Shown: one piece after another, positions 1 to 64,000 of the stretch
Numbering within the stretch: the first letter of the stretch is position 1
Layout: every line of letters starts with the position of its first letter
Source of the DNA: Antedon mediterranea
Lineage: Eukaryota; Animalia; Echinodermata
Assembly: GCF_964355755.1 (NCBI RefSeq)
Contig: NC_092673.1
Span: forward strand, 6,572,001-6,636,000
DNA length: 64,000 nt
Direction: 5' to 3'
Made by a program: the position numbers and the translations under genes
Notes under the pieces: generated by a model
What the model was told of the DNA's origin: nothing
The model's database searches: none
Seen by the model: the letters and a program-made list of their open reading frames with translations, nothing else

Positions 1-1290
1 ATACAAGCACAGCTTTTGCCTCGAATGTCTTTTAAAATACTTTCGTCCTCTCTCATTTCTGCAGCTTTTCGCAACATTCCTGTCATAAATCAAATCAACA
101 AAAGCAATAGTGTGTAATTCCTAAATGATTGAAATGATATTTTGTTATGCATAAAGTCTACAACATGGAGATATAAAAAGTATAGCTCCATGATTACACT
201 ATATAGCAAAGGTTCACATGGAAGAAATGTCCTGGAACACCTCATTATGCTGTACAGTAGGAAGGTTTTCTAATTGGATTACATCAGTTGAGCCTGCAAA
301 ACTCATAGGATGGGGATTAGAAAGCAGATTGATTAATTAACCATGTTTACAAATTTCAAGGATAGGAGAAACAACAATAACAAGTGAATTTTTTTTCTTC
401 AAATAATTACCTGCATCATCTGTTAAAGCCTTTCTTAATTTATCATGACCTCTTTTGCCTTGGATCGTCACTAATTTGTCTTGCAATTTACAAATGATAC
501 ATTTCTTTGGCAAAATAGTGGCTTTTTGAACCATTGCTGTGGCTGAACTACTTCTCAAAAAATGCTTGGCCCTCTTAACTGGTGGCTCATCTGGGCTCTC
601 ACTGTCTCCTGCTTGGGATCTCTTTTTGGCAACTCTTGTTTCAGCCTAAACATCAATTTCAACGTATAATTAATTTATACAGCATTTTATTTGGTCTTAT
701 ATAGAGCCTATATTGGTATTTAACTAAAATTAATTGTGTAGCCTACTGAATAATATATACTGTATAATATAATATGGCCTAGGCCTAGGGCCTAGGCCTA
801 CGTAGTATTACTGGTACTACAGTAGTAGAAAGCCCAATCAACAACCAGCACAGAAACTAAGGGCACAATATAGATCTACTATAAGTAAGTGCAGTAGCAC
901 CCTATATACTGTATCATTTAACTATATTATTAACTCTTAGAGTATTCTGATAATAATCGAAACCAAATATTACCTTTTTTAGTCGAGATGTATCAGTATA
1001 TCGCCTGTAACAGGTAGCATGAAAACCTAAGCCTGGATGCTCGCGTACGACATCGTCAAACGATTAATACCTTCATCAGACATACCAGGTCCAAGCTCCG
1101 TCAAATGTATGGCGATTTCCTTGCCGTCTCCATCTAATTTTATCCAACTCTTTGAACAGAGCAACACTTTATTCCATCGAATCTCAGTAATTGGACTGAT
1201 AATTTCATTTGAATGCTTGTAAATTTGGAAAAAACATTTCAACTTTACTTTGTCTGAGCGAGAAGATCCTTCCTCGTCATCGGACGCCAT
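1..1290 (-). pseudogene. 5' exons of a transposon-type Cys/His protein with a frameshift in exon 1
   Basis: GT-AG exons 1290-974, 645-411 and 79-<1 join in phase: ...GFHATCYRRYTDTSRLKK|AETRVAKK...ILPKKCIICKLQ...DDAG|MLRKAAEMREDESILKDIRGKSCAC. The ATG frame from 1290 stops at 1027, while the HxxCYRRYT motif lies in another frame. Confidence 0.6.
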
Positions 1291-1560
1291 TTCGTGTTTA
1301 CATCGTGCTGATTTTGACGTCTGCTGCCTAAACGTCGCGTATGATTGGTTTAACTGATGTCATGTGATACAAAATGGCAACTGCGAAAATATATTCTTTT
1401 ATACTTTTAAAATCAAGATTTCTTTAAAATGTCAGGAAAATTTTCGTGGAACTTTTTAATACGTGATTAATTTATTTTTATGTATATGAATCAAGAGAGT
1501 TCACTTATTATGCTTAATGAGGAACAAGAAAAAATGTTTTCATCTTCACCGTAAGGCCTA
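1..1560 (-). mobile_element. End of an Academ-like DNA transposon, running off the window start
   Basis: Homology to cassette copy 2 begins only at ~1565 (ttttatcctctttaat = ~16915). The unique block ends ...ccgtaaggccta, i.e. 5'-TAG on the minus strand, the Academ-type terminus. It contains a spliced transposon-type gene. Confidence 0.55.
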
Positions 1561-1982
1561 TAATTTTTATCCTCTTTAATATTAATAATAATTTTAATAT
1601 TTTGGCCTATACGTAGTACCCCATGTTTTCTTAATGTATATATTTGTTTTGTCTACTACACTTAAATATATATATATGTTTACATTTACAGAGTTAGTTA
1701 CTTATATAAAAAAAAATCCATGCAAACGCAGCTGGAGCTGAAAGATTTATTTTGCATTATGTGGTGGCGGACACAACTTAAAAACATTTGTAAAAATAAC
1801 GGCCTTTTGATAGATACTTTATCTATCAGGTCTTCCGCAAAATACATAAGACTGGATAACTTTAGATGATCATAACATACTTATTATTAATGTATATTAT
1901 TATATATCGTTTCAAACAATTGATTGAACAAACATTCATTCACAGACCCTATAGGCTGCTATCATAGAACTAAGAAGTTCAA

Positions 1983-2706
1983 CAAGGCCAACAGCCATTA
2001 AGTCGCGTGCTACAATGCATAGTGATACCGGACCGACAGACAGACCGACAGACAGACCGACCGACATAGTGAACTATAGAGTCGCGTCCACGCGACTAAA
2101 AAGGCATAATTTGACGAATTTTTGAACTTTTTCATCAAAAACGTGCGCAAATTATCCAATTCGACGTGCTCATATGACGTAATTTTAAGTCGAAATTGTT
2201 TAAAAGTTGGTAAAATTATTATAAAAGGCTGCAAAAACATAAATCACGCGAAAAAAGTATGTACTTAACGCTACGTGCGCACCGCGCGCGTAAATATTTG
2301 CGCGCGTATGGAAATTTTTGACATGCTCAAAATGACAAGAAACGCGTAGAAAGTTTATTAAAAAATAATTTTGCACATTTTAAAATTTTAAATGCGCGTG
2401 CGCGCGTAACATTGTGTAAAACACACATTTTTTTTTAACAGAAAGTTAGTTTTGCAAAGTTTCAATTTAAAATGTTATTTGGTTTTTGACCTATGTTAAA
2501 TACAAGAAAATCGTTAAATCGCGCGTAAATCACGTTGCGCAACTCTAACGTCATTCACAATAGGAGGTGCACAATTTCACGTAAATGTCCACATGTTGAC
2601 ATCAAAACAGTTAAAAAAGTACAGAAAAGCGATAAAACGCATAGTGATACCGGACTGACAGACAGACCGACAGACAGACCGACCGACATAGTGAACGATA
2701 GAGTCT
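1983..2706 (-). mobile_element. Composite HINE/DINE-1-like non-autonomous Helentron (second family)
   Basis: Absent from copy 2 (empty site gaagttcaaaaatggaa, ~17324-17340); inserted in an A-run (TT on minus). Hairpin agtcgcgt-cc-acgcgact at ~2080-2097, subterminal agtcgcgtg at ~2001, two GACA/GACC microsatellite blocks. Confidence 0.75.
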
Positions 2707-2875
2707 AAAAATGGAAATGGTGATCCGCGATGACGTCACCAAACGTGGCGATTTGGGTGTAGAATTGGAACAAATCTTCCTTTGTGTTTAGTTAAAAAAA
2801 ATGGTATTTACACGTACACACAAAAAAAACATACAAAATAGCAGTAAGTAAGCAAGCACTAATGTAGTATTATAT

Positions 2876-3966
2876 GAACCTGGAATGGATTTTCGATTTT
2901 TTTCATTTTAGAATGATGTTTTGGGGCTATTAGGTGTTGCTAGAATGTATATTGTTACAAAATATAAATTGGCCCTTTTGGGGAAAGCCCCACTTGAAAA
3001 TCAAAAAAATTCGCGGGGACGTCACTTTGCGAATATATATATTCCTATCCCTCCAATGAACAATTTGCAGTTTTTTGGCTATAACTCTTGAAATCTATGG
3101 AATATTTTCTAAAAAATGCTTGTGCGTATTTAGAATTTTTTTAGATAAAATTATTACGTATAAACGGTTATTCAACAAGTAAATGACGATTTAAAATCTT
3201 AAAATCAACGTTTTTTTTTCTGGCAATACCGAAGTTGGCCTGGCAACGTTGTCCGGGATACAGCAGCTCCGTGCGCAATGATGCGTATCCATATTTTCCG
3301 TTCGTGTATTTTGCATATCGTTGGTAATTTATACTGCTAAAATGTGTTAGTTTCTTTAGTTTTTAGTTTAGCAGAATTAAATTAGTAATATGAGATGATA
3401 ATTTATTTGTCACGAATCAGGCAGTTCGAAAACAAATTTTATTCATATTTTACTTTGCCAATTGGCTTGACAATGAGCGCAGCAAGTTGTTGATATCGCT
3501 TTGGTCCTTGGATGCACATGAAACGGAGCCTCGCCGCATGATGTGAGTGGTGGATCGACTCCGCGCGCTGTTAGTAAAGGTTTGGGAGGTAGGCCTTCTA
3601 AATTCGGGTTTTAGAACAAACGAAGTATATTTTAGGGACATATATTTCAACAACATTAGATATTGAATAAATTAATATTAGTGTCAACGCTTCGGGTATC
3701 TTTCCAGGCCGTCGATCAATCACTGACTATCGGGCGGCACACACGCTCTCTCGTGTGAATATGTGACGTCGTAAATTCCGACGGCCGTTGAAATAGAATA
3801 TTGCAATGGCGTGAGTAATTTTCGCTAATTTACCATGGTATCTTAAAATTTTGTTTTTACTCAAAATACTATACATTTTGTTTTTATTTGTATGGGTTTG
3901 TGTTAATTTGATACATTTAAATAACATGTGTGAATTTCTTGAAAATCGAAAGTCCATTTCAGGTCC
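2876..3966. mobile_element. Non-autonomous TIR element (~1.09 kb)
   Basis: Imperfect ~25-bp TIRs gaacctggaatggattttcgatttt / gaaaatcgaaagtccatttcaggtcc; absent at the equivalent site in copy 2 (~17480). Confidence 0.75.
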
Positions 3967-4698
3967 ATTTTAATAAAGCGGCGGAACTGCCATAGTCAAG
4001 CTAGGCTACTTTGAAGGAAAAAAAATCAATCAAAAACTGGCCCTATGCTCTAGATCGATTTTTCTCTGAGATCCAATGATTGGAGTTAATTTTGAAATAA
4101 TTAACTTTGAAACCTGTGTTTGAATTTATAAATACACAAGAAATCTAGCTTTACAATATTAAGAACGGTGTATTACAGTAAAATTAGTTCCTCAATAGTT
4201 TTTCTACATAACTAAATTATTTGTTCGTACTACCTCCTTTTTTAACCGACACTCGTTTGCGAATTCAATATTAGGGAGATATCGCACCATTATGAAAACG
4301 ATAACAATGTTTTAATAAGACAGTATAAACACTCTTTTTTGCAGTGGGCTTGTTTTATTGATTGTGACTAAAACCCAGACACCAAACCGGGATTGAGCCC
4401 TATTGAAGGTTTTTATCATTTTACAAAATGATAAAAGCGTTGTCGGACTAAAAATGCGGACATTTTGATTTGAAGTTTAAAATACCAAGAAAGTACCTGC
4501 ATACCTCCCTCCCTGCTGCAACAGGAAGATATAAAAAATATAACGTAAGCAATATAGAATGTAAATTATCATGTTCTCAAAATGAAACTTTGTTTGTACA
4601 TTACAAAAAAGTTACATGTTACAAATCATGTGAAGTTGCATATCAGGTAACTGTTTAATACACAATTATAAGTCATCCAAATAGTTGACACTGTTGAT

Positions 4699-7600
4699 TT
4701 AAAGGTTATACGTCTTCATCACTTTTGCTTTTGCCTTTTTCCATGTAATTCTCTTCCATCCTCTAGGAATATCAGCCTTTTTAGCATTATAATATTCAGC
4801 AAGTTCACTGTTGTAAGTTGCCATAAACCATTTCCAGAACAGTTCTGCTTTTCCCTCTAATGGTTCAATTTTCCACGACTTGTAATAGTCGTTCACACTT
4901 CTATAGTCTGAATATTTACGCCATTTTCCACCAGTATCGTCATTGCTAAACCCATCACCATGCCTCATTAATGTTGTACATACGTTAGTACCGAGTTTTT
5001 TTGTTCTAGCGTATACATATCCTGCTATTCCCATAGGTCTATGAAGTTCTGTTCGATGACTATCATATGTATTATTAGTATGAAGATCACAAAGTCCTTT
5101 GCAAAATGGACATAACTCACGACAAGCTAAAAGATCAGATGTAAAGAATACAAAACAGTCATTTTTCATTTTATTAAAAGTACTAATATCATAACCTGTG
5201 ATTATGCTGTCTTCGACGTGCTTCAATTCAAAAAATAAATTGTCTTTGAGCTCTTCCAAATCCATAATTCTATCTTCGTCAAAAATCTTAATGTCTCTTT
5301 TGACACATAAGTCTTTATTTATCCTTTCAGTTAAAGATGGCCACCAAGACTTCATTGTGCTTGTTCCTTTCTGACACAAAGCAGTGATAGTTTGCCTTAG
5401 CTCAGCAAATATTTCACGAACATTGTGATTATATACTGCTTGCAGTAACGTGTTACCCGTGTTATTGGTTTGGAAACAAGCTTTCTTGATATGTCCACGA
5501 ATGAAGTTTTCAATAGCGTGTATGGGATCCGACAAATACTGGACAAAGCTTTTAAAATTATGTTTCTCTGCCATTACAATCAGTAAAGACGCATGAAGAG
5601 ACATCTTATTAGTAAACAGTTTACTCTTTCTCAAATAGTCAATTACCTCTATTGCACATTTGTTCGGGAGAGAAACTTCAACCGCACTTTTAATCTCTCG
5701 GGATATTACCGATGCCATCTTAACGCTTATTTGAAGCTCTCTACATTCATCTCTAAACATATGCCATAACCTGTCTCTTTGAAGTGTCATGTATATTTTC
5801 AGGTCGTGTTCACCTCTATACTTGTCTTGCATTTCTTGTAAAATGGGTAAAAACCACTTGAAATTACAGATAGCAAGTCGAATCCTTCCTTTCAACGTAA
5901 AGTAAAGTTTGTCATCTATTTTCACCGCTCCAATTTCACTTAGTAAAGAAGAAAAAAGATCCATTCCTAGATGTTTAGTGTAGTTACTTCCTTCAGATAT
6001 GTGACCTCTGATTGTTTTACTAAACTTGTCGCGGATTTTATGTAGGCTCGAATTTGCTTCAGCCAAGTAAGATCGCTTATCCAGACGAAATTTTAAAAAT
6101 CTTTGATTAAACAAAACGTTAAAATGTAAGTCCTTTTCTTGAACTTCAATTTGAGAAAGATCAGAAAGCAATACACGAGAAACTTCATCTCGATCACTCA
6201 TTAAATTTGACTCTACAACGATTCTTTCAAAAGACTCTACTACATCGATGTAATCTTCACCACCGGGTATGTCGGATATCCACTTATTCCAATTCTCAGT
6301 AAACTCACATTTAAGATTTGCGTCAGATAGGTTTTTAATTCTATGATCTTCAGCCAATTGTTTAGATTTTTGAAAAATTTCTTTTTCATACATGTTAAAT
6401 CTGGCATCGATTTCAGCTCTTCCAATGATTTTTTTTTTAACTGATGTAATTCCGTCATTCAATTCTTTTGTAGTCTCCTTACAAAGATCATCAAGTTGTA
6501 GTTCCATTTTGGCTTTCCATTGACAAGCAAATGTTTCTTCATCAAAATAGCCATTCATGCTAGATTTAAAAGTAACGATGTCTTGTTCTAATTTCTTCCA
6601 ATAACGGTCGAAGATATCTTTTCCATTGTGTTCCATCTCTTCAACTGTTATTTGCCTACATTCATTTCGAAGCTGGTGACTGTATATCATTGCATTTCTT
6701 CTAAATACACGAGATTGCTTCAGATATTCTGTATTCAAAGCATTAAAGGCCTGTATTTCGAAAGAATTCTTGAAGCTGAATACAAAATTTTGGCATAAAA
6801 TTGCGTTCCAAAGATCTGTAAGCATTATTGCGAATCCATCTATACTTCTTGGTTTGGAATTTCGCATGCATTCTACGACCCGTTGTTTTACTTGAAGAAT
6901 GCTGTTGCTGTAACCAGGATTAGGTGGCGCCATCGGTGGATCACCTTGCCACAGGCTGGGAACGTACACTATGTCTTTGTTTTCTTCAAAATGTATGACA
7001 TCGGAAAACGATTGATATTTTTCACTGCAATTTTCTTCGGCCGCAGCAATTTTTGTAATTTTATCCAACATTTCTCGCATGCTCCTTTTTTGTGTTGTAT
7101 TCAAATCTGATGCTGCTGCGTCAGTAACGTTTTGATGCAGAAATATGCAGCTAGGGTTGACATTAACATTTTCCATTTTTATAAATGCATGAACAGCAAT
7201 TTGAAGTGTGTCTTGCATGTCTGTAGGGTTCTCTCCCATAATATTTAGTATGGTAAGATTACCTAAACCAACAACAAATGTAGCTAGCTCGTTGTCATGA
7301 CTGTAACTATGTCGATAGCTGGCGAATTCAGGAGATCGCAAACCCTCGGTGTCAACCACCAAAAGGTAGTCACACTTGGTTTCTTCGTTTAATCCTGAAC
7401 CTAACGGCATCATTTGGGCAAAGACTCCTTTAGTACACCTGCCAGCGCTGACAGCAAATTGTAAACCAAACATGGTATTTAACATGGTGGATTTTCCACT
7501 GCTTTGAATGCCTAATACAGACAGTATAAAGAGTTTCTTATTGCCAACTTGGTATTTAAGAGATCTGAAAACGGCTTTGATCCAAGTAAGCGGCACATGG

Positions 7601-9393
7601 GATGCATCACCATCCATTAGCTCAATTGGATAACCATGTAGTAACATTTCTGCAGTAACTACTGCTAAATCGGAATTATCTGTTTGGAGTTTTAAGTCTG
7701 ATGACATTTCGTAATTCTGTCCGATTTCTCTGTTGAAATGTTCTAATCCTAATGATTCACGTGACAGCTTCTGCTCTAGGTCATTAAGTTTGTCTTTCAT
7801 TGATTGTAATGATGCTTTCGTCATTTCTGGTTTACATTTCGTTGCTTCACATAACCTGTTCCACTTTTCGATGTATTCAATTCGTATTGGATGCAGTTTG
7901 TCGATGCTATATCGGTCGGTCATTAACTTAATAAACCCATAGAAATATTTCCTTTTTATAAGCGAGTTCTTAAAAGACGCTCTAAACAACTTATAAGTAC
8001 ACTTCTTACGTTGGTTTTGGTTTACATCTAACTGTTTTTGTCGTAGGCCTATCATCTCTGACTTTATTTTGTCAACGTAATCTTCAATTTGCATGGTTCC
8101 TTTTCTTAGTAGCCGATGCTGTTCTTTAATATTCTCTCCGATGTTTACTGCAATCAATTGCAAAGGCAGCTCATGTTCTTTCCCATTTAGATATACACGC
8201 TTTAGCAACATGTTTACGCTCTGTTTTGCTTCCAAACAGTCTGGCAAATCTTCATCAACGTGAAAGTTCATCTTTCGTGCTACTTCGCTGCACATCTCGA
8301 TACTCCTATTCGGTAAGACATTCCGGTGAACTTCTTCAAAATATATGTGAAGACATTTCCATATTTCCCGACTTACTTTGAACTGGTTCATGTTTGACGC
8401 ATTAACACATGCTATTTGTTTTGCACCCCGACTAATAGATGACTTCTCAATTTTAAGAATCGTTTCTTTGAATGTTTGTCCAGGATTTCCATCTAAGACG
8501 AAAATCACATGACCGTTTTGTCTGTACAATGTTTCCAGTAACTCTGCATCATGTTCTTTAAAATCATCAGATGACACAAATACAATAGTGACCAGTGATA
8601 TCTCAGACAAAAATTGTGTCTGAGATCGGAAATCTGATGAATTTCCTCGTAGATTTATAAACGTAAGTGCATCTGAAAAAGTATTCTTATTTGTCTCGTT
8701 TGGAAAGTACCATGTCATTTCTAACAATCCATCTGACAGATTTCTTTGTAAATGACCTCCTTTGCATTCTGAATGAAAGAAAATATCATGTCTTTGCTCA
8801 TTTATGATGCAATTGACAAGTTTAGATTTTGACATTCGAGGTCTACCTATGCGAAGAGCAGACACAATAGGAAGTTCGTGAGCGGTCATAAACTTTTCAC
8901 AAGAAAACCCTGAACTTATTTTCCACTTCTTTCTAATTGTGGCTGTCCCCCAAACAAGCATCTCCCATTGTTTGTCTTTAACTGGTATCAGTAACGGAAT
9001 AGCCAACTGACAAGTGGACAATTTATCAATTAATGTTTGCCTTAAGAAATTGTCACAGCACAAGAAAATAGCCACTAGTGCATCTAGTGGACTTACTTCG
9101 TTACAATGATTTACGTCTTCTGAATAGTCTTGTAGAAAAGAAGACATTGAAAATACAGCAGCACTAGAAAGTGATTGATTTTGATCTAAATCATAGCATC
9201 TTCCCTCATATTTGCACATTAGCAGATTTTGTAAAATATACCAGGGTATTTTGCCAGGATCGCTGAGTTCATCTGGTGTAATCACACTTTTAGAAACTAC
9301 AAGTACTTCTTCCCGAGTTAGTTTTTTAGGATAGTAGTCCTGTAGTTGCAGATTTTTAACAACCTGCTGTTGTATGTCAATTCCAGTCGCCAT
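4699..9393 (-). CDS. Interferon-induced very large GTPase-like / URGCP-like protein (VLIG family), intact copy, 1564 aa
   Basis: Uninterrupted ORF with G1 GIQSSGKSTMLN, G2 AGRCTKG, G3 DTEGL, HDNELATFVVGLGNLT, LELMDGD-like IELMDGDASHVP, SLWQGDPPMAPPNPGYS and C-terminal CPFCKGLC...HRP, all typical of VLIG/GVIN proteins. Confidence 0.93.
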   Translation of the reverse strand: MATGIDIQQQVVKNLQLQDYYPKKLTREEVLVVSKSVITPDELSDPGKIPWYILQNLLMCKYEGRCYDLDQNQSLSSAAVFSMSSFLQDYSEDVNHCNEVSPLDALVAIFLCCDNFLRQTLIDKLSTCQLAIPLLIPVKDKQWEMLVWGTATIRKKWKISSGFSCEKFMTAHELPIVSALRIGRPRMSKSKLVNCIINEQRHDIFFHSECKGGHLQRNLSDGLLEMTWYFPNETNKNTFSDALTFINLRGNSSDFRSQTQFLSEISLVTIVFVSSDDFKEHDAELLETLYRQNGHVIFVLDGNPGQTFKETILKIEKSSISRGAKQIACVNASNMNQFKVSREIWKCLHIYFEEVHRNVLPNRSIEMCSEVARKMNFHVDEDLPDCLEAKQSVNMLLKRVYLNGKEHELPLQLIAVNIGENIKEQHRLLRKGTMQIEDYVDKIKSEMIGLRQKQLDVNQNQRKKCTYKLFRASFKNSLIKRKYFYGFIKLMTDRYSIDKLHPIRIEYIEKWNRLCEATKCKPEMTKASLQSMKDKLNDLEQKLSRESLGLEHFNREIGQNYEMSSDLKLQTDNSDLAVVTAEMLLHGYPIELMDGDASHVPLTWIKAVFRSLKYQVGNKKLFILSVLGIQSSGKSTMLNTMFGLQFAVSAGRCTKGVFAQMMPLGSGLNEETKCDYLLVVDTEGLRSPEFASYRHSYSHDNELATFVVGLGNLTILNIMGENPTDMQDTLQIAVHAFIKMENVNVNPSCIFLHQNVTDAAASDLNTTQKRSMREMLDKITKIAAAEENCSEKYQSFSDVIHFEENKDIVYVPSLWQGDPPMAPPNPGYSNSILQVKQRVVECMRNSKPRSIDGFAIMLTDLWNAILCQNFVFSFKNSFEIQAFNALNTEYLKQSRVFRRNAMIYSHQLRNECRQITVEEMEHNGKDIFDRYWKKLEQDIVTFKSSMNGYFDEETFACQWKAKMELQLDDLCKETTKELNDGITSVKKKIIGRAEIDARFNMYEKEIFQKSKQLAEDHRIKNLSDANLKCEFTENWNKWISDIPGGEDYIDVVESFERIVVESNLMSDRDEVSRVLLSDLSQIEVQEKDLHFNVLFNQRFLKFRLDKRSYLAEANSSLHKIRDKFSKTIRGHISEGSNYTKHLGMDLFSSLLSEIGAVKIDDKLYFTLKGRIRLAICNFKWFLPILQEMQDKYRGEHDLKIYMTLQRDRLWHMFRDECRELQISVKMASVISREIKSAVEVSLPNKCAIEVIDYLRKSKLFTNKMSLHASLLIVMAEKHNFKSFVQYLSDPIHAIENFIRGHIKKACFQTNNTGNTLLQAVYNHNVREIFAELRQTITALCQKGTSTMKSWWPSLTERINKDLCVKRDIKIFDEDRIMDLEELKDNLFFELKHVEDSIITGYDISTFNKMKNDCFVFFTSDLLACRELCPFCKGLCDLHTNNTYDSHRTELHRPMGIAGYVYARTKKLGTNVCTTLMRHGDGFSNDDTGGKWRKYSDYRSVNDYYKSWKIEPLEGKAELFWKWFMATYNSELAEYYNAKKADIPRGWKRITWKKAKAKVMKTYNL

Positions 9394-11046
9394 CTCATTT
9401 AATTAGTTAAGCTTACGATATTATGACCATCAATCTAATAATCAAAATAAAACGAGTAAAATAGATCGGGATAAAACTACCATCATGCACAATTATTGCC
9501 TATATAGTTATTTTTTAAACAAAGATATAAGCAAATACAAAACAAATAAAAACAAATAAGATTTATCTTACTGAGGGTAACTTCACCTTGATCGAAGCGA
9601 AATTTTACCAAATCACCATATTCACTGAGTTTAATCTGAAATACAATTTTTAAGACAAACCGATTAAAGAATTTTGTTTTCCTATTAGGTTAAGGCAGAA
9701 ACTATAGAGAGCGTGCATATATCATGAATATTCATGATGCATGCCTGAGCTCATGACGTCATAATTGCAAAACACACTGTCTTCTGATGCACGTTCGCAG
9801 TGCAGCCGGATCGGAGTTACTGTACTCTTTTTCTCTCGATGTTGTTGTTAAATACACTGCAATTTTTTTGCGTTTTATAAAAATTATAATGCATATATAT
9901 ATATAACTTTAAACCAGGTCACTTCTTGTCTTAAGTGTGCGTTTTATTAAGGATAATTATGATAAAAGACAAAAAACCAATGCACTACCAAAGTAGCTCG
10001 CGTCGAAAGTTAAAAAGAAAATAAGATAATTATTACAACAAAGTAAAAAAAAATATTTTGACGCTTAATTATTAAGTATTGTTTAGAAGACAAAATATTA
10101 CTGTAGGCCTACTTGGTTTCAAAAAATCTCAACGACCAGGTTATAATAGTGCCGGCCCCCACAGGCCTACTGTACTACACTGAACACACGTATGTATAAG
10201 CATATATCTAATTACATTTTCAGAACTAAATCACGTAGGCCTATGTCAATAGAGATAGACATATCGATTATGAACCTGGTTTGTTGAAAATGTCACTGAG
10301 AATTTCCTGTTTTGTACAGTCACTGAAAGCATACTATACTTTTACATACCGATCTAATTCCATTTAAAGGTTAACCCTTTGTCGTAAAGTGTACAACCAA
10401 CAACTACAAAACCTATATTATAATATCAATACCTAGGCCTATAGTTATTTGTCACAGTAAATTAAGAATAGTACAACTAGTTTAACAAGAAATACTGAAT
10501 ACATACAGTACGGTATGCCTATGTTACGTACGAAACAAATAAATTATAAAAAGGACTAGAATTATGTTCCAAATTTAAACGAGGAGGGGGGGGGGGGGGG
10601 GGCAACACAAGGTTTTCGCAAAACATACAGTATTTATTAGGTTTAAGTTTACTCGCTTTAGCCAGCTAAAACCTCAGAGGACATAATCAATAAGAAACGG
10701 TATCAACGCGAAAGCTATATTTATGTAGGCCTAAGGGTGACAGTTTTAATATTTTGTAAACTCGACTAATTGATAGGTCCAAGCTGCTGGACCCAAAAAC
10801 GTCTGGCTGGGAAGAGAGAGTCTATGAGGGCAACGGGTTGAACGATTTTGGATTCTCGACCTTTGATTGGTGACGCGAATCAACTGAAGATGTTACTCAA
10901 AAAGTCGAGCGGCTTTTTGTATGAAATATTTCTTGCCACATTTAAGCATACCACTACCATTTTTGGGCACATCACACTTTTTTTTGGAAACTAGTTTGAT
11001 AGTGTAGACAGGGCTTAAATTGCAATTGGTTTTTTGTTGGACGTAC

Positions 11047-11122
11047 TCGCCGAACGACTACTACCGAAACTGAGTCGAGGAAGGGAATTGATGACGAATT
11101 CTGTACTTTCGGGGCTTTTATA
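11047..11122 (-). promoter_or_regulatory. Candidate TATA box and non-coding first exon of the GTPase gene
   Basis: Minus-strand TATAAAA at 11122-11116 and donor GA|GTACGT at 11046. Downstream acceptor TTTCAG at 9636, donor at 9571 and acceptor at ~9435 imply 5' UTR exons. Splice sites are retained in copy 2. Confidence 0.45.
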
Positions 11123-12245
11123 GCTTACTGTTAAATATTATTAAAAAAAAACATTACATTACACTTTACTTTAGAGCAGTTTAGGGAAAAATTTTATTTT
11201 AACATTTTGTTTAGCAATATTGCTAATCAAACTGATTTTTGAGTCGATAAACATAGTTTTTCTATTGTATTTTTTGCTACACAATTTTAGAAATGTGTAT
11301 CAATAAGGCTGTTTTGTATAGCTTTTTGCTATGCTACACTGGCGAAATTATTCCCTTTATTCAACGAGAACTAAAGCCACGTAAACATCAAAGTGATAAT
11401 TATTGAAACAATGATAGGAATATCTATATATATAACATTACGTACATACATTTACACACATATTATACGAACCTTTATGTTGAACAGGGAACGTCCTATT
11501 GGTACTGCAGAAACGGCACATCGAATACTTTACTTGATACTTTATTTACCATTATATACTGTACATACTCAATTCCCTATGGGAATATTTACAAAGAGAC
11601 TACAATACTTTATTAGAATATCAATGCACTGAGTTACAAAAGAAGTTTCGAGTAAAACCTAATTCCGCATAGTACTATAAGGTATGACTATTTAATACGA
11701 TAGGCAATTATATATAAATATAAAAATTTAATCTATAACACTGACAGAGTGTTCTAGATGGCATATGATAAATAATTGCCGATTCAAAACAATTCCAATA
11801 TATTATCGAGAACTTGTTTGAATAACGTGTTCGTATTTCTACCACGCTTCGAGCATTTGTCATCTTGGAAGAATATCTTTTTCGTCATCCGATCATTATC
11901 GGATCTAATCATCATCTAAAGTGTTTTTTTCGCTAACCATTACGGATCATTCGTAAACATCATTGTTTCAATAATTATCACTTTATTTTTGCTAATGGGT
12001 AAAGGCTACTTATCTATGAATTTCACTTTAAGAAATATAATGCAACCTCCCCTTGCCATAAGCACAAACCGACCGATGGTCAGCTTTGTCAAATTTTGAT
12101 TTTTTGATTTTTTTAAAAATCTTATTTTGTTCCATTATATTAATGCCCTTACGTAAATTTATATATAGATACGGTGATTGTATTTTACAAAAAAAAAAAA
12201 AAGTTGTTGACATACTATATATATAAATAGCTCACGCTTAATATA

Positions 12246-12254
12246 GGAATTTCC
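12246..12254. promoter_or_regulatory. NF-kB-like site GGAATTTCC in the divergent intergenic region
   Basis: Motif match only; conserved in copy 2 (52963-52971) next to a TATATAAAT tract. Confidence 0.3.
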
Positions 12255-13573
12255 AGTCTTTTAAAATATAGCTTTGTTGTAAAAGTAGGTGTTCTTGTGT
12301 CACGTGAGAAGACGTAACACAATACTGTATTGACTGTGTTATAACATCATTATTTCAATAAACAAACTAGAGTTATTATAGTGGTATCATAGAACTATTT
12401 ATAGGTCCATAGTGGTTCTAAGGGAAGGCCTACATAAATGTTTTTGATATGGCTAAGCAGCAGTTTCCAAACTTAAATTTTCAATTTAAATTATGGTCTG
12501 TGGTTTCACAGGCAATCACCTGGCCAAATCGGATTCCTTGATCTGGGACTGGCTGGGGTGGTAAGTAACGACCAGTCGCAGCTCCAGTTCATTTTGAAAG
12601 AGAGGCAGATCGCTAGTGAGGGATTAAAAAAAATAACCATATCCGTGGCATGCGCAATACGCGTCGCTTGCTTAGTTTAAATTACTATAAATTATAGGTC
12701 CATGGTTTACCAACAGCATACAATATATTACACATTAAAACACACCAAACAAAAACAATCTTTCGACGAAGATTTTTGTTTGTTTTTCTTAAAATGTTTA
12801 TACTAACACTGTATCATTCATCGATCTTTGTACCTCATATAAATACTCGTTATCATTAAACCAGTCATGTGGAAAGTCTAGAACATCAAATATAAATACT
12901 GTAGGATCACAATTGCTATATTATTTGCTATATCAAATCAACAACCATCTTAAGCTATCAGTCTTGTTTAGTTGTTTTTATTAATCTTTTTTATACCAAT
13001 TGCATTTTTGAGTACTTTTAAAATAGGTCTAAAATACAAGCGGTAGTAGGTGTGCTAATCCAAGAGTGAGACTCATGAAATGACCTGTTTTAAATACCGA
13101 GTACAAAGAACATACTACGGTTGTTATTTGTTAGAAATGATAGCTTTAGTCTACATTGAATTACATGCTTGTCGATAGAAGCATGGCTATTTTATAAGGC
13201 GTACACAATTATAACTCAACCAATTTTTAAATGCCATTTGATTGGTTGATTTCATAGCACGTTGCATTTCGTCCCAATCAACTGTTAAAAAGTGATATTA
13301 TTCAATGTTTTCTAGCTTTTGTAACAACAATGAACATTAACAAATAGATAATTGTATCACGTGGTGAGAATCAATGCGACTGCATCGTCTATCAATCTTT
13401 ACCTAAGCCTAGTGACACCGATAGGTTTTACATTGAATGTAGGCCTATTTGTTAAATGGAGAGAAATGTTCATTCTTTAAAATACGTAAATGTTCTATTT
13501 AACCTAAAAAACATCGAATATTTTTACTACTGTATCATTTACCAACACTTATTTCTTAATCATTTTATATCAG

Positions 13574-16248
13574 GATTTAGAAATAAATCCGTTTGAAACA
13601 ATAGGCCTAGCACCTCATCCTCATCAAGAGCCTATTGACTGCTATCACAACTTAGAGAAGTTATTAACCATAATAGAAACACAACCAGAAAGAAGTAAGT
13701 TAATGATAGCCATGGTTATTATTTTGGGCAGCATCGGCACTGTATCTACAAATATAACTATTCGTCCATAGTGTGATATTTTTATTTGTTTTTATCTGCA
13801 TTCTTTCTATTATTTATTTACATAATGACATAATAATAATTTCTAATTCCACTTTTAATTAAGGTTAATTAGTTTTCTTCATATTTGCGTTTTCCTTTGA
13901 AAATATTTAGTATTTTTTCTAAATTTGTTAACAGCATACTTATTTCAAACGTAACAACTATAAATGCAAATGAAAGTATAAAACGCAATAATATAAATAG
14001 ATATGCTAGAAAAACCGATTTTCTGTCTCAACTTCTTAGAAAATTGGACTAAAAGGGTTAGAAGATTCTTTCCAAAACGAACGCGCAGCTGTCACACTAA
14101 TGCCTGTGACAGTACATTTCATTTCAATCCTGGTCACCATTGTCGACTTTGTAAAAACATCGTCTGTGACGAATGTTTTATGCATGTTCCGGAAAGAATA
14201 GTAGGTATGTTATTCTTTTAAATTAAGCTTAAAACAAAAGTATTATGTTTACTAAGCCGAAATCCAATCAAACATCTAAAGACAGAATTTTTAAAACATT
14301 ATTTTTTACCATTAATTAATATATATATACAGTATATCTTATTGAATTCCTGTATTGTTTTTTTTGTGTCAATTTGTCTACTAATTATCAATGTGTTGAT
14401 TGTGGCAGTAATTACGGCAGCTATAGTTATCTAGGATCGTTCATATCCATTACAAAGTGTCATTTTTAATAGCAAAACCATGTGTGTGTGTGTGTGTGTT
14501 ACTTATTGTTTAAATGATGTATTGTATGCATTTCATTTTTTGTCTTTAAAATACAGATACACTGCACAGACAAAAGGGCCAAGGAAATTTAAACAATAAG
14601 AACATCAAGGCGTGTCAGGCTTGTAATGAACGAGTCAAAGAAGAGTGGCTGATGTACAGCATAGACATACCAGATGGAGTTAGCATACAGGTAATACAAT
14701 GCTCAGTAATTAAGCGTAAGAACTATGTTTAAACAAAGTGGCGATAGACGAAAATTGCGTTTTTATTTTATTGGGTGTAGAATCATAATAAACCGTTGGG
14801 GGCGCTAATATATTTGTATGCACAGAGCAATCTCGATATTTATGTTGTAAACCTTAGAGTTAGATTAAAATAAATTTAAACAAGAAATATTTCTTACAAA
14901 AAATTGACGAAACAGTTTTAAAGATATATTGTCCCTCTGGAAAATAAATTTGTTTTTGAATGTGTCATTTTTGTTGTCACATGTGACATAATAGTTATTT
15001 TACCAGAAGAAATGTAACGTAAAGCAAAAAACACTTAAATTGTCTGTCAGACAACGGTTTTTGAGTTATAATTAAACGTTTCTTTTCTCTTTTTATATGT
15101 GAATAAATATAATTTTTTTGTTACAGAAGTGAATAACTTTGATATGAAATACAGACTCAATTTCTGTCACTTTAGTACAAACATGGAACTATAGTTATAG
15201 TTCCATGGTACAAACAAAAACTTTCATGGACTGTTTGATTTACAGTATTATATAATATCATGGGACTCATAAATACCAGAAATGCTTACGGATTTGTTAT
15301 TCAACCGTTAGACTCTTTTATCAGACGTTTTTTGGGACCTATAAATTATAGTCGAGTTTCCATTTTAGCAAAAATGTCAGTCTCTCAGTACTAAAACTGC
15401 TGCTTGCTTTATATCGGATTACGTCATCTCTTGTGACGTAGCAGGCTAGGGCAGCAGCGTGAAAAAATTGTTTAGCGAAATTCAATCACATGCGTATTTT
15501 AACATATTTAAAACAAAATTAGGCCTATATTAGGCCTATAAATATAAGTGGTGATAGAGATTGCCAATTGCGATTTTATTTAGTATGATAATTAAGATAA
15601 ACGGTTGGGGCACTAAGGGTCAAATTATATTTATGTTGTAAAACTAATAATTAAATTGAAATTAAATAAAAATGATTTGTTTATAGCGAAATTCAGAGTC
15701 CAATTGTTTTTTTGAATTGATGCAATACAACATTTACTTTAATACTTTTATTTTCCTAGAAACAAAAAGCTGAATATCGAATACAAAATTACAACACTGC
15801 TGTTAGAGAAGTAAGGTAAATATACAGAAATTGACAGAATTGGTACAGTATTGAGAAAAGATACACATCACAGTCATTATCACAATTGAATTAGAAACAC
15901 CAACTTGCGTTATAAAAGAATTGTACTATATATACAGTAGAGCTATGATATCGTTTCTTATATACGCATGCGCATGTTCAGTTAAAGATTTCGGATATTA
16001 CAAATTAAATTCGATGTTTCAAAAGTTTTATTTCTGTCATTAATTTTTAATTAAAAGATAAAACATTGAAAATAATCATGTAAAATAATATTATTTTAGT
16101 GTTTTATACGAATTTTAACAACACACAATTAAACGACAATACTTAATATCTTTTCAGAGAAAGAACGAGGCTCTATCAGAAAAAACGCTTACATCAAATG
16201 CGCGACCGTATTGATTCCATTCTCGACGAATATGATGAAACTTTGTAA
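13574..16248 (+). CDS. FYVE-like zinc-finger gene, copy 1 (5' end not located; terminal exon missing)
   Basis: Phase-compatible GT-AG exons 13574-13694, 14001-14204, 14557-14690, 15760-15815 and 16158-16244 give ...RSCHTNACDSTFHFNPGHHCRLCKNIVCDECF...IKACQAC... plus a helical tail. Without the last splice the frame stops at TAA 16246-16248. Confidence 0.72.
14481..14499. repeat. (TG)n microsatellite
   Basis: Direct reading; shorter in copy 2 (~55451). Confidence 0.9.
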
Positions 16249-18211
16249 GTTAGTATAATTATTGATTATAAAAATTGCTACAATAGATACATTATGCGAA
16301 ATAAATAGAGCAACAGAGGCGTGTGCTTTCGGTCCATATTGAAGGTAAAGAGATTTTAATAAGAATTTGTGACGTCACCAATATATCGAATTTTTTGAAA
16401 ATCAATATGTAAGTATAAATATACCTATTACACCTAACGCCCAAACGCTATAATTGGCAACACCATTTATATGACCTCAGAGCCTGCAATGGATACGCAG
16501 TAACCATTAAACCTTGTTTCAGAAGGGTCTTTAAAAATAAAATCAAAGTAAAACATATCGACAAAGACAAGACTATCATAATGTAGATAATAAGGATATA
16601 TGTAATAAACAGAGTGTCTCTTTCCCAACATATGAGTAAAACACAGCTCAAAAAGCTTTCCAAAATGAGAGGGCACTCGATTCTTTAGCGTTCAGTATAG
16701 ATAGGGTCTAACTGAAAAGTTCAATTCATTCGCATTTATTCAGCAATATAAATATTAACATTACAGGGATTTTATAGAGACAAGTAATTGTCTGTAGTCG
16801 TAAAACCCTTTAGAACAAAACAAATATTATCACCACCTTTATTCATTCAATGTTTCATTAACAACAATTACAGAATCTCTAAGCATTTTCTAAATTATTT
16901 CGTTATTTTCTTATTTTTATCCTCTTTAATATTAATAATAATTTTAATATTTTGGCCTATACGTAGTACCCCATGTTTTCTTAATGTATATATTTGTTTT
17001 GTCTACTACACTTAAACATATATATATATGTTTACATTTACCGATTTAGTTACATATATAAAAAAAATCCATGCAAACGCAGATGGAGCTGAAAGATTTA
17101 ATTTGCATTATATGGTGGCGGACACAACTTAAAAACATTTGTAAAAATAACGGCCTTTTGATAGATACTTTATCTATCAGGTCTTCCGCAAAATACATAG
17201 ACTGGATAACTTTAGATGATCATAACATACTTATTATTAATGTATATTATTATATATCGTTTCAAACAATTGATTGAACAAACATTCATTCACAGACCCT
17301 ATAGGCTGCTATCATAGAACTAAGAAGTTCAAAAATGGAAATGGTGATCCGCGATTTGGGTGTAGAACGGAACAAATCTTCCTTTGTGTTTAATACAGTT
17401 AAGTTTAAAAAATGGTATTTACACACAAAAAACATACAAAATAGCAGTAAGTAAGCAAGCACTAATGTAGTATTATATGAACACATTTAATAAAGCGGCG
17501 GAACTACCATAGTCAAGCTACTTTGAAGGAAAAAAAATCAATCAAAAACCGGCCCTATGCTCTAGATCGATTTTTCTCTAAGATCCAATGATTGGAGTTA
17601 ATTTTGAAATAATTAACTTTGAAACCTGTGTTTGAATTTATAAATACACAAGAAATCTAGCTTTACAATATTAAGAACGGCTTATTACAGTAAAATTAGT
17701 TCCTCAATAGTTTTTCTACATAACTAAATTATTTGTTCGTACTACCTCCTTTTTTAACCGACACTCGTTTGCGAATTCAATATTAAGGAGATATCGCACC
17801 ATTATGAAAACGATAACAATGTTTTAATAAGACAGTATAAACGCTCTTTTTCGCAGTGGGCTTGTTTTATTGATTGTGACTAAAACCCAGACACCAAACC
17901 GGGATTGAGCCCTATTGAAGGTTTTTATCATTTTACAAAATGATAAAAGCGTTGTCGGACTATAAAAGCGGACATTTTGACTTGAAGTTTAAAATACCAA
18001 GAAAGTACCTGCATACCTCCCTCCCTGCTGCAACAAGGAAAATATAAAAAATATAACGTAAGCAATATAGTATGTAAATTATCATGTTCTCAAAATGAAA
18101 CTTTGTTTGTACATTACAAAAAAGTTACATGTGACAAATCATGTGAAGTTGCATCTCAGGTAACTGTTTAATACACAATTATACGTCATCCAAATAGTTG
18201 ACACTGTTGAT

Positions 18212-21200
18212 TTAAAGGTTATACGTCTTCATAACTTTTGCTTTTGCCCTTTTCCATGTAATTCTCTTCCATCCTCTAGGAATATCAGCCTTATTAGCAT
18301 TATAGTATTCAGCAAGTTCACTGTTGTAAGTTGCCATAAACCATTTCCAGAAAAGTTCTGCTTTTCCTTCTAATGGTTCAATTTTCCAGGACTTGTAATA
18401 ATCGTTAACACTTCTATAATCTGAGTATTTATATAATTTACCAAAAGTATCTTCATTTCTAAATCCATTATCCTGCCTCATTGATGTTGTACAAACCGTT
18501 GTACTGAGTTTCTTAGATTTAGCGTATACATATCCCGCCACCCCCTTAGGTCTGTGAAGTTCTGTTCGATGACTATCATATGGATTATTAGTATGAAGAT
18601 CACAAAGTCCATTGCAAAATGGACATAACTCATGACAAGCTAAAATATCACATGTAAAAAATACCAAACAGTCTTTTTGTATTTTACCAAAAATACTAAT
18701 ATCATAACCTGTGATTATGCTGTCTTCGGCGAGGTTAAGTTCCAACAACAAATTGTCTTTGAGCTCTTCCAAATCTATAATTCTATCTTCGTCAAACATC
18801 TCAATGTCTCTTTTGACACGTAAGTCTTTATTTATCCTTTTAGTTAAAGATGGCCACCAATACTTCATTGTGCTTGTTCCTTTCTGACACAAAGCACTGA
18901 TAGTTTGCCTTAGCTCAGCAAATATTTCACGAACATTGTGATTATATACTGCTTGCAGTAACGTGTTACCCGTGTTATTGGTTTGGAAACAAGCTTCCTT
19001 GATATGTCCACGAATGAAGTTTTCAATAGAGTGTATGGGATCCGACAAATACTGGACAAAGCTTTCGAAGTTATGTTTCTCTGCCATTGCAATCATGAGT
19101 AAATGCGCATGAACAGACATCTTATTAGTAAATAGTTTACTAGAAGAGTTCCTCAAATGGTCGATTACTCCGATTGCACATTTGTTTGGGAGAGAAACTA
19201 CAACTGCACTTTTAATCTCTCGAGATATTACCGATGCCATCTTAACACTTATTTGAAGCTCTCTGCATTCATCTCTAAACATATGCCATAACTTATTCTT
19301 TTGAAATTTCATGTACAATTTCAGGTCGTGTTCACGTCTATACTGCTCTTGCATTTCTTGTAAAACGGGTACAAACCACTTGAAATTACAGATAGCAAGT
19401 CGAATCCTTCCTTTCAACGTAAAGTGAATTTTGTCATCTATTTTCATCGCTCCAATTTCACTTAGTAAAGAAGAAAAAAGATCCATTCCTAGCTGTTTAG
19501 TGTAGTTACTTCCTTCAGATATGTGACCTCTGATTGTTTTACTAAACTTGTCGCGGATTTTATGTAGGCTCGAATTTGCTTCAGCCAAGTAAGATCGCTT
19601 ATCCAGACGAAATGTTAAAAATCTTTGATCAAACAAAACGTTAAAATGTAAGTCCTTTTCTTGAACTTCAATTTGAGAAAGATCAGAAAGCAATACACGA
19701 GAAACTTCATCTCGATCACGCTTTAAATTTGACTCTACAACGATTCTTTCAAAAGACTCTACTACATCGATGTTATCTTCACCACCGGGTATGTCGGATA
19801 TCCACTTATTCCAATTCTTAGTAAACTCACATTTAAGATTTGCGTCAGATAGGTTTTTAATTCTATGATCTTCAGCCAATTGTTTAGATTTTTGAAAAAT
19901 TTCTTTTTCATACATGTTAAATCTGGCATCGATTTCAGCTCTTCCAATGATTTTATTTCTAACTGATGTAATTCCGTCATTCAATTCTTTTGTAGTCTCC
20001 TTACAAAGATCATCAAGTTGTAGTTCCATTTTGGCTTTCCATTGACAAGCGATGGTTTCTTCATCAAAATAGCCATTCATGCTAGATTTAAAAGTAACGA
20101 TGTCTTGTTCTAATTTCTTCCAATAACGGTCGAAGATATCTTTTCCATTGTGTTCCATCTCTTCAACTGTTATTTGCCTACATTCATTTCGAAGCTGGTG
20201 ATTGTATATCATTGCATTTCTTCTAAATACACGAGATTGCCTCAGATATTCTGTATTCAAAGCATTAAAGGCTTGTATTTCGAAAGAATTTTTGAAGCTG
20301 AATACAAAATGTTGGCATAAAATTGCGTTCCAAAGATCTGTAAGCATTATTGCGAATCCATCTATACTTCTTGGTTTGGAATTTCGCATGCATTCTACGA
20401 CCCGTTGTTTTACTTGAAGAATGCTGTTGCTGTAACCAGGATTAGGTGGCGCCATCGGTGGATCACCTTGCCACAGGCTGGGAACGTACACTATGTCTTT
20501 GTTTTCTTCAAAATGTATGACATCGGAAAACGATTGATATTTTCCACTGCAATTTTCTTTGGCCGCAGCAATTTTTGTAATTTTATCCAACATTTCTCGC
20601 ATGCTCCTTTTTTGTGTTGTATTCAAATCTGATGCTGCTACGTCAGTAACGTTTTGATGCAGAAATATGCAGCTAGGGTTGACATTAACATTTTCCATTT
20701 TTATAAATGCATGAACAGCAATTTGAAGTGTGTCTTGCATGTCTGTAGGGTTCTCTCCCATAATATTTAATATGGTAAGATTACCTAAACCAACAACAAA
20801 TGTAGCTAGCTCGTTGTCATGACTGTAACTATGTCGAGAGCTGGCGAATTCAGGAGATCGCAAACCCTCGGTGTCAACCACCAAAAGGTAGTCACACTTG
20901 GTTTCTTCGTTTAATCCTGAATCCAACGGCATCATTTGGGCAAAGACTCCTTTAGTACACCTGCCAGCGCTGACAGCAAAGTGTAAACCAAACATGGTAT
21001 TTAACATGGTGGATTTTCCACTGCTTTGAATGCCTAATACAGACAGTACAAAGAGTTTCTTATTGCCAACTTGGTATTTAAGAGATCTGAAAACGGCTTT
21101 GATCCAAGTAAGCGGCACATGGGATGCATCACCATCCATTAGCTCAATTGGATAACCATGTAGTAACATTTCTGCAGTAACTACTGCTAAATCGGAATTA

Positions 21201-21546
21201 TCTGTTTGGAGTTTTAAGTCTGATGACATTTCGTAATTCTGTCCGATTTCTCTGTTGAAATGTTCTAATCCTAATGATTCACGTGACAGCTTCTGCTCTA
21301 GGTCATTAAGTTTGTCTTTCATTGATTGTAATGATGCTTTCGTCATTTCTGGTTTACATTTCGTTGCGTTACATAACCTGTTCCACTTTTCGATGTACTC
21401 AATTCGTATTGGATGCAGTTTGTCGATGCTATATCGGTCGGACATTAACCTAATAAACCCATAGAAATATTTCCTTTTTACAAGTGAGTTCTTAAAAGAC
21501 GCTCTAAACAACTTATACGTACACTTCTTAAGTTGGTGTTGGTTTA
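18212..21546 (-). pseudogene. VLIG/GVIN-like GTPase copy 2, 3' part (GTPase domain and C-terminus)
   Basis: Open frame paralogous to roughly aa 458-1564 of copy 1; homology stops at the left end of the Helentron nest (21547). Confidence 0.92.
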
Positions 21547-21601
21547 TTGGTTATCCGCACTTGGCGGATAACCCCTTGTTATTGTCAGGATCTTTTTTTT
21601 T

Positions 21602-22824
21602 GGTTATCCGCACTTGGCGGATAACCCCTTGTTATTGTCAGGATCTTTTTTTTTTTTTTATTTTTCTTTTTCTCTTTTTTTTTCTATTTTCTTCTTTCTT
21701 TCCACAAATTTTGTTGCTAGTGTATCTCTAAATCTTCTTAACATAACATTGTATAACTTTATCAGAAGATTAACCTCTAACTGAAGATGTCGTAATAAGG
21801 TTTTCAGTCGCGTCCGAGTTGCGCAGCGTAAGTTACGCGCGATTTTATGAATTTCAATGATTGATCATAGAATAAAAACTAAAAGTTTTTTTGTATTGAA
21901 ACTTGGTGAAAATTTAAGTCATATCATGCGCTAACTTTCTATGGAGAGAAAATGGCATGTTTTAAAGAAAGTTACGCGCGCACGCGCGTTTAAAATTTCA
22001 AAATGCGTAAAATCAATTTCTAATCAACTTTCTAGGCGTTTCAGGTCATTTTGAGCATTTAAAAAATTCCCACGTGTGCGCAATTTTTTTACGCGCGCGT
22101 GCGCACTTAGCCCAAAAACATCTTTTTTTTCCTTGATTTTTGTTTTTTCAGCCTTTTCTAGTAAATTTACCAATTTTCAATCAATTTCGACTTAAAATCA
22201 CGTCATACGAGCACGTAGAATTGAACAATTTGCGCGCGTTTTTGATGAAAAAGTTCAAAAATTCGTCAAAATTATGCCTTTTTTAAAACAGTCATAGATT
22301 CTAAACTCTGTGGCGAACTTTTTTAAAATTTCAGATTCTGGAAGTAGATTAGTTGTAGATAACAAATCATGCATCGATATGGCTAACCGGACATTGTGAC
22401 GTCATCGTATGGCCACCCGAATACAAAATATAGGATTTTTTTCTCTTTCATCATAGCTCGTCAAATTTAATAGAGCGCATCTCTACTTATCCGTATTCCA
22501 TTTCCCTCAATTTTTTTATTTTGTCTAGGTCAATCAATTATCTTTCGCATGATATACCGTTTTTAAAATTGTGATGACGTCATCATGTCCAAAAGCGTCA
22601 ATAACTTTGGTCACTTATTTTCACCTATTCTGAACTGTATGTAGTACGTATACAATATATAGTGTATACCGTGTATACTTAGACGTGACGTAAAATAGAG
22701 AGCGCACTAACATTTTTTCAATGGCATAATGTTTTTCTCTGGGCAATATTCTAACGTATGACGTGCACGTGGCTTTTGCTCTGCGGATAACCTAACTCGT
22801 CCGTAGTGACGAGTTCAAATCTAG
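21602..22824 (+). mobile_element. Complete non-autonomous HINE (E2), ~1.22 kb
   Basis: Left hairpin/subTIR at 21602, T-tract, body, then right subTIR + stem-loop + CTAG ending 22824. Confidence 0.9.
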
Positions 22825-25559
22825 TTGGTTATCCGCACTTGGCGGATAACCCCTTGTTATTGTCAGGATCTTTTTTTTTTGGTTATCCGCACTTGGCGGA
22901 TAACCCCTTGTTATTGTCAGGATCTTTTTTTTTTTTATTTTTCTTTTTTTTCTATTTTCTTCTTTCTTTCCACGAATTTTGTTGCTAGTGTATCTCTAAA
23001 ACTTCTTAACACAACATTGTATAACTTTATCAGAAGATTGAACTCTATCTGAAGATGTCGTAATAAGGTTTTCGGTCACGTCCGAGTTGCGCAGCGTAAG
23101 TTACGCGCAATTTTATGAATTTCAATGATTGATTATAGAATAAAAACTAAAAGTCATTTTGTATTGAAACTTGGTGAAAATTTAAGTCTTAACATGCTCA
23201 AACTTTCTATGGATTAAAAATGGCTTGTTTGACAGAAAGTTACGCACGCACGCGCGTTTAAAATTTCAAAATGCGTAAAATCAATTTCTAATCAACTTTC
23301 TACGCGTTTCAGGTCATTTTGAGCATTTCAAAAATTCCCACGCGTGCGCAATTTTTTTACGCGCGCGTGCGCACTTAGCGCAAAAACATCTTTTTTTTGC
23401 TTAATTTTTGTTTTTTCCGCCTTTTTTTTAGCAATTTTACCAATTTTTAATCAATTTCGACATAAAATCACGTCATACGAGCACGTAGAATTGAATAATT
23501 TGCGCGCGTTTTTGATGAAAAAGTTCAAAAATTCGTCAAAATTATGCCTTTTTTAAAACAGTCATAGATTGTAAACTACGTGGTGAAATTTTTTTAAATT
23601 ACATACTCTGGAAGTTGATGAGTTGTAGATATCGAATCATGCATGAATATGGCTAACAACACATTGTGACGTCATCGTATGGCCACTGGAATATAAAATA
23701 TAGAATTTTTGTCTCTTTCGTCATAGCTCACCACATTAAATAGAGCGCATCTCTACTTATCCGTATTCCATTTTCTCCCATTTTTTTATATTGTGTAGGT
23801 CAATCAATTATCTTTCGCATGATTCACCATTTTTTTCAATTATGATGACCTCATTATGTTCAAAAGCATTAAAAACTTTGGTCACTTATTTTCACCTATT
23901 CTGCACTGTATATAGTACGTATACAGTACATAGTGTTATACTGTACTTAGACGTGACACAAAATAGAGAGCGCACTAACATTTTTTCAATGGCATAATCG
24001 TTTTTCTGTGTGCAATATTCAACGTATGATGTGCACGTGGCGTTTGCGCTGCGGTAAACCTGAATCAAATTTGTTTATTTTTTTTTCTATATTCTTCTTT
24101 CTTTCCACGAATTTTGTTCGCAGCGTATCTCTACTTCTGGTCAACATAAGATTGTATAACTTTGTCAAAAGATTGACCTGTAGCTTTAGATGTGCAATGA
24201 TGTTAGAGTCGCGCAGCGTAAGTTACGCGTTATTCTATGGAATTTTATGGTTGCTCGTAAATTTTTAAGACAAAATTATTTTTCAATGAAACTTTACGAA
24301 AGTTTATTTCATAATATTGTGCAACTTTTGAAATAATAAAAATGGCGTGCTACGCAAAAATTACGCGAGTACGAGTGAAATTTTAAAATGCGGAAAATTA
24401 ATTTCTATTTAATTTGTGTACATTTCAGGTCATTTGGAGCTTTTCAAAATTTTCTAAATTGTTTGCGTTTTGCGCACGCACATGTGCGCACAGCTAGTAC
24501 AAAGCGTAGAAAATATGTTTTGCAATTGATTTTGTTCATATGCCTACGTTTTATAGTAGATTTATTTCATTTTCATGATTTTTTTTTGCAAATTAACGAT
24601 GCACGTGCATGTTGAACTTTAGAAATCGTGTGCTAAAGAATGGGTAATATAATACAAATTTGTGCAAAACTATTCCTATTTTTATTCAGTTATAGCTCCT
24701 CAGGATGGCAGGTTACCCCGTTTTTTTTATGTATTATGGAAGCTAATGAGACGTCACCATATGGCCACTCGAATTTTGAAAATAGATTTTTTTCTCTTTT
24801 GTATTAGTTAATCCCATTTAACTGAGCGCATAGTGCCAATGCGTTTGAACAATGTTCTTGACAAATCAATTTTCTTTCACACATGAGTTAACAAAGTGAC
24901 CCACGTGATTAACATTTATGGAAATGGTTGAATTGTGGATATAAAGTCATATACAAATTATGTCCATCTGATTTCATGACATCATCATATGGCCAGTTGA
25001 ATTTGAATAGTCAGATTTTCATCTATTTCGTAAAACTTAATCGTGTTTAAAATAGAGCGCATCTCAGGTTAACTTGCTCCAATAGATATAACATTTCTGA
25101 TAAAACTAATATTATCACAGCATGACTGTTAAAAATAATCTTTTATTTCAAGCAAATTGAAGAAAACACACAAATCTGTATAAAATGTTCCGTATACCGG
25201 TATTTATATAAGCTTTCATTGGTTATTGCAAATGGTACAAAATTGTCAACATATAGTAGGCTGTTTATACTATACAGTAGTTCATCAACATTTTGGTGAT
25301 CAGTAACTTTACTTAGTACATTATTACATGGTAATTTGTTAGTTGAGGATTCATTAAACGCATATTTATTGATCTATTTATAGAAGATTCTTATTTTTTA
25401 ACAATCATTAATATGATTAATAATTTAATCTTTAGCCGCGTTTAGACAATTTTCATGAAAGAGCGAATGACTGCATTAGTGACTGCCTAAGAATCCGGAT
25501 CCCATTATAATTGAAGAAATGAAACCATTCCACTGAACACCTGAAAACGAAAACAAAAT

Positions 25560-26330
25560 AAATTGATTATTCTTGCAAATGTGTAAATTACTGTATTAGT
25601 AATTTCATGTGGACCTGCATAGATAGAAAAAAAAAACTGAAAGTATGTATGGACCTAATGAAGTATTGGAAATCGTATAAAACAAAATGTATTTCTTCTT
25701 CTGTAAATTGTAACTTTTTATTTTTAACATTACTTGAATACCGGTAGATATTGAAAGATTATTATGTGCAGAGATTGCAACATTGCATATTCAAATTCAG
25801 AACAATATTTATAATAATATAACTCACATAAAAACAAGATTAAAATGTGTTTACTCACCAGATATTGTTTCTCCTATACAGGAGAATGACATGGGTTGAA
25901 GTTACAGATTATTCGCTGCCCCTCTTGCATCGATAATAAATTGATTATTTTTCCAATTGAGTAAATTACTGTATTAGTAATTTCATGTGGACCTGGATAG
26001 AAAAAAAAAGAATATAAAAAAACAATTATACAACTGAAATTATGTATAGACCTAATGAAGTATTGGTAATCGTATAAAACAAAACGTATTTTCTTCTTTT
26101 GTGAAATGTAACTTTTTATTTTCAACATTACTTGAATACTGGTAGATATTGAACGATTATTATGTACAGAGATTGCAACATTGCATATTCAAATTCAGAA
26201 CAATATCTATAATAATATAACTCACATAAAAACAAGATTGAAATGTGTTTAGACACCAGATATTGTTTTTCCTATACAGGAGAATGACATGGGTTGAAGT
26301 TACAGATTACTCGCTGCCTCTTGTGCATAG
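25560..26330. repeat. ~378-bp direct duplication downstream of the transposase ORF
   Basis: gtaaattactgtattagtaatttcatgtggacctg at ~25583 and ~25961 with colinear flanks. Confidence 0.85.
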
Positions 26331-26458
26331 AGGGTCATAATGATTTTCAGCTTGTTTTTATCAAATTGGTTTTTTTTAATTTGTATCCAGTTCTATTTTC
26401 AATTCCTAAAAAGTTTTTACAGAAATATAATTCAAATACTTAAAAACCATTGATGCAA

Positions 26459-29400
26459 TTAAAATTTAATTTGAATGGCTTCATGATAGCTATAATAAAT
26501 TGGAATTACTTCAGCCTGTACTGAATCAATACCTTTGCTATAAACATGATCAATCAATGTATTGTTTTCAGTTGTAGAACATGTAACATGTTGTTTGTAC
26601 TCATTCTCTGCCATTAAATTATTCACTCTGGAAGATTGTTTGAAAAGATTTTCATTAAAATCACCCATTACAATACATTTTGTGCTCATTTTATGTAACT
26701 CTTCCAAATATTTTCTCAAATTTTGACAGAATTGATTAATATCATAACTTGGGGGTCGATAAATTACTGACACGGCAACAGAAATCGGACTTGTTATTAA
26801 AAATGAAACTGCTTCTATATCATTATTACATATGTTTAATCTGCTTGAAGACGTATTCTTCGCATACACTGCAACGCCACCATGAGCCTGATGTTTTATT
26901 TTGGAACTGAGATCATTTGTATTAGAATACGAATCATACCTTGCTTGGTGATACAATTTATACGGCTCAATGCGTACGTCAAAAAAATCATCATCCTTGT
27001 TTAACCATGTTTCAGTTAGACATATGATATTAGAATTCATAAACAAATCATTACACTGAAGATCAACAAAATGTTGTTTAAGCCCTTGAATGTTATGTAA
27101 CATTATTGAAAATCTAGAAGCCGAATCATGACCTTGTTTATCACATTGTACGTATGAATCCATATTATTTAAGCACTTCTTTATGTTTGGATCACAATAA
27201 ATCAGACTAGGTTTAAAATTTTCAATAGTAAGTCCAGTTATTGAAGTAACACGACTGAGGCCTACATATGCTTGACCATGCGTAAAAGTATCTTTAAGGC
27301 AAACCACTGCTTTATCCATTGTCATTCCTTGCACTTTATGAACTGTGCATGCATATGCTAATTTGAGAGGAAATTGTTTTCGACTGTATTTTTTCCCCAT
27401 AGATTCTTTAAACATTTCAATTGCCTGAATACCAATGTCATTATTGTCAAATTTTACTTTAATAGATACTGGTTCGGTGTTATGATCAGGTTTGACTATT
27501 TCATCAACATGTCCCATACATCCATTCGTTAAGCCTTTTTTAACATCTACATTTTTAATCAACATCACTCTGGCATTAATTGCAATCCACAAATAATTTA
27601 GTAAACTAGTTTGACGTGAATTCCGAGGTTTGTCACAATTTTTGCTCTGTTTCTTGCTATTTACTACACTATCTTCTGCTTTAATGCATACAATATCTGT
27701 ACAGGTTTTGTGCAACATTTTTTTATTCCATTCATCAACTTGTTTGTTGCGTGGGTAAATATGAACAGCATCTTCACATTCTTCACCTGTTTCACGTGAT
27801 TTTAGAACTAATAAATCGTTATCAGACAAACAATCATGTTTTTCTTTTGTACGCAATTTGTTTAACAATAAAGCAAATTGTTTATCTTCTTTTTGCCTCA
27901 TGATTTGATCTAACTGTACTTGCTTAAAGTTATCTATCCACAGTGAGCTTTCCAATGTGTCTTTATATAACGAACTGCCCATCACCGGGGGTAACTGATA
28001 AAAATCACCAACAGCAATTACTGAAATGTTACCAAATGAACTATCGTTGCGTACTTGTTTTATTTGCCTTAATCGTCCGTGGATATACCAAAGTAACCTT
28101 TGATTTACCATTGATATTTCATCTATAATAACAATTTGCAACTGGCCCAATTTATTACGAAGTGTACTTATTTTTTCTTCTCCAAGTGGTTGATACGGAA
28201 GTGAAATATTAATCGGGATAGACAAAGCACTATGAATTGTTTGGCCTTTAATATTATATGCTGCGATTCCTGTAGGAGCTAATTTCAATATTGACAAATC
28301 ATCGGGATTTTCCATAATCTTTCCAAGAATACGTGTCGCTTCATTATAAATACAATTTACCAAATGACTTTTTCCTGTACCAGCGCCTCCAGTTATGAAA
28401 GTGTAAAATGCTTCAGGTTTTTTACCATTAACTTTGTCTAAACACCATTGTCTTGTCTTATAAAATATATGTTGTTGTTTTTCATTTAAAGATCGAATCA
28501 TTTTGTTCAATTCTGGTCTTGGAATATTAGATGAATTAGACTCTACTTTAGATGTATGATTTTTTTGAATTCCAAAATCTGGAATGAAAAGTTCATCTTC
28601 TTCATCATCAACCTCTACATTTGGCTTTGGGTTGTCTAACCTTTCTTTTTCGCTTTCTGGACATAATAGGCTCCATGCATCTTCTTGTGGTCCAAATTTT
28701 GATAAACATTCCTGTGCTTCTTCAACATCATCAGCACTTTTTTCATATTGTTCCCTGTTTCCATGAACTATTGACTTTACCGTTTGTAATTGACAGCCAC
28801 ATAATTTCACACATCCTTTCTCATGAAATTGTTCATACGATTCAAAATTTGGAGGTTTTAACTGTTCATCTTTTCGAAATGGTAGAAATAACTGAAGTAT
28901 ACTCAAAAAATATTTCTCAGGTGCTGTATCCATTGGAAATCGAGGGTATCTTACTATAGCATTACTAGTTCGTGTTCTTTTTTGGATGAATCCCAACTGT
29001 TTTTTTAACTGAAATACATTCTTTTTTTGTTTGTTTCCTTTCATTTCTGATGAACTCAATATTCTATATTCCGAACAAAATTTTGCAAGGCACATTTTAT
29101 TAAATTCAGAACTATTAGGTCGAGCTTTATATTTGTCGATCTTATTTGGCAACCATGCACTTACATCATCATCTGCTTTGTTTTTAATTACACTTAGTGG
29201 TAAACTCATTCTGACAGGATTAGGTCCTACTGGGATAAATTCAACTTTCCTTGAACATTCTTTTAATCTTAAACTACAAACACGATAAATACTTTCTTGT
29301 GCAGACACTTCTCGATTATTCATATAAACATTACCAAGTTTTCGCAAACTTTGCCTAGCATCTTCATTGCCTTCTTTCACTTCTGATGCTGCATGAGATA

Positions 29401-32400
29401 ACAGTAAGCCCATTTCTCGTTCAGATTTTGACATATATCCTATAACGTAAATAATACATGCATATACATTTGTAATATACTGAATATCCATATTAGCATT
29501 CCATGCTTTCAATAAAGAAGGATTATATTGATTTACCCACACATCTTGAGGGTTTCTCTTTATAACAATCTTTTCTTCAGTAGCTACACAATTATTTGCT
29601 TTCTCAAATGCACTCTGTGTAATACCTAAACTTTGGAAAAGTTCTATTGCATTTTTATATGTTTCTTCATTGGTCACAGCATCTTTTACTGAGGTTAATA
29701 GCTCCATTGCTTGTTTATTGTCATCATTATCATCACTGCCTTTATCCACAATTGTAGGTCTCATAACAAATGTATTTCCAGAAGGTTGTCTGGGGAAGTT
29801 AAATCTACAGTTTGTTCCCTTTTTTTTACATGATTTAGAATGTCTTTTACTGTGAATTTGCACACTTTTAACAATTTCATTCAGTTCGGGATCTACAGTT
29901 TCACATGGCACAGCACAAGAAATATATTTATCGACAAAATTAATAACTTCGTTATCTTTATCTGTACCAAAAATAGGAGCATTTTCAACCCATACTAACA
30001 TATGAACATGTGGACTTCCTCTCATTTGAAATTCAATTCGGTAAAAATAATCTACGACTTTACCAATAGGCTGTGCTTCAGACAAAATTACATTTTTCAA
30101 AAAAGTATGAAAACGTTTGTCAAACATTCTGGCAACAGTCACTGGATTTGATTTCAACAAATTACATTTATCTGCCCATTCCAATTCATCAATGTTTCTT
30201 TGGTCTCCTGACTGATTTAACAATGTCGTCATTATTTCTTTCCAACGGAAGTCAGCACTTGAAAATGAAAGAAAGAATGTTGGCTTTCCAATCTGTCTAA
30301 CCATTGCTATTACATCTTTTTGTGTAGCTTGCCAGTATGGTGGAGTTCCACGAATTTGTTTTAAAAATTTATAACCCCTATCAGATTTTAAAATCTCCTC
30401 AATTTTGGTAACATTTTTTAAATCGGATACAGTAACTTTACTAAAATCATCCTTTTTACTTGACCCTTTTCGCAATGCAATGGAAATACTTGATAAAATT
30501 TGTTGAAGTTCATATAAAGATTGAGCATAAAATATGAATTCTGTATTTTGTGCAAACCTGTTATCTATATGCATTAATCTATTGTGAAAATAACGTCCAA
30601 GTGTTATTTTAACATCTCTCGTATCATGGAATGTTGGTTGGCCTGTTGGAAATAACACTGGAAATGATTTTGCTTCATTGCTTTTATTACTTAACAATGC
30701 AATAGGACTATTATTTTCACATGGTGCACAACAAATTATGTCATTAAAATATTCATCAACCAAATTTTGTCGCCTGTCAACAGGTTGAAGACTTGTATCA
30801 AAGGTAGCACCACACAATTGATCTTCTACTTCTACCTCTTCTTCTTCAATGTTTTCTACACATGTTTCATTTTCTTCTTCTTCATTGTTTTCATCTTCAT
30901 TAGTAGTTTCACTTTCGATGTTATCTTCAGATAAATAATTGTGCCATTCTTCATTAATAGCTATATCAAAATAGCACTTGTTATAATCTTGTAAATATCT
31001 AAGAGCTTGAATAACATTGGCAGTGTTAACAAATTTATATTTGTAATAACCTTTGTAAGACAACTTTCGCTTCAATTTTACAGATATTAATTGATCATCA
31101 ACCTGTGGTCTAGGCAGCATTTTAACAGTTTCAATAGTATTTGAAGGTACACATACAACAGGTCCATGTATTCCATGCTGTCCACCTTTAGGTAAATTCA
31201 TTAATTTCATAAAAGGAATGTTTAATCCAATCAAATGCTGCTCTAAATTATTTAAACACCTGAGCTCAGGAGGAATATCGTGTAGTTGTAAATTGTTTGA
31301 ATTGGCTTCTGCAGGGACTTTACCGTTTAACAATTTTCTGTGGCATGTGAAACAAATCCATAAACGACATCTTGGTGATTCAATCAATTGACAAATTTTA
31401 TTACATTCATTGTTGCAAATATGCAAATACTTTTCATTTATACAAGCCTTATTTTTGTACTTAGATTTGGTGCACTTCATTACTTGGTCTTTGAATAACG
31501 TTTTAAAGCAAACAGAACAAACATATTCAGGACCACGAGAAATTGTTTCCCTGAAGTTTTCTAATACAAACTCAAAATTTGTGTTTTCTGTTTTTATTTT
31601 TTCCCGATTCTTCATGTTTTTCTTTATAATATTTTTTCGGAACCCTTCATCACCATGATACTTTTCTGTAAATCTTTGCTTACACTTTTGCTTACATCTT
31701 TGACGAAATATTGAATTATCTCGATATTTCTCTGCCAATTTCTGCTTACAGTTTTGTCTAAATTTCAAATTACTCCGATACTTTTCAGCCAATTTGTCTT
31801 TGCATTTTCGTCTAAATTTCAAATTAATCCGATACTTTTCTGCCAATTTGTCTTTAAAGTTTTGTCTAAATTTCAAATTACTCCGATACTTTTCAGCAAA
31901 TTTTTCTTTACAGTTTTGTCTAAATTTCAAATTACTCTGATACTTTTCTGCCAATTTGTTCTTCCATTTTTGTCTAAATTTCAAATTAGTCCGATACTTT
32001 TCAACAAATTTTTCTTTACAGTTTTGTCTAAATTTCAAATTACTTTGATACTTCTTTGTCAATTTTTGGGTAATGTTTTCTCTGAATTGAGAATTAGTAC
32101 AATACTTCTCTGCTAAATTTTGCTTCAAATTTTGTCGAAATTGTGGATCATTGTGATATCTTTCTTTATTTCTTTGTTTATTATTTTGCCTAGTTTTATG
32201 TTTAAACATTGTATCATTGTTGTATCTATTCTTCATTGTTTCTTTTTTTGTTGTTCGGTAATCCAAATTAATTTTGTAGTTATTTCTAGCTTTATTTCGT
32301 ACCTTAAGATTATATTCAGGTTCACATCTATACATTTTGTGTTGTCTTTCTCTGTTTTCCTTCCTTTTTTGAAATTTATAATCATCATCAGCATATCTTA

Positions 32401-35400
32401 TTTGTTGTGCCTCTTTTACTTTACGTTTCTTTTCTTCTCTGTATGGAAGATCACTTTGATGTTTGTTTCTATTTTCATTTTTTTCTTTTGAATTATCTTT
32501 TGTTTGTCTTCTTCTTTTCATTCTCTGTCGATTCTTTTCTCTTTGCTTTCTATTTTCATAAGATATTTTTCTTTTCCTTCTCAACATTTTTACTTCATTT
32601 CCAGAACAATGTCCCTCAGCAGTTTTACTCTTTTTGTGTTTTGGTTCTATATCTTCAAATGTTTCACAAGTTTCATTATTTCCCGTTTGCTTTCGTTTCT
32701 TTGTTGTAGAATTCTTTACAAAAAAATTCGCCTCTGTATTTGACAGTTTATTGTGCGATGTCACATTCATATCAACTAGTCCTGTTGTTTCCTGAACATT
32801 ATTTTGACTGACATTGACAGATTCCACTACATTAAAATGCACATTCATGGTGTACAAAATATATATACCATTGTCAGTTGTAACATCATCTATTCTTCCT
32901 GGCTTTTTAGCAGAAAACAATTGCCACGTCAAAAGTTGATCATTAAATGAATAAATATCTGTATTAAGCAAGTTTGCCATTGCACTTATTTCAGTATTGG
33001 ATGCCCACGTTCCATTATCCATTACTCTTTTTTTAAACACATATTCCTTAACTGATCTATATTCGTGACTAAATGTATTAATAAATAAGTCATCAGTTTC
33101 CAATAAATGATTAGTAATTGCTCTTCTTAAAATTAAATGATTATCTTCAGTCCCAGAAATAATGTATGAAATTGCACGATAAAAACAATTACCATCACCT
33201 GTAATATTCTTAATTTGAAGAGGATGTCCAATCTGACTAGCTCTGTTAATACCACAATTCATATCGGTATGTTCACAATGAATGCCTACTTCTTTACACA
33301 TGTTTTTCTTTTGTGCTTCTGAGATTGGATTAAATTTAAAATTCTCGTCAGGTCTTTCTCCATACTGAACATTAACAATTTCAATATCACTATCACTTTG
33401 CCATTCATTACTTGATGAGACATGACCTTCTTTATTATGTGTTTTGCCTTTAACTTTATAATCAATATTCTTGTCTGGTAATCTTGTACTACATTTATAC
33501 TGATAAGAGGTACTAGGTTCATCAACATCGACGTTTCCCAAGTTGCTTTGTTCACAATTATCATCGAGCACAGAAGCGGAACATAACATCATAGACTTAT
33601 TTTCAATATTTACACCAGTCAGTTCAAACTCGGTTTCATGTAAATTACAGTTCATTGACCTTGCTAATCTTATACAATAATCGTACACACCTTGCCACGA
33701 TGGACTGTAAAGTAAAATACTCTTTCCATGTTCACTAACACAACCAAATCGATCTCTTGCATGTGGATCAAATATAAGAAATCCATTTACACGTTTAATA
33801 ATAGAAAATGTGCTTCTGTTAAAATTCATAAAAAATGCATCATGTTGGTGTAATTCTTGTTCAAGAGCTTGGTTTAATGACAACGCTCCATATTCAGCCA
33901 TTAATTCGAGATTTCCATCTATTATGCCAAAAACTGATTCTTTGGGAGATATTACAAATGTGTTTTCCAAGATATCCAATTCTTTCGGCAGTTCAGAAAT
34001 CATTAAAAGGTCCTCGTGCATAGTGGAATCTTTCTGAATGTAACAGTACAACTCGTTTCCAAGAGTCAATATTGTATCAAGGTCTTTGGTGTAAAATTCA
34101 TTTCCATTCTTCTTTGTAGAATAAAGAATAGCTACAAGACTATTTGCAACACACTGTTTACCACTTGCAAAGCCAAATCTATAATTCCCTTGATTAAAAT
34201 TACCCTGTGCTACAGTTATATTTTCATTACTATTATATACTTGTAATTCATTTATTGATTGTGTTTTCTGCCTTTTTCGTGTATTTTTTTGTTTTGGTAC
34301 ATTATCGATTATCAATTCTTTCGAAAAATTATTTTTTGTTAAAACTTCAATATCCACATCGATAGTATGTTGGTCACATTTAGGTTTAGTATGGGACCTA
34401 ACTTTTTCAGTCACTGCTTTTTTGCATCCGTCATCAATTATCAATACTTCATTTTCCTCAAATTCACAACTTGCACATGTTTGATTTTTATTATCTGTGC
34501 CATTACTATCAATTATTCTACTTCTGTCATTCATTTTGCTATTATTTTGTGCTTTCGCATCGTCAGTCGCTGTGTTGTCGTTTTCTACAGTACATTCCAT
34601 TTCAAAATCCTCGTCAGTTTTCGTTTCACAATTTTCATTATTACCCATGTTCTTTATATCTTTGCCAAACCGTTCCGTAGTATCGCAATCATTCTTTAAA
34701 TTCAGGTCCACATTACCTTGTGCTTTTTTGTTATCAATCTTCTTAGTTTTGACAAAACGACCCTTGTTATTTCGTAAACGTTTCGAACCACCACCTGATT
34801 GTTGTTGTATTCCGTGTGTTACTTTTGTATTTTTCAAAACATCACACATAGGCCTACCACTGTCGTCAATTATTGTTTGTGAATTTCCCAATACATTCAT
34901 TTTAGCATTTTCTTTGTTGTATTCTCTGTAAGTATTTGTATTCATATTCCATTCCATTTTGTTATTATTTCGTCTTTCATAGAAATCTTTTACACCTTTG
35001 CCAATATATTTTACACCTGGTTCTATACTTATACCATTTATAACCCGCTTTCTCCTTTTCTTATTTCCTCTATTTTTACATCTTTTTTTTCTGTTGTCGG
35101 TTCTTTTCTTTGATCTTACCTTCATCCAATCACTACCAAGTAAATCTTCACTTCCTGTTTGTTGCCATTTTAATTTGGCATTATTACGTTTTTCTTTATT
35201 TTTCGTTAATTCTGGAAAGTCTGCAGTGACAGATTCATCAGGTTCTAGAATCGTATATCTATTGAAATGACAGGTAATACCTATTTCACCCAACATGTTA
35301 TCAACAAAATTACTATTCCCACACATTGAACAAATCCAAATTACTCTGGAATTACATAGTTTGTCTTCAAAAACATCTCTTACACATTTCACATGAAAAT

Positions 35401-35833
35401 ATTGACTACAACAGTCACATGTTATGCAATTGTCGTCTACTTTCACTTCAATATTACAGAAATCGCATGTATCATCAAACTCTGAAGTGACCTCTGTACC
35501 ATAAGATAATGTGTTTATGATATCATCAATTATTCCTTTAAATTCAGTTGTATCTTTCATAAATTCACAATTGACATTACCTGTATCATCATTTCTCTCG
35601 TCTTTGACATTCTCAGTTGAACAGCATTCATCAAGTAGGTCCAAGATGTCATTAACAACTATTTTAAATTCTGCTGTCTTATCCATAACTCCATTATTAA
35701 CATTACCAGTTGTATTAACAAAAATCTGCTTTTTACTTGTAACTTCTTTATTCACATTTTTACACAAATAAATTATCATTGTAAAGATAATCAACAAAAA
35801 GATACCAACTAATGTTATAAATTCCATATCCAT
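26459..35833 (-). CDS. Helentron Rep/helicase/AP-endonuclease transposase, 3124 aa
   Basis: HUH Rep YRIEFQMRGSPHVHML and YVIGYMSK; Pif1 motifs GGAGTGKS, IIDEISMV, VGDFYQLPPV, QFPLKLAYACTVHKVQG, GQAYVGLSR; APE motifs HNIQGL, CLTETWL, GDFNE, IDHVY; OTU GDGNCFYRAIS...HFNVV; C76-like GKQCVANS...FDPHAR; N-terminal PHD C4HC-type finger. Confidence 0.95.
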   Translation of the reverse strand: MDMEFITLVGIFLLIIFTMIIYLCKNVNKEVTSKKQIFVNTTGNVNNGVMDKTAEFKIVVNDILDLLDECCSTENVKDERNDDTGNVNCEFMKDTTEFKGIIDDIINTLSYGTEVTSEFDDTCDFCNIEVKVDDNCITCDCCSQYFHVKCVRDVFEDKLCNSRVIWICSMCGNSNFVDNMLGEIGITCHFNRYTILEPDESVTADFPELTKNKEKRNNAKLKWQQTGSEDLLGSDWMKVRSKKRTDNRKKRCKNRGNKKRRKRVINGISIEPGVKYIGKGVKDFYERRNNNKMEWNMNTNTYREYNKENAKMNVLGNSQTIIDDSGRPMCDVLKNTKVTHGIQQQSGGGSKRLRNNKGRFVKTKKIDNKKAQGNVDLNLKNDCDTTERFGKDIKNMGNNENCETKTDEDFEMECTVENDNTATDDAKAQNNSKMNDRSRIIDSNGTDNKNQTCASCEFEENEVLIIDDGCKKAVTEKVRSHTKPKCDQHTIDVDIEVLTKNNFSKELIIDNVPKQKNTRKRQKTQSINELQVYNSNENITVAQGNFNQGNYRFGFASGKQCVANSLVAILYSTKKNGNEFYTKDLDTILTLGNELYCYIQKDSTMHEDLLMISELPKELDILENTFVISPKESVFGIIDGNLELMAEYGALSLNQALEQELHQHDAFFMNFNRSTFSIIKRVNGFLIFDPHARDRFGCVSEHGKSILLYSPSWQGVYDYCIRLARSMNCNLHETEFELTGVNIENKSMMLCSASVLDDNCEQSNLGNVDVDEPSTSYQYKCSTRLPDKNIDYKVKGKTHNKEGHVSSSNEWQSDSDIEIVNVQYGERPDENFKFNPISEAQKKNMCKEVGIHCEHTDMNCGINRASQIGHPLQIKNITGDGNCFYRAISYIISGTEDNHLILRRAITNHLLETDDLFINTFSHEYRSVKEYVFKKRVMDNGTWASNTEISAMANLLNTDIYSFNDQLLTWQLFSAKKPGRIDDVTTDNGIYILYTMNVHFNVVESVNVSQNNVQETTGLVDMNVTSHNKLSNTEANFFVKNSTTKKRKQTGNNETCETFEDIEPKHKKSKTAEGHCSGNEVKMLRRKRKISYENRKQREKNRQRMKRRRQTKDNSKEKNENRNKHQSDLPYREEKKRKVKEAQQIRYADDDYKFQKRKENRERQHKMYRCEPEYNLKVRNKARNNYKINLDYRTTKKETMKNRYNNDTMFKHKTRQNNKQRNKERYHNDPQFRQNLKQNLAEKYCTNSQFRENITQKLTKKYQSNLKFRQNCKEKFVEKYRTNLKFRQKWKNKLAEKYQSNLKFRQNCKEKFAEKYRSNLKFRQNFKDKLAEKYRINLKFRRKCKDKLAEKYRSNLKFRQNCKQKLAEKYRDNSIFRQRCKQKCKQRFTEKYHGDEGFRKNIIKKNMKNREKIKTENTNFEFVLENFRETISRGPEYVCSVCFKTLFKDQVMKCTKSKYKNKACINEKYLHICNNECNKICQLIESPRCRLWICFTCHRKLLNGKVPAEANSNNLQLHDIPPELRCLNNLEQHLIGLNIPFMKLMNLPKGGQHGIHGPVVCVPSNTIETVKMLPRPQVDDQLISVKLKRKLSYKGYYKYKFVNTANVIQALRYLQDYNKCYFDIAINEEWHNYLSEDNIESETTNEDENNEEEENETCVENIEEEEVEVEDQLCGATFDTSLQPVDRRQNLVDEYFNDIICCAPCENNSPIALLSNKSNEAKSFPVLFPTGQPTFHDTRDVKITLGRYFHNRLMHIDNRFAQNTEFIFYAQSLYELQQILSSISIALRKGSSKKDDFSKVTVSDLKNVTKIEEILKSDRGYKFLKQIRGTPPYWQATQKDVIAMVRQIGKPTFFLSFSSADFRWKEIMTTLLNQSGDQRNIDELEWADKCNLLKSNPVTVARMFDKRFHTFLKNVILSEAQPIGKVVDYFYRIEFQMRGSPHVHMLVWVENAPIFGTDKDNEVINFVDKYISCAVPCETVDPELNEIVKSVQIHSKRHSKSCKKKGTNCRFNFPRQPSGNTFVMRPTIVDKGSDDNDDNKQAMELLTSVKDAVTNEETYKNAIELFQSLGITQSAFEKANNCVATEEKIVIKRNPQDVWVNQYNPSLLKAWNANMDIQYITNVYACIIYVIGYMSKSEREMGLLLSHAASEVKEGNEDARQSLRKLGNVYMNNREVSAQESIYRVCSLRLKECSRKVEFIPVGPNPVRMSLPLSVIKNKADDDVSAWLPNKIDKYKARPNSSEFNKMCLAKFCSEYRILSSSEMKGNKQKKNVFQLKKQLGFIQKRTRTSNAIVRYPRFPMDTAPEKYFLSILQLFLPFRKDEQLKPPNFESYEQFHEKGCVKLCGCQLQTVKSIVHGNREQYEKSADDVEEAQECLSKFGPQEDAWSLLCPESEKERLDNPKPNVEVDDEEDELFIPDFGIQKNHTSKVESNSSNIPRPELNKMIRSLNEKQQHIFYKTRQWCLDKVNGKKPEAFYTFITGGAGTGKSHLVNCIYNEATRILGKIMENPDDLSILKLAPTGIAAYNIKGQTIHSALSIPINISLPYQPLGEEKISTLRNKLGQLQIVIIDEISMVNQRLLWYIHGRLRQIKQVRNDSSFGNISVIAVGDFYQLPPVMGSSLYKDTLESSLWIDNFKQVQLDQIMRQKEDKQFALLLNKLRTKEKHDCLSDNDLLVLKSRETGEECEDAVHIYPRNKQVDEWNKKMLHKTCTDIVCIKAEDSVVNSKKQSKNCDKPRNSRQTSLLNYLWIAINARVMLIKNVDVKKGLTNGCMGHVDEIVKPDHNTEPVSIKVKFDNNDIGIQAIEMFKESMGKKYSRKQFPLKLAYACTVHKVQGMTMDKAVVCLKDTFTHGQAYVGLSRVTSITGLTIENFKPSLIYCDPNIKKCLNNMDSYVQCDKQGHDSASRFSIMLHNIQGLKQHFVDLQCNDLFMNSNIICLTETWLNKDDDFFDVRIEPYKLYHQARYDSYSNTNDLSSKIKHQAHGGVAVYAKNTSSSRLNICNNDIEAVSFLITSPISVAVSVIYRPPSYDINQFCQNLRKYLEELHKMSTKCIVMGDFNENLFKQSSRVNNLMAENEYKQHVTCSTTENNTLIDHVYSKGIDSVQAEVIPIYYSYHEAIQIKF
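31690..32160 (-). repeat. 54-bp coding repeat (18 aa, KYRSNLKFRQNCKEKLAE-like)
   Basis: ctaaatttc recurs at 31758, 31812, 31866, 31920, 31974 and 32028, with degenerate flanking units. Confidence 0.9.
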
Positions 35834-36369
35834 TATTCAAAATTTGTATAAGAAACAAATCTACAAATTTCTTCAAATTAATAAACTTTGTATTCTGCAA
35901 TTCCAATGAATATTACAATTAGGTTCTTTTTATCAATTCAAGAAATTCTTGCTAAAACAAAATAAATTATTAAAATTCCAAAAACAATTCAATTTTATAT
36001 TGTCTTTTGTTTCTATGATTTTTAATTTTTGTCCTAATTTTTTTTCTTTTAATATATTTTTTTTTTGTCTGCTTTTTTTTCAATAGTTCAATTTCACTGA
36101 ATTAAAAAATTAGCTTCTGCTTAATATTGGCTTGATGAAATACTTTATATTATTTTAAACTTCTCTTTAATACTTGGTTATGCTAAATAGTTTCAGATTC
36201 TAATTTTTATTCTTTTTACAATTCTACTTAATAACAGATTCAAATAAAAGTGATCTTTAAATCTTCTTTAATTAATTCTTTTGTAATAAACTCTGTTTAA
36301 TATTTATTTCTTTATAATAAGCTTCTGTTTTATTCTTCAAACTTTTGTTTGTATAATCAAACTTTAACT

Positions 36370-36640
36370 TTACACTTTTGCTTTTGCAAAAATGGTTTTG
36401 TAATAAACTTTTGTTTATTAGTTGTTTCCTTGTGATTAACTTCTGTTATCTTCAAGGTTTGACACTTTTGCTTTTGCAAAAATGGTTTTGTAATAAACTT
36501 TTGTTTATTAGTTGTTTCCTTGTGATTAACTTTTGTTATCTTCAAGGTTTTACACTTTTGCTTTTGCAAAAATGGTTTGTAATAAACTTTTGTTTATTAG
36601 TTTTTCCTTGTGATAAACTTCTGTTTACTTCAAGGTTTTA
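36370..36640. repeat. 90-bp minisatellite x3
   Basis: acacttttgcttttgcaaaaatgg at 36372, 36462 and 36552. Confidence 0.92.
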
Positions 36641-37374
36641 TTGAATGTTTCAAAGATACTTTTAAAAAATGTTTAAAAAGAAATTGTGCATAAATATTAA
36701 AATTCGGTAACCCCTCGTAGAAACTCTCTTTGGAGAGTGGATCTTTTTCTAAAGACCCGGATCTCTTCTGAGATCCAGTGGGTTTATATAAGACAGTCAC
36801 CTACAATAAAAGAAAAAAAAAGAGTTAGTTATTAATTTTAAGATACACTGTACAGTACTAAGAATTACAGTCAAACAATTATAAATTGAATCAGTAGATA
36901 AATCAGTGTTTTTACAAATACCTAAATAATAATATACACATCCCCCCTGTGGAATGTAACATGATCTATTGGGCCTAGCAAAACAAATTAGGACCAACTC
37001 ATTACTAAATTCAGGATAGACCCATTTTATAAAATTGCAAATTTATGTCTGGAGAAACTGACCACCACATTTATGTTAAAAAGGATGATTGTCCCAAATT
37101 TTGAAGTAAATTGTGATAATATATTTGTGACTTTGGTTTATACAATATAAATAAATCACTATAGAAGATATTTTGACCTAAAAATATGTCAAAACTTCAT
37201 TACATGGAATGTGTCGGAAACAAATTCTTTCATAACAATTTCACCTTCAAAATTAATCTGAAAATAGGTTTAATTATTCAATGTTCTAATAAAATAGAAT
37301 TTTATACACAAAAATATTTGGTCACTCAGTATAGTAAATTTACAAACAACACATGTTTATCAATTATTGGAGGG

Positions 37375-40300
37375 CATAAAGTAAGGAAAATATGTTTTTT
37401 CCGTTTTACAGATAATTTTCTAATACTCACAGCTCTAACTGGCACTGTATATTTTCTGTACAACTACAATCTAAAAAATAAAAGGAAAATCATTAATAAT
37501 GGCAATAAACAACATTAACACTTTTTCAAAATCAACATGCTTCTTAATCAATGTCTGAAAAATTAAGAAATTTTCTCAAAATGAATTTGGGTATTAGACA
37601 GCTGGTTAGGGCCTACATGTTGTCTCAATGCTAATTTCATTTAATATTTTATTCACAAACCATAAAATCTGATTTATGTAAATGTTTCATAATAGAACGT
37701 GCCTACAAAATAACAGGCAACGGTTCACAAAGTAAAGAAAATATGTTTTATCCGTTTAACAGATAATCTACTAATACTCACAGCTGTAGCTGACACTGTA
37801 TATGTTCTACAATCTAAAAAAAAAAACAAGGAAAAACATTAATAATTGGCAATAAACAACAATAATACTTTTTCCAAATCAACATGCTTCTTAATCAATG
37901 TCTGAAAAATTAAGAAATTCCTCAAAATGACTTTGGGTATGAGACAGCTGGTTAGGCCTACATGTTGTCTTAATGCTAATTTCATTTAATATTTTATTCA
38001 CAAACCATAAAATCTGAATGATGTAAATGTTACATAATAGAAAATGCCTACAAAATAACAGGCAACGGTTCACAAAGTAAAGAAAATATGTTTTCTCCGT
38101 TTAGCAGATAATCTACTAATACTCACAGCTGTAGCTAACACTGTATATTTTCTACAATCTAAAAAAACAAAACAAGGAAAAACATCAATAATTGGCAATA
38201 AACAACATTAACACTTTTTCCAAATCAACATGCTTCTTAATCGAGGTCTGAAAAATTAAGAAATTTCCTTAAAATGACTTTAGGTATGGGACGGCTGGTT
38301 AGGGCCTACATGTTGTCTCAATGCTAGTTTCATTTAATATTTTATTCACAAACCATAAAATCTGAATTATGTAAATGTTTCATAATAGAAAATGCCTACA
38401 AAATAACAGGCAACTGTTCACAAAGTAAGGAAAATATGTTTTCTCCGTTTAACAGATAATCTACTAATACTCACAGCTGTAGCTAACACTGTATATTTTC
38501 TACAATCTAAAAACAACAAGGAAAAACATTGATAATGGCAAAAAACAACATTAACCCTTTTGTTAAATCAACAAGCTTCTTAATCAATGTCTGAAAAATT
38601 AAGAAATTTCCTCAAAATAACTTTGGGTATGGGCCGGCTGATTGGGGTCTACATGTTGTCTCAAAACTACTTTCATTTAATATCTTATTCACAAACCATA
38701 AAATCTGAATTATGTAAATGTTTCATAATATAAAATGCCTACAAAATAACAGGCAACAGTTCACAAAGTAAGGAAAATATGTTTTCTCTGTTTAACAGAT
38801 AATCTACTAATACTCACAGCTGTAGCTGACACTGTATATTTTCTACAATCTAAAAAAACAAAACAAGGAAAAACATCAATAATTGGCAATAAACAACATT
38901 AACACTTTTTCCAAATCAACATGCTTCTTAATCGAGGTCTGAAAAATTAAGAAATTTCCTTAAAATGACTTTAGGTATGGGACGGCTGGTTAGGGTCTAC
39001 ATGTTGTCTCAATACTACTTTCATTTAATATCGTATTCACAAACCATAAAATCTAAATTATTTAAATGTTTCATAATATAAAATGCCTACAAAATAACAG
39101 GCAACAATTCACAAAGTAAGGAAAATATGTTTTCTCCGTTTAACAGATAATCTACTAATACTCACAGCTGTAGCTGAAACTGTTAATTTTCTACAATCTA
39201 AAAAAAACAAGGAAAAACATTAATAATGGCAATAAACAACATTAATACTTTTTCCAAATCAACATGCTTCTTAATCAATGTCTAAAAAATTAGGAAATTT
39301 CCTCAAAATGACTTTGGGTATGGGCCGGCTGATTGCGGCCTACATGTTGTCTCAATGGTAATTTCATTTAATTGTTTGATCACAAACAATAAAATCTGAA
39401 TGATGTAAATGTTTCATAATAGAAAATGCCTACAAAATAACAGGCAACAGTTCACAAAGTAAGGAAAATATGTTTTCTCCGTTTAACAGATAATCTACTA
39501 ATACTCACAGCTGTAGCTGAAACTGTTAATTTTCTACAATCTAAAAAAAACAAGGAAAAACATTAATAATGGCAATAAACAACATTAATACTTTTTCCAA
39601 ATCAACATGCTTCTTAATCAATGTCTAAAAAATTAGGAAATTTCCTCAAAATGACTTTGGGTATGGGCCGGCTGATTGCGGCCTACATGTTGTCTCAATG
39701 GTAATTTCATTTAATTGTTTGATCACAAACAATAAAATCTGAATGATGTAAATGTTTCATAATAGAAAATGCCTACAAAATAACAGGCAACAGTTCACAA
39801 AGTAAGGAAAATATGTTTTCTCTGTTTAGCAGATAATCTACTAATACTCACAGCTGTAGCTGACACTGTATGTTTTCTACAATCTAAAAAAAAAACAAGG
39901 AAAAACATTAATAATTGGCAATAAACAACATTAACACTTTTTCCAAATCAACATGCTTCTTAATCGAGGTCTGAAAAATTTAGAAATTCCTCAAAATGAC
40001 TTTGGGTATGAGACAGCTGGTTAGGGCCTACATGTTTTCTCAATGCTAATTTCATTTAATATTTTATTCACAAACCATAAAATCTGAATGCTGTAAATGT
40101 TTCATAATAGAAAATGCCTACAAAATAACAGGCAACTGTTCACAAAGTAAGGAAAATATGTTTTCTCCGTTTAACAGATAATCTACTGATACTCACAGCT
40201 ATAGCTAACACTGTATATTTTCTATAATCTAAAAACAACAAGAAAAAACATTGATAATGGCAATAAACAACATTAACCCTTTTGCTAAATCAACATGCTT

Positions 40301-41696
40301 CTTTATCAATGTCTGAAAAATTAAGAAATTTTCTCAAAATAACTTTGGGTATGGGCCGGCTGATTGGGGTATACATGTTGTCTCAATACTAATTTCATTT
40401 AATATCTTATTCACAAACCATAAAATCTGAATTATGTAAATGTTTCATAATATAAAATGCCTACAAAATAACAGGCAACAGTTCACAAAGTAAGGAAAAT
40501 ATGTTTTCTCCGTTTAACAGATAATCTACTAATACTCACAGCTGTAGCTGAAACTGTTAATTTTCTATAATTTAAAAAAAACAAGGAAAAACATTGATAA
40601 TGGCAATAAACAACATTAACACTTTTTCCAAATCAACATGCTTCTTAATCGAGGTCTGAAAAATTAAGAAATTCCTCAAAATGACTTTGGGTATGAGACA
40701 GCTGGTTACGGCCTACATGTTGTCTCAATGCTAATTTCATTTATTATTTTATTCACAAACCATAAAATCTGAATGCTGTAAATGTTTCATAATAGAAAAT
40801 GCCTACAAAATAACAGGCAACTGTTCACAAAGTAAGGAAAATATGTTTTCTCCATTTAACAGATAATCTACTAATACTCACAGCTGTAGCTAACACTGTA
40901 TATTTTCTACAATCTAAAAACAACAAGGAAAACATTGATAATGGCAATAAACAACATTAACCCTTTTTCCAAATCAACATGCTTCTTAATTAATGTCTGA
41001 AAAATTAGGAAATTTCCTCAAAATGACTTTGGGTATGGGCCGGCTGATTAGGGCAAGCAACAGTTCACAAAGTAAGGAAAATATGTTTTCTCCATTTAAC
41101 AGATAATCTACTAATACTCACAGCTGTAGCTGAAACTGTTAATTTTCTACAATCTAAAAAAAACAAGGAAAAACATTGATAATGGCGATAAACAACATTA
41201 ACACTTTTTCCAAATCAACAAGCTTCTTAATCAATGTCTGAAAAATTAAGAAATTTCCTCAAAATAACTTTGGGTATGGGCCGGCTGATTGGGGTCTACA
41301 TGTTGTCTCAATACTACTTTCATTTAATATCTTATTCACAAACCATAAAATCTGAATTATTTAAATGTTTCATAATATAAAATGCCTACAAAATAACAGG
41401 CAACAGTTCACAAAGCAAGGAAAATATGTTTTCTCCGTTTAACAAATAATCTACTGATACTCACAGCTGTAGCTGAAACTGTATATTTTCTACAATCTAA
41501 AAAAAACAAGGAAAAACATTGATAATGGTAATAAACAACATTAACACTTTTTCCAAATCAACAAGCTTCTTAATCAATGTCTGAAAAATTAAGAAATTTC
41601 CTCAAAATAACTTATTTTATTCACAAACAATAAAATCTGAATTATGTAAATGTTTCATAATAGAAAATGCCTACAAAATAACAGGCAACAGTTCAC
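37375..41696. repeat. ~345-bp satellite array, about 13 units, inside the Helentron
   Basis: The tactcacagctgtagct anchor recurs about every 343-350 bp from ~37425 to ~41465; internally deleted units at ~41050 and ~41610. Confidence 0.95.
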
Positions 41697-42721
41697 TCCC
41701 AATCATGAAACCATTAATCATCTCTACAAACTATTTATTTAATATACACTACTTACAATATTCTAGAGATACTAAAGTAGAAACAATTGTGTATCTCTTC
41801 CAACAGCTACAAGACAAAAATATATTATTATTATAAATATCAATACAAATTGTGATCAAAACATCCACAATATTTGTAACAATGACAGGTGCGAAAGGGA
41901 ACTGCGCTGACCTACGTCACTACTACTAGGACTACTGGAGTAAGCCTAGACAACATGCTATTGTAAGAAGAACGAGTCATTGTTTCTTCTCTTTAAGAAT
42001 TTATACAACTAAAAATTAAGCTAGAGTTAATATAATATAAGCAAGGTGCAAAAGGGAACTAGCGCCGTTTAGTCCTACTAAAAACAGCAAGTATTCTTGT
42101 ACAGGCTAGGCCTAGGTACACTATGAATGTAGCAGACATATTTGTTCGTATTTACCGGGACCGTATTTAACATACACATGGCCATACACGATTGTCGTGC
42201 TGCTACGAAAGCCATCGGGCTGAAAAACGTCACGACGTTTGCCGGCCATCTCTGAAAGTCTGACATCCTTCCGTATATCTATAGGCTAGTAGGCTAGGGT
42301 ATCGTTAGTAAGTAGAAATTACAAAACAACTACAAATCAAACAATCCACATAATTTCTTACCTATTTCTTATAGTATATCAATTCTCAACAAACTTGAGT
42401 TTGTTATTTATTTATTTAATCGTTGAAGTTCGACGATATAAAATGGTATTTGTAACAATATTATCAGAGAGCGACTCTTAAAAACCAACATGGAGTTTAC
42501 CAACGACATACCACAACACAACACGTTGTCGAATTTTCTCGAAATTCGGTTCACCTACAGTATGGCATGCAATCCTCGCCAAAATTACCAATATTTAACG
42601 AATAACGAAAATTAGTTTTCACGTCAGACCTATTATATGTATTCTACGTGTATATTAGACGTTGCGTTTTCGCGGATAACCTAACTCGTCCGCAGTGACG
42701 AGTTCAAATCTAGTCTTTTTT

Positions 42722-43931
42722 GGTTATCCGCACTTGGCGGATAACCTCTTGTTATTGTCATGATCTTTTTTTTTTTTTTTTTTTTTTTCTTTCTTATTCT
42801 TCTTTCTTTCCCAGAATTTTGTTGCGCGTGTATCTCTAAATCTTCTCAACATAACATTTTGTAACTTTATCAGAAGATTGATCTCTATCTGAATATGTCG
42901 TAATAAGGTTTTCGGTACCGTCCGGGTTGCGCAGCGTAAGTTACGCGCGATTTTATGAATTTTGCGTATTTAATTTAGATCGAAAACTATTAAACCATTT
43001 ACATTGGAACTTGGCAAAAGTTTAATTTATATCATGCGCTAACTTTCTATGGAGAGAAAATGGCATGTTTTAAAGAAAGTTACGCGCGCACGCGCGTTTA
43101 AAATTTCAAAATGCGAAAAATCAATTTCTAATCAACTTTCTACGCGTTTCATGTCATTTTGAGCATTTCAAAAAATCCCACGCGTGCGCACTTTTCTTAC
43201 GCGCGCGTGCGCACGTAGCGCAAAAACATCTATTTTTTCCTTGATTTTTGTTTTTCCAGCCTTTTCTAGTAAATTTACCAGTTTTCAATCAATTTCGACT
43301 TAAAATCACGTCATACGAGCACGTAGAATTGAACAATTTGCGCGCGTTTTTGATGAAAAAGTTAAAAAATTCGTGAAAATTATGCCTTTTTTTAAAAAGT
43401 CATAGATTCTAAAGTCCGTGGTGAAAATTTTGAAAATTTCAGATTGTGGAAGTAGATGAGTTGTAGATATCATATCATGCATCGATATGGCTAACCGGAC
43501 ATTGTGACGTCAACGTATGGCCACTCGAATATAAAATATAGGATTTTTGTCTCTTTCTCATAGCTCATCACATTTAATAGAGCGCATCTCCACTTATCCG
43601 TATTCCATTTCCCCCATTTTGTTATATTGTCTAGGCCAATCAATTATCTTTCGCATAATCTACCATTTTTTAAATTGTGATGACGTCATCATGTCCAAAA
43701 GCGTCAATAACTTGGGTCCCTTATTTTCACCTATTCTGCACTGTATGTTGTACGTATACAGAATATAGTGTATACCGTATATACTTTGACGTGACACAAA
43801 ATAGAGAGCGCACTAACATTTTTTCAATGGCATAATCGTTTTTCTGCGCGCAATATTCTAACGTATGACGTGCACGTGGCCTTTGCGCTGCGGATAACCT
43901 AACTCGTCCGAAGTGACGAGTTCAAATCTAG
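42722..43931 (+). mobile_element. Complete non-autonomous HINE (E5), ~1.21 kb
   Basis: Left end at 42722; right end CTAG at 43928-43931. Confidence 0.9.
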
Positions 43932-46255
43932 TTTTCTTTCTTATTCTTCTTTCTTTCCCAGAATTTTGTTGCGCGTGTATCTCTAAATCTTCACAACATA
44001 ACATTATATAACTTTATCAAAAGATTTACCTCTATCTGAAGATGTCGTAATAAGGTTTTCGGTACCGTCCGAGTTGCGCAGCGTAAGTTACGCGCGATTT
44101 TATGAATTTCGAGAATGTCATTTAGATCGAAAACTATTAAACCATTTAAATTGAAACTTGGCAAAAGTTTAATTTATATCATGCGCTAAATTTCTATGGA
44201 GAGAAAATTGCATGTTTTACATAAAGTTACGCGCGCACGCGCGTTTAAAATTTCAAAATGCGAAAAATCAATTTCTAATCAACTTTCTACGCGTTTCATG
44301 TCATTTTGAGCATTTCAAAAATTCCCACGCGTGCGCACTTTTCTTACGCGCGCGTGCGCACGTAGCGCAAAAACATCTTTTTTTTGCTTGATTTTTGTTT
44401 TTCCAGCCTTTTCTAGTAAATTTACCAATTTTCAATCAATTTCGACTTAAAATCACGTCATACGAGCACGTAGAATTGAACAATTTGCGCGCCTTTTTGA
44501 TGAAAAAGTTTAAAAATTCGTGAAAATTATGCCTTTTTTAAAAAAGTCATAGATTCTAAACTACGTAGTGAACTTTTTTTAAATTACATATTCTGGAAGT
44601 AGATGAGTTGTAGATATTGAATCATGCATCAATATAGCTAACCGGACATTGTGACGTCATCGTATGGCCACTCAAATATAAAATATAGGATTTTTGTCTC
44701 TTTCGTCATAGCTCATCACATTTAATAGAGCGCATCTCCACTTATCCGTATTCCATTTCTCCCCATTTTTACATATTGTCTAGGCCAATGAATTATCTTT
44801 CGCATGATATATCGTTTTTAAAATTGTGATGACGTCATCATGTCCAAAAGCGTCAATAACTTTGGTCACTTCTTTTCACCTTTTCTGCACTGTATGTAGT
44901 ACGTATACAGTATATAGTGTATACCGTATATACTTAGACGTGACACAAAATAGAGGGCACACTAACATTTTTTTCAATGGCATAATCGTTTTTCTGCGCG
45001 CAATATTCTAACTTATATCGTGCGCGTGGCTTTTGCGCTGCGGATAACCTAACTCGTCCGAAGTGACGAGTTCAAATCTAGTTTTTTTTTTATTTTTTTT
45101 CTTTTTTTTCTTTTTTCTTCTTTCTTTCCCAGAATTTTGTTGCGCGTGTATCTCTAAATCTTCTTAACATAACATTGTATAACTTTATCAGAAGATTGAC
45201 CTCTATCTGAAGATGTCGTAATAAGGTTTTCGGTCCCGTCCGAGTTGCGCAGCGTAAGTTACGCGTGATTTTATGAATTTCAATTATTGATCATAGATTA
45301 AAAACCAAAAGTCATTTTGTATTGAAACTTGGTGAAAATTTAAGTCATATTAAGCGCAAACTTTCTATGGATTAAAAATGGCAGGTTGTGCAGTAAGTTA
45401 CGCGCGCACGCGCGTTTAAAATTTCAAAATGCGAAAAATCAACTTCTAATCAACTTTCTACGCGTTTCATGTCATTTTGAGCATTTCAAAAATTCCTACA
45501 CGTGCGCATTTTTTTTACGCGCGCGTGCGCACGTAACGCAAAAACATCATTTTTTGGCTTGAATTTTGTTTTTCCTGTCTTTTTTTAGTAGATTTACCAA
45601 CTTTCAAACAATTTCGACTAAAAATCACGTCATACGAGCACGTAGAATTGAAAAATTTGCGCGCGTTTTTGATGAAAAAGTTAAAAAATTCGTGAAAATT
45701 ATGCCTTTTTTAAAAAAGTCATAGATTGTAAACTACGTGGTGAACTTTTTTAAAATTACATATTCTGGAAGTTGATTAGTTGTAGATTTCGAATCATGCA
45801 TCGATATGGCGAACCGGACATTGTGACGTCATCGTTTGGCCACTCAAATATGAAATATAGGATTTTTGTCTCTTTCGTCATAGCTCGTCACATTTAATAG
45901 AGCGCATCTCCCCTTATCCGTATTCCATTGCCCTCTATTTTTTATATTGTCTAGGTCAATCAATTATCTTTCGCATGATTCACCATTTTTAAAATTTTTA
46001 TGACGTCATCTTGTTCAAAAGCGTCAATAACTTTGGTCCCTTATTTTCACCTATTCTGAACTGTACGTAGTACATATACAGTATATAGTACATACTGTAT
46101 ATACTCAGACGTGACACAAAATAGAGAGCGCACTAACATTTTTTCAATGTCATTAATCGTTTTTTTTTTGCGCGCAATATTCTAACGTATGACGTGCACG
46201 TGGCTTTTGCGCCGCGGATAACCTAACTCGTCCGTAGTGACGAGTTCAAATCTAG

Positions 46256-47624
46256 TTTCGAACTGTTTTTGTCGTAGCTCTATCATCTCTGACTTTATTT
46301 TGTCAACATAATCCTCAATTTCCATGTTTCCTTTTCTTAGTAGCCGATGCTGTTCTTTAATATTCTCTCCGACGCTTACTGCAATCAATTGCAAAGGTAG
46401 CTCATGTTCTTTCCCATTTAGATACACACGCTTTAGCAACATGTTTACGCTCTGTTTTGCTTCGACACAGTCTGGCAAATCTTCATCAACGTGGAAATTC
46501 ATCTTGCGTGCTACTTCGCTGCACAACTCAATACTCCTATTCGGTACGACATTCCGATGAACTCCTTCGAAATATAAGTTAAGAAATTTCCATATTTCCC
46601 GACTTACTTTGAACTGGTTCTTGTTTGACGCATTGACACGTGCTATTTGTTTTGCACCCCGACTAGTAGATGACTTCTCAATTTTAAGAATCGATTCTGT
46701 GAATGTTTGTCCAGGATTTCCATCTAAGACGAAAATAACAAGACCATTTTGCTCGTACAATGTTTTCAGTAACACTGCATCATGTTCTTTAAAATCATCA
46801 GATGACACAAATGCAATAGTGACCAGTGATATCTCAGACAAAAATTGTGTCTGAGATCGGAAATCTGATGAATTTCCTCGTAGATTTATAAACGTAAGTG
46901 CATCTGAACAAGTATTCTTATTTGTCTCGTTTGGAAGGTACCATGTCATTTCTAATAATCCATCTGACAGATTTCTTTGTAAATGACCTCCTTTGCATTC
47001 TGAATGAAAGAAAATATCATGTCTTTGCTCATTTATGATACAGTTGACAATTTTAGATTTTGACATTCGAGGTCTACCTATGCGAAGAGCAGACACAATA
47101 GGAAGTTCGTGAGCGGTCATAAACTTTTCACAAGAAAACCCTGAACTTATTTTCCACTTCTTTCTAATTGTGGCTGTCCCCCAAACAAGCATCTCCCATT
47201 GTTTGTCTTTAACTGGTATCAGTAACGGAATAGCCAACTGACAAGTGGACAATTTATCAATTAATGTTTGCCTTAAGAAATTGTCACAGCACAAGAAAAT
47301 AGCCACTAGTGCATCTAGTGGACTTACTTCGTCACAATGATCTACGTCTTCTGAATAGTCTTGTAGAAAAGAAGACATTGAAAATGCAGCAGCACTAGAA
47401 AGTGATTGAATTTGATCTAAATCATAGCATCTTCCCTCATATTTGCACATTAGCAGATTTTGTAAAATATACCAGGGTATTTTGCCAGGATCGCTGAGTT
47501 CATCTGGTGTAATCACATTTTTAGAAACTACAAGTACTTCTTCCCGAGTTAGTTTTTTAGGATAGTAGTCATGTAGTTGCAGATGTTCAACAACCTGCTG
47601 TTGTATGTCAATTTCAGTCGCCAT
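46256..47624 (-). pseudogene. VLIG/GVIN-like GTPase copy 2, 5' part
   Basis: Paralogous to aa 1-~456 of copy 1 (MATEIDIQQQVV...LRQKQFE), then reads into the element end (TRFELVTTDELGYP...) and stops at 46182. Confidence 0.92.
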
Positions 47625-48924
47625 CTCATTTAATTAGTTAAGCTTATGATATTATGACCATCAATCTAATAATCAAAATAAAACGAGTAAAATAGATCGG
47701 GATAAAACTACCATCAAGCACAATTTATAAACAAAGATATAAGTAAATACAAAACAAATAAAAACAAATAAGATTTATCTTACTGAGGGTAACTTCACCT
47801 TGATCGAAGCGAAATTTTACCAAATCACCATATTCACTGAGTTTAATCTGAAATACAATTTTAAAGACAAACCAATTAAAGAATTTTGTTTTTCTATTAG
47901 GTTAAGGCAGAAACTATAGAGGGCGTGCATATATCATGAATATTCATGATGCATGCCTGAGCTCATGACGTCATACTTGCAAAACACACTGTTTTCTGAT
48001 GCACGTTCGCAGTGCAGCCGGATTGGAGTTACTGTACTCTTTTTCTCTCGATGTTGTTGTTAAAGACACTGCAATTGTTGACGTTTTGTAAAAATTATAA
48101 TGCATATATATATATATAACTTTAAAAACAATAAACCAGGTCATTTCTTGTCTTAAGTGTGCGTTTTATTAAGGTTAATTATGATAAAAAGAATAAAAAA
48201 CAATGCACTACCAAAGTAGCTCGCGTCGAAAGTTAAAAAGAAAATAAGATAATTATTAGAACAAAGTAAACAAATATGTTGACGCCTATTAATTAAGTAT
48301 TGTTTAGAAGACAAAATATTACTGTAGGCCTACTTGGTTTCAAAGAATCTCAACGACCAGGTTATAATAGTGCTGGCCTCCACAGGCCTATACTGTACTA
48401 TACTGCACAAATATATATATATATAAGCATATATCTAATTACATTTTTAGAACTAAATATGGTTCCATATGTTTTATTTCAATGGAGATAGACATATCGA
48501 TTATGAACCTGGTTTGTTGAATATGTCACTGAGAAAATACTATACTTTTACATACCGATCTAATTCCATTTAAAGGTTAACCCTTTGTCTTAAAGTGTAC
48601 AAACAACTACAAAACCTATATTATAATATCAATACCCATAGTTATTTGTGACAGTAAATTAGGAATAGTACGACTAGTTTAACAAGAAATACTGAATACA
48701 TACAGTACGGTAGGCCTATGTTACGTACGTAACAAATTAATTATAAAAAGGACTAGAATTATGTTCCAAATTTAAACGAGGAGGGCCACACAGTTTTTAC
48801 AAAATATACAGTATTTGTTAGGTTTAAGTTTACTCGCTTCTATTTTTCGCGCCGTGGCTTTAGCCAGCTAAAACCCCAGAGGACATAATCAATAAGAAAC
48901 TTTATCAACGCGAAAGCTATATAT

Positions 48925-51905
48925 TAGGCTAGTCAATCTAGCAAAAAAAAACAGGCCAAAGTGAAACAAATTGCAAACAGAGATTTTTCTTTTTAAATGG
49001 TCATATATGATGAGGAGATCAAAATTTGAGCATCACACATCTGTCACTCATCCCGATGATATGCAAATTAGCTTAAATATGCAAATTAGGGTGAAATTAC
49101 AGAGTTACCATATCTCAAAAACTATTAGTCCGAGAGAGTTGATTTTTTCACTGATCTATTCAAAATGTATATATTTATATTTACTCTAATGAAACATTTT
49201 ACGAAAAAATGACCGGAAATACAACATTTGACCTTCGATCCCATTTCTCAATGTTTGCATATACAATGTGACTAAAATGTCTGTAGAGACTTTATTTTGC
49301 CCTCAAATGACCCAGACATAGGTTCCTAATAGCCAGCATAGGATCACTTTGTAATTCCCAAAATCACACCTTTGTCACACACCTCGAAAGTATGCAAATT
49401 AGTAGTACAATTTAAATAAAATATGCAAATAAGGGAAAAAAATTACAGTTGTCCTGTATCTCAAAAACCACTAATGCTCGAGAGCTGATTTTTTACAGCC
49501 GTATTCAGAATATACATATTTCTATTTGCTCCAATGAAACATTTTACAAAAAATTGACCGGAAGTATGACATTTGACCCTCGACCCCATTTCTCAATATT
49601 GCATATTATAACTGAAACTAAAATGTCTGTAGAGACTTTTTTTTGCCCTCAAATGACTCCGATACAGGTTTCTAATAGCCAACATAGGACTGTTTAGTAG
49701 ATCTCAAAATCACACCTGTATCACTCACCTCCAAAGTATGCAAATTATTAGTACAAGTTACATAAAATATGCAAATTAGAGGGTGAAATTAAAGGTTCCT
49801 ATATATCGAAAACCACTAAAGCTAAAGAGTTGATTTTTTCAATAACTTGTTCAGAATGTACATATTTATATTTACTCTAATGAAACATTTTACGAAAAAA
49901 TGACCGGAAATACAACAATTGACCCTCGACCCCATTTATCAATGTTTGCATACATAATGCGACTAAAATGTCTGTAGAGACTTTGTTTTGGACTCAAATA
50001 ACTCGGATACATGTTTCCTATAGTCAGCATAGGACCGCTTTGTAATTCCCAAAATCACGCCTTCGTTTTGGCATGGTTGGAATTCCCTTTTTTCGTATTA
50101 GTTTATGTACAGCGCTTAGAGGTTTCACAACATTAGGCGCTATATAAATCCAGGATATTATTATTATTATTTCTCAATATTTGCATATAACGCAACTAAA
50201 ATGTATGTACAGACTTTGTTTTGGCCTCAAATGACTCGGATACAGGTTTTATATAGCCAGTATAAGTCAAGCACCTCAAAAGTATGCAAATTAGTAGTAC
50301 AAGCTATATGAAATATGCAAATTACAGTGAATTGCCTTATGTATCTCGAAAACGCTAATGACCGAGAGAGAGAGATATGGCAACTTTCTTGTACTACTGA
50401 TTTACATACTTTCAAGCGAAGTAACCGAGGTGTGATTTTGAGAATTACTAAACAGTTCTATGCTGGCTATAGAAAACCTGTATCTGGGTCATTATTGAAA
50501 AAAAAAATTATCGAAAGTATGACATTTGACCCTCGAACCTATTTCTCAATATTTGCATATAATGCAACTAAAATGTATGTACAGACTTTGTTTTGGCCTC
50601 AAATGACTTGGATACAGGTTTTATATAGCTAGTATAGGATCGTTTAGTAATTCCAAAAGTCAAGCAACTCGAAAGTATGCAAATTATTAGTACAAGTTAT
50701 ATGAAATATGCAAATTACAGCCTTATGTATCTCGAAAAACGCTAATGACCGATAGAGATATGGCAACTTTCACCTCTTGTACTACTAATTTGCATATTTT
50801 CTAGGGAAGTAACAAAGGTGTGATTTTGAGAATTACTAACAGTTCTATGCTGGCTATAGAAAACCTGTATCTGAGTCATTTGAGGCCAAAACAGTCTGTA
50901 CAGATATTTTAGTTGAATTATATGAAAATATTGAGAAATAGGGTCAAGGGTCAAATGTCATAATTCAATCAAGACAATTTTTGCGTAAAATGTTTCATTA
51001 CAGCGAATATAAATATGTACATTCTGAATCTGGCTATTAGAAACCTGTGGCCGTATTCACCAATCTCACTTAGGCTAAGGGAAATACTTACCCTTAAAAT
51101 TAATGAATACCACTTAAGTGAAACCCTTAATATTTTCTTGATTTAAGGAAAATTCTTAGGATTTAAGGGAAATATCTCACTTAAGTGTGATTGGTGAATA
51201 CGGCCACTGTATCCGAGTCTCTACAGACATTTTAGATTTCATTATTTATATGCAATATTGAGAAATGGGGTCGAGGGTCAAATGTCGTAGTTCCGGGCAT
51301 TTTTTTGTAAAATGTCTCATTACAGCAAATATAAATATATACATTTTAAATATTTTAATGACAAAATCAACACTCTAGCATTAGCGGTTCTCAAGATATG
51401 GCAACGCTGTAATTTCACTCCCTAATTTGCATATTTAATATTACTTGTACTACTAATTTGCATACTTTCGAGGTGCGTGACGAAGTTGTGATTTTAGGAA
51501 TTATAATACAGTTCTATGGTGGGTATTGAAAAACAATATCCAAGTCATTGGGTCAAAAATAAAGTCTCTACAGACATTTTAATCACATATTTATGTAAAT
51601 GTTGAGAAATGGGGTCAAGGGTCAAAATTTGGTACTTCCGGACATTTGTATGTAAAATGTCTCATTAGAGCAAATATAAATATATATATTCTGAACCAGA
51701 CTGTGCAAAAATGAACTGTCTACGATTAGTAATGTAATTTCACCCTAATTTGCATATTTAAGCTAATTTGCATACCTTCGGGCCGGATGAGTGTCAGAGG
51801 TGTGATGCTCAAAAAATAATCACCTTATCATATGTAACTATTTAGAAAAAAAAAAATCTCTGTTTGCAATTTGTTTCACTCAAAAATGCTAGATTGACTA
51901 GCCTA
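48925..51905. mobile_element. Foldback-like non-autonomous element with Academ-type ends
   Basis: Perfect terminal inverted taggctagtcaatctagca / tgctagattgactagccta, 3-bp TAT flanks on both sides, ~1.1-kb inverted arms built from ~360-bp subrepeats; absent from copy 1. Confidence 0.78.
50067..50170 (+). mobile_element. 3' tail fragment of an L2/CR1-type LINE or SINE
   Basis: gtacagcgcttagag...aggcgctatataaat...(tat)n stem-loop and tail interrupting the foldback subrepeat. Confidence 0.55.
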
Positions 51906-53118
51906 TATCTAAGGCTGACAGTTTTAATATTTTCCAAACTCGACTAATTGATAGGTCCAAGTCGCTGGACCCAAAAAACGTCTGGGAAAAGAGAGTCTAT
52001 GAGGGCTCACGACGGTTTTACGATTTTGGATTCTCGCCCTTTGATTGGTTGACGCGAATCAACAGTCTGCGGAAGAATTTCTCACATGTGCCGTTGTCTC
52101 TGAGGACTGCTATCTGTATTACTAAGGGCGCAATTATTTACTTAATTCGTGACTAAAAACGATTATTTTCGGCGATGTTTTGGACCCTATATTTCGAAAA
52201 CTACAAGTCAGATTTTCATAATTATATTTTAAACAGGGCTTAAATTGCAATTGATTTTTCGTACTCGCCGAACGACTACTGTACTACCAAAACTGAGTCG
52301 AGGAAGGGAATTGATGACGAATTCTGTACTTTCGGGGCTTTCATAGCTTACTGTTAAATATAAAAAAACCCCATTACATTACACTTTACTTTAGAGCGGT
52401 TATATCCTATTTATTCAACGAGAACTCTTCCAGGCTAAAACCACGTAAACATCAAAGTGATAATTATTGAAACAATGATAAGAATATGAATATCTACAAA
52501 TCACGTACATACACACATATTATACAAACCTGTATGTTGAACCGGTAACGTCCTATTGGTACTGCAGAAAAGGCACATCTAATACTTTACTTAACATTTA
52601 TATACTGTACATACTCAATTCCCTATGGAAATATTTTACAAAGAGACTACAATACTTTATTAGAATATCAATGCACTGAGTTACAAAAGAAGTTTCGAGT
52701 AAACCTAATTCCGCATATAGTACTGTATAAGGTATGAATATTTAATACGATCGGCAATTAGTTAATGGGTAAAAGCTAAGAATTTCACTTAAGAAATATA
52801 ATGCAACCTCCCCCTGCCATAAGCACAAACCGACCGATGGTCAGCTTTGTCAAATTTTTATTTTTTAAAAATCTTGCATTTTATTAATAATAGTGATTGT
52901 ATTTTACAACAAAAAAACTTTTTGACATACTCTATATATATAAATAGCTCAGGCTTAATATAGGAATTTCCAGTCATTCAAAATATTGTTTTGTTGTAAA
53001 AGTAGGTGTTCTTGTGTCACGTGAGATGACGTAACACAATACTGTATTGACTGTGTTTTCACACTTGTTTTCACAATCGAGGAGCTTTATAACATCAGTA
53101 TTTCAATAAACCAACTAG

Positions 53119-53640
53119 GGTTATTATAATGGTACCATGGAACTATTTATAGGTCCATAGTGGTTCTGAATGTTTTTGATATATTGCTAGGCAGAAGTTT
53201 CCAAACTTAAATTTTCAATTTATATTATGGCCTGTGGTTACGTCACAGCCAATCACCTGGCCAAATCGGATTCCTTGATCTGGGACTGGTTGGTTATTTT
53301 AGTGGTACCATGCAACTATTTATAGGTCCATAGTGGTTCTAAATATTTTTGATATATTGATTGCTAGGCAGCAGTTTCCAAACATAAATTTTCAATTTAA
53401 ATTATGGCCTGTGGTTACGTCACAGCCAATCACCTGGCCAAACCGGATTCCTTGATCTGGGACTATGGTTGGTTATTATAGTGGTACCATGGAACCATTT
53501 ATAGGTCCATAATAGTTCTAAATGTTTTTGATATATTGCTAGGCAGCAGTTCCCAAACTTAAATTTTCTATATTATGGCCTGTGGTTACGTCACAGCCAA
53601 TGACCTGGCCAAATCGGATTCCTTGATCTGGGACTGGCTG
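53119..53640. repeat. ~175-bp triplication in the intergenic region of copy 2
   Basis: ttataggtccata anchor at ~53147, 53320 and 53499; single in copy 1 (~12371-12555). Each unit carries TTACGTCA and CCAAT. Confidence 0.9.
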
Positions 53641-55845
53641 GGGTGGTACGCTAGTGAGGGATTAAAAAAAAGAACCATATCCGTGGCACATGCCCAATAT
53701 ACGCTTCGCTTGCTTAGTTTACAAAGACATAACAAACCCAACAGCATACAATACATTACACATTAAAACACACCAAACAAAAACAAACTTTCGAAGAAGA
53801 TTTTTGTTTGTTTTTCTTAAATGTTTATACTAGCACTGTATCACTAATCGATCTTTGTACCTCATAAAGTATTTTAAATACACATTATCATTAACCAGTC
53901 ATGTGGAAAGTCTAGAACATCAAATATAAATAGGATCACAATTGCTATATTATTGGTACATCAATCAACAACCATGGTAAGCTATCAGTCGTTTTTAGTT
54001 GTTTTTATTAAATATGCTTTATACCATTATAAACAATGGTTTCAGCAATTTGAGTGACCTTAATATGCCTATGTCTAAAATACAAACGGTCGTAAGTATG
54101 CTAATTCAAGAGAGTGAGACTCATGGAATGACCTGTTTTGAATACCGAATACAAAGAACATACGGTTGTTATTGTTAGAAATGGTAGCTTAGTCTACATT
54201 GAATTACATGCTCTTGTCGATAATAGAAGCCTGGCTATTTTATAAGGCGTACACAATAATAACTCACCCAATTTTTCCTTGCCATTTGATTGGTTGATTT
54301 CATAGCACGTGGCATTTCGTCGCAATCAACAGTGATTATTATTCAATGTTTCTAGCTTTTGTAAAATTGAACATTAACAAATAGATAATTGTATCACGTG
54401 GTAAGAACCATCCGACTGCCCCGTCTATCAATCTTCTTAGCCTACTGTAGCCTAGTGACACCGATAACATTAAATGCAGTTGTTAAATATTTGTACTACT
54501 GTATCATTTACCAACAGTTATTTTTTAAACATTTTATATCAGGATTTAGAAATAAATCCGTTTGAAACAATAGGCCTAGCACCTCATCCTCATCAAGAGC
54601 CTATCGACTGCTATCACAACTTAGAGAAGTTATTAACAATAATAGAAACACAACCAGAAAGAAGTAAGTTAATGATTAGCCATGGTTATTTTATTAGACA
54701 GCATTGGCCCTGTATCTACAAATATAACTATTCGTCCATAGTGTAATAACGCAAGCATGTAGATTTTTATTTTTTTTTTTATCTTCATTCTGTCTATTAT
54801 TTATTTACATATGACATAATAATAATTTCTAATTCCACGTTTAATTAACGTTAATTAGTTTTCTACATAATTGCAATACAGTCGGCGTTTTCATTTGAAA
54901 GTATTCAATATTTTTTTCTAAATTTGTGAACAGTATACTTATTTCAAACGTAACAACTATAAATGCAAATAAAAGTAGAAAAACGCATTAATATAAATAG
55001 ATATGCTAAAAACCGATTCTGTCTCAACTTCTTAGAAAATTGGACTAAAAGGGTTAGAAGATTCTTTCCAAAACGAACCCGAAGCTGTCACACTAATGCC
55101 TGCGGCAGTACATTTCATTTCAATCCTGGTCACCATTGTCGACTTTGTAAAAACATCGTCTGTGATGAATGTTTTATGCATGTTCCGGAAAGAATAGTAG
55201 GTATGTTTTTCTTTTAAATTAGACTTAAAACAAAAGTATTATGTTGACCAAGCCGAAATCCAATCAAATATATAAAGACAGAATTTTCTAAAACATAATT
55301 TTTAGCATTAATTAAAATATATATACAGTATATCTTATTGAATTCCTGTATTGTTTTGTTGTGACAATTTGTCTTCAGTAATTACGCCAGGTATAGTCTT
55401 CTAGGATCGTTCATATCCATTACAAAGTGTCATTTTTAATAGCAAAACCATGTGTGTGTATTACTTATTGTTTAAATGACTGATTGTAATGTATTGTATG
55501 CATTTCATTTTTTGTCTTTAAATACAGATACACTGCACAGACAAAAGGGCCAAGGAAATTTAAACAATAAGAACATCAAGGTGTGTCAGGCTTGTAATGA
55601 ACGAGTCAAAGAAGAATGGCTGCTGTACAGCATAGACATACCAGATGGAGTTAGCATACAGGTAATACAATGCTCAGTAATTAACCGTATGATTAAACAA
55701 AGTGGCGATAGACAAAATTGCGTTTTTATTTTATTGGGTGTAGAATCATAATAAACCGTTGAGGGCGCTAATGTATATGTATGCACAGAGCATTCTCGAT
55801 ATTTAGGTTGTAAAGCTAACAGTAGTTAAATTTAAAATTAATTAA

Positions 55846-55942
55846 AACAAGGCCATACACATGGCTGCCATCGCGTGCTCAAATTTAAGTTAGTGTTTAC
55901 CGACCGACCAACCGACCGACACGGTGAGCTGTAGAGTCGCGT
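55846..55942 (-). mobile_element. Mini-HINE fragment related to 1983-2097
   Basis: aacaaggcca...tcgcgtgc...(gacc)n...tagagtcgcgt has the same layout as the 1983-2097 element. Confidence 0.6.
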
Positions 55943-56088
55943 TGGGGCACTAATAAGGGTCAAATTATATTTATGTTGTAAAGCTAATAATTAAATTGAG
56001 ATTAATTTAAAATTATTTTGTTAATAGCGAGTCCATTTTTTTCTTGAATTGATGCAATACAAAATTTACGGGTGTCAAGAAAACTCAG

Positions 56089-59000
56089 CGTCGAACACCG
56101 GTGGAAGGACTACTACTATTCCATCTTATCTTGATTAGTAGTCGCTTCCCCTAACCACACGCCCTGCCAGCGCGTCAGTATATGGCAAAAAACCCACATA
56201 ACAAATATGGAGAAAGGTTATAAAGGAGGTAGTAGAGCCCATGGCCATAACGGGCGCAACATTAGTTGCAATTCGACCAGTAAAAGCATTGAAGGGGCTT
56301 CTTCTTCGTATGATGTTTTGCAGTCAAATCCTTCGGGAAGCTGTGAAATTGATGAATGTAATAAATCTGGTCACAACGGGAAAACTGAAATCAATATATG
56401 CACTTTGATGTCAGAACTTTGAGAAACGAGGAAAATATCGAAAGCCTAATAGAAGAACTAGATGGATTCAAATGGGATGTCATTGGACTAGCAGAAACCA
56501 AGATGCATGGTGAAGGATTAACTGAACTTGAGGAAGGTGTATGGCTTTACAACAGGGGCAAAACAGAGCAGGACAAAAATGCAAAAGGAATTGGATTCCT
56601 GATTCATACGAAATTTAAGGACTATGTCAAAGAAGTAAAAAGTGTCTCTAATAGGGTAGCTTACATGATAGTACAACTGACAGGAAATACTGAAATGTGC
56701 ATCATACAAGTTTATGCTCCCACAAGTGATTATGATGATGCAGTGGTAGAGGAATTGTATGAAGACATCAACAAGATCATGATAGGTTTTTCAAGTACAT
56801 ATACAATACTAATGGGTGACTTCAATGCTAAAATTGGACAAAGAGACGAAGGGGAAGAAAACATAATGGGAACATTTGGATTAGGAGAAAGGAACAAGAG
56901 AGGAGTTAGAATGGTAGAATTTGCAATGGAACACAACCTAAATGTGGCAAATACTTATTTAAAAAAACACAAGACTAGGTACTGGATTTGGGAGAGTCCC
57001 AACGGAAAACACAAAAACCAGATTGACTACATACTAAGCAACCAGCGTGGAATAATTCAGAATTGTGAAGTAATAACCAGTGTAGATATTGCAAGTGACC
57101 ATAGAATGGTCAGGGCAACTCTCAAAATCAACAAAAGACTAGCCAGGCTGAAGTTCATCCAAAATAAAAAGAAGAGAAGAATTAACATCATGAAGTTGAA
57201 AGAGAATAGAGAGGAATTTCAACTGAAAATAAACAACCGCTTTGCCGGTTTGGAGTTGGAAGAGTTGTATATTGATGAGCAATGTAATATGGTGACAATC
57301 ATTATCTTAGAAGAAGCCAGAGCTGTAGCTCCAGCGGAAAAAATAAAGGTCCAAAGATCGGAGGAGGATAAAGAAATAGAGGAATTAGATCAAAGAAGGA
57401 AAGAACTTAGATTAAAAGAAACAATGTCTGTACATGAAAAAGTGGAATATGCTGAAGTAGTGAAAACAGTGAAGGAAGACGAAGCGCAGACAAAGAAAGA
57501 GGCGGAGAACTGCTAAACTTATCTTAGAATCATTGGGAAGAGGAAGGGGGCCAAAGACAATACAAAAGAAGCAATGCAAAAAATCCAGAATGAGTAAACT
57601 AAAGAAAAAAGAAGGAACTGAAACTTCAAAGAGATCTGAAATTCTGAACTGCTAGATATTTGGGCAGATTTCTACCAAGATCTCTACAAATCATCAACCC
57701 AACAGTCTGGACAAATAAACATTTCATCAAGAAATACAGCTGTACCACCGATACTGAAAAAAGAAGTGGAGAAAGCATTAAAGAGCATGAAGGATAACAA
57801 AGCACCGGGAAACGATGAACTTACAAGCGGCATCATCAAGCAAGGAGGAGAGGAGATAATCCAACAGCTAATAAAACTTTCCAACCAAATCTTAGTGCTA
57901 CATAAGATACCAAGAGAGCATGGAAAGAAACAAAGATCATTCTTTTGTTTAAGGGAACAAAGCAGATGTCAAAAACTACCGTCCCATTAGCCTCTTGTCT
58001 CATCTGTACAAAATCTTCAAAATAATCCATAACAGAATCAAAGATGTATTAGACAACAACCAACTAGATAGCAAGCAGGTTTCAGAGCAGGGTACTCGAC
58101 AAAAGATCATCTACAAGCAATAAACCAGCTAATTGAAAAGGCAAGTGAATACCAACTAAAACTCTGTCTTGGCTTTGTGTATTACCAAAAGGCATTTGAT
58201 TCTATTGAACATTTGGATATGTTTGAAGCGCTCCGAAAAATAAATGTTGACGAAGGTTATGTCAGAATCATAGAAGATATCTACACTGATGCAATAGCCA
58301 GAATCCATTGATAATGATATATCAAGAGAGGTTCATATACAGAGAGGGGTACGGCAAGGTGATACTCTGTTCCCAAAGATATTCACAGCAACCATCGAAG
58401 AAGTATTCAAAAAGGCTCAGCTTAATGGAGGAATAACTATTGATGGAGAAATGCTTACAGACCTCCGTTTTGCTGATGACGTGGCCTTGATTTCAACATC
58501 AGTTGCAGATATGAAAAATCAGCTCTCAAGTCTGAATAAGGAGAGTAAATCAATAGGACTAACTTTGACACACAGGAAGACATTGAAATAGAGGGCCGGA
58601 AACTAGAGAAAGTGAAAGAATATAAATATCTAGGGCCGGAAACTAGAGAAAGTGAAAGAATATAAATATCTAGGACAAACACTGAAAATGGAAGACACCA
58701 CGAAGGAGGAAGTTCTGTTAAGAATAAAAGCAGGATGGATGAATTTTGGTAGACACAAACACATGCTGACCGACAAAAATATACCAATGTCACTGAGAAA
58801 GAAATTATTTAACCATTGTGTGCTATCAACTATGACATATGGTTCAGAGACATGGGCAATAACAAAGGAACTGAAAGTTACAACTACTCACAGAGGGATG
58901 GAAAGAAAGATGATGAACTTATCGCTTCCAGACAGGGTAAATCATACAATCATCAGAAAAAAGAGAATGGAGAAAGTAAGACAGTAAAAATGGAGATGGG

Positions 59001-59097
59001 CTGGGTACGTGGCAAGATTTCAAGATAATAGATGGACATACAGATTAACAGAATGGCAACCAATGGTAAGAAAGAGGAAAAGAGGAAGACAGAAAAT

Positions 59098-59148
<51 letters not shown>

Positions 59149-59152
59149 GATA
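56089..59152 (+). mobile_element. Decayed RTE-clade non-LTR retrotransposon (APE + RT) with (GATA)n tail
   Basis: APE motifs VIGLAET, QVYAPT, MGDFNAKIG, NQIDYIL, SDHRMV; RT motifs KAPGND, RQGD (~58350), LRFADD (~58462), YKYLG; multiple frameshifts and stops; no ORF1 seen. Confidence 0.9.
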
Positions 59153-59153
59153 G
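59100..59153. repeat. (GATA)n microsatellite
   Basis: Direct reading. Confidence 0.95.
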
Positions 59154-61509
59154 AAAACTCGGATATCAATATCTGACTTTTCTAGTTCCAGCGGAACTAG
59201 AAAACTCAGATTATCAAATGATTGGTTGGTAGGTCATTTGGATCATTCCATTATTAATCAGAAGGTAGGTCATTTGAAATACTAGAGTATTATTAAAACT
59301 GATTACAGTGTAGTCTAGAAAACTCAGATATATCTGAGATCTGAGTTGTCTAGATCTGAGTTTTCTAGACATCCAAAATGTATTGTACTTCTTATATGAA
59401 GTTTATGTAAGCAAGTAGTAATTTGAAAGCTATACCGAAAATACTTTTATTTTCCCAGAAACTTGATGCCTTAAAACAAAAAGCTGAATATCGAATACAA
59501 AATTACAATACTGCTGTTAGAGAAGTAAGGTAAATAATTATACAGAATAAAAAAAAACCCATAGAATTGGTGTGTGGAGTAAAGTTGTCATATCCATTAG
59601 TGCCAGGCCACAATATTTATTTTCGTACATTAGTATGGGACCCCTCATGAAACGTCACAACACATAAATGAATATTTATTAGTCATATCCATAAGGTGTG
59701 ACATAAGAATTGAGCTAATTACAATTCGCTAATACAAACGCATTTTGTCGAGCCGTCTGTGAAAGTCAAGTGGATTAGACGATGGACTTTACATGTCGAT
59801 GTATGGGGTTCGAACCCCATGTGCACCTTCTTTTTACTTTATAGCGAGAGAGAGATTATTTAGAGGGTTAGGTGTAGTTATATTTAGGAAGTAGTTCGAC
59901 TATCTTTCACATAAAGGGTTCCCGACTATCTTTCACATAAAGGGTTCCCAACTTAAGTACGAAAACAAATCGCTGCCAGGCCTATACTCATTGTAAATAT
60001 GGAAGTAAATTAAAATAGAAACACATTATATAATACAACGAGGAAGATGTATGGCTCTCTATAAATTACTAAATACAGAGAGTAGAGCTTTGATGATATT
60101 TCTGTATACACGTGGCAAGGTCAGGTTTACGGATATGACAAATTTATTTTAAGACTTTTGTTTATTTTTTAATTTAAAGGTTAAACATTGATAATAATCA
60201 TGTAAATTAATAATATTTTGGTACTTTTATACGAATTTTAACAACCCACAATTAAACGACGATACTTAATATCTTTTCAGAGAAAGAACGAGGCTCTATC
60301 AGAAAAAACGCTTACATCAAATGCGCGACCGTATTGATTCCATTCTCGACGAATATGATGAAACTTTGTAAGTTAGTATACTTGCTACAATAGATACATT
60401 ATGCGAAATAAATAGAGCAATACAGGCGTGTGCTTTCGGTCCATATTGAAGGTAAAGAGATTTTAATAAGAATTTGTGACGTCACCAATATATCGAATTT
60501 TCTGAAAATCAATATGTAAATATAAATACTGTATAACCATTATACCTAACGCCCAAACGCTATAATTGGCAACACCATTTTGTATTACCGCAGAGCATGC
60601 GATGGATACACAGTAACCGTTAAACCTTGTTTCAGAAAAGTCTTTAAAAATAAAATCAAAGTAAAAAATATCAACAATTAGACAAGAATATCATAATGTA
60701 GATAATAAGGATATGTAATAAACACAGTGTATCTTTCCCAACATATGAGTAAAACACAGCTCTAAAAACTTTCCAAAATGAGAGGACACTCGATTCTTTA
60801 GCGCTCAGTATAGATAGGGTCTAACTGAAAAGTTCAATCCATTCGCATTTATTCAGCAATATAAAATATTTACATTACAGGGATTTTATAGAGACAAGTA
60901 ATTGTCTGTAGTCGTAAGACCCTTTAGAACAAAACAAATATTATCACAAAGATAGTCATCTATATCAAATAAGCCAATCAATATGGCTGCATCAAATCGA
61001 CCAATCAGATAGCCTGGAGCAATTACAATTCGCAAAATAGTTAGTTTCATGAAAAAAAATCTTAAAATATATGTTCTGATTTACATATTTGATATAGTAA
61101 ATATTTTTTAAAAAAGACGGCGGCCATTTTCCCTGTCATGTTCGTATCACCTCACTCTCGCCTAATTTACTCTCTAGTAGAATCTATTTATTTCAGACAT
61201 ATCCTTGTTCAAGAAGGCGGTAGAAATTTCGAAGAGTACAGAACCGATTTAGATCGACTGAAAGGCGATGTCTCCGATGGTCTTACTTCACGAGAAAAAT
61301 GTGTAATAGGCGTATGCCGTTGTTTTTACTGTTGCTGTTGTTGTTGTTGCAGTTCTACGGAGTACGATTATAGGGACGACACCACATACGCTACAAACGT
61401 TTGATAGTTTCATACACGGACAGAATCAAAATTTAAAGTTTGGTGAATTTAATTAATTAATTAATTAATCTAAAATGTTTAATAATCATAAAAATCAATG
61501 CTACGTTAA

Positions 61510-62048
61510 AGATGTATTGTCCCTTTGACTAATTCCAAAAAAATAAAAAATAAAAGATTTCAAGGTGGTTCATTTTGAAGTATCATAATAGTTATTAACT
61601 ATCACCAAACATTTTTCGAGAAAAAAAAAATTTAACTGAAATACAGACGTTTTTTTGTTAAAAAAATAACTTTGACTTCCAGTCAAAGTTTTCAATCAAA
61701 CATATCCCATAATGAAACGCGCTTGTTTGGCTACTCTGTATGCATAATCATAAAACTTCTTCATGATCTGTGTGAAAATACCTTCTTAACCGTGACAAGT
61801 TGTAAACAATCCTAATTTAGCACATGCATAATGCGTACTCATGGTTTGAAATCTTTGTTTACTTTCGCTCGTGACGATTTTCCAGATGAAATGTAATCAA
61901 ACTAATTTACCTGTTAATTACGTAAACTTGTTGTTTTGGCTTAAATTTTTGACTTAAAGTGAATAACTTTAATATTACTTTGATATGGCCACTTTAAATT
62001 TAGAATATTTTGACCTTCATTTTTTGTGTTTCCAGGGACAATACATCT
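61510..62048. mobile_element. Kolobok-type MITE
   Basis: TIR agatgtattgtccct / agggacaatacatct flanked by TTAA on both sides; purine-purine terminus. Confidence 0.8.
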
Positions 62049-62359
62049 TTAATACAAATTTATGTATCATACATAACTATACGGTATCGTAAATACTGTA
62101 CCATCAACGTCGTTGAATGATTGTTTAAAAGATGTTTAAATTGACAGGCACGTATCGAACCTCCCATATGGCATATATTGTTTGTTCGTCCAATTTATGT
62201 TTCCCTTTATATTGTTCCTTTAACATTGCAATTTTTAAACATTTTTATGCATATATACATTTGTATTTATTTGTTTATTCCATTCCAACAGCGAATCATC
62301 GTCGGGCTGGTTAAAATCTTAATATCAAACTACTTAAGATAAAAAATATACTTCTTTAA

Positions 62360-62900
62360 AGATGTATTGTCCCTTAGACTAATTCCAAAAACATTTTTTA
62401 CAAAATATTTCAAAAAAAAGTGGGTTATTTTGAACTATCATAATAGTTATTAACTTCCACCAAAACTTAGTCAAAAAAAATTATTCAACTGAAATACAGA
62501 GGTTTTTTTGTTCAAAAAATAAATTTGACTTCCAGTCAAAGTTTTCGATCAAAACATATCTCATAATGCAACGCGCTTGTTTGGCTACTCTGTATGCAAA
62601 ATCATAAAACTTCCTGGCGATCTGTGTGAAAACACCTTCTCAACCATGACGAGTTGTAAACAATCCTGATTAGCATCATGAATAATGCATACTCGTTGTT
62701 TGAAATCTTTGTTTACTTTCGCTCGCGACGATTTTCCAGACGAAATGCAATCAAATAAATTTACCTGTTTTTACGTAAACTTGTTTTTTTTGGCTCAAAT
62801 TTTCGACTTAGTGAATAACTTTAATATTACTTTGATATGGCCAATTTAAATTTAGAATATTTTGACCTTCATTTTTTGTGTTTTAAGGGACAATACATCT
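62360..62900. mobile_element. Kolobok-type MITE, second copy of the same family
   Basis: Same TIRs, TTAA flanks and colinear interior as 61510-62048. Confidence 0.8.
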
Positions 62901-63378
62901 TTAAAATAGACGGAAATACAAGATGACTTCGAACATAGAAAAATGATTACGGGTTAACTAAGTGATGTAAAATAATAGAACGGAAAGAAGTGATGCCATT
63001 ATTAAAACAATATCGATATTGGTGTTATATTCTATTTTTCTCTTAATCACGTGTTTTATTTCCATATTCTTAAAGGGTGCAAAAGTAACCTTTAAAACTG
63101 AAGATAATATGGCCGAAAAATCATTTGATTAACTACAATAATATTCGACATTAACGTTGGTTATTTATAACTATGATTATGATGGTAACGTTACACAACT
63201 TATGCCTACGTGTTTATAACCGATACTGATAGTTTGGCCTATGGAAGTCAAATTGCCTTAATAATATTCAAACTGTATATATAGAAAGTATGTTAAAGGT
63301 AACATACTAATACATTTAGTTTCCTATAACTGCCGTTTCTACTAACCATTACATCACCATGAAGTTATGGAGGCCAAC

Positions 63379-63487
63379 GTGGAGAGGGCACGTGACGTGA
63401 AGAGGGCACGTGACGTGGAGAGGGCACGTGACGTGGAGAGGGCACGTGACGCGGAGAAAGCACGTGACGTGGAGACGACACGTGACA
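63379..63487. repeat. 18-bp minisatellite (gtggagagggcacgtgac) x~6
   Basis: Direct reading. Confidence 0.92.
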
Positions 63488-63682
63488 TAAACGAGTATTT
63501 TCAACATACACAAATTTCCATTTTGTTTACGAGTTTTGTCTCTTCAAAGAACCCCATTAAAGAAAGTTTAATTTATGTTGTAATCGAAAATAAATAAAAC
63601 CGGATCAAGTGTCTAAGTGTCTGTCAAACTTGAAAAATAAAATAAGTAAATCAGCTTAAGTTTTTCACTGACTTTTGTTAGA

Positions 63683-63990
63683 AGATATATTGTCCCCTTA
63701 AAAAATAATTCTGTATTATTTGGTTGAATAATAATAATAATAATAGTTATGTTTATTAAAATTATTTACCCGAAGAAACGAATTTAGAAGATTTCAATCA
63801 AATATTGGCAGCCAATAGGGTTTTGATTGAATTTAACCATTTATTTTGTCATTTTATAAGTGAAAACATTATTTTTTTTCCAGTATTTTTTCTACAGAAT
63901 CGATTAACTTTATTAAAACTACAAAATAAACTATTCAAAGTCTGATTTAACTAATCTTCATTTTTCATGTTTTTGGAGGACAATACATAT
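63683..63990. mobile_element. Degenerate Kolobok-type MITE with related TIRs
   Basis: agatatattgtcccct ... ggaggacaatacatat followed by TTAA; interior differs from the two neighbours. A similar end occurs at ~14922. Confidence 0.5.
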
Positions 63991-64000
63991 TTAAGTCCAT

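Follow-up and report, generated by a model that had tools for sequence, protein, structure and literature searches.

Six stacked copies of the Helentron family occupy a single TTT site within a host GTPase gene, forming a block of 24.7 kb (21547..46255) in the window, the 64-kb stretch of DNA analysed here. The nest probably (at a probability of about 0.6) arose by repeated self-insertion, as the combined result of a preference for T-rich targets and the presence of the best such target behind the family's own left end. Self-insertion behind the 5′ end has already been published for Helitron2 elements of Fusarium (PMC5148889, PMC13342296), and the nest adds a clear animal example of Helentron self-insertion in which both halves of the split hosts are retained. 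The family looks young and abundant, with an intact transposase frame. The locus bears on the target choice of Helentrons, the role of their endonuclease, and the end from which copying starts.

The interrupted gene and the autonomous element

The interrupted gene, on the minus strand, encodes a very large GTPase of the GVIN/URGCP type. Its 3′ part (18212..21546), an open frame of 1112 codons, is 95.7% identical in DNA to a paralogous region at 3969-8024, and its 5′ part with upstream DNA (46259..48922), which retains 459 open codons beside the block, is 91% identical to 8027-10720. The paralog, also on the minus strand, is intact (4699..9402; 1567 amino acids from stop to stop), its protein matches PF25683 and PF25496 in a domain search, and it carries the empty site near 8024. 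This site consists of 3 bases and 5 T surround the block, leaving a net 2 T and no target duplication, as judged from the one empty site in the paralog gene. The founding, outermost insertion entered an ordinary TTT site whose following 30 nt hold only 14 T, within the top 21% of host sites, which speaks against a steep T preference everywhere.

The left ends (L1-L5) are nearly unchanged, with L1-L4 identical over 44 bp and two changes in L5, and the right ends show 0-1 change in 42 bp. The bodies of the small copies differ by 6-12% (88-94% identity between neighbours, none above 94%). Since the ends are almost unchanged while the bodies have diverged, and since both halves of the GTPase gene and the transposase frame are still open, the copies appear to be young arrivals from different source copies.

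One copy harbors an uninterrupted transposase frame (26459..35833, minus strand; 3125 amino acids from stop to stop) that is antisense to the left-to-right direction, an arrangement that the available text of PMC4067079/PMC3627910/PMC11417382 ascribes to a minority of Helentron elements. The frame contains Herpes_teg_N, OTU, DUF6570, Rep (with HUH and two-tyrosine motifs), Pif1 helicase, and AP endonuclease domains. The Rep domain (PF14214, E 4e-37) is followed by the Pif1 helicase (PF05970, E 3e-28), with motifs at residues 1940, 2120, and 2483; the remaining matches are to a C-terminal AP-type endonuclease (PF03372, E 7e-9), OTU (PF02338, E 3e-9), and PF04843 (E 5e-8). Among the matches listed, the nearest transposase proteins are named as from the feather star Antedon mediterranea, have the same domain set, and are 79-92% identical over 45-100% of the searched region. 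The autonomous element also contains an internal array of ~343-bp units (37375..41613) and terminates in an intact right end, R2 (42672..42713, plus strand), which has 42 bp in common with the small copies and unrelated DNA upstream.

Judging from sequence features, the family is assigned to the Helentrons (Helitron2/HLE2), as the earlier note had proposed, on the basis of the Rep-helicase-endonuclease frame, short asymmetric inverted repeats, and a T target without duplication. The inverted repeat, of 10 bp, is present at five left and five right ends, folding into a hairpin at the 5′ terminus and lying upstream of a hairpin at the 3′ end. According to the available sections on Helentrons and HINE/DINE-1 elements (PMC4067079; PMC3627910; HLE2 of HELIANO, PMC11417382), the likeness extends to the Rep, Pif1 helicase, C-terminal AP endonuclease, and OTU domains, the same arrangement of repeats and hairpins, a TT target without duplication, poly-T preference, internal tandem repeats, and ends common to small copies. 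The present family differs in its 3′ end, which is CTAG before T, and those sections do not describe a T-tract behind the left end as a repeated self-target. The small copies fit a HINE-type partner, as they have no frame of 120 amino acids and their ends are common to the autonomous unit; their right end is 97.7% identical to R2 over 43 bp and their bodies are 70-79% like the autonomous left region. A canonical Helitron1 (5′ TC, AT target, no inverted repeats) was rejected, since the copies start with T(T)GG, have a T target, and carry inverted repeats, and only the 3′ CTAG is in common. The exact left-end motif had 0 matches in metagenome and viral contigs, the right-end motif had 0 matches in metagenome and prokaryote contigs, and none of 8 pattern matches to transposase relatives in viral contigs was confirmed. 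A literature search for Antedon and Helitron gave no relevant report.

The order of ends and bodies

Exact copies of the left hairpin motif are present at 21549, 21602, 22827, 22881, and 42722, and exact copies of the right motif end at 22824, 42713, 43931, 45081, and 46255, all on the plus strand; a search of both strands of the 64 kb with up to three substitutions found no further end motifs. The five left and five intact right ends of the earlier note, and their order L L R L L R L R R R, are thereby borne out for intact ends. Its balanced bracketing into five elements fails, because a sixth right end (R*, 24051..24073) makes the count 5 left to 6 right and the bracket count ends at -1. The two bodies said to begin in a T-tract with no left end (43932-45081 and 45082-46255) do so, and a third headless body (24074-24452) had been overlooked. 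Consistent with six copies, a body-opening marker is present six times (21689, 22957, 24092, 42797, 43944, and 45115).

The ends and bodies of the block, all on the plus strand, begin with an orphan left end, L1 (21547..21601), which comprises TT, the left hairpin with a 10-bp stem (-11.3 kcal/mol, z -6.2), a 19-bp tail, and T9. Element B (21600..22824) is a complete non-autonomous copy with L2, a T-tract (21646-21703), body b1, and right end R1. A second orphan left end with T10, L3 (22825..22880), is joined to R1 by TT only; this junction (22824/22827, CTAG TT GG) is an exact end-to-end join for which a head-to-tail reading is also possible. L4 with its T-tract and body b2, of the non-autonomous type (22879..24050), now serves as the left end of the autonomous unit. 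The degenerate R* follows, with two changes in the inverted repeat, TCAAAT retained, and the hairpin lost (no fold, z 0.06). The third headless T-tract and body, b2′ (24074..24452), has 72% identity to the other bodies, with weaker matches extending to about 25060, and probably represents the left subterminal region that belonged to the autonomous element itself.

Beyond R2, a spacer of TC and T6 (42714..42721) is read as a piece of a host element's tract; its TC was considered as a cryptic Helitron1-like start and left as chance. Element E (42720..43931), a complete non-autonomous copy, consists of L5, a T23 tract, body b3, and R3. The headless body b4 with R4 (43932..45081) has the same tract type as b3 and is 94% identical to it, and the headless body b5 with R5 (45082..46255) provides the outermost right end. 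A recent local duplication of b3 as the source of b4 was rejected, as the two are 6% apart although their ends are unchanged. The right hairpin folds at -6.9 kcal/mol (z -1.6), with 16 of 200 shuffles equally good.

The pairing of ends is not unique: three parses fit, in which the body without a left end is b2′, b4, or b5. Informative sites among the five bodies conflict (12:13, 25:9, 13:6, and 15:5). The grouping of b4 with b3 at 22 of 62 informative sites slightly favours b4 as a body without its own left end over a pairing of L3 with b4. Any parse would entail five joining events and one lost left end.

The T-tract as a landing site

The inner insertions had been placed behind left ends by the earlier note, and all inner junctions indeed lie, or can be placed, in the tract that follows a left end at a distance of 45-55 bp. 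If TT sites within one element were used uniformly, 37 of the 338 being tract sites, four insertions into the tract would have P = 1.4e-4. The tract is the T-richest target in the 64-kb window. In element B, 22 of 338 TT sites are followed by 30 nt that contain 22 or more T, all in or at the edge of the tract; of this class there are 4 among 9510 TT sites beyond the nest, and 14 among 5145 within the autonomous unit. The proposal that the element carries its own landing pad survives in this plain sense, while tethering by a hairpin-bound transposase is neither required nor supported. The available text of PMC4067079 reports that Helentrons prefer poly-T targets, and that of PMC3627910 describes Helitron2 insertion after TTTT. 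Given this known preference, thousands of copies, and T-rich contig flanks, hairpin tethering is not needed.

Independent short contigs from five of six listed runs were compared with element B (X1, X3, X4, and X6) and with the R1-L3-L4 junction (X1, X2, X3, and X4). The flanks behind right ends differ from each other (agreement 0.48-0.49) and are T-biased: in X3, 23 of 27 positions have T as the majority letter (P 5e-5 against a null mean of 12.8), and in X4, the same sample as X3, 20 of 27 do (P 0.005). Long contigs leaving right ends enter unrelated flanks, in a sample biased against short repeat contigs. In the comparison with element B the left end and its tract were passed over as repeat, and none of the listed pieces at the junction links two left ends across the T-run, which carries no weight either way. 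Summed depth in X3, X4, and X6 is 4,000-23,000x that of single-locus variants, a depth ratio that is no copy number. The contig variant table is insensitive, having missed even hairpin-loop variants present in the window.

A tilt model was fitted to 13-15.5 T per 30 nt, with the mean flank T read from the agreement figure and with a genome size of 300-400 Mb and a copy number assumed from contig totals and depth. The model values one tract at 0.9-13 kb of host DNA, places 39-89% of within-element insertions in the tract, and predicts about 0.001-3 such nests per genome from T preference, against 1e-6 without it. The low end of this range, only about 0.001 nests per genome, weighs against self-insertion through T preference as the best explanation. 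In the model, the 18.5-kb interior of the autonomous unit has the weight of 25-35 kb of host DNA; the absence of young copies there fits only a late arrival of the unit, or chance. With thousands of copies and a built-in T-tract, the family is suited to separating T-preference from tethering models.

Origin of the nest and comparison with known systems

Repeated self-insertion would proceed by a copy landing in the tract and cutting the host copy in two, with an orphan left end before it and a headless body behind it. Each new copy would bring a new tract, making the locus a larger target; we infer both the splitting of host copies and this renewal of the tract. Nesting requires orphan left ends before headless bodies, and orphan left ends do precede all headless bodies, which fits. 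Self-insertion into the T-tract accounts most simply for the stacked left ends as well as for the headless bodies. Some joins probably took place at other loci, and the resulting composites, with two left ends or extra bodies, would then have been mobile as units, by starting from the outer end or reading through the inner one.

The mobility of the whole nest as one unit, which the earlier note envisaged, is unsupported and was rejected: copying would have to pass all four intact inner right ends, and their hairpins would probably halt it. Deletion of the 3′ hairpin, the terminator in Helraiser, raises read-through (PMC4778049). Nor does the locus alone establish a safe harbour or a new targeting system, and an outer element is likely hijacked rather than protected, as the first intact inner hairpin would end any copying begun at its left end. 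The sole inner right end lying inside the autonomous unit is the dead one, R*. A small copy apparently landed behind the autonomous element's own left end, and the whole would have stayed mobile after the loss of that hairpin. The dead inner end thus suggests a route by which such elements gain new left ends. A broader scheme is rather unlikely, in which the transposase is guided to resident left ends and small copies systematically capture the left ends of coding elements, which escape through loss of the terminator hairpin (R*) and use of the intruder's left end. If true, the autonomous Helentrons of an animal genome and their non-autonomous partners would have a built-in cycle in which ends are captured and replaced. 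A start of copying at the 3′ end, argued for Chlamydomonas Helitron2 elements in the available text of PMC3627910, would count against the self-insertion account given here.

Active end-directed targeting, which takes up the earlier note's idea, is a tentative and somewhat doubtful alternative: a transposase sitting on a resident left hairpin, or nicking there, would open or capture the adjacent tract, and incoming circles would enter directly behind left ends well beyond the frequency expected from T content. The five inner joins, all on the same strand, each fall no more than about 55 bp behind a left end, and the founder at an ordinary TTT site suggests that plain T preference may be too weak. 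In Fusarium, FoHeli1 has at least two 5′ ends in 8 of 15 long copies (M1) and in 2 of 14 (II5), with no T-tract named in the available text (PMC13342296); its stated target is TNAT then T/A, so its stacked 5′ ends hint that the bias belongs to the 5′ end itself, and they count against the T-tract explanation. However, the tract is already the best T-rich target, the upper fitted model range explains nests without a tether, and the unrelated flanks of the long right-end contigs, despite their sampling bias, also tell against end-directed targeting. In X1, T10 has a depth of 191 and the second left end one of 8.8, compared with 220-310 for the first left end, and stacked left ends therefore seem uncommon in this run; this is a weak point, as contigs with other T counts are clipped and X1 is listed as another organism.

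It is improbable that the nest is a head-to-tail array formed by target re-use or circle joining and reshaped by slippage between the T-runs beside left ends, with left ends doubled or lost, or that its headless bodies are 5′-truncated one-ended insertions. Such an array would account for the exact R1-TT-L3 join, which has counterparts among the independent contigs: the join is spanned by X3 record 21, apart from 5 differing letters and 2 gaps, and X1 record 8, at depth 85, agrees at 58 of 58 letters but has just 17 of them on the right-end side, although circles and tandem copies are indistinguishable in contigs. It would also suit the unbalanced end counts (5:6) and the stacked left ends L1-L2 and L3-L4, which are identical repeats with periods of 53 and 54 bp bounded by T. 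Truncated Helitron2 insertions are reported in the available text of PMC3627910, and dimers of transposable elements formed through target preference have been reviewed (PMC12628747). An array nevertheless invokes two or three separate processes against one for nesting and does not predict both doubled left ends before all headless bodies; the tract pieces flanking inserts sum to normal tracts, and right ends are also identical, so left-end identity is no sign of local duplication. Less credible still is an assembly artefact, or a rolling-circle concatemer built simply from a single copy. None of the listed independent contigs, which are short, spans the locus, and the family is highly abundant, but both outer boundaries fit the paralog empty site to the base and the transposase frame is open over 9.4 kb. 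The earlier note's independent copies are upheld, since neighbouring bodies at 88-94% identity are not the near-identical head-to-tail units of a concatemer.

Repeated self-insertion has its closest precedent in the FoHeli composites, whose available descriptions (PMC5148889; PMC13342296) include short 5′ ends stacked by self-insertion (31-85 nt, as against 53-54 bp in the nest), as many as five 5′ ends per copy, and movement of composites as units. The same trait, a short 5′ end repeated before the element, is present here at L1-L2 and L3-L4. FoHeli copies mostly have several 5′ ends with one 3′ end, whereas the nest keeps headless bodies and right ends, combines one autonomous with five small copies, involves landing in a T-tract, and resides in an animal host. 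The autonomous Helentron HelenXT233 of Xenopus tropicalis has two direct-repeat left terminal sequences, and each of them is the mark of a non-autonomous subfamily; the available part of that report (PMC11417382) neither traces this to nesting within a T-tract nor mentions an inner right end that is dead. A parallel unrelated by mechanism or family is the insertion of Alu into the A-rich linker of Alu, with 15,759 sense self-insertions (PMC2836564): a retrotransposon with target duplications, Alu likewise carries a homopolymer preferred by its own machinery as a same-strand internal hotspot. Tandem Helitron arrays from rolling-circle amplification show head-to-tail joins and several 5′ ends with one 3′ end in the available text of PMC5876387 and PMC12628747, whereas the units here are 6-12% apart and include headless bodies.

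Order of the ends and number of copies

The 64 kb were scanned on both strands for the left- and right-end motifs of the earlier note, allowing up to three substitutions, with close reading of 21300-24500 and 41500-46800. Exact left hairpins are present at 21549, 21602, 22827, 22881, and 42722 (L1-L5), and five exact right ends terminate at 22824, 42713, 43931, 45081, and 46255, all on the plus strand; no further match to either motif was found on either strand at this threshold. The order of intact ends, L L R L L R L R R R, is as the earlier note described, all ten motif matches being exact, and so are its two headless bodies, each consisting of a T-rich tract and a body without a left end (b4, 43932-45081; b5, 45082-46255). 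The balanced nesting of five elements that it proposed is not confirmed. Six copies of a 15-letter marker, which sits at the end of the T-tract and the start of each body, are present in the window, and the additional occurrence, at 24092 after body b2 (within 22879-24050), had been missed. The right end of b2 (R*, 24051-24073) is damaged: its 10-bp inverted repeat carries two changes and the hairpin is gone, while TCAAAT is kept, and it displays no fold (z 0.06) versus -6.9 kcal/mol for an intact right end. R* is followed by another tract and body without a left end (b2', 24074-24452), the third of this kind, with 72% identity to the other bodies over 400 bp. The ends thus number five left versus six right, and the bracket sum finishes at -1.

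Three parses fit this order, in which the body lacking a left end is b2', b4, or b5, and each requires five joining events. The shared tract type of b4 and b3 (the latter within 42720-43931), together with 22 of 62 informative sites in common, leans against the pairing of L3 with b4 made by the earlier note, but the two changes that distinguish L5, the left end of b3, from L1-L4 are too few for a firm call.

Pairwise identity of the bodies is 88-94%, so the identical neighbors that would have indicated concatemers are not found and the copies appear independent, as the earlier note held. A concatemer of a single copy is ruled out by such bodies. The ends are nearly unchanged: L1-L4 show no difference across 44 bp, and right ends vary at 0-1 of 42 positions. 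Divergent bodies, near-constant ends, and the open reading frames of the transposase and of both host gene halves fit probable young arrivals from different source copies. An older non-autonomous fragment of the same family, 78% identical and with no ends found, is present at 2098-2545 on the minus strand.

The autonomous unit and its host gene

The copy ending at 42713 contains a 3125-aa open frame (26459-35836, minus strand). Its domains (Herpes_teg_N, OTU, DUF6570, Helitron Rep, Pif1, and AP endonuclease) and recognizable catalytic motifs mark it as a Helentron transposase. A search at E 1e-50 or better gave 454 relatives; among the best 120, the top five are named Antedon mediterranea (feather star), at 79-92% identity across 45-100% of the region, and make a crinoid the likely host. 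The frame is antisense to the element ends, an orientation reported for a minority of such elements (PMC4067079, PMC3627910, and PMC5148889). The small copies are HINE-type derivatives: their final 43 bp are common to them and the autonomous unit, and they are similar to its left region. A 54-bp coding repeat (31686-32142, 8.5 copies) within the frame encodes an 18-residue basic repeat; the non-coding parts of this unit also hold repeats of 90 bp (36372-36638, three copies), about 380 bp (25557-26331, two copies), and 343 bp (37375-41613, about 12 copies).

The block interrupts a minus-strand very large GTPase gene, presumably of the GVIN/URGCP type; the domain matches are URGCP-like GTPase domains. 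Relative to the empty site of the intact paralog (4699-9402; PF25683, PF25496), three bases are replaced by TT, the block, and TTT, giving TTT as the target, with two T net and without duplication. Both halves of the broken gene are still open (1112 and 459 codons). The two gene copies, one intact and the other split, lie in a tandem segmental duplication (3969-16833 versus 17486-21546 and 46258-60947; 78-96% identity by piece).

The T-tract as a target

Under a uniform-TT null within one element, in which 37 of 338 sites lie in the tract, four tract hits have a probability of 1.4e-4, and plain TT preference is therefore insufficient. The composition of the tract nevertheless sets it apart. 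Within element B (21600-22824), 22 of 338 sites are followed by 30 nt containing at least 22 T, all of them at 21636-21671 on the plus strand; outside the nest the count is 4 of 9510, and in the interior of the autonomous unit it is 14 of 5145. In independent short contigs aligned to the nest, the sequences that follow right ends vary yet are T-biased (run X3, n=27, P 5e-5; run X4, n=26, P 0.005; both against a symmetric null and forming one sample), in line with the poly-T preference and the insertion after TTTT reported in PMC4067079 and PMC3627910, respectively. Summed depth in X3, X4, and a further run, X6, is 4,000-23,000x that of single-locus variants, a ratio that should not be taken as copy number.

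In a model with an exponential tilt, fitted at 13-15.5 T per 30 nt, one tract is worth 0.9-13 kb of host DNA. With 7,000-10,000 copies in an assumed 300-400 Mb genome, the expected number of nests with this shape is about 0.001-3 per genome, versus 1e-6 without the tilt. On these figures, T preference is enough to explain the nest at the top of the fitted range but not at the bottom; re-transposition of ready-made composites would increase the expected number. The founder insertion site, with just 14 T in 30, speaks against a steep T preference. Right end-TT-left end joins occur elsewhere in the contigs: record 21 of X3 bridges one, and so does record 8 of X1, a run listed under another organism, though with a short side. 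Depth in X1 past T10 into a second left end is 8.8 versus 191 on the T10, which argues weakly against frequent left-end stacking there. Tethering to resident left ends is unproven, and a further reading, in which insertion is guided to ends and left ends are captured and replaced in a cycle, is doubtful, at about one chance in five.

The X1 contig of record 8, on 22808-22865, matches a right end-TT-left end join unchanged at depth 85, with only 17 letters on one side; left-end depth in this stretch is 220-310 and single variants reach 3-11. In that organism, circles or copies arranged head to tail may be frequent. On 22805-22826, contigs of X1, X3, and X4 agree over the final 20 bp of the right end and differ upstream, which suggests sister families with other subterminal sequence.

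Mobility and related systems

Self-insertion into the tract, as the earlier note proposed, is supported: an incoming copy would integrate behind a resident left end on the same strand, break the resident apart, leaving an orphan left end on one side and a headless body on the other, and contribute its own new tract. Fusarium Helitron2 likewise inserts into itself just behind the 5' end: the first 31-85 nt are repeated (PMC5148889, section 10), and 5' ends can number two, three, or five on one copy (PMC13342296). PMC11417382 describes a Xenopus Helentron that is autonomous and has two left ends, and a functional analogue is Alu, which inserts into its own A-rich linker (PMC2836564). Our literature search, covering papers outside subscription, turned up no account of an animal Helentron forming a T-tract nest in which headless bodies are kept, and the available text of the frog paper PMC12001565 and the maize paper PMC2773423 yielded no passage on self-insertion.

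The further proposal of a safe harbor in which the whole nest stays mobile is unlikely. For Helraiser, the left end is essential and the 3' hairpin is a terminator whose deletion increases read-through (PMC4778049 and PMC5876387). By analogy, copying started at the outer left end would halt at the first intact inner right end, and the outcome would be two-headed elements rather than a mobile nest; PMC5148889 (Fig. 7 legend) depicts such elements in Fusarium. Which end of Helitron2 starts copying is in dispute, and PMC3627910 argues for the 3' end. Inner ends would intercept copying whichever end starts, and a safe harbor is thus not supported. The sole inner right end inside the autonomous unit is the dead R*, which fits a unit that stayed mobile after loss of this terminator, as judged from one copy.

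Elsewhere in the window, a 346-bp repeat in direct and inverted copies and a 177-bp repeat (three copies), lying at 48960-51880 and 53119-53641, have no match to the Helentron array by blast. An endonuclease frame at 56389-57516 on the plus strand (PF14529 and PF03372) likely belongs to a non-LTR retrotransposon.
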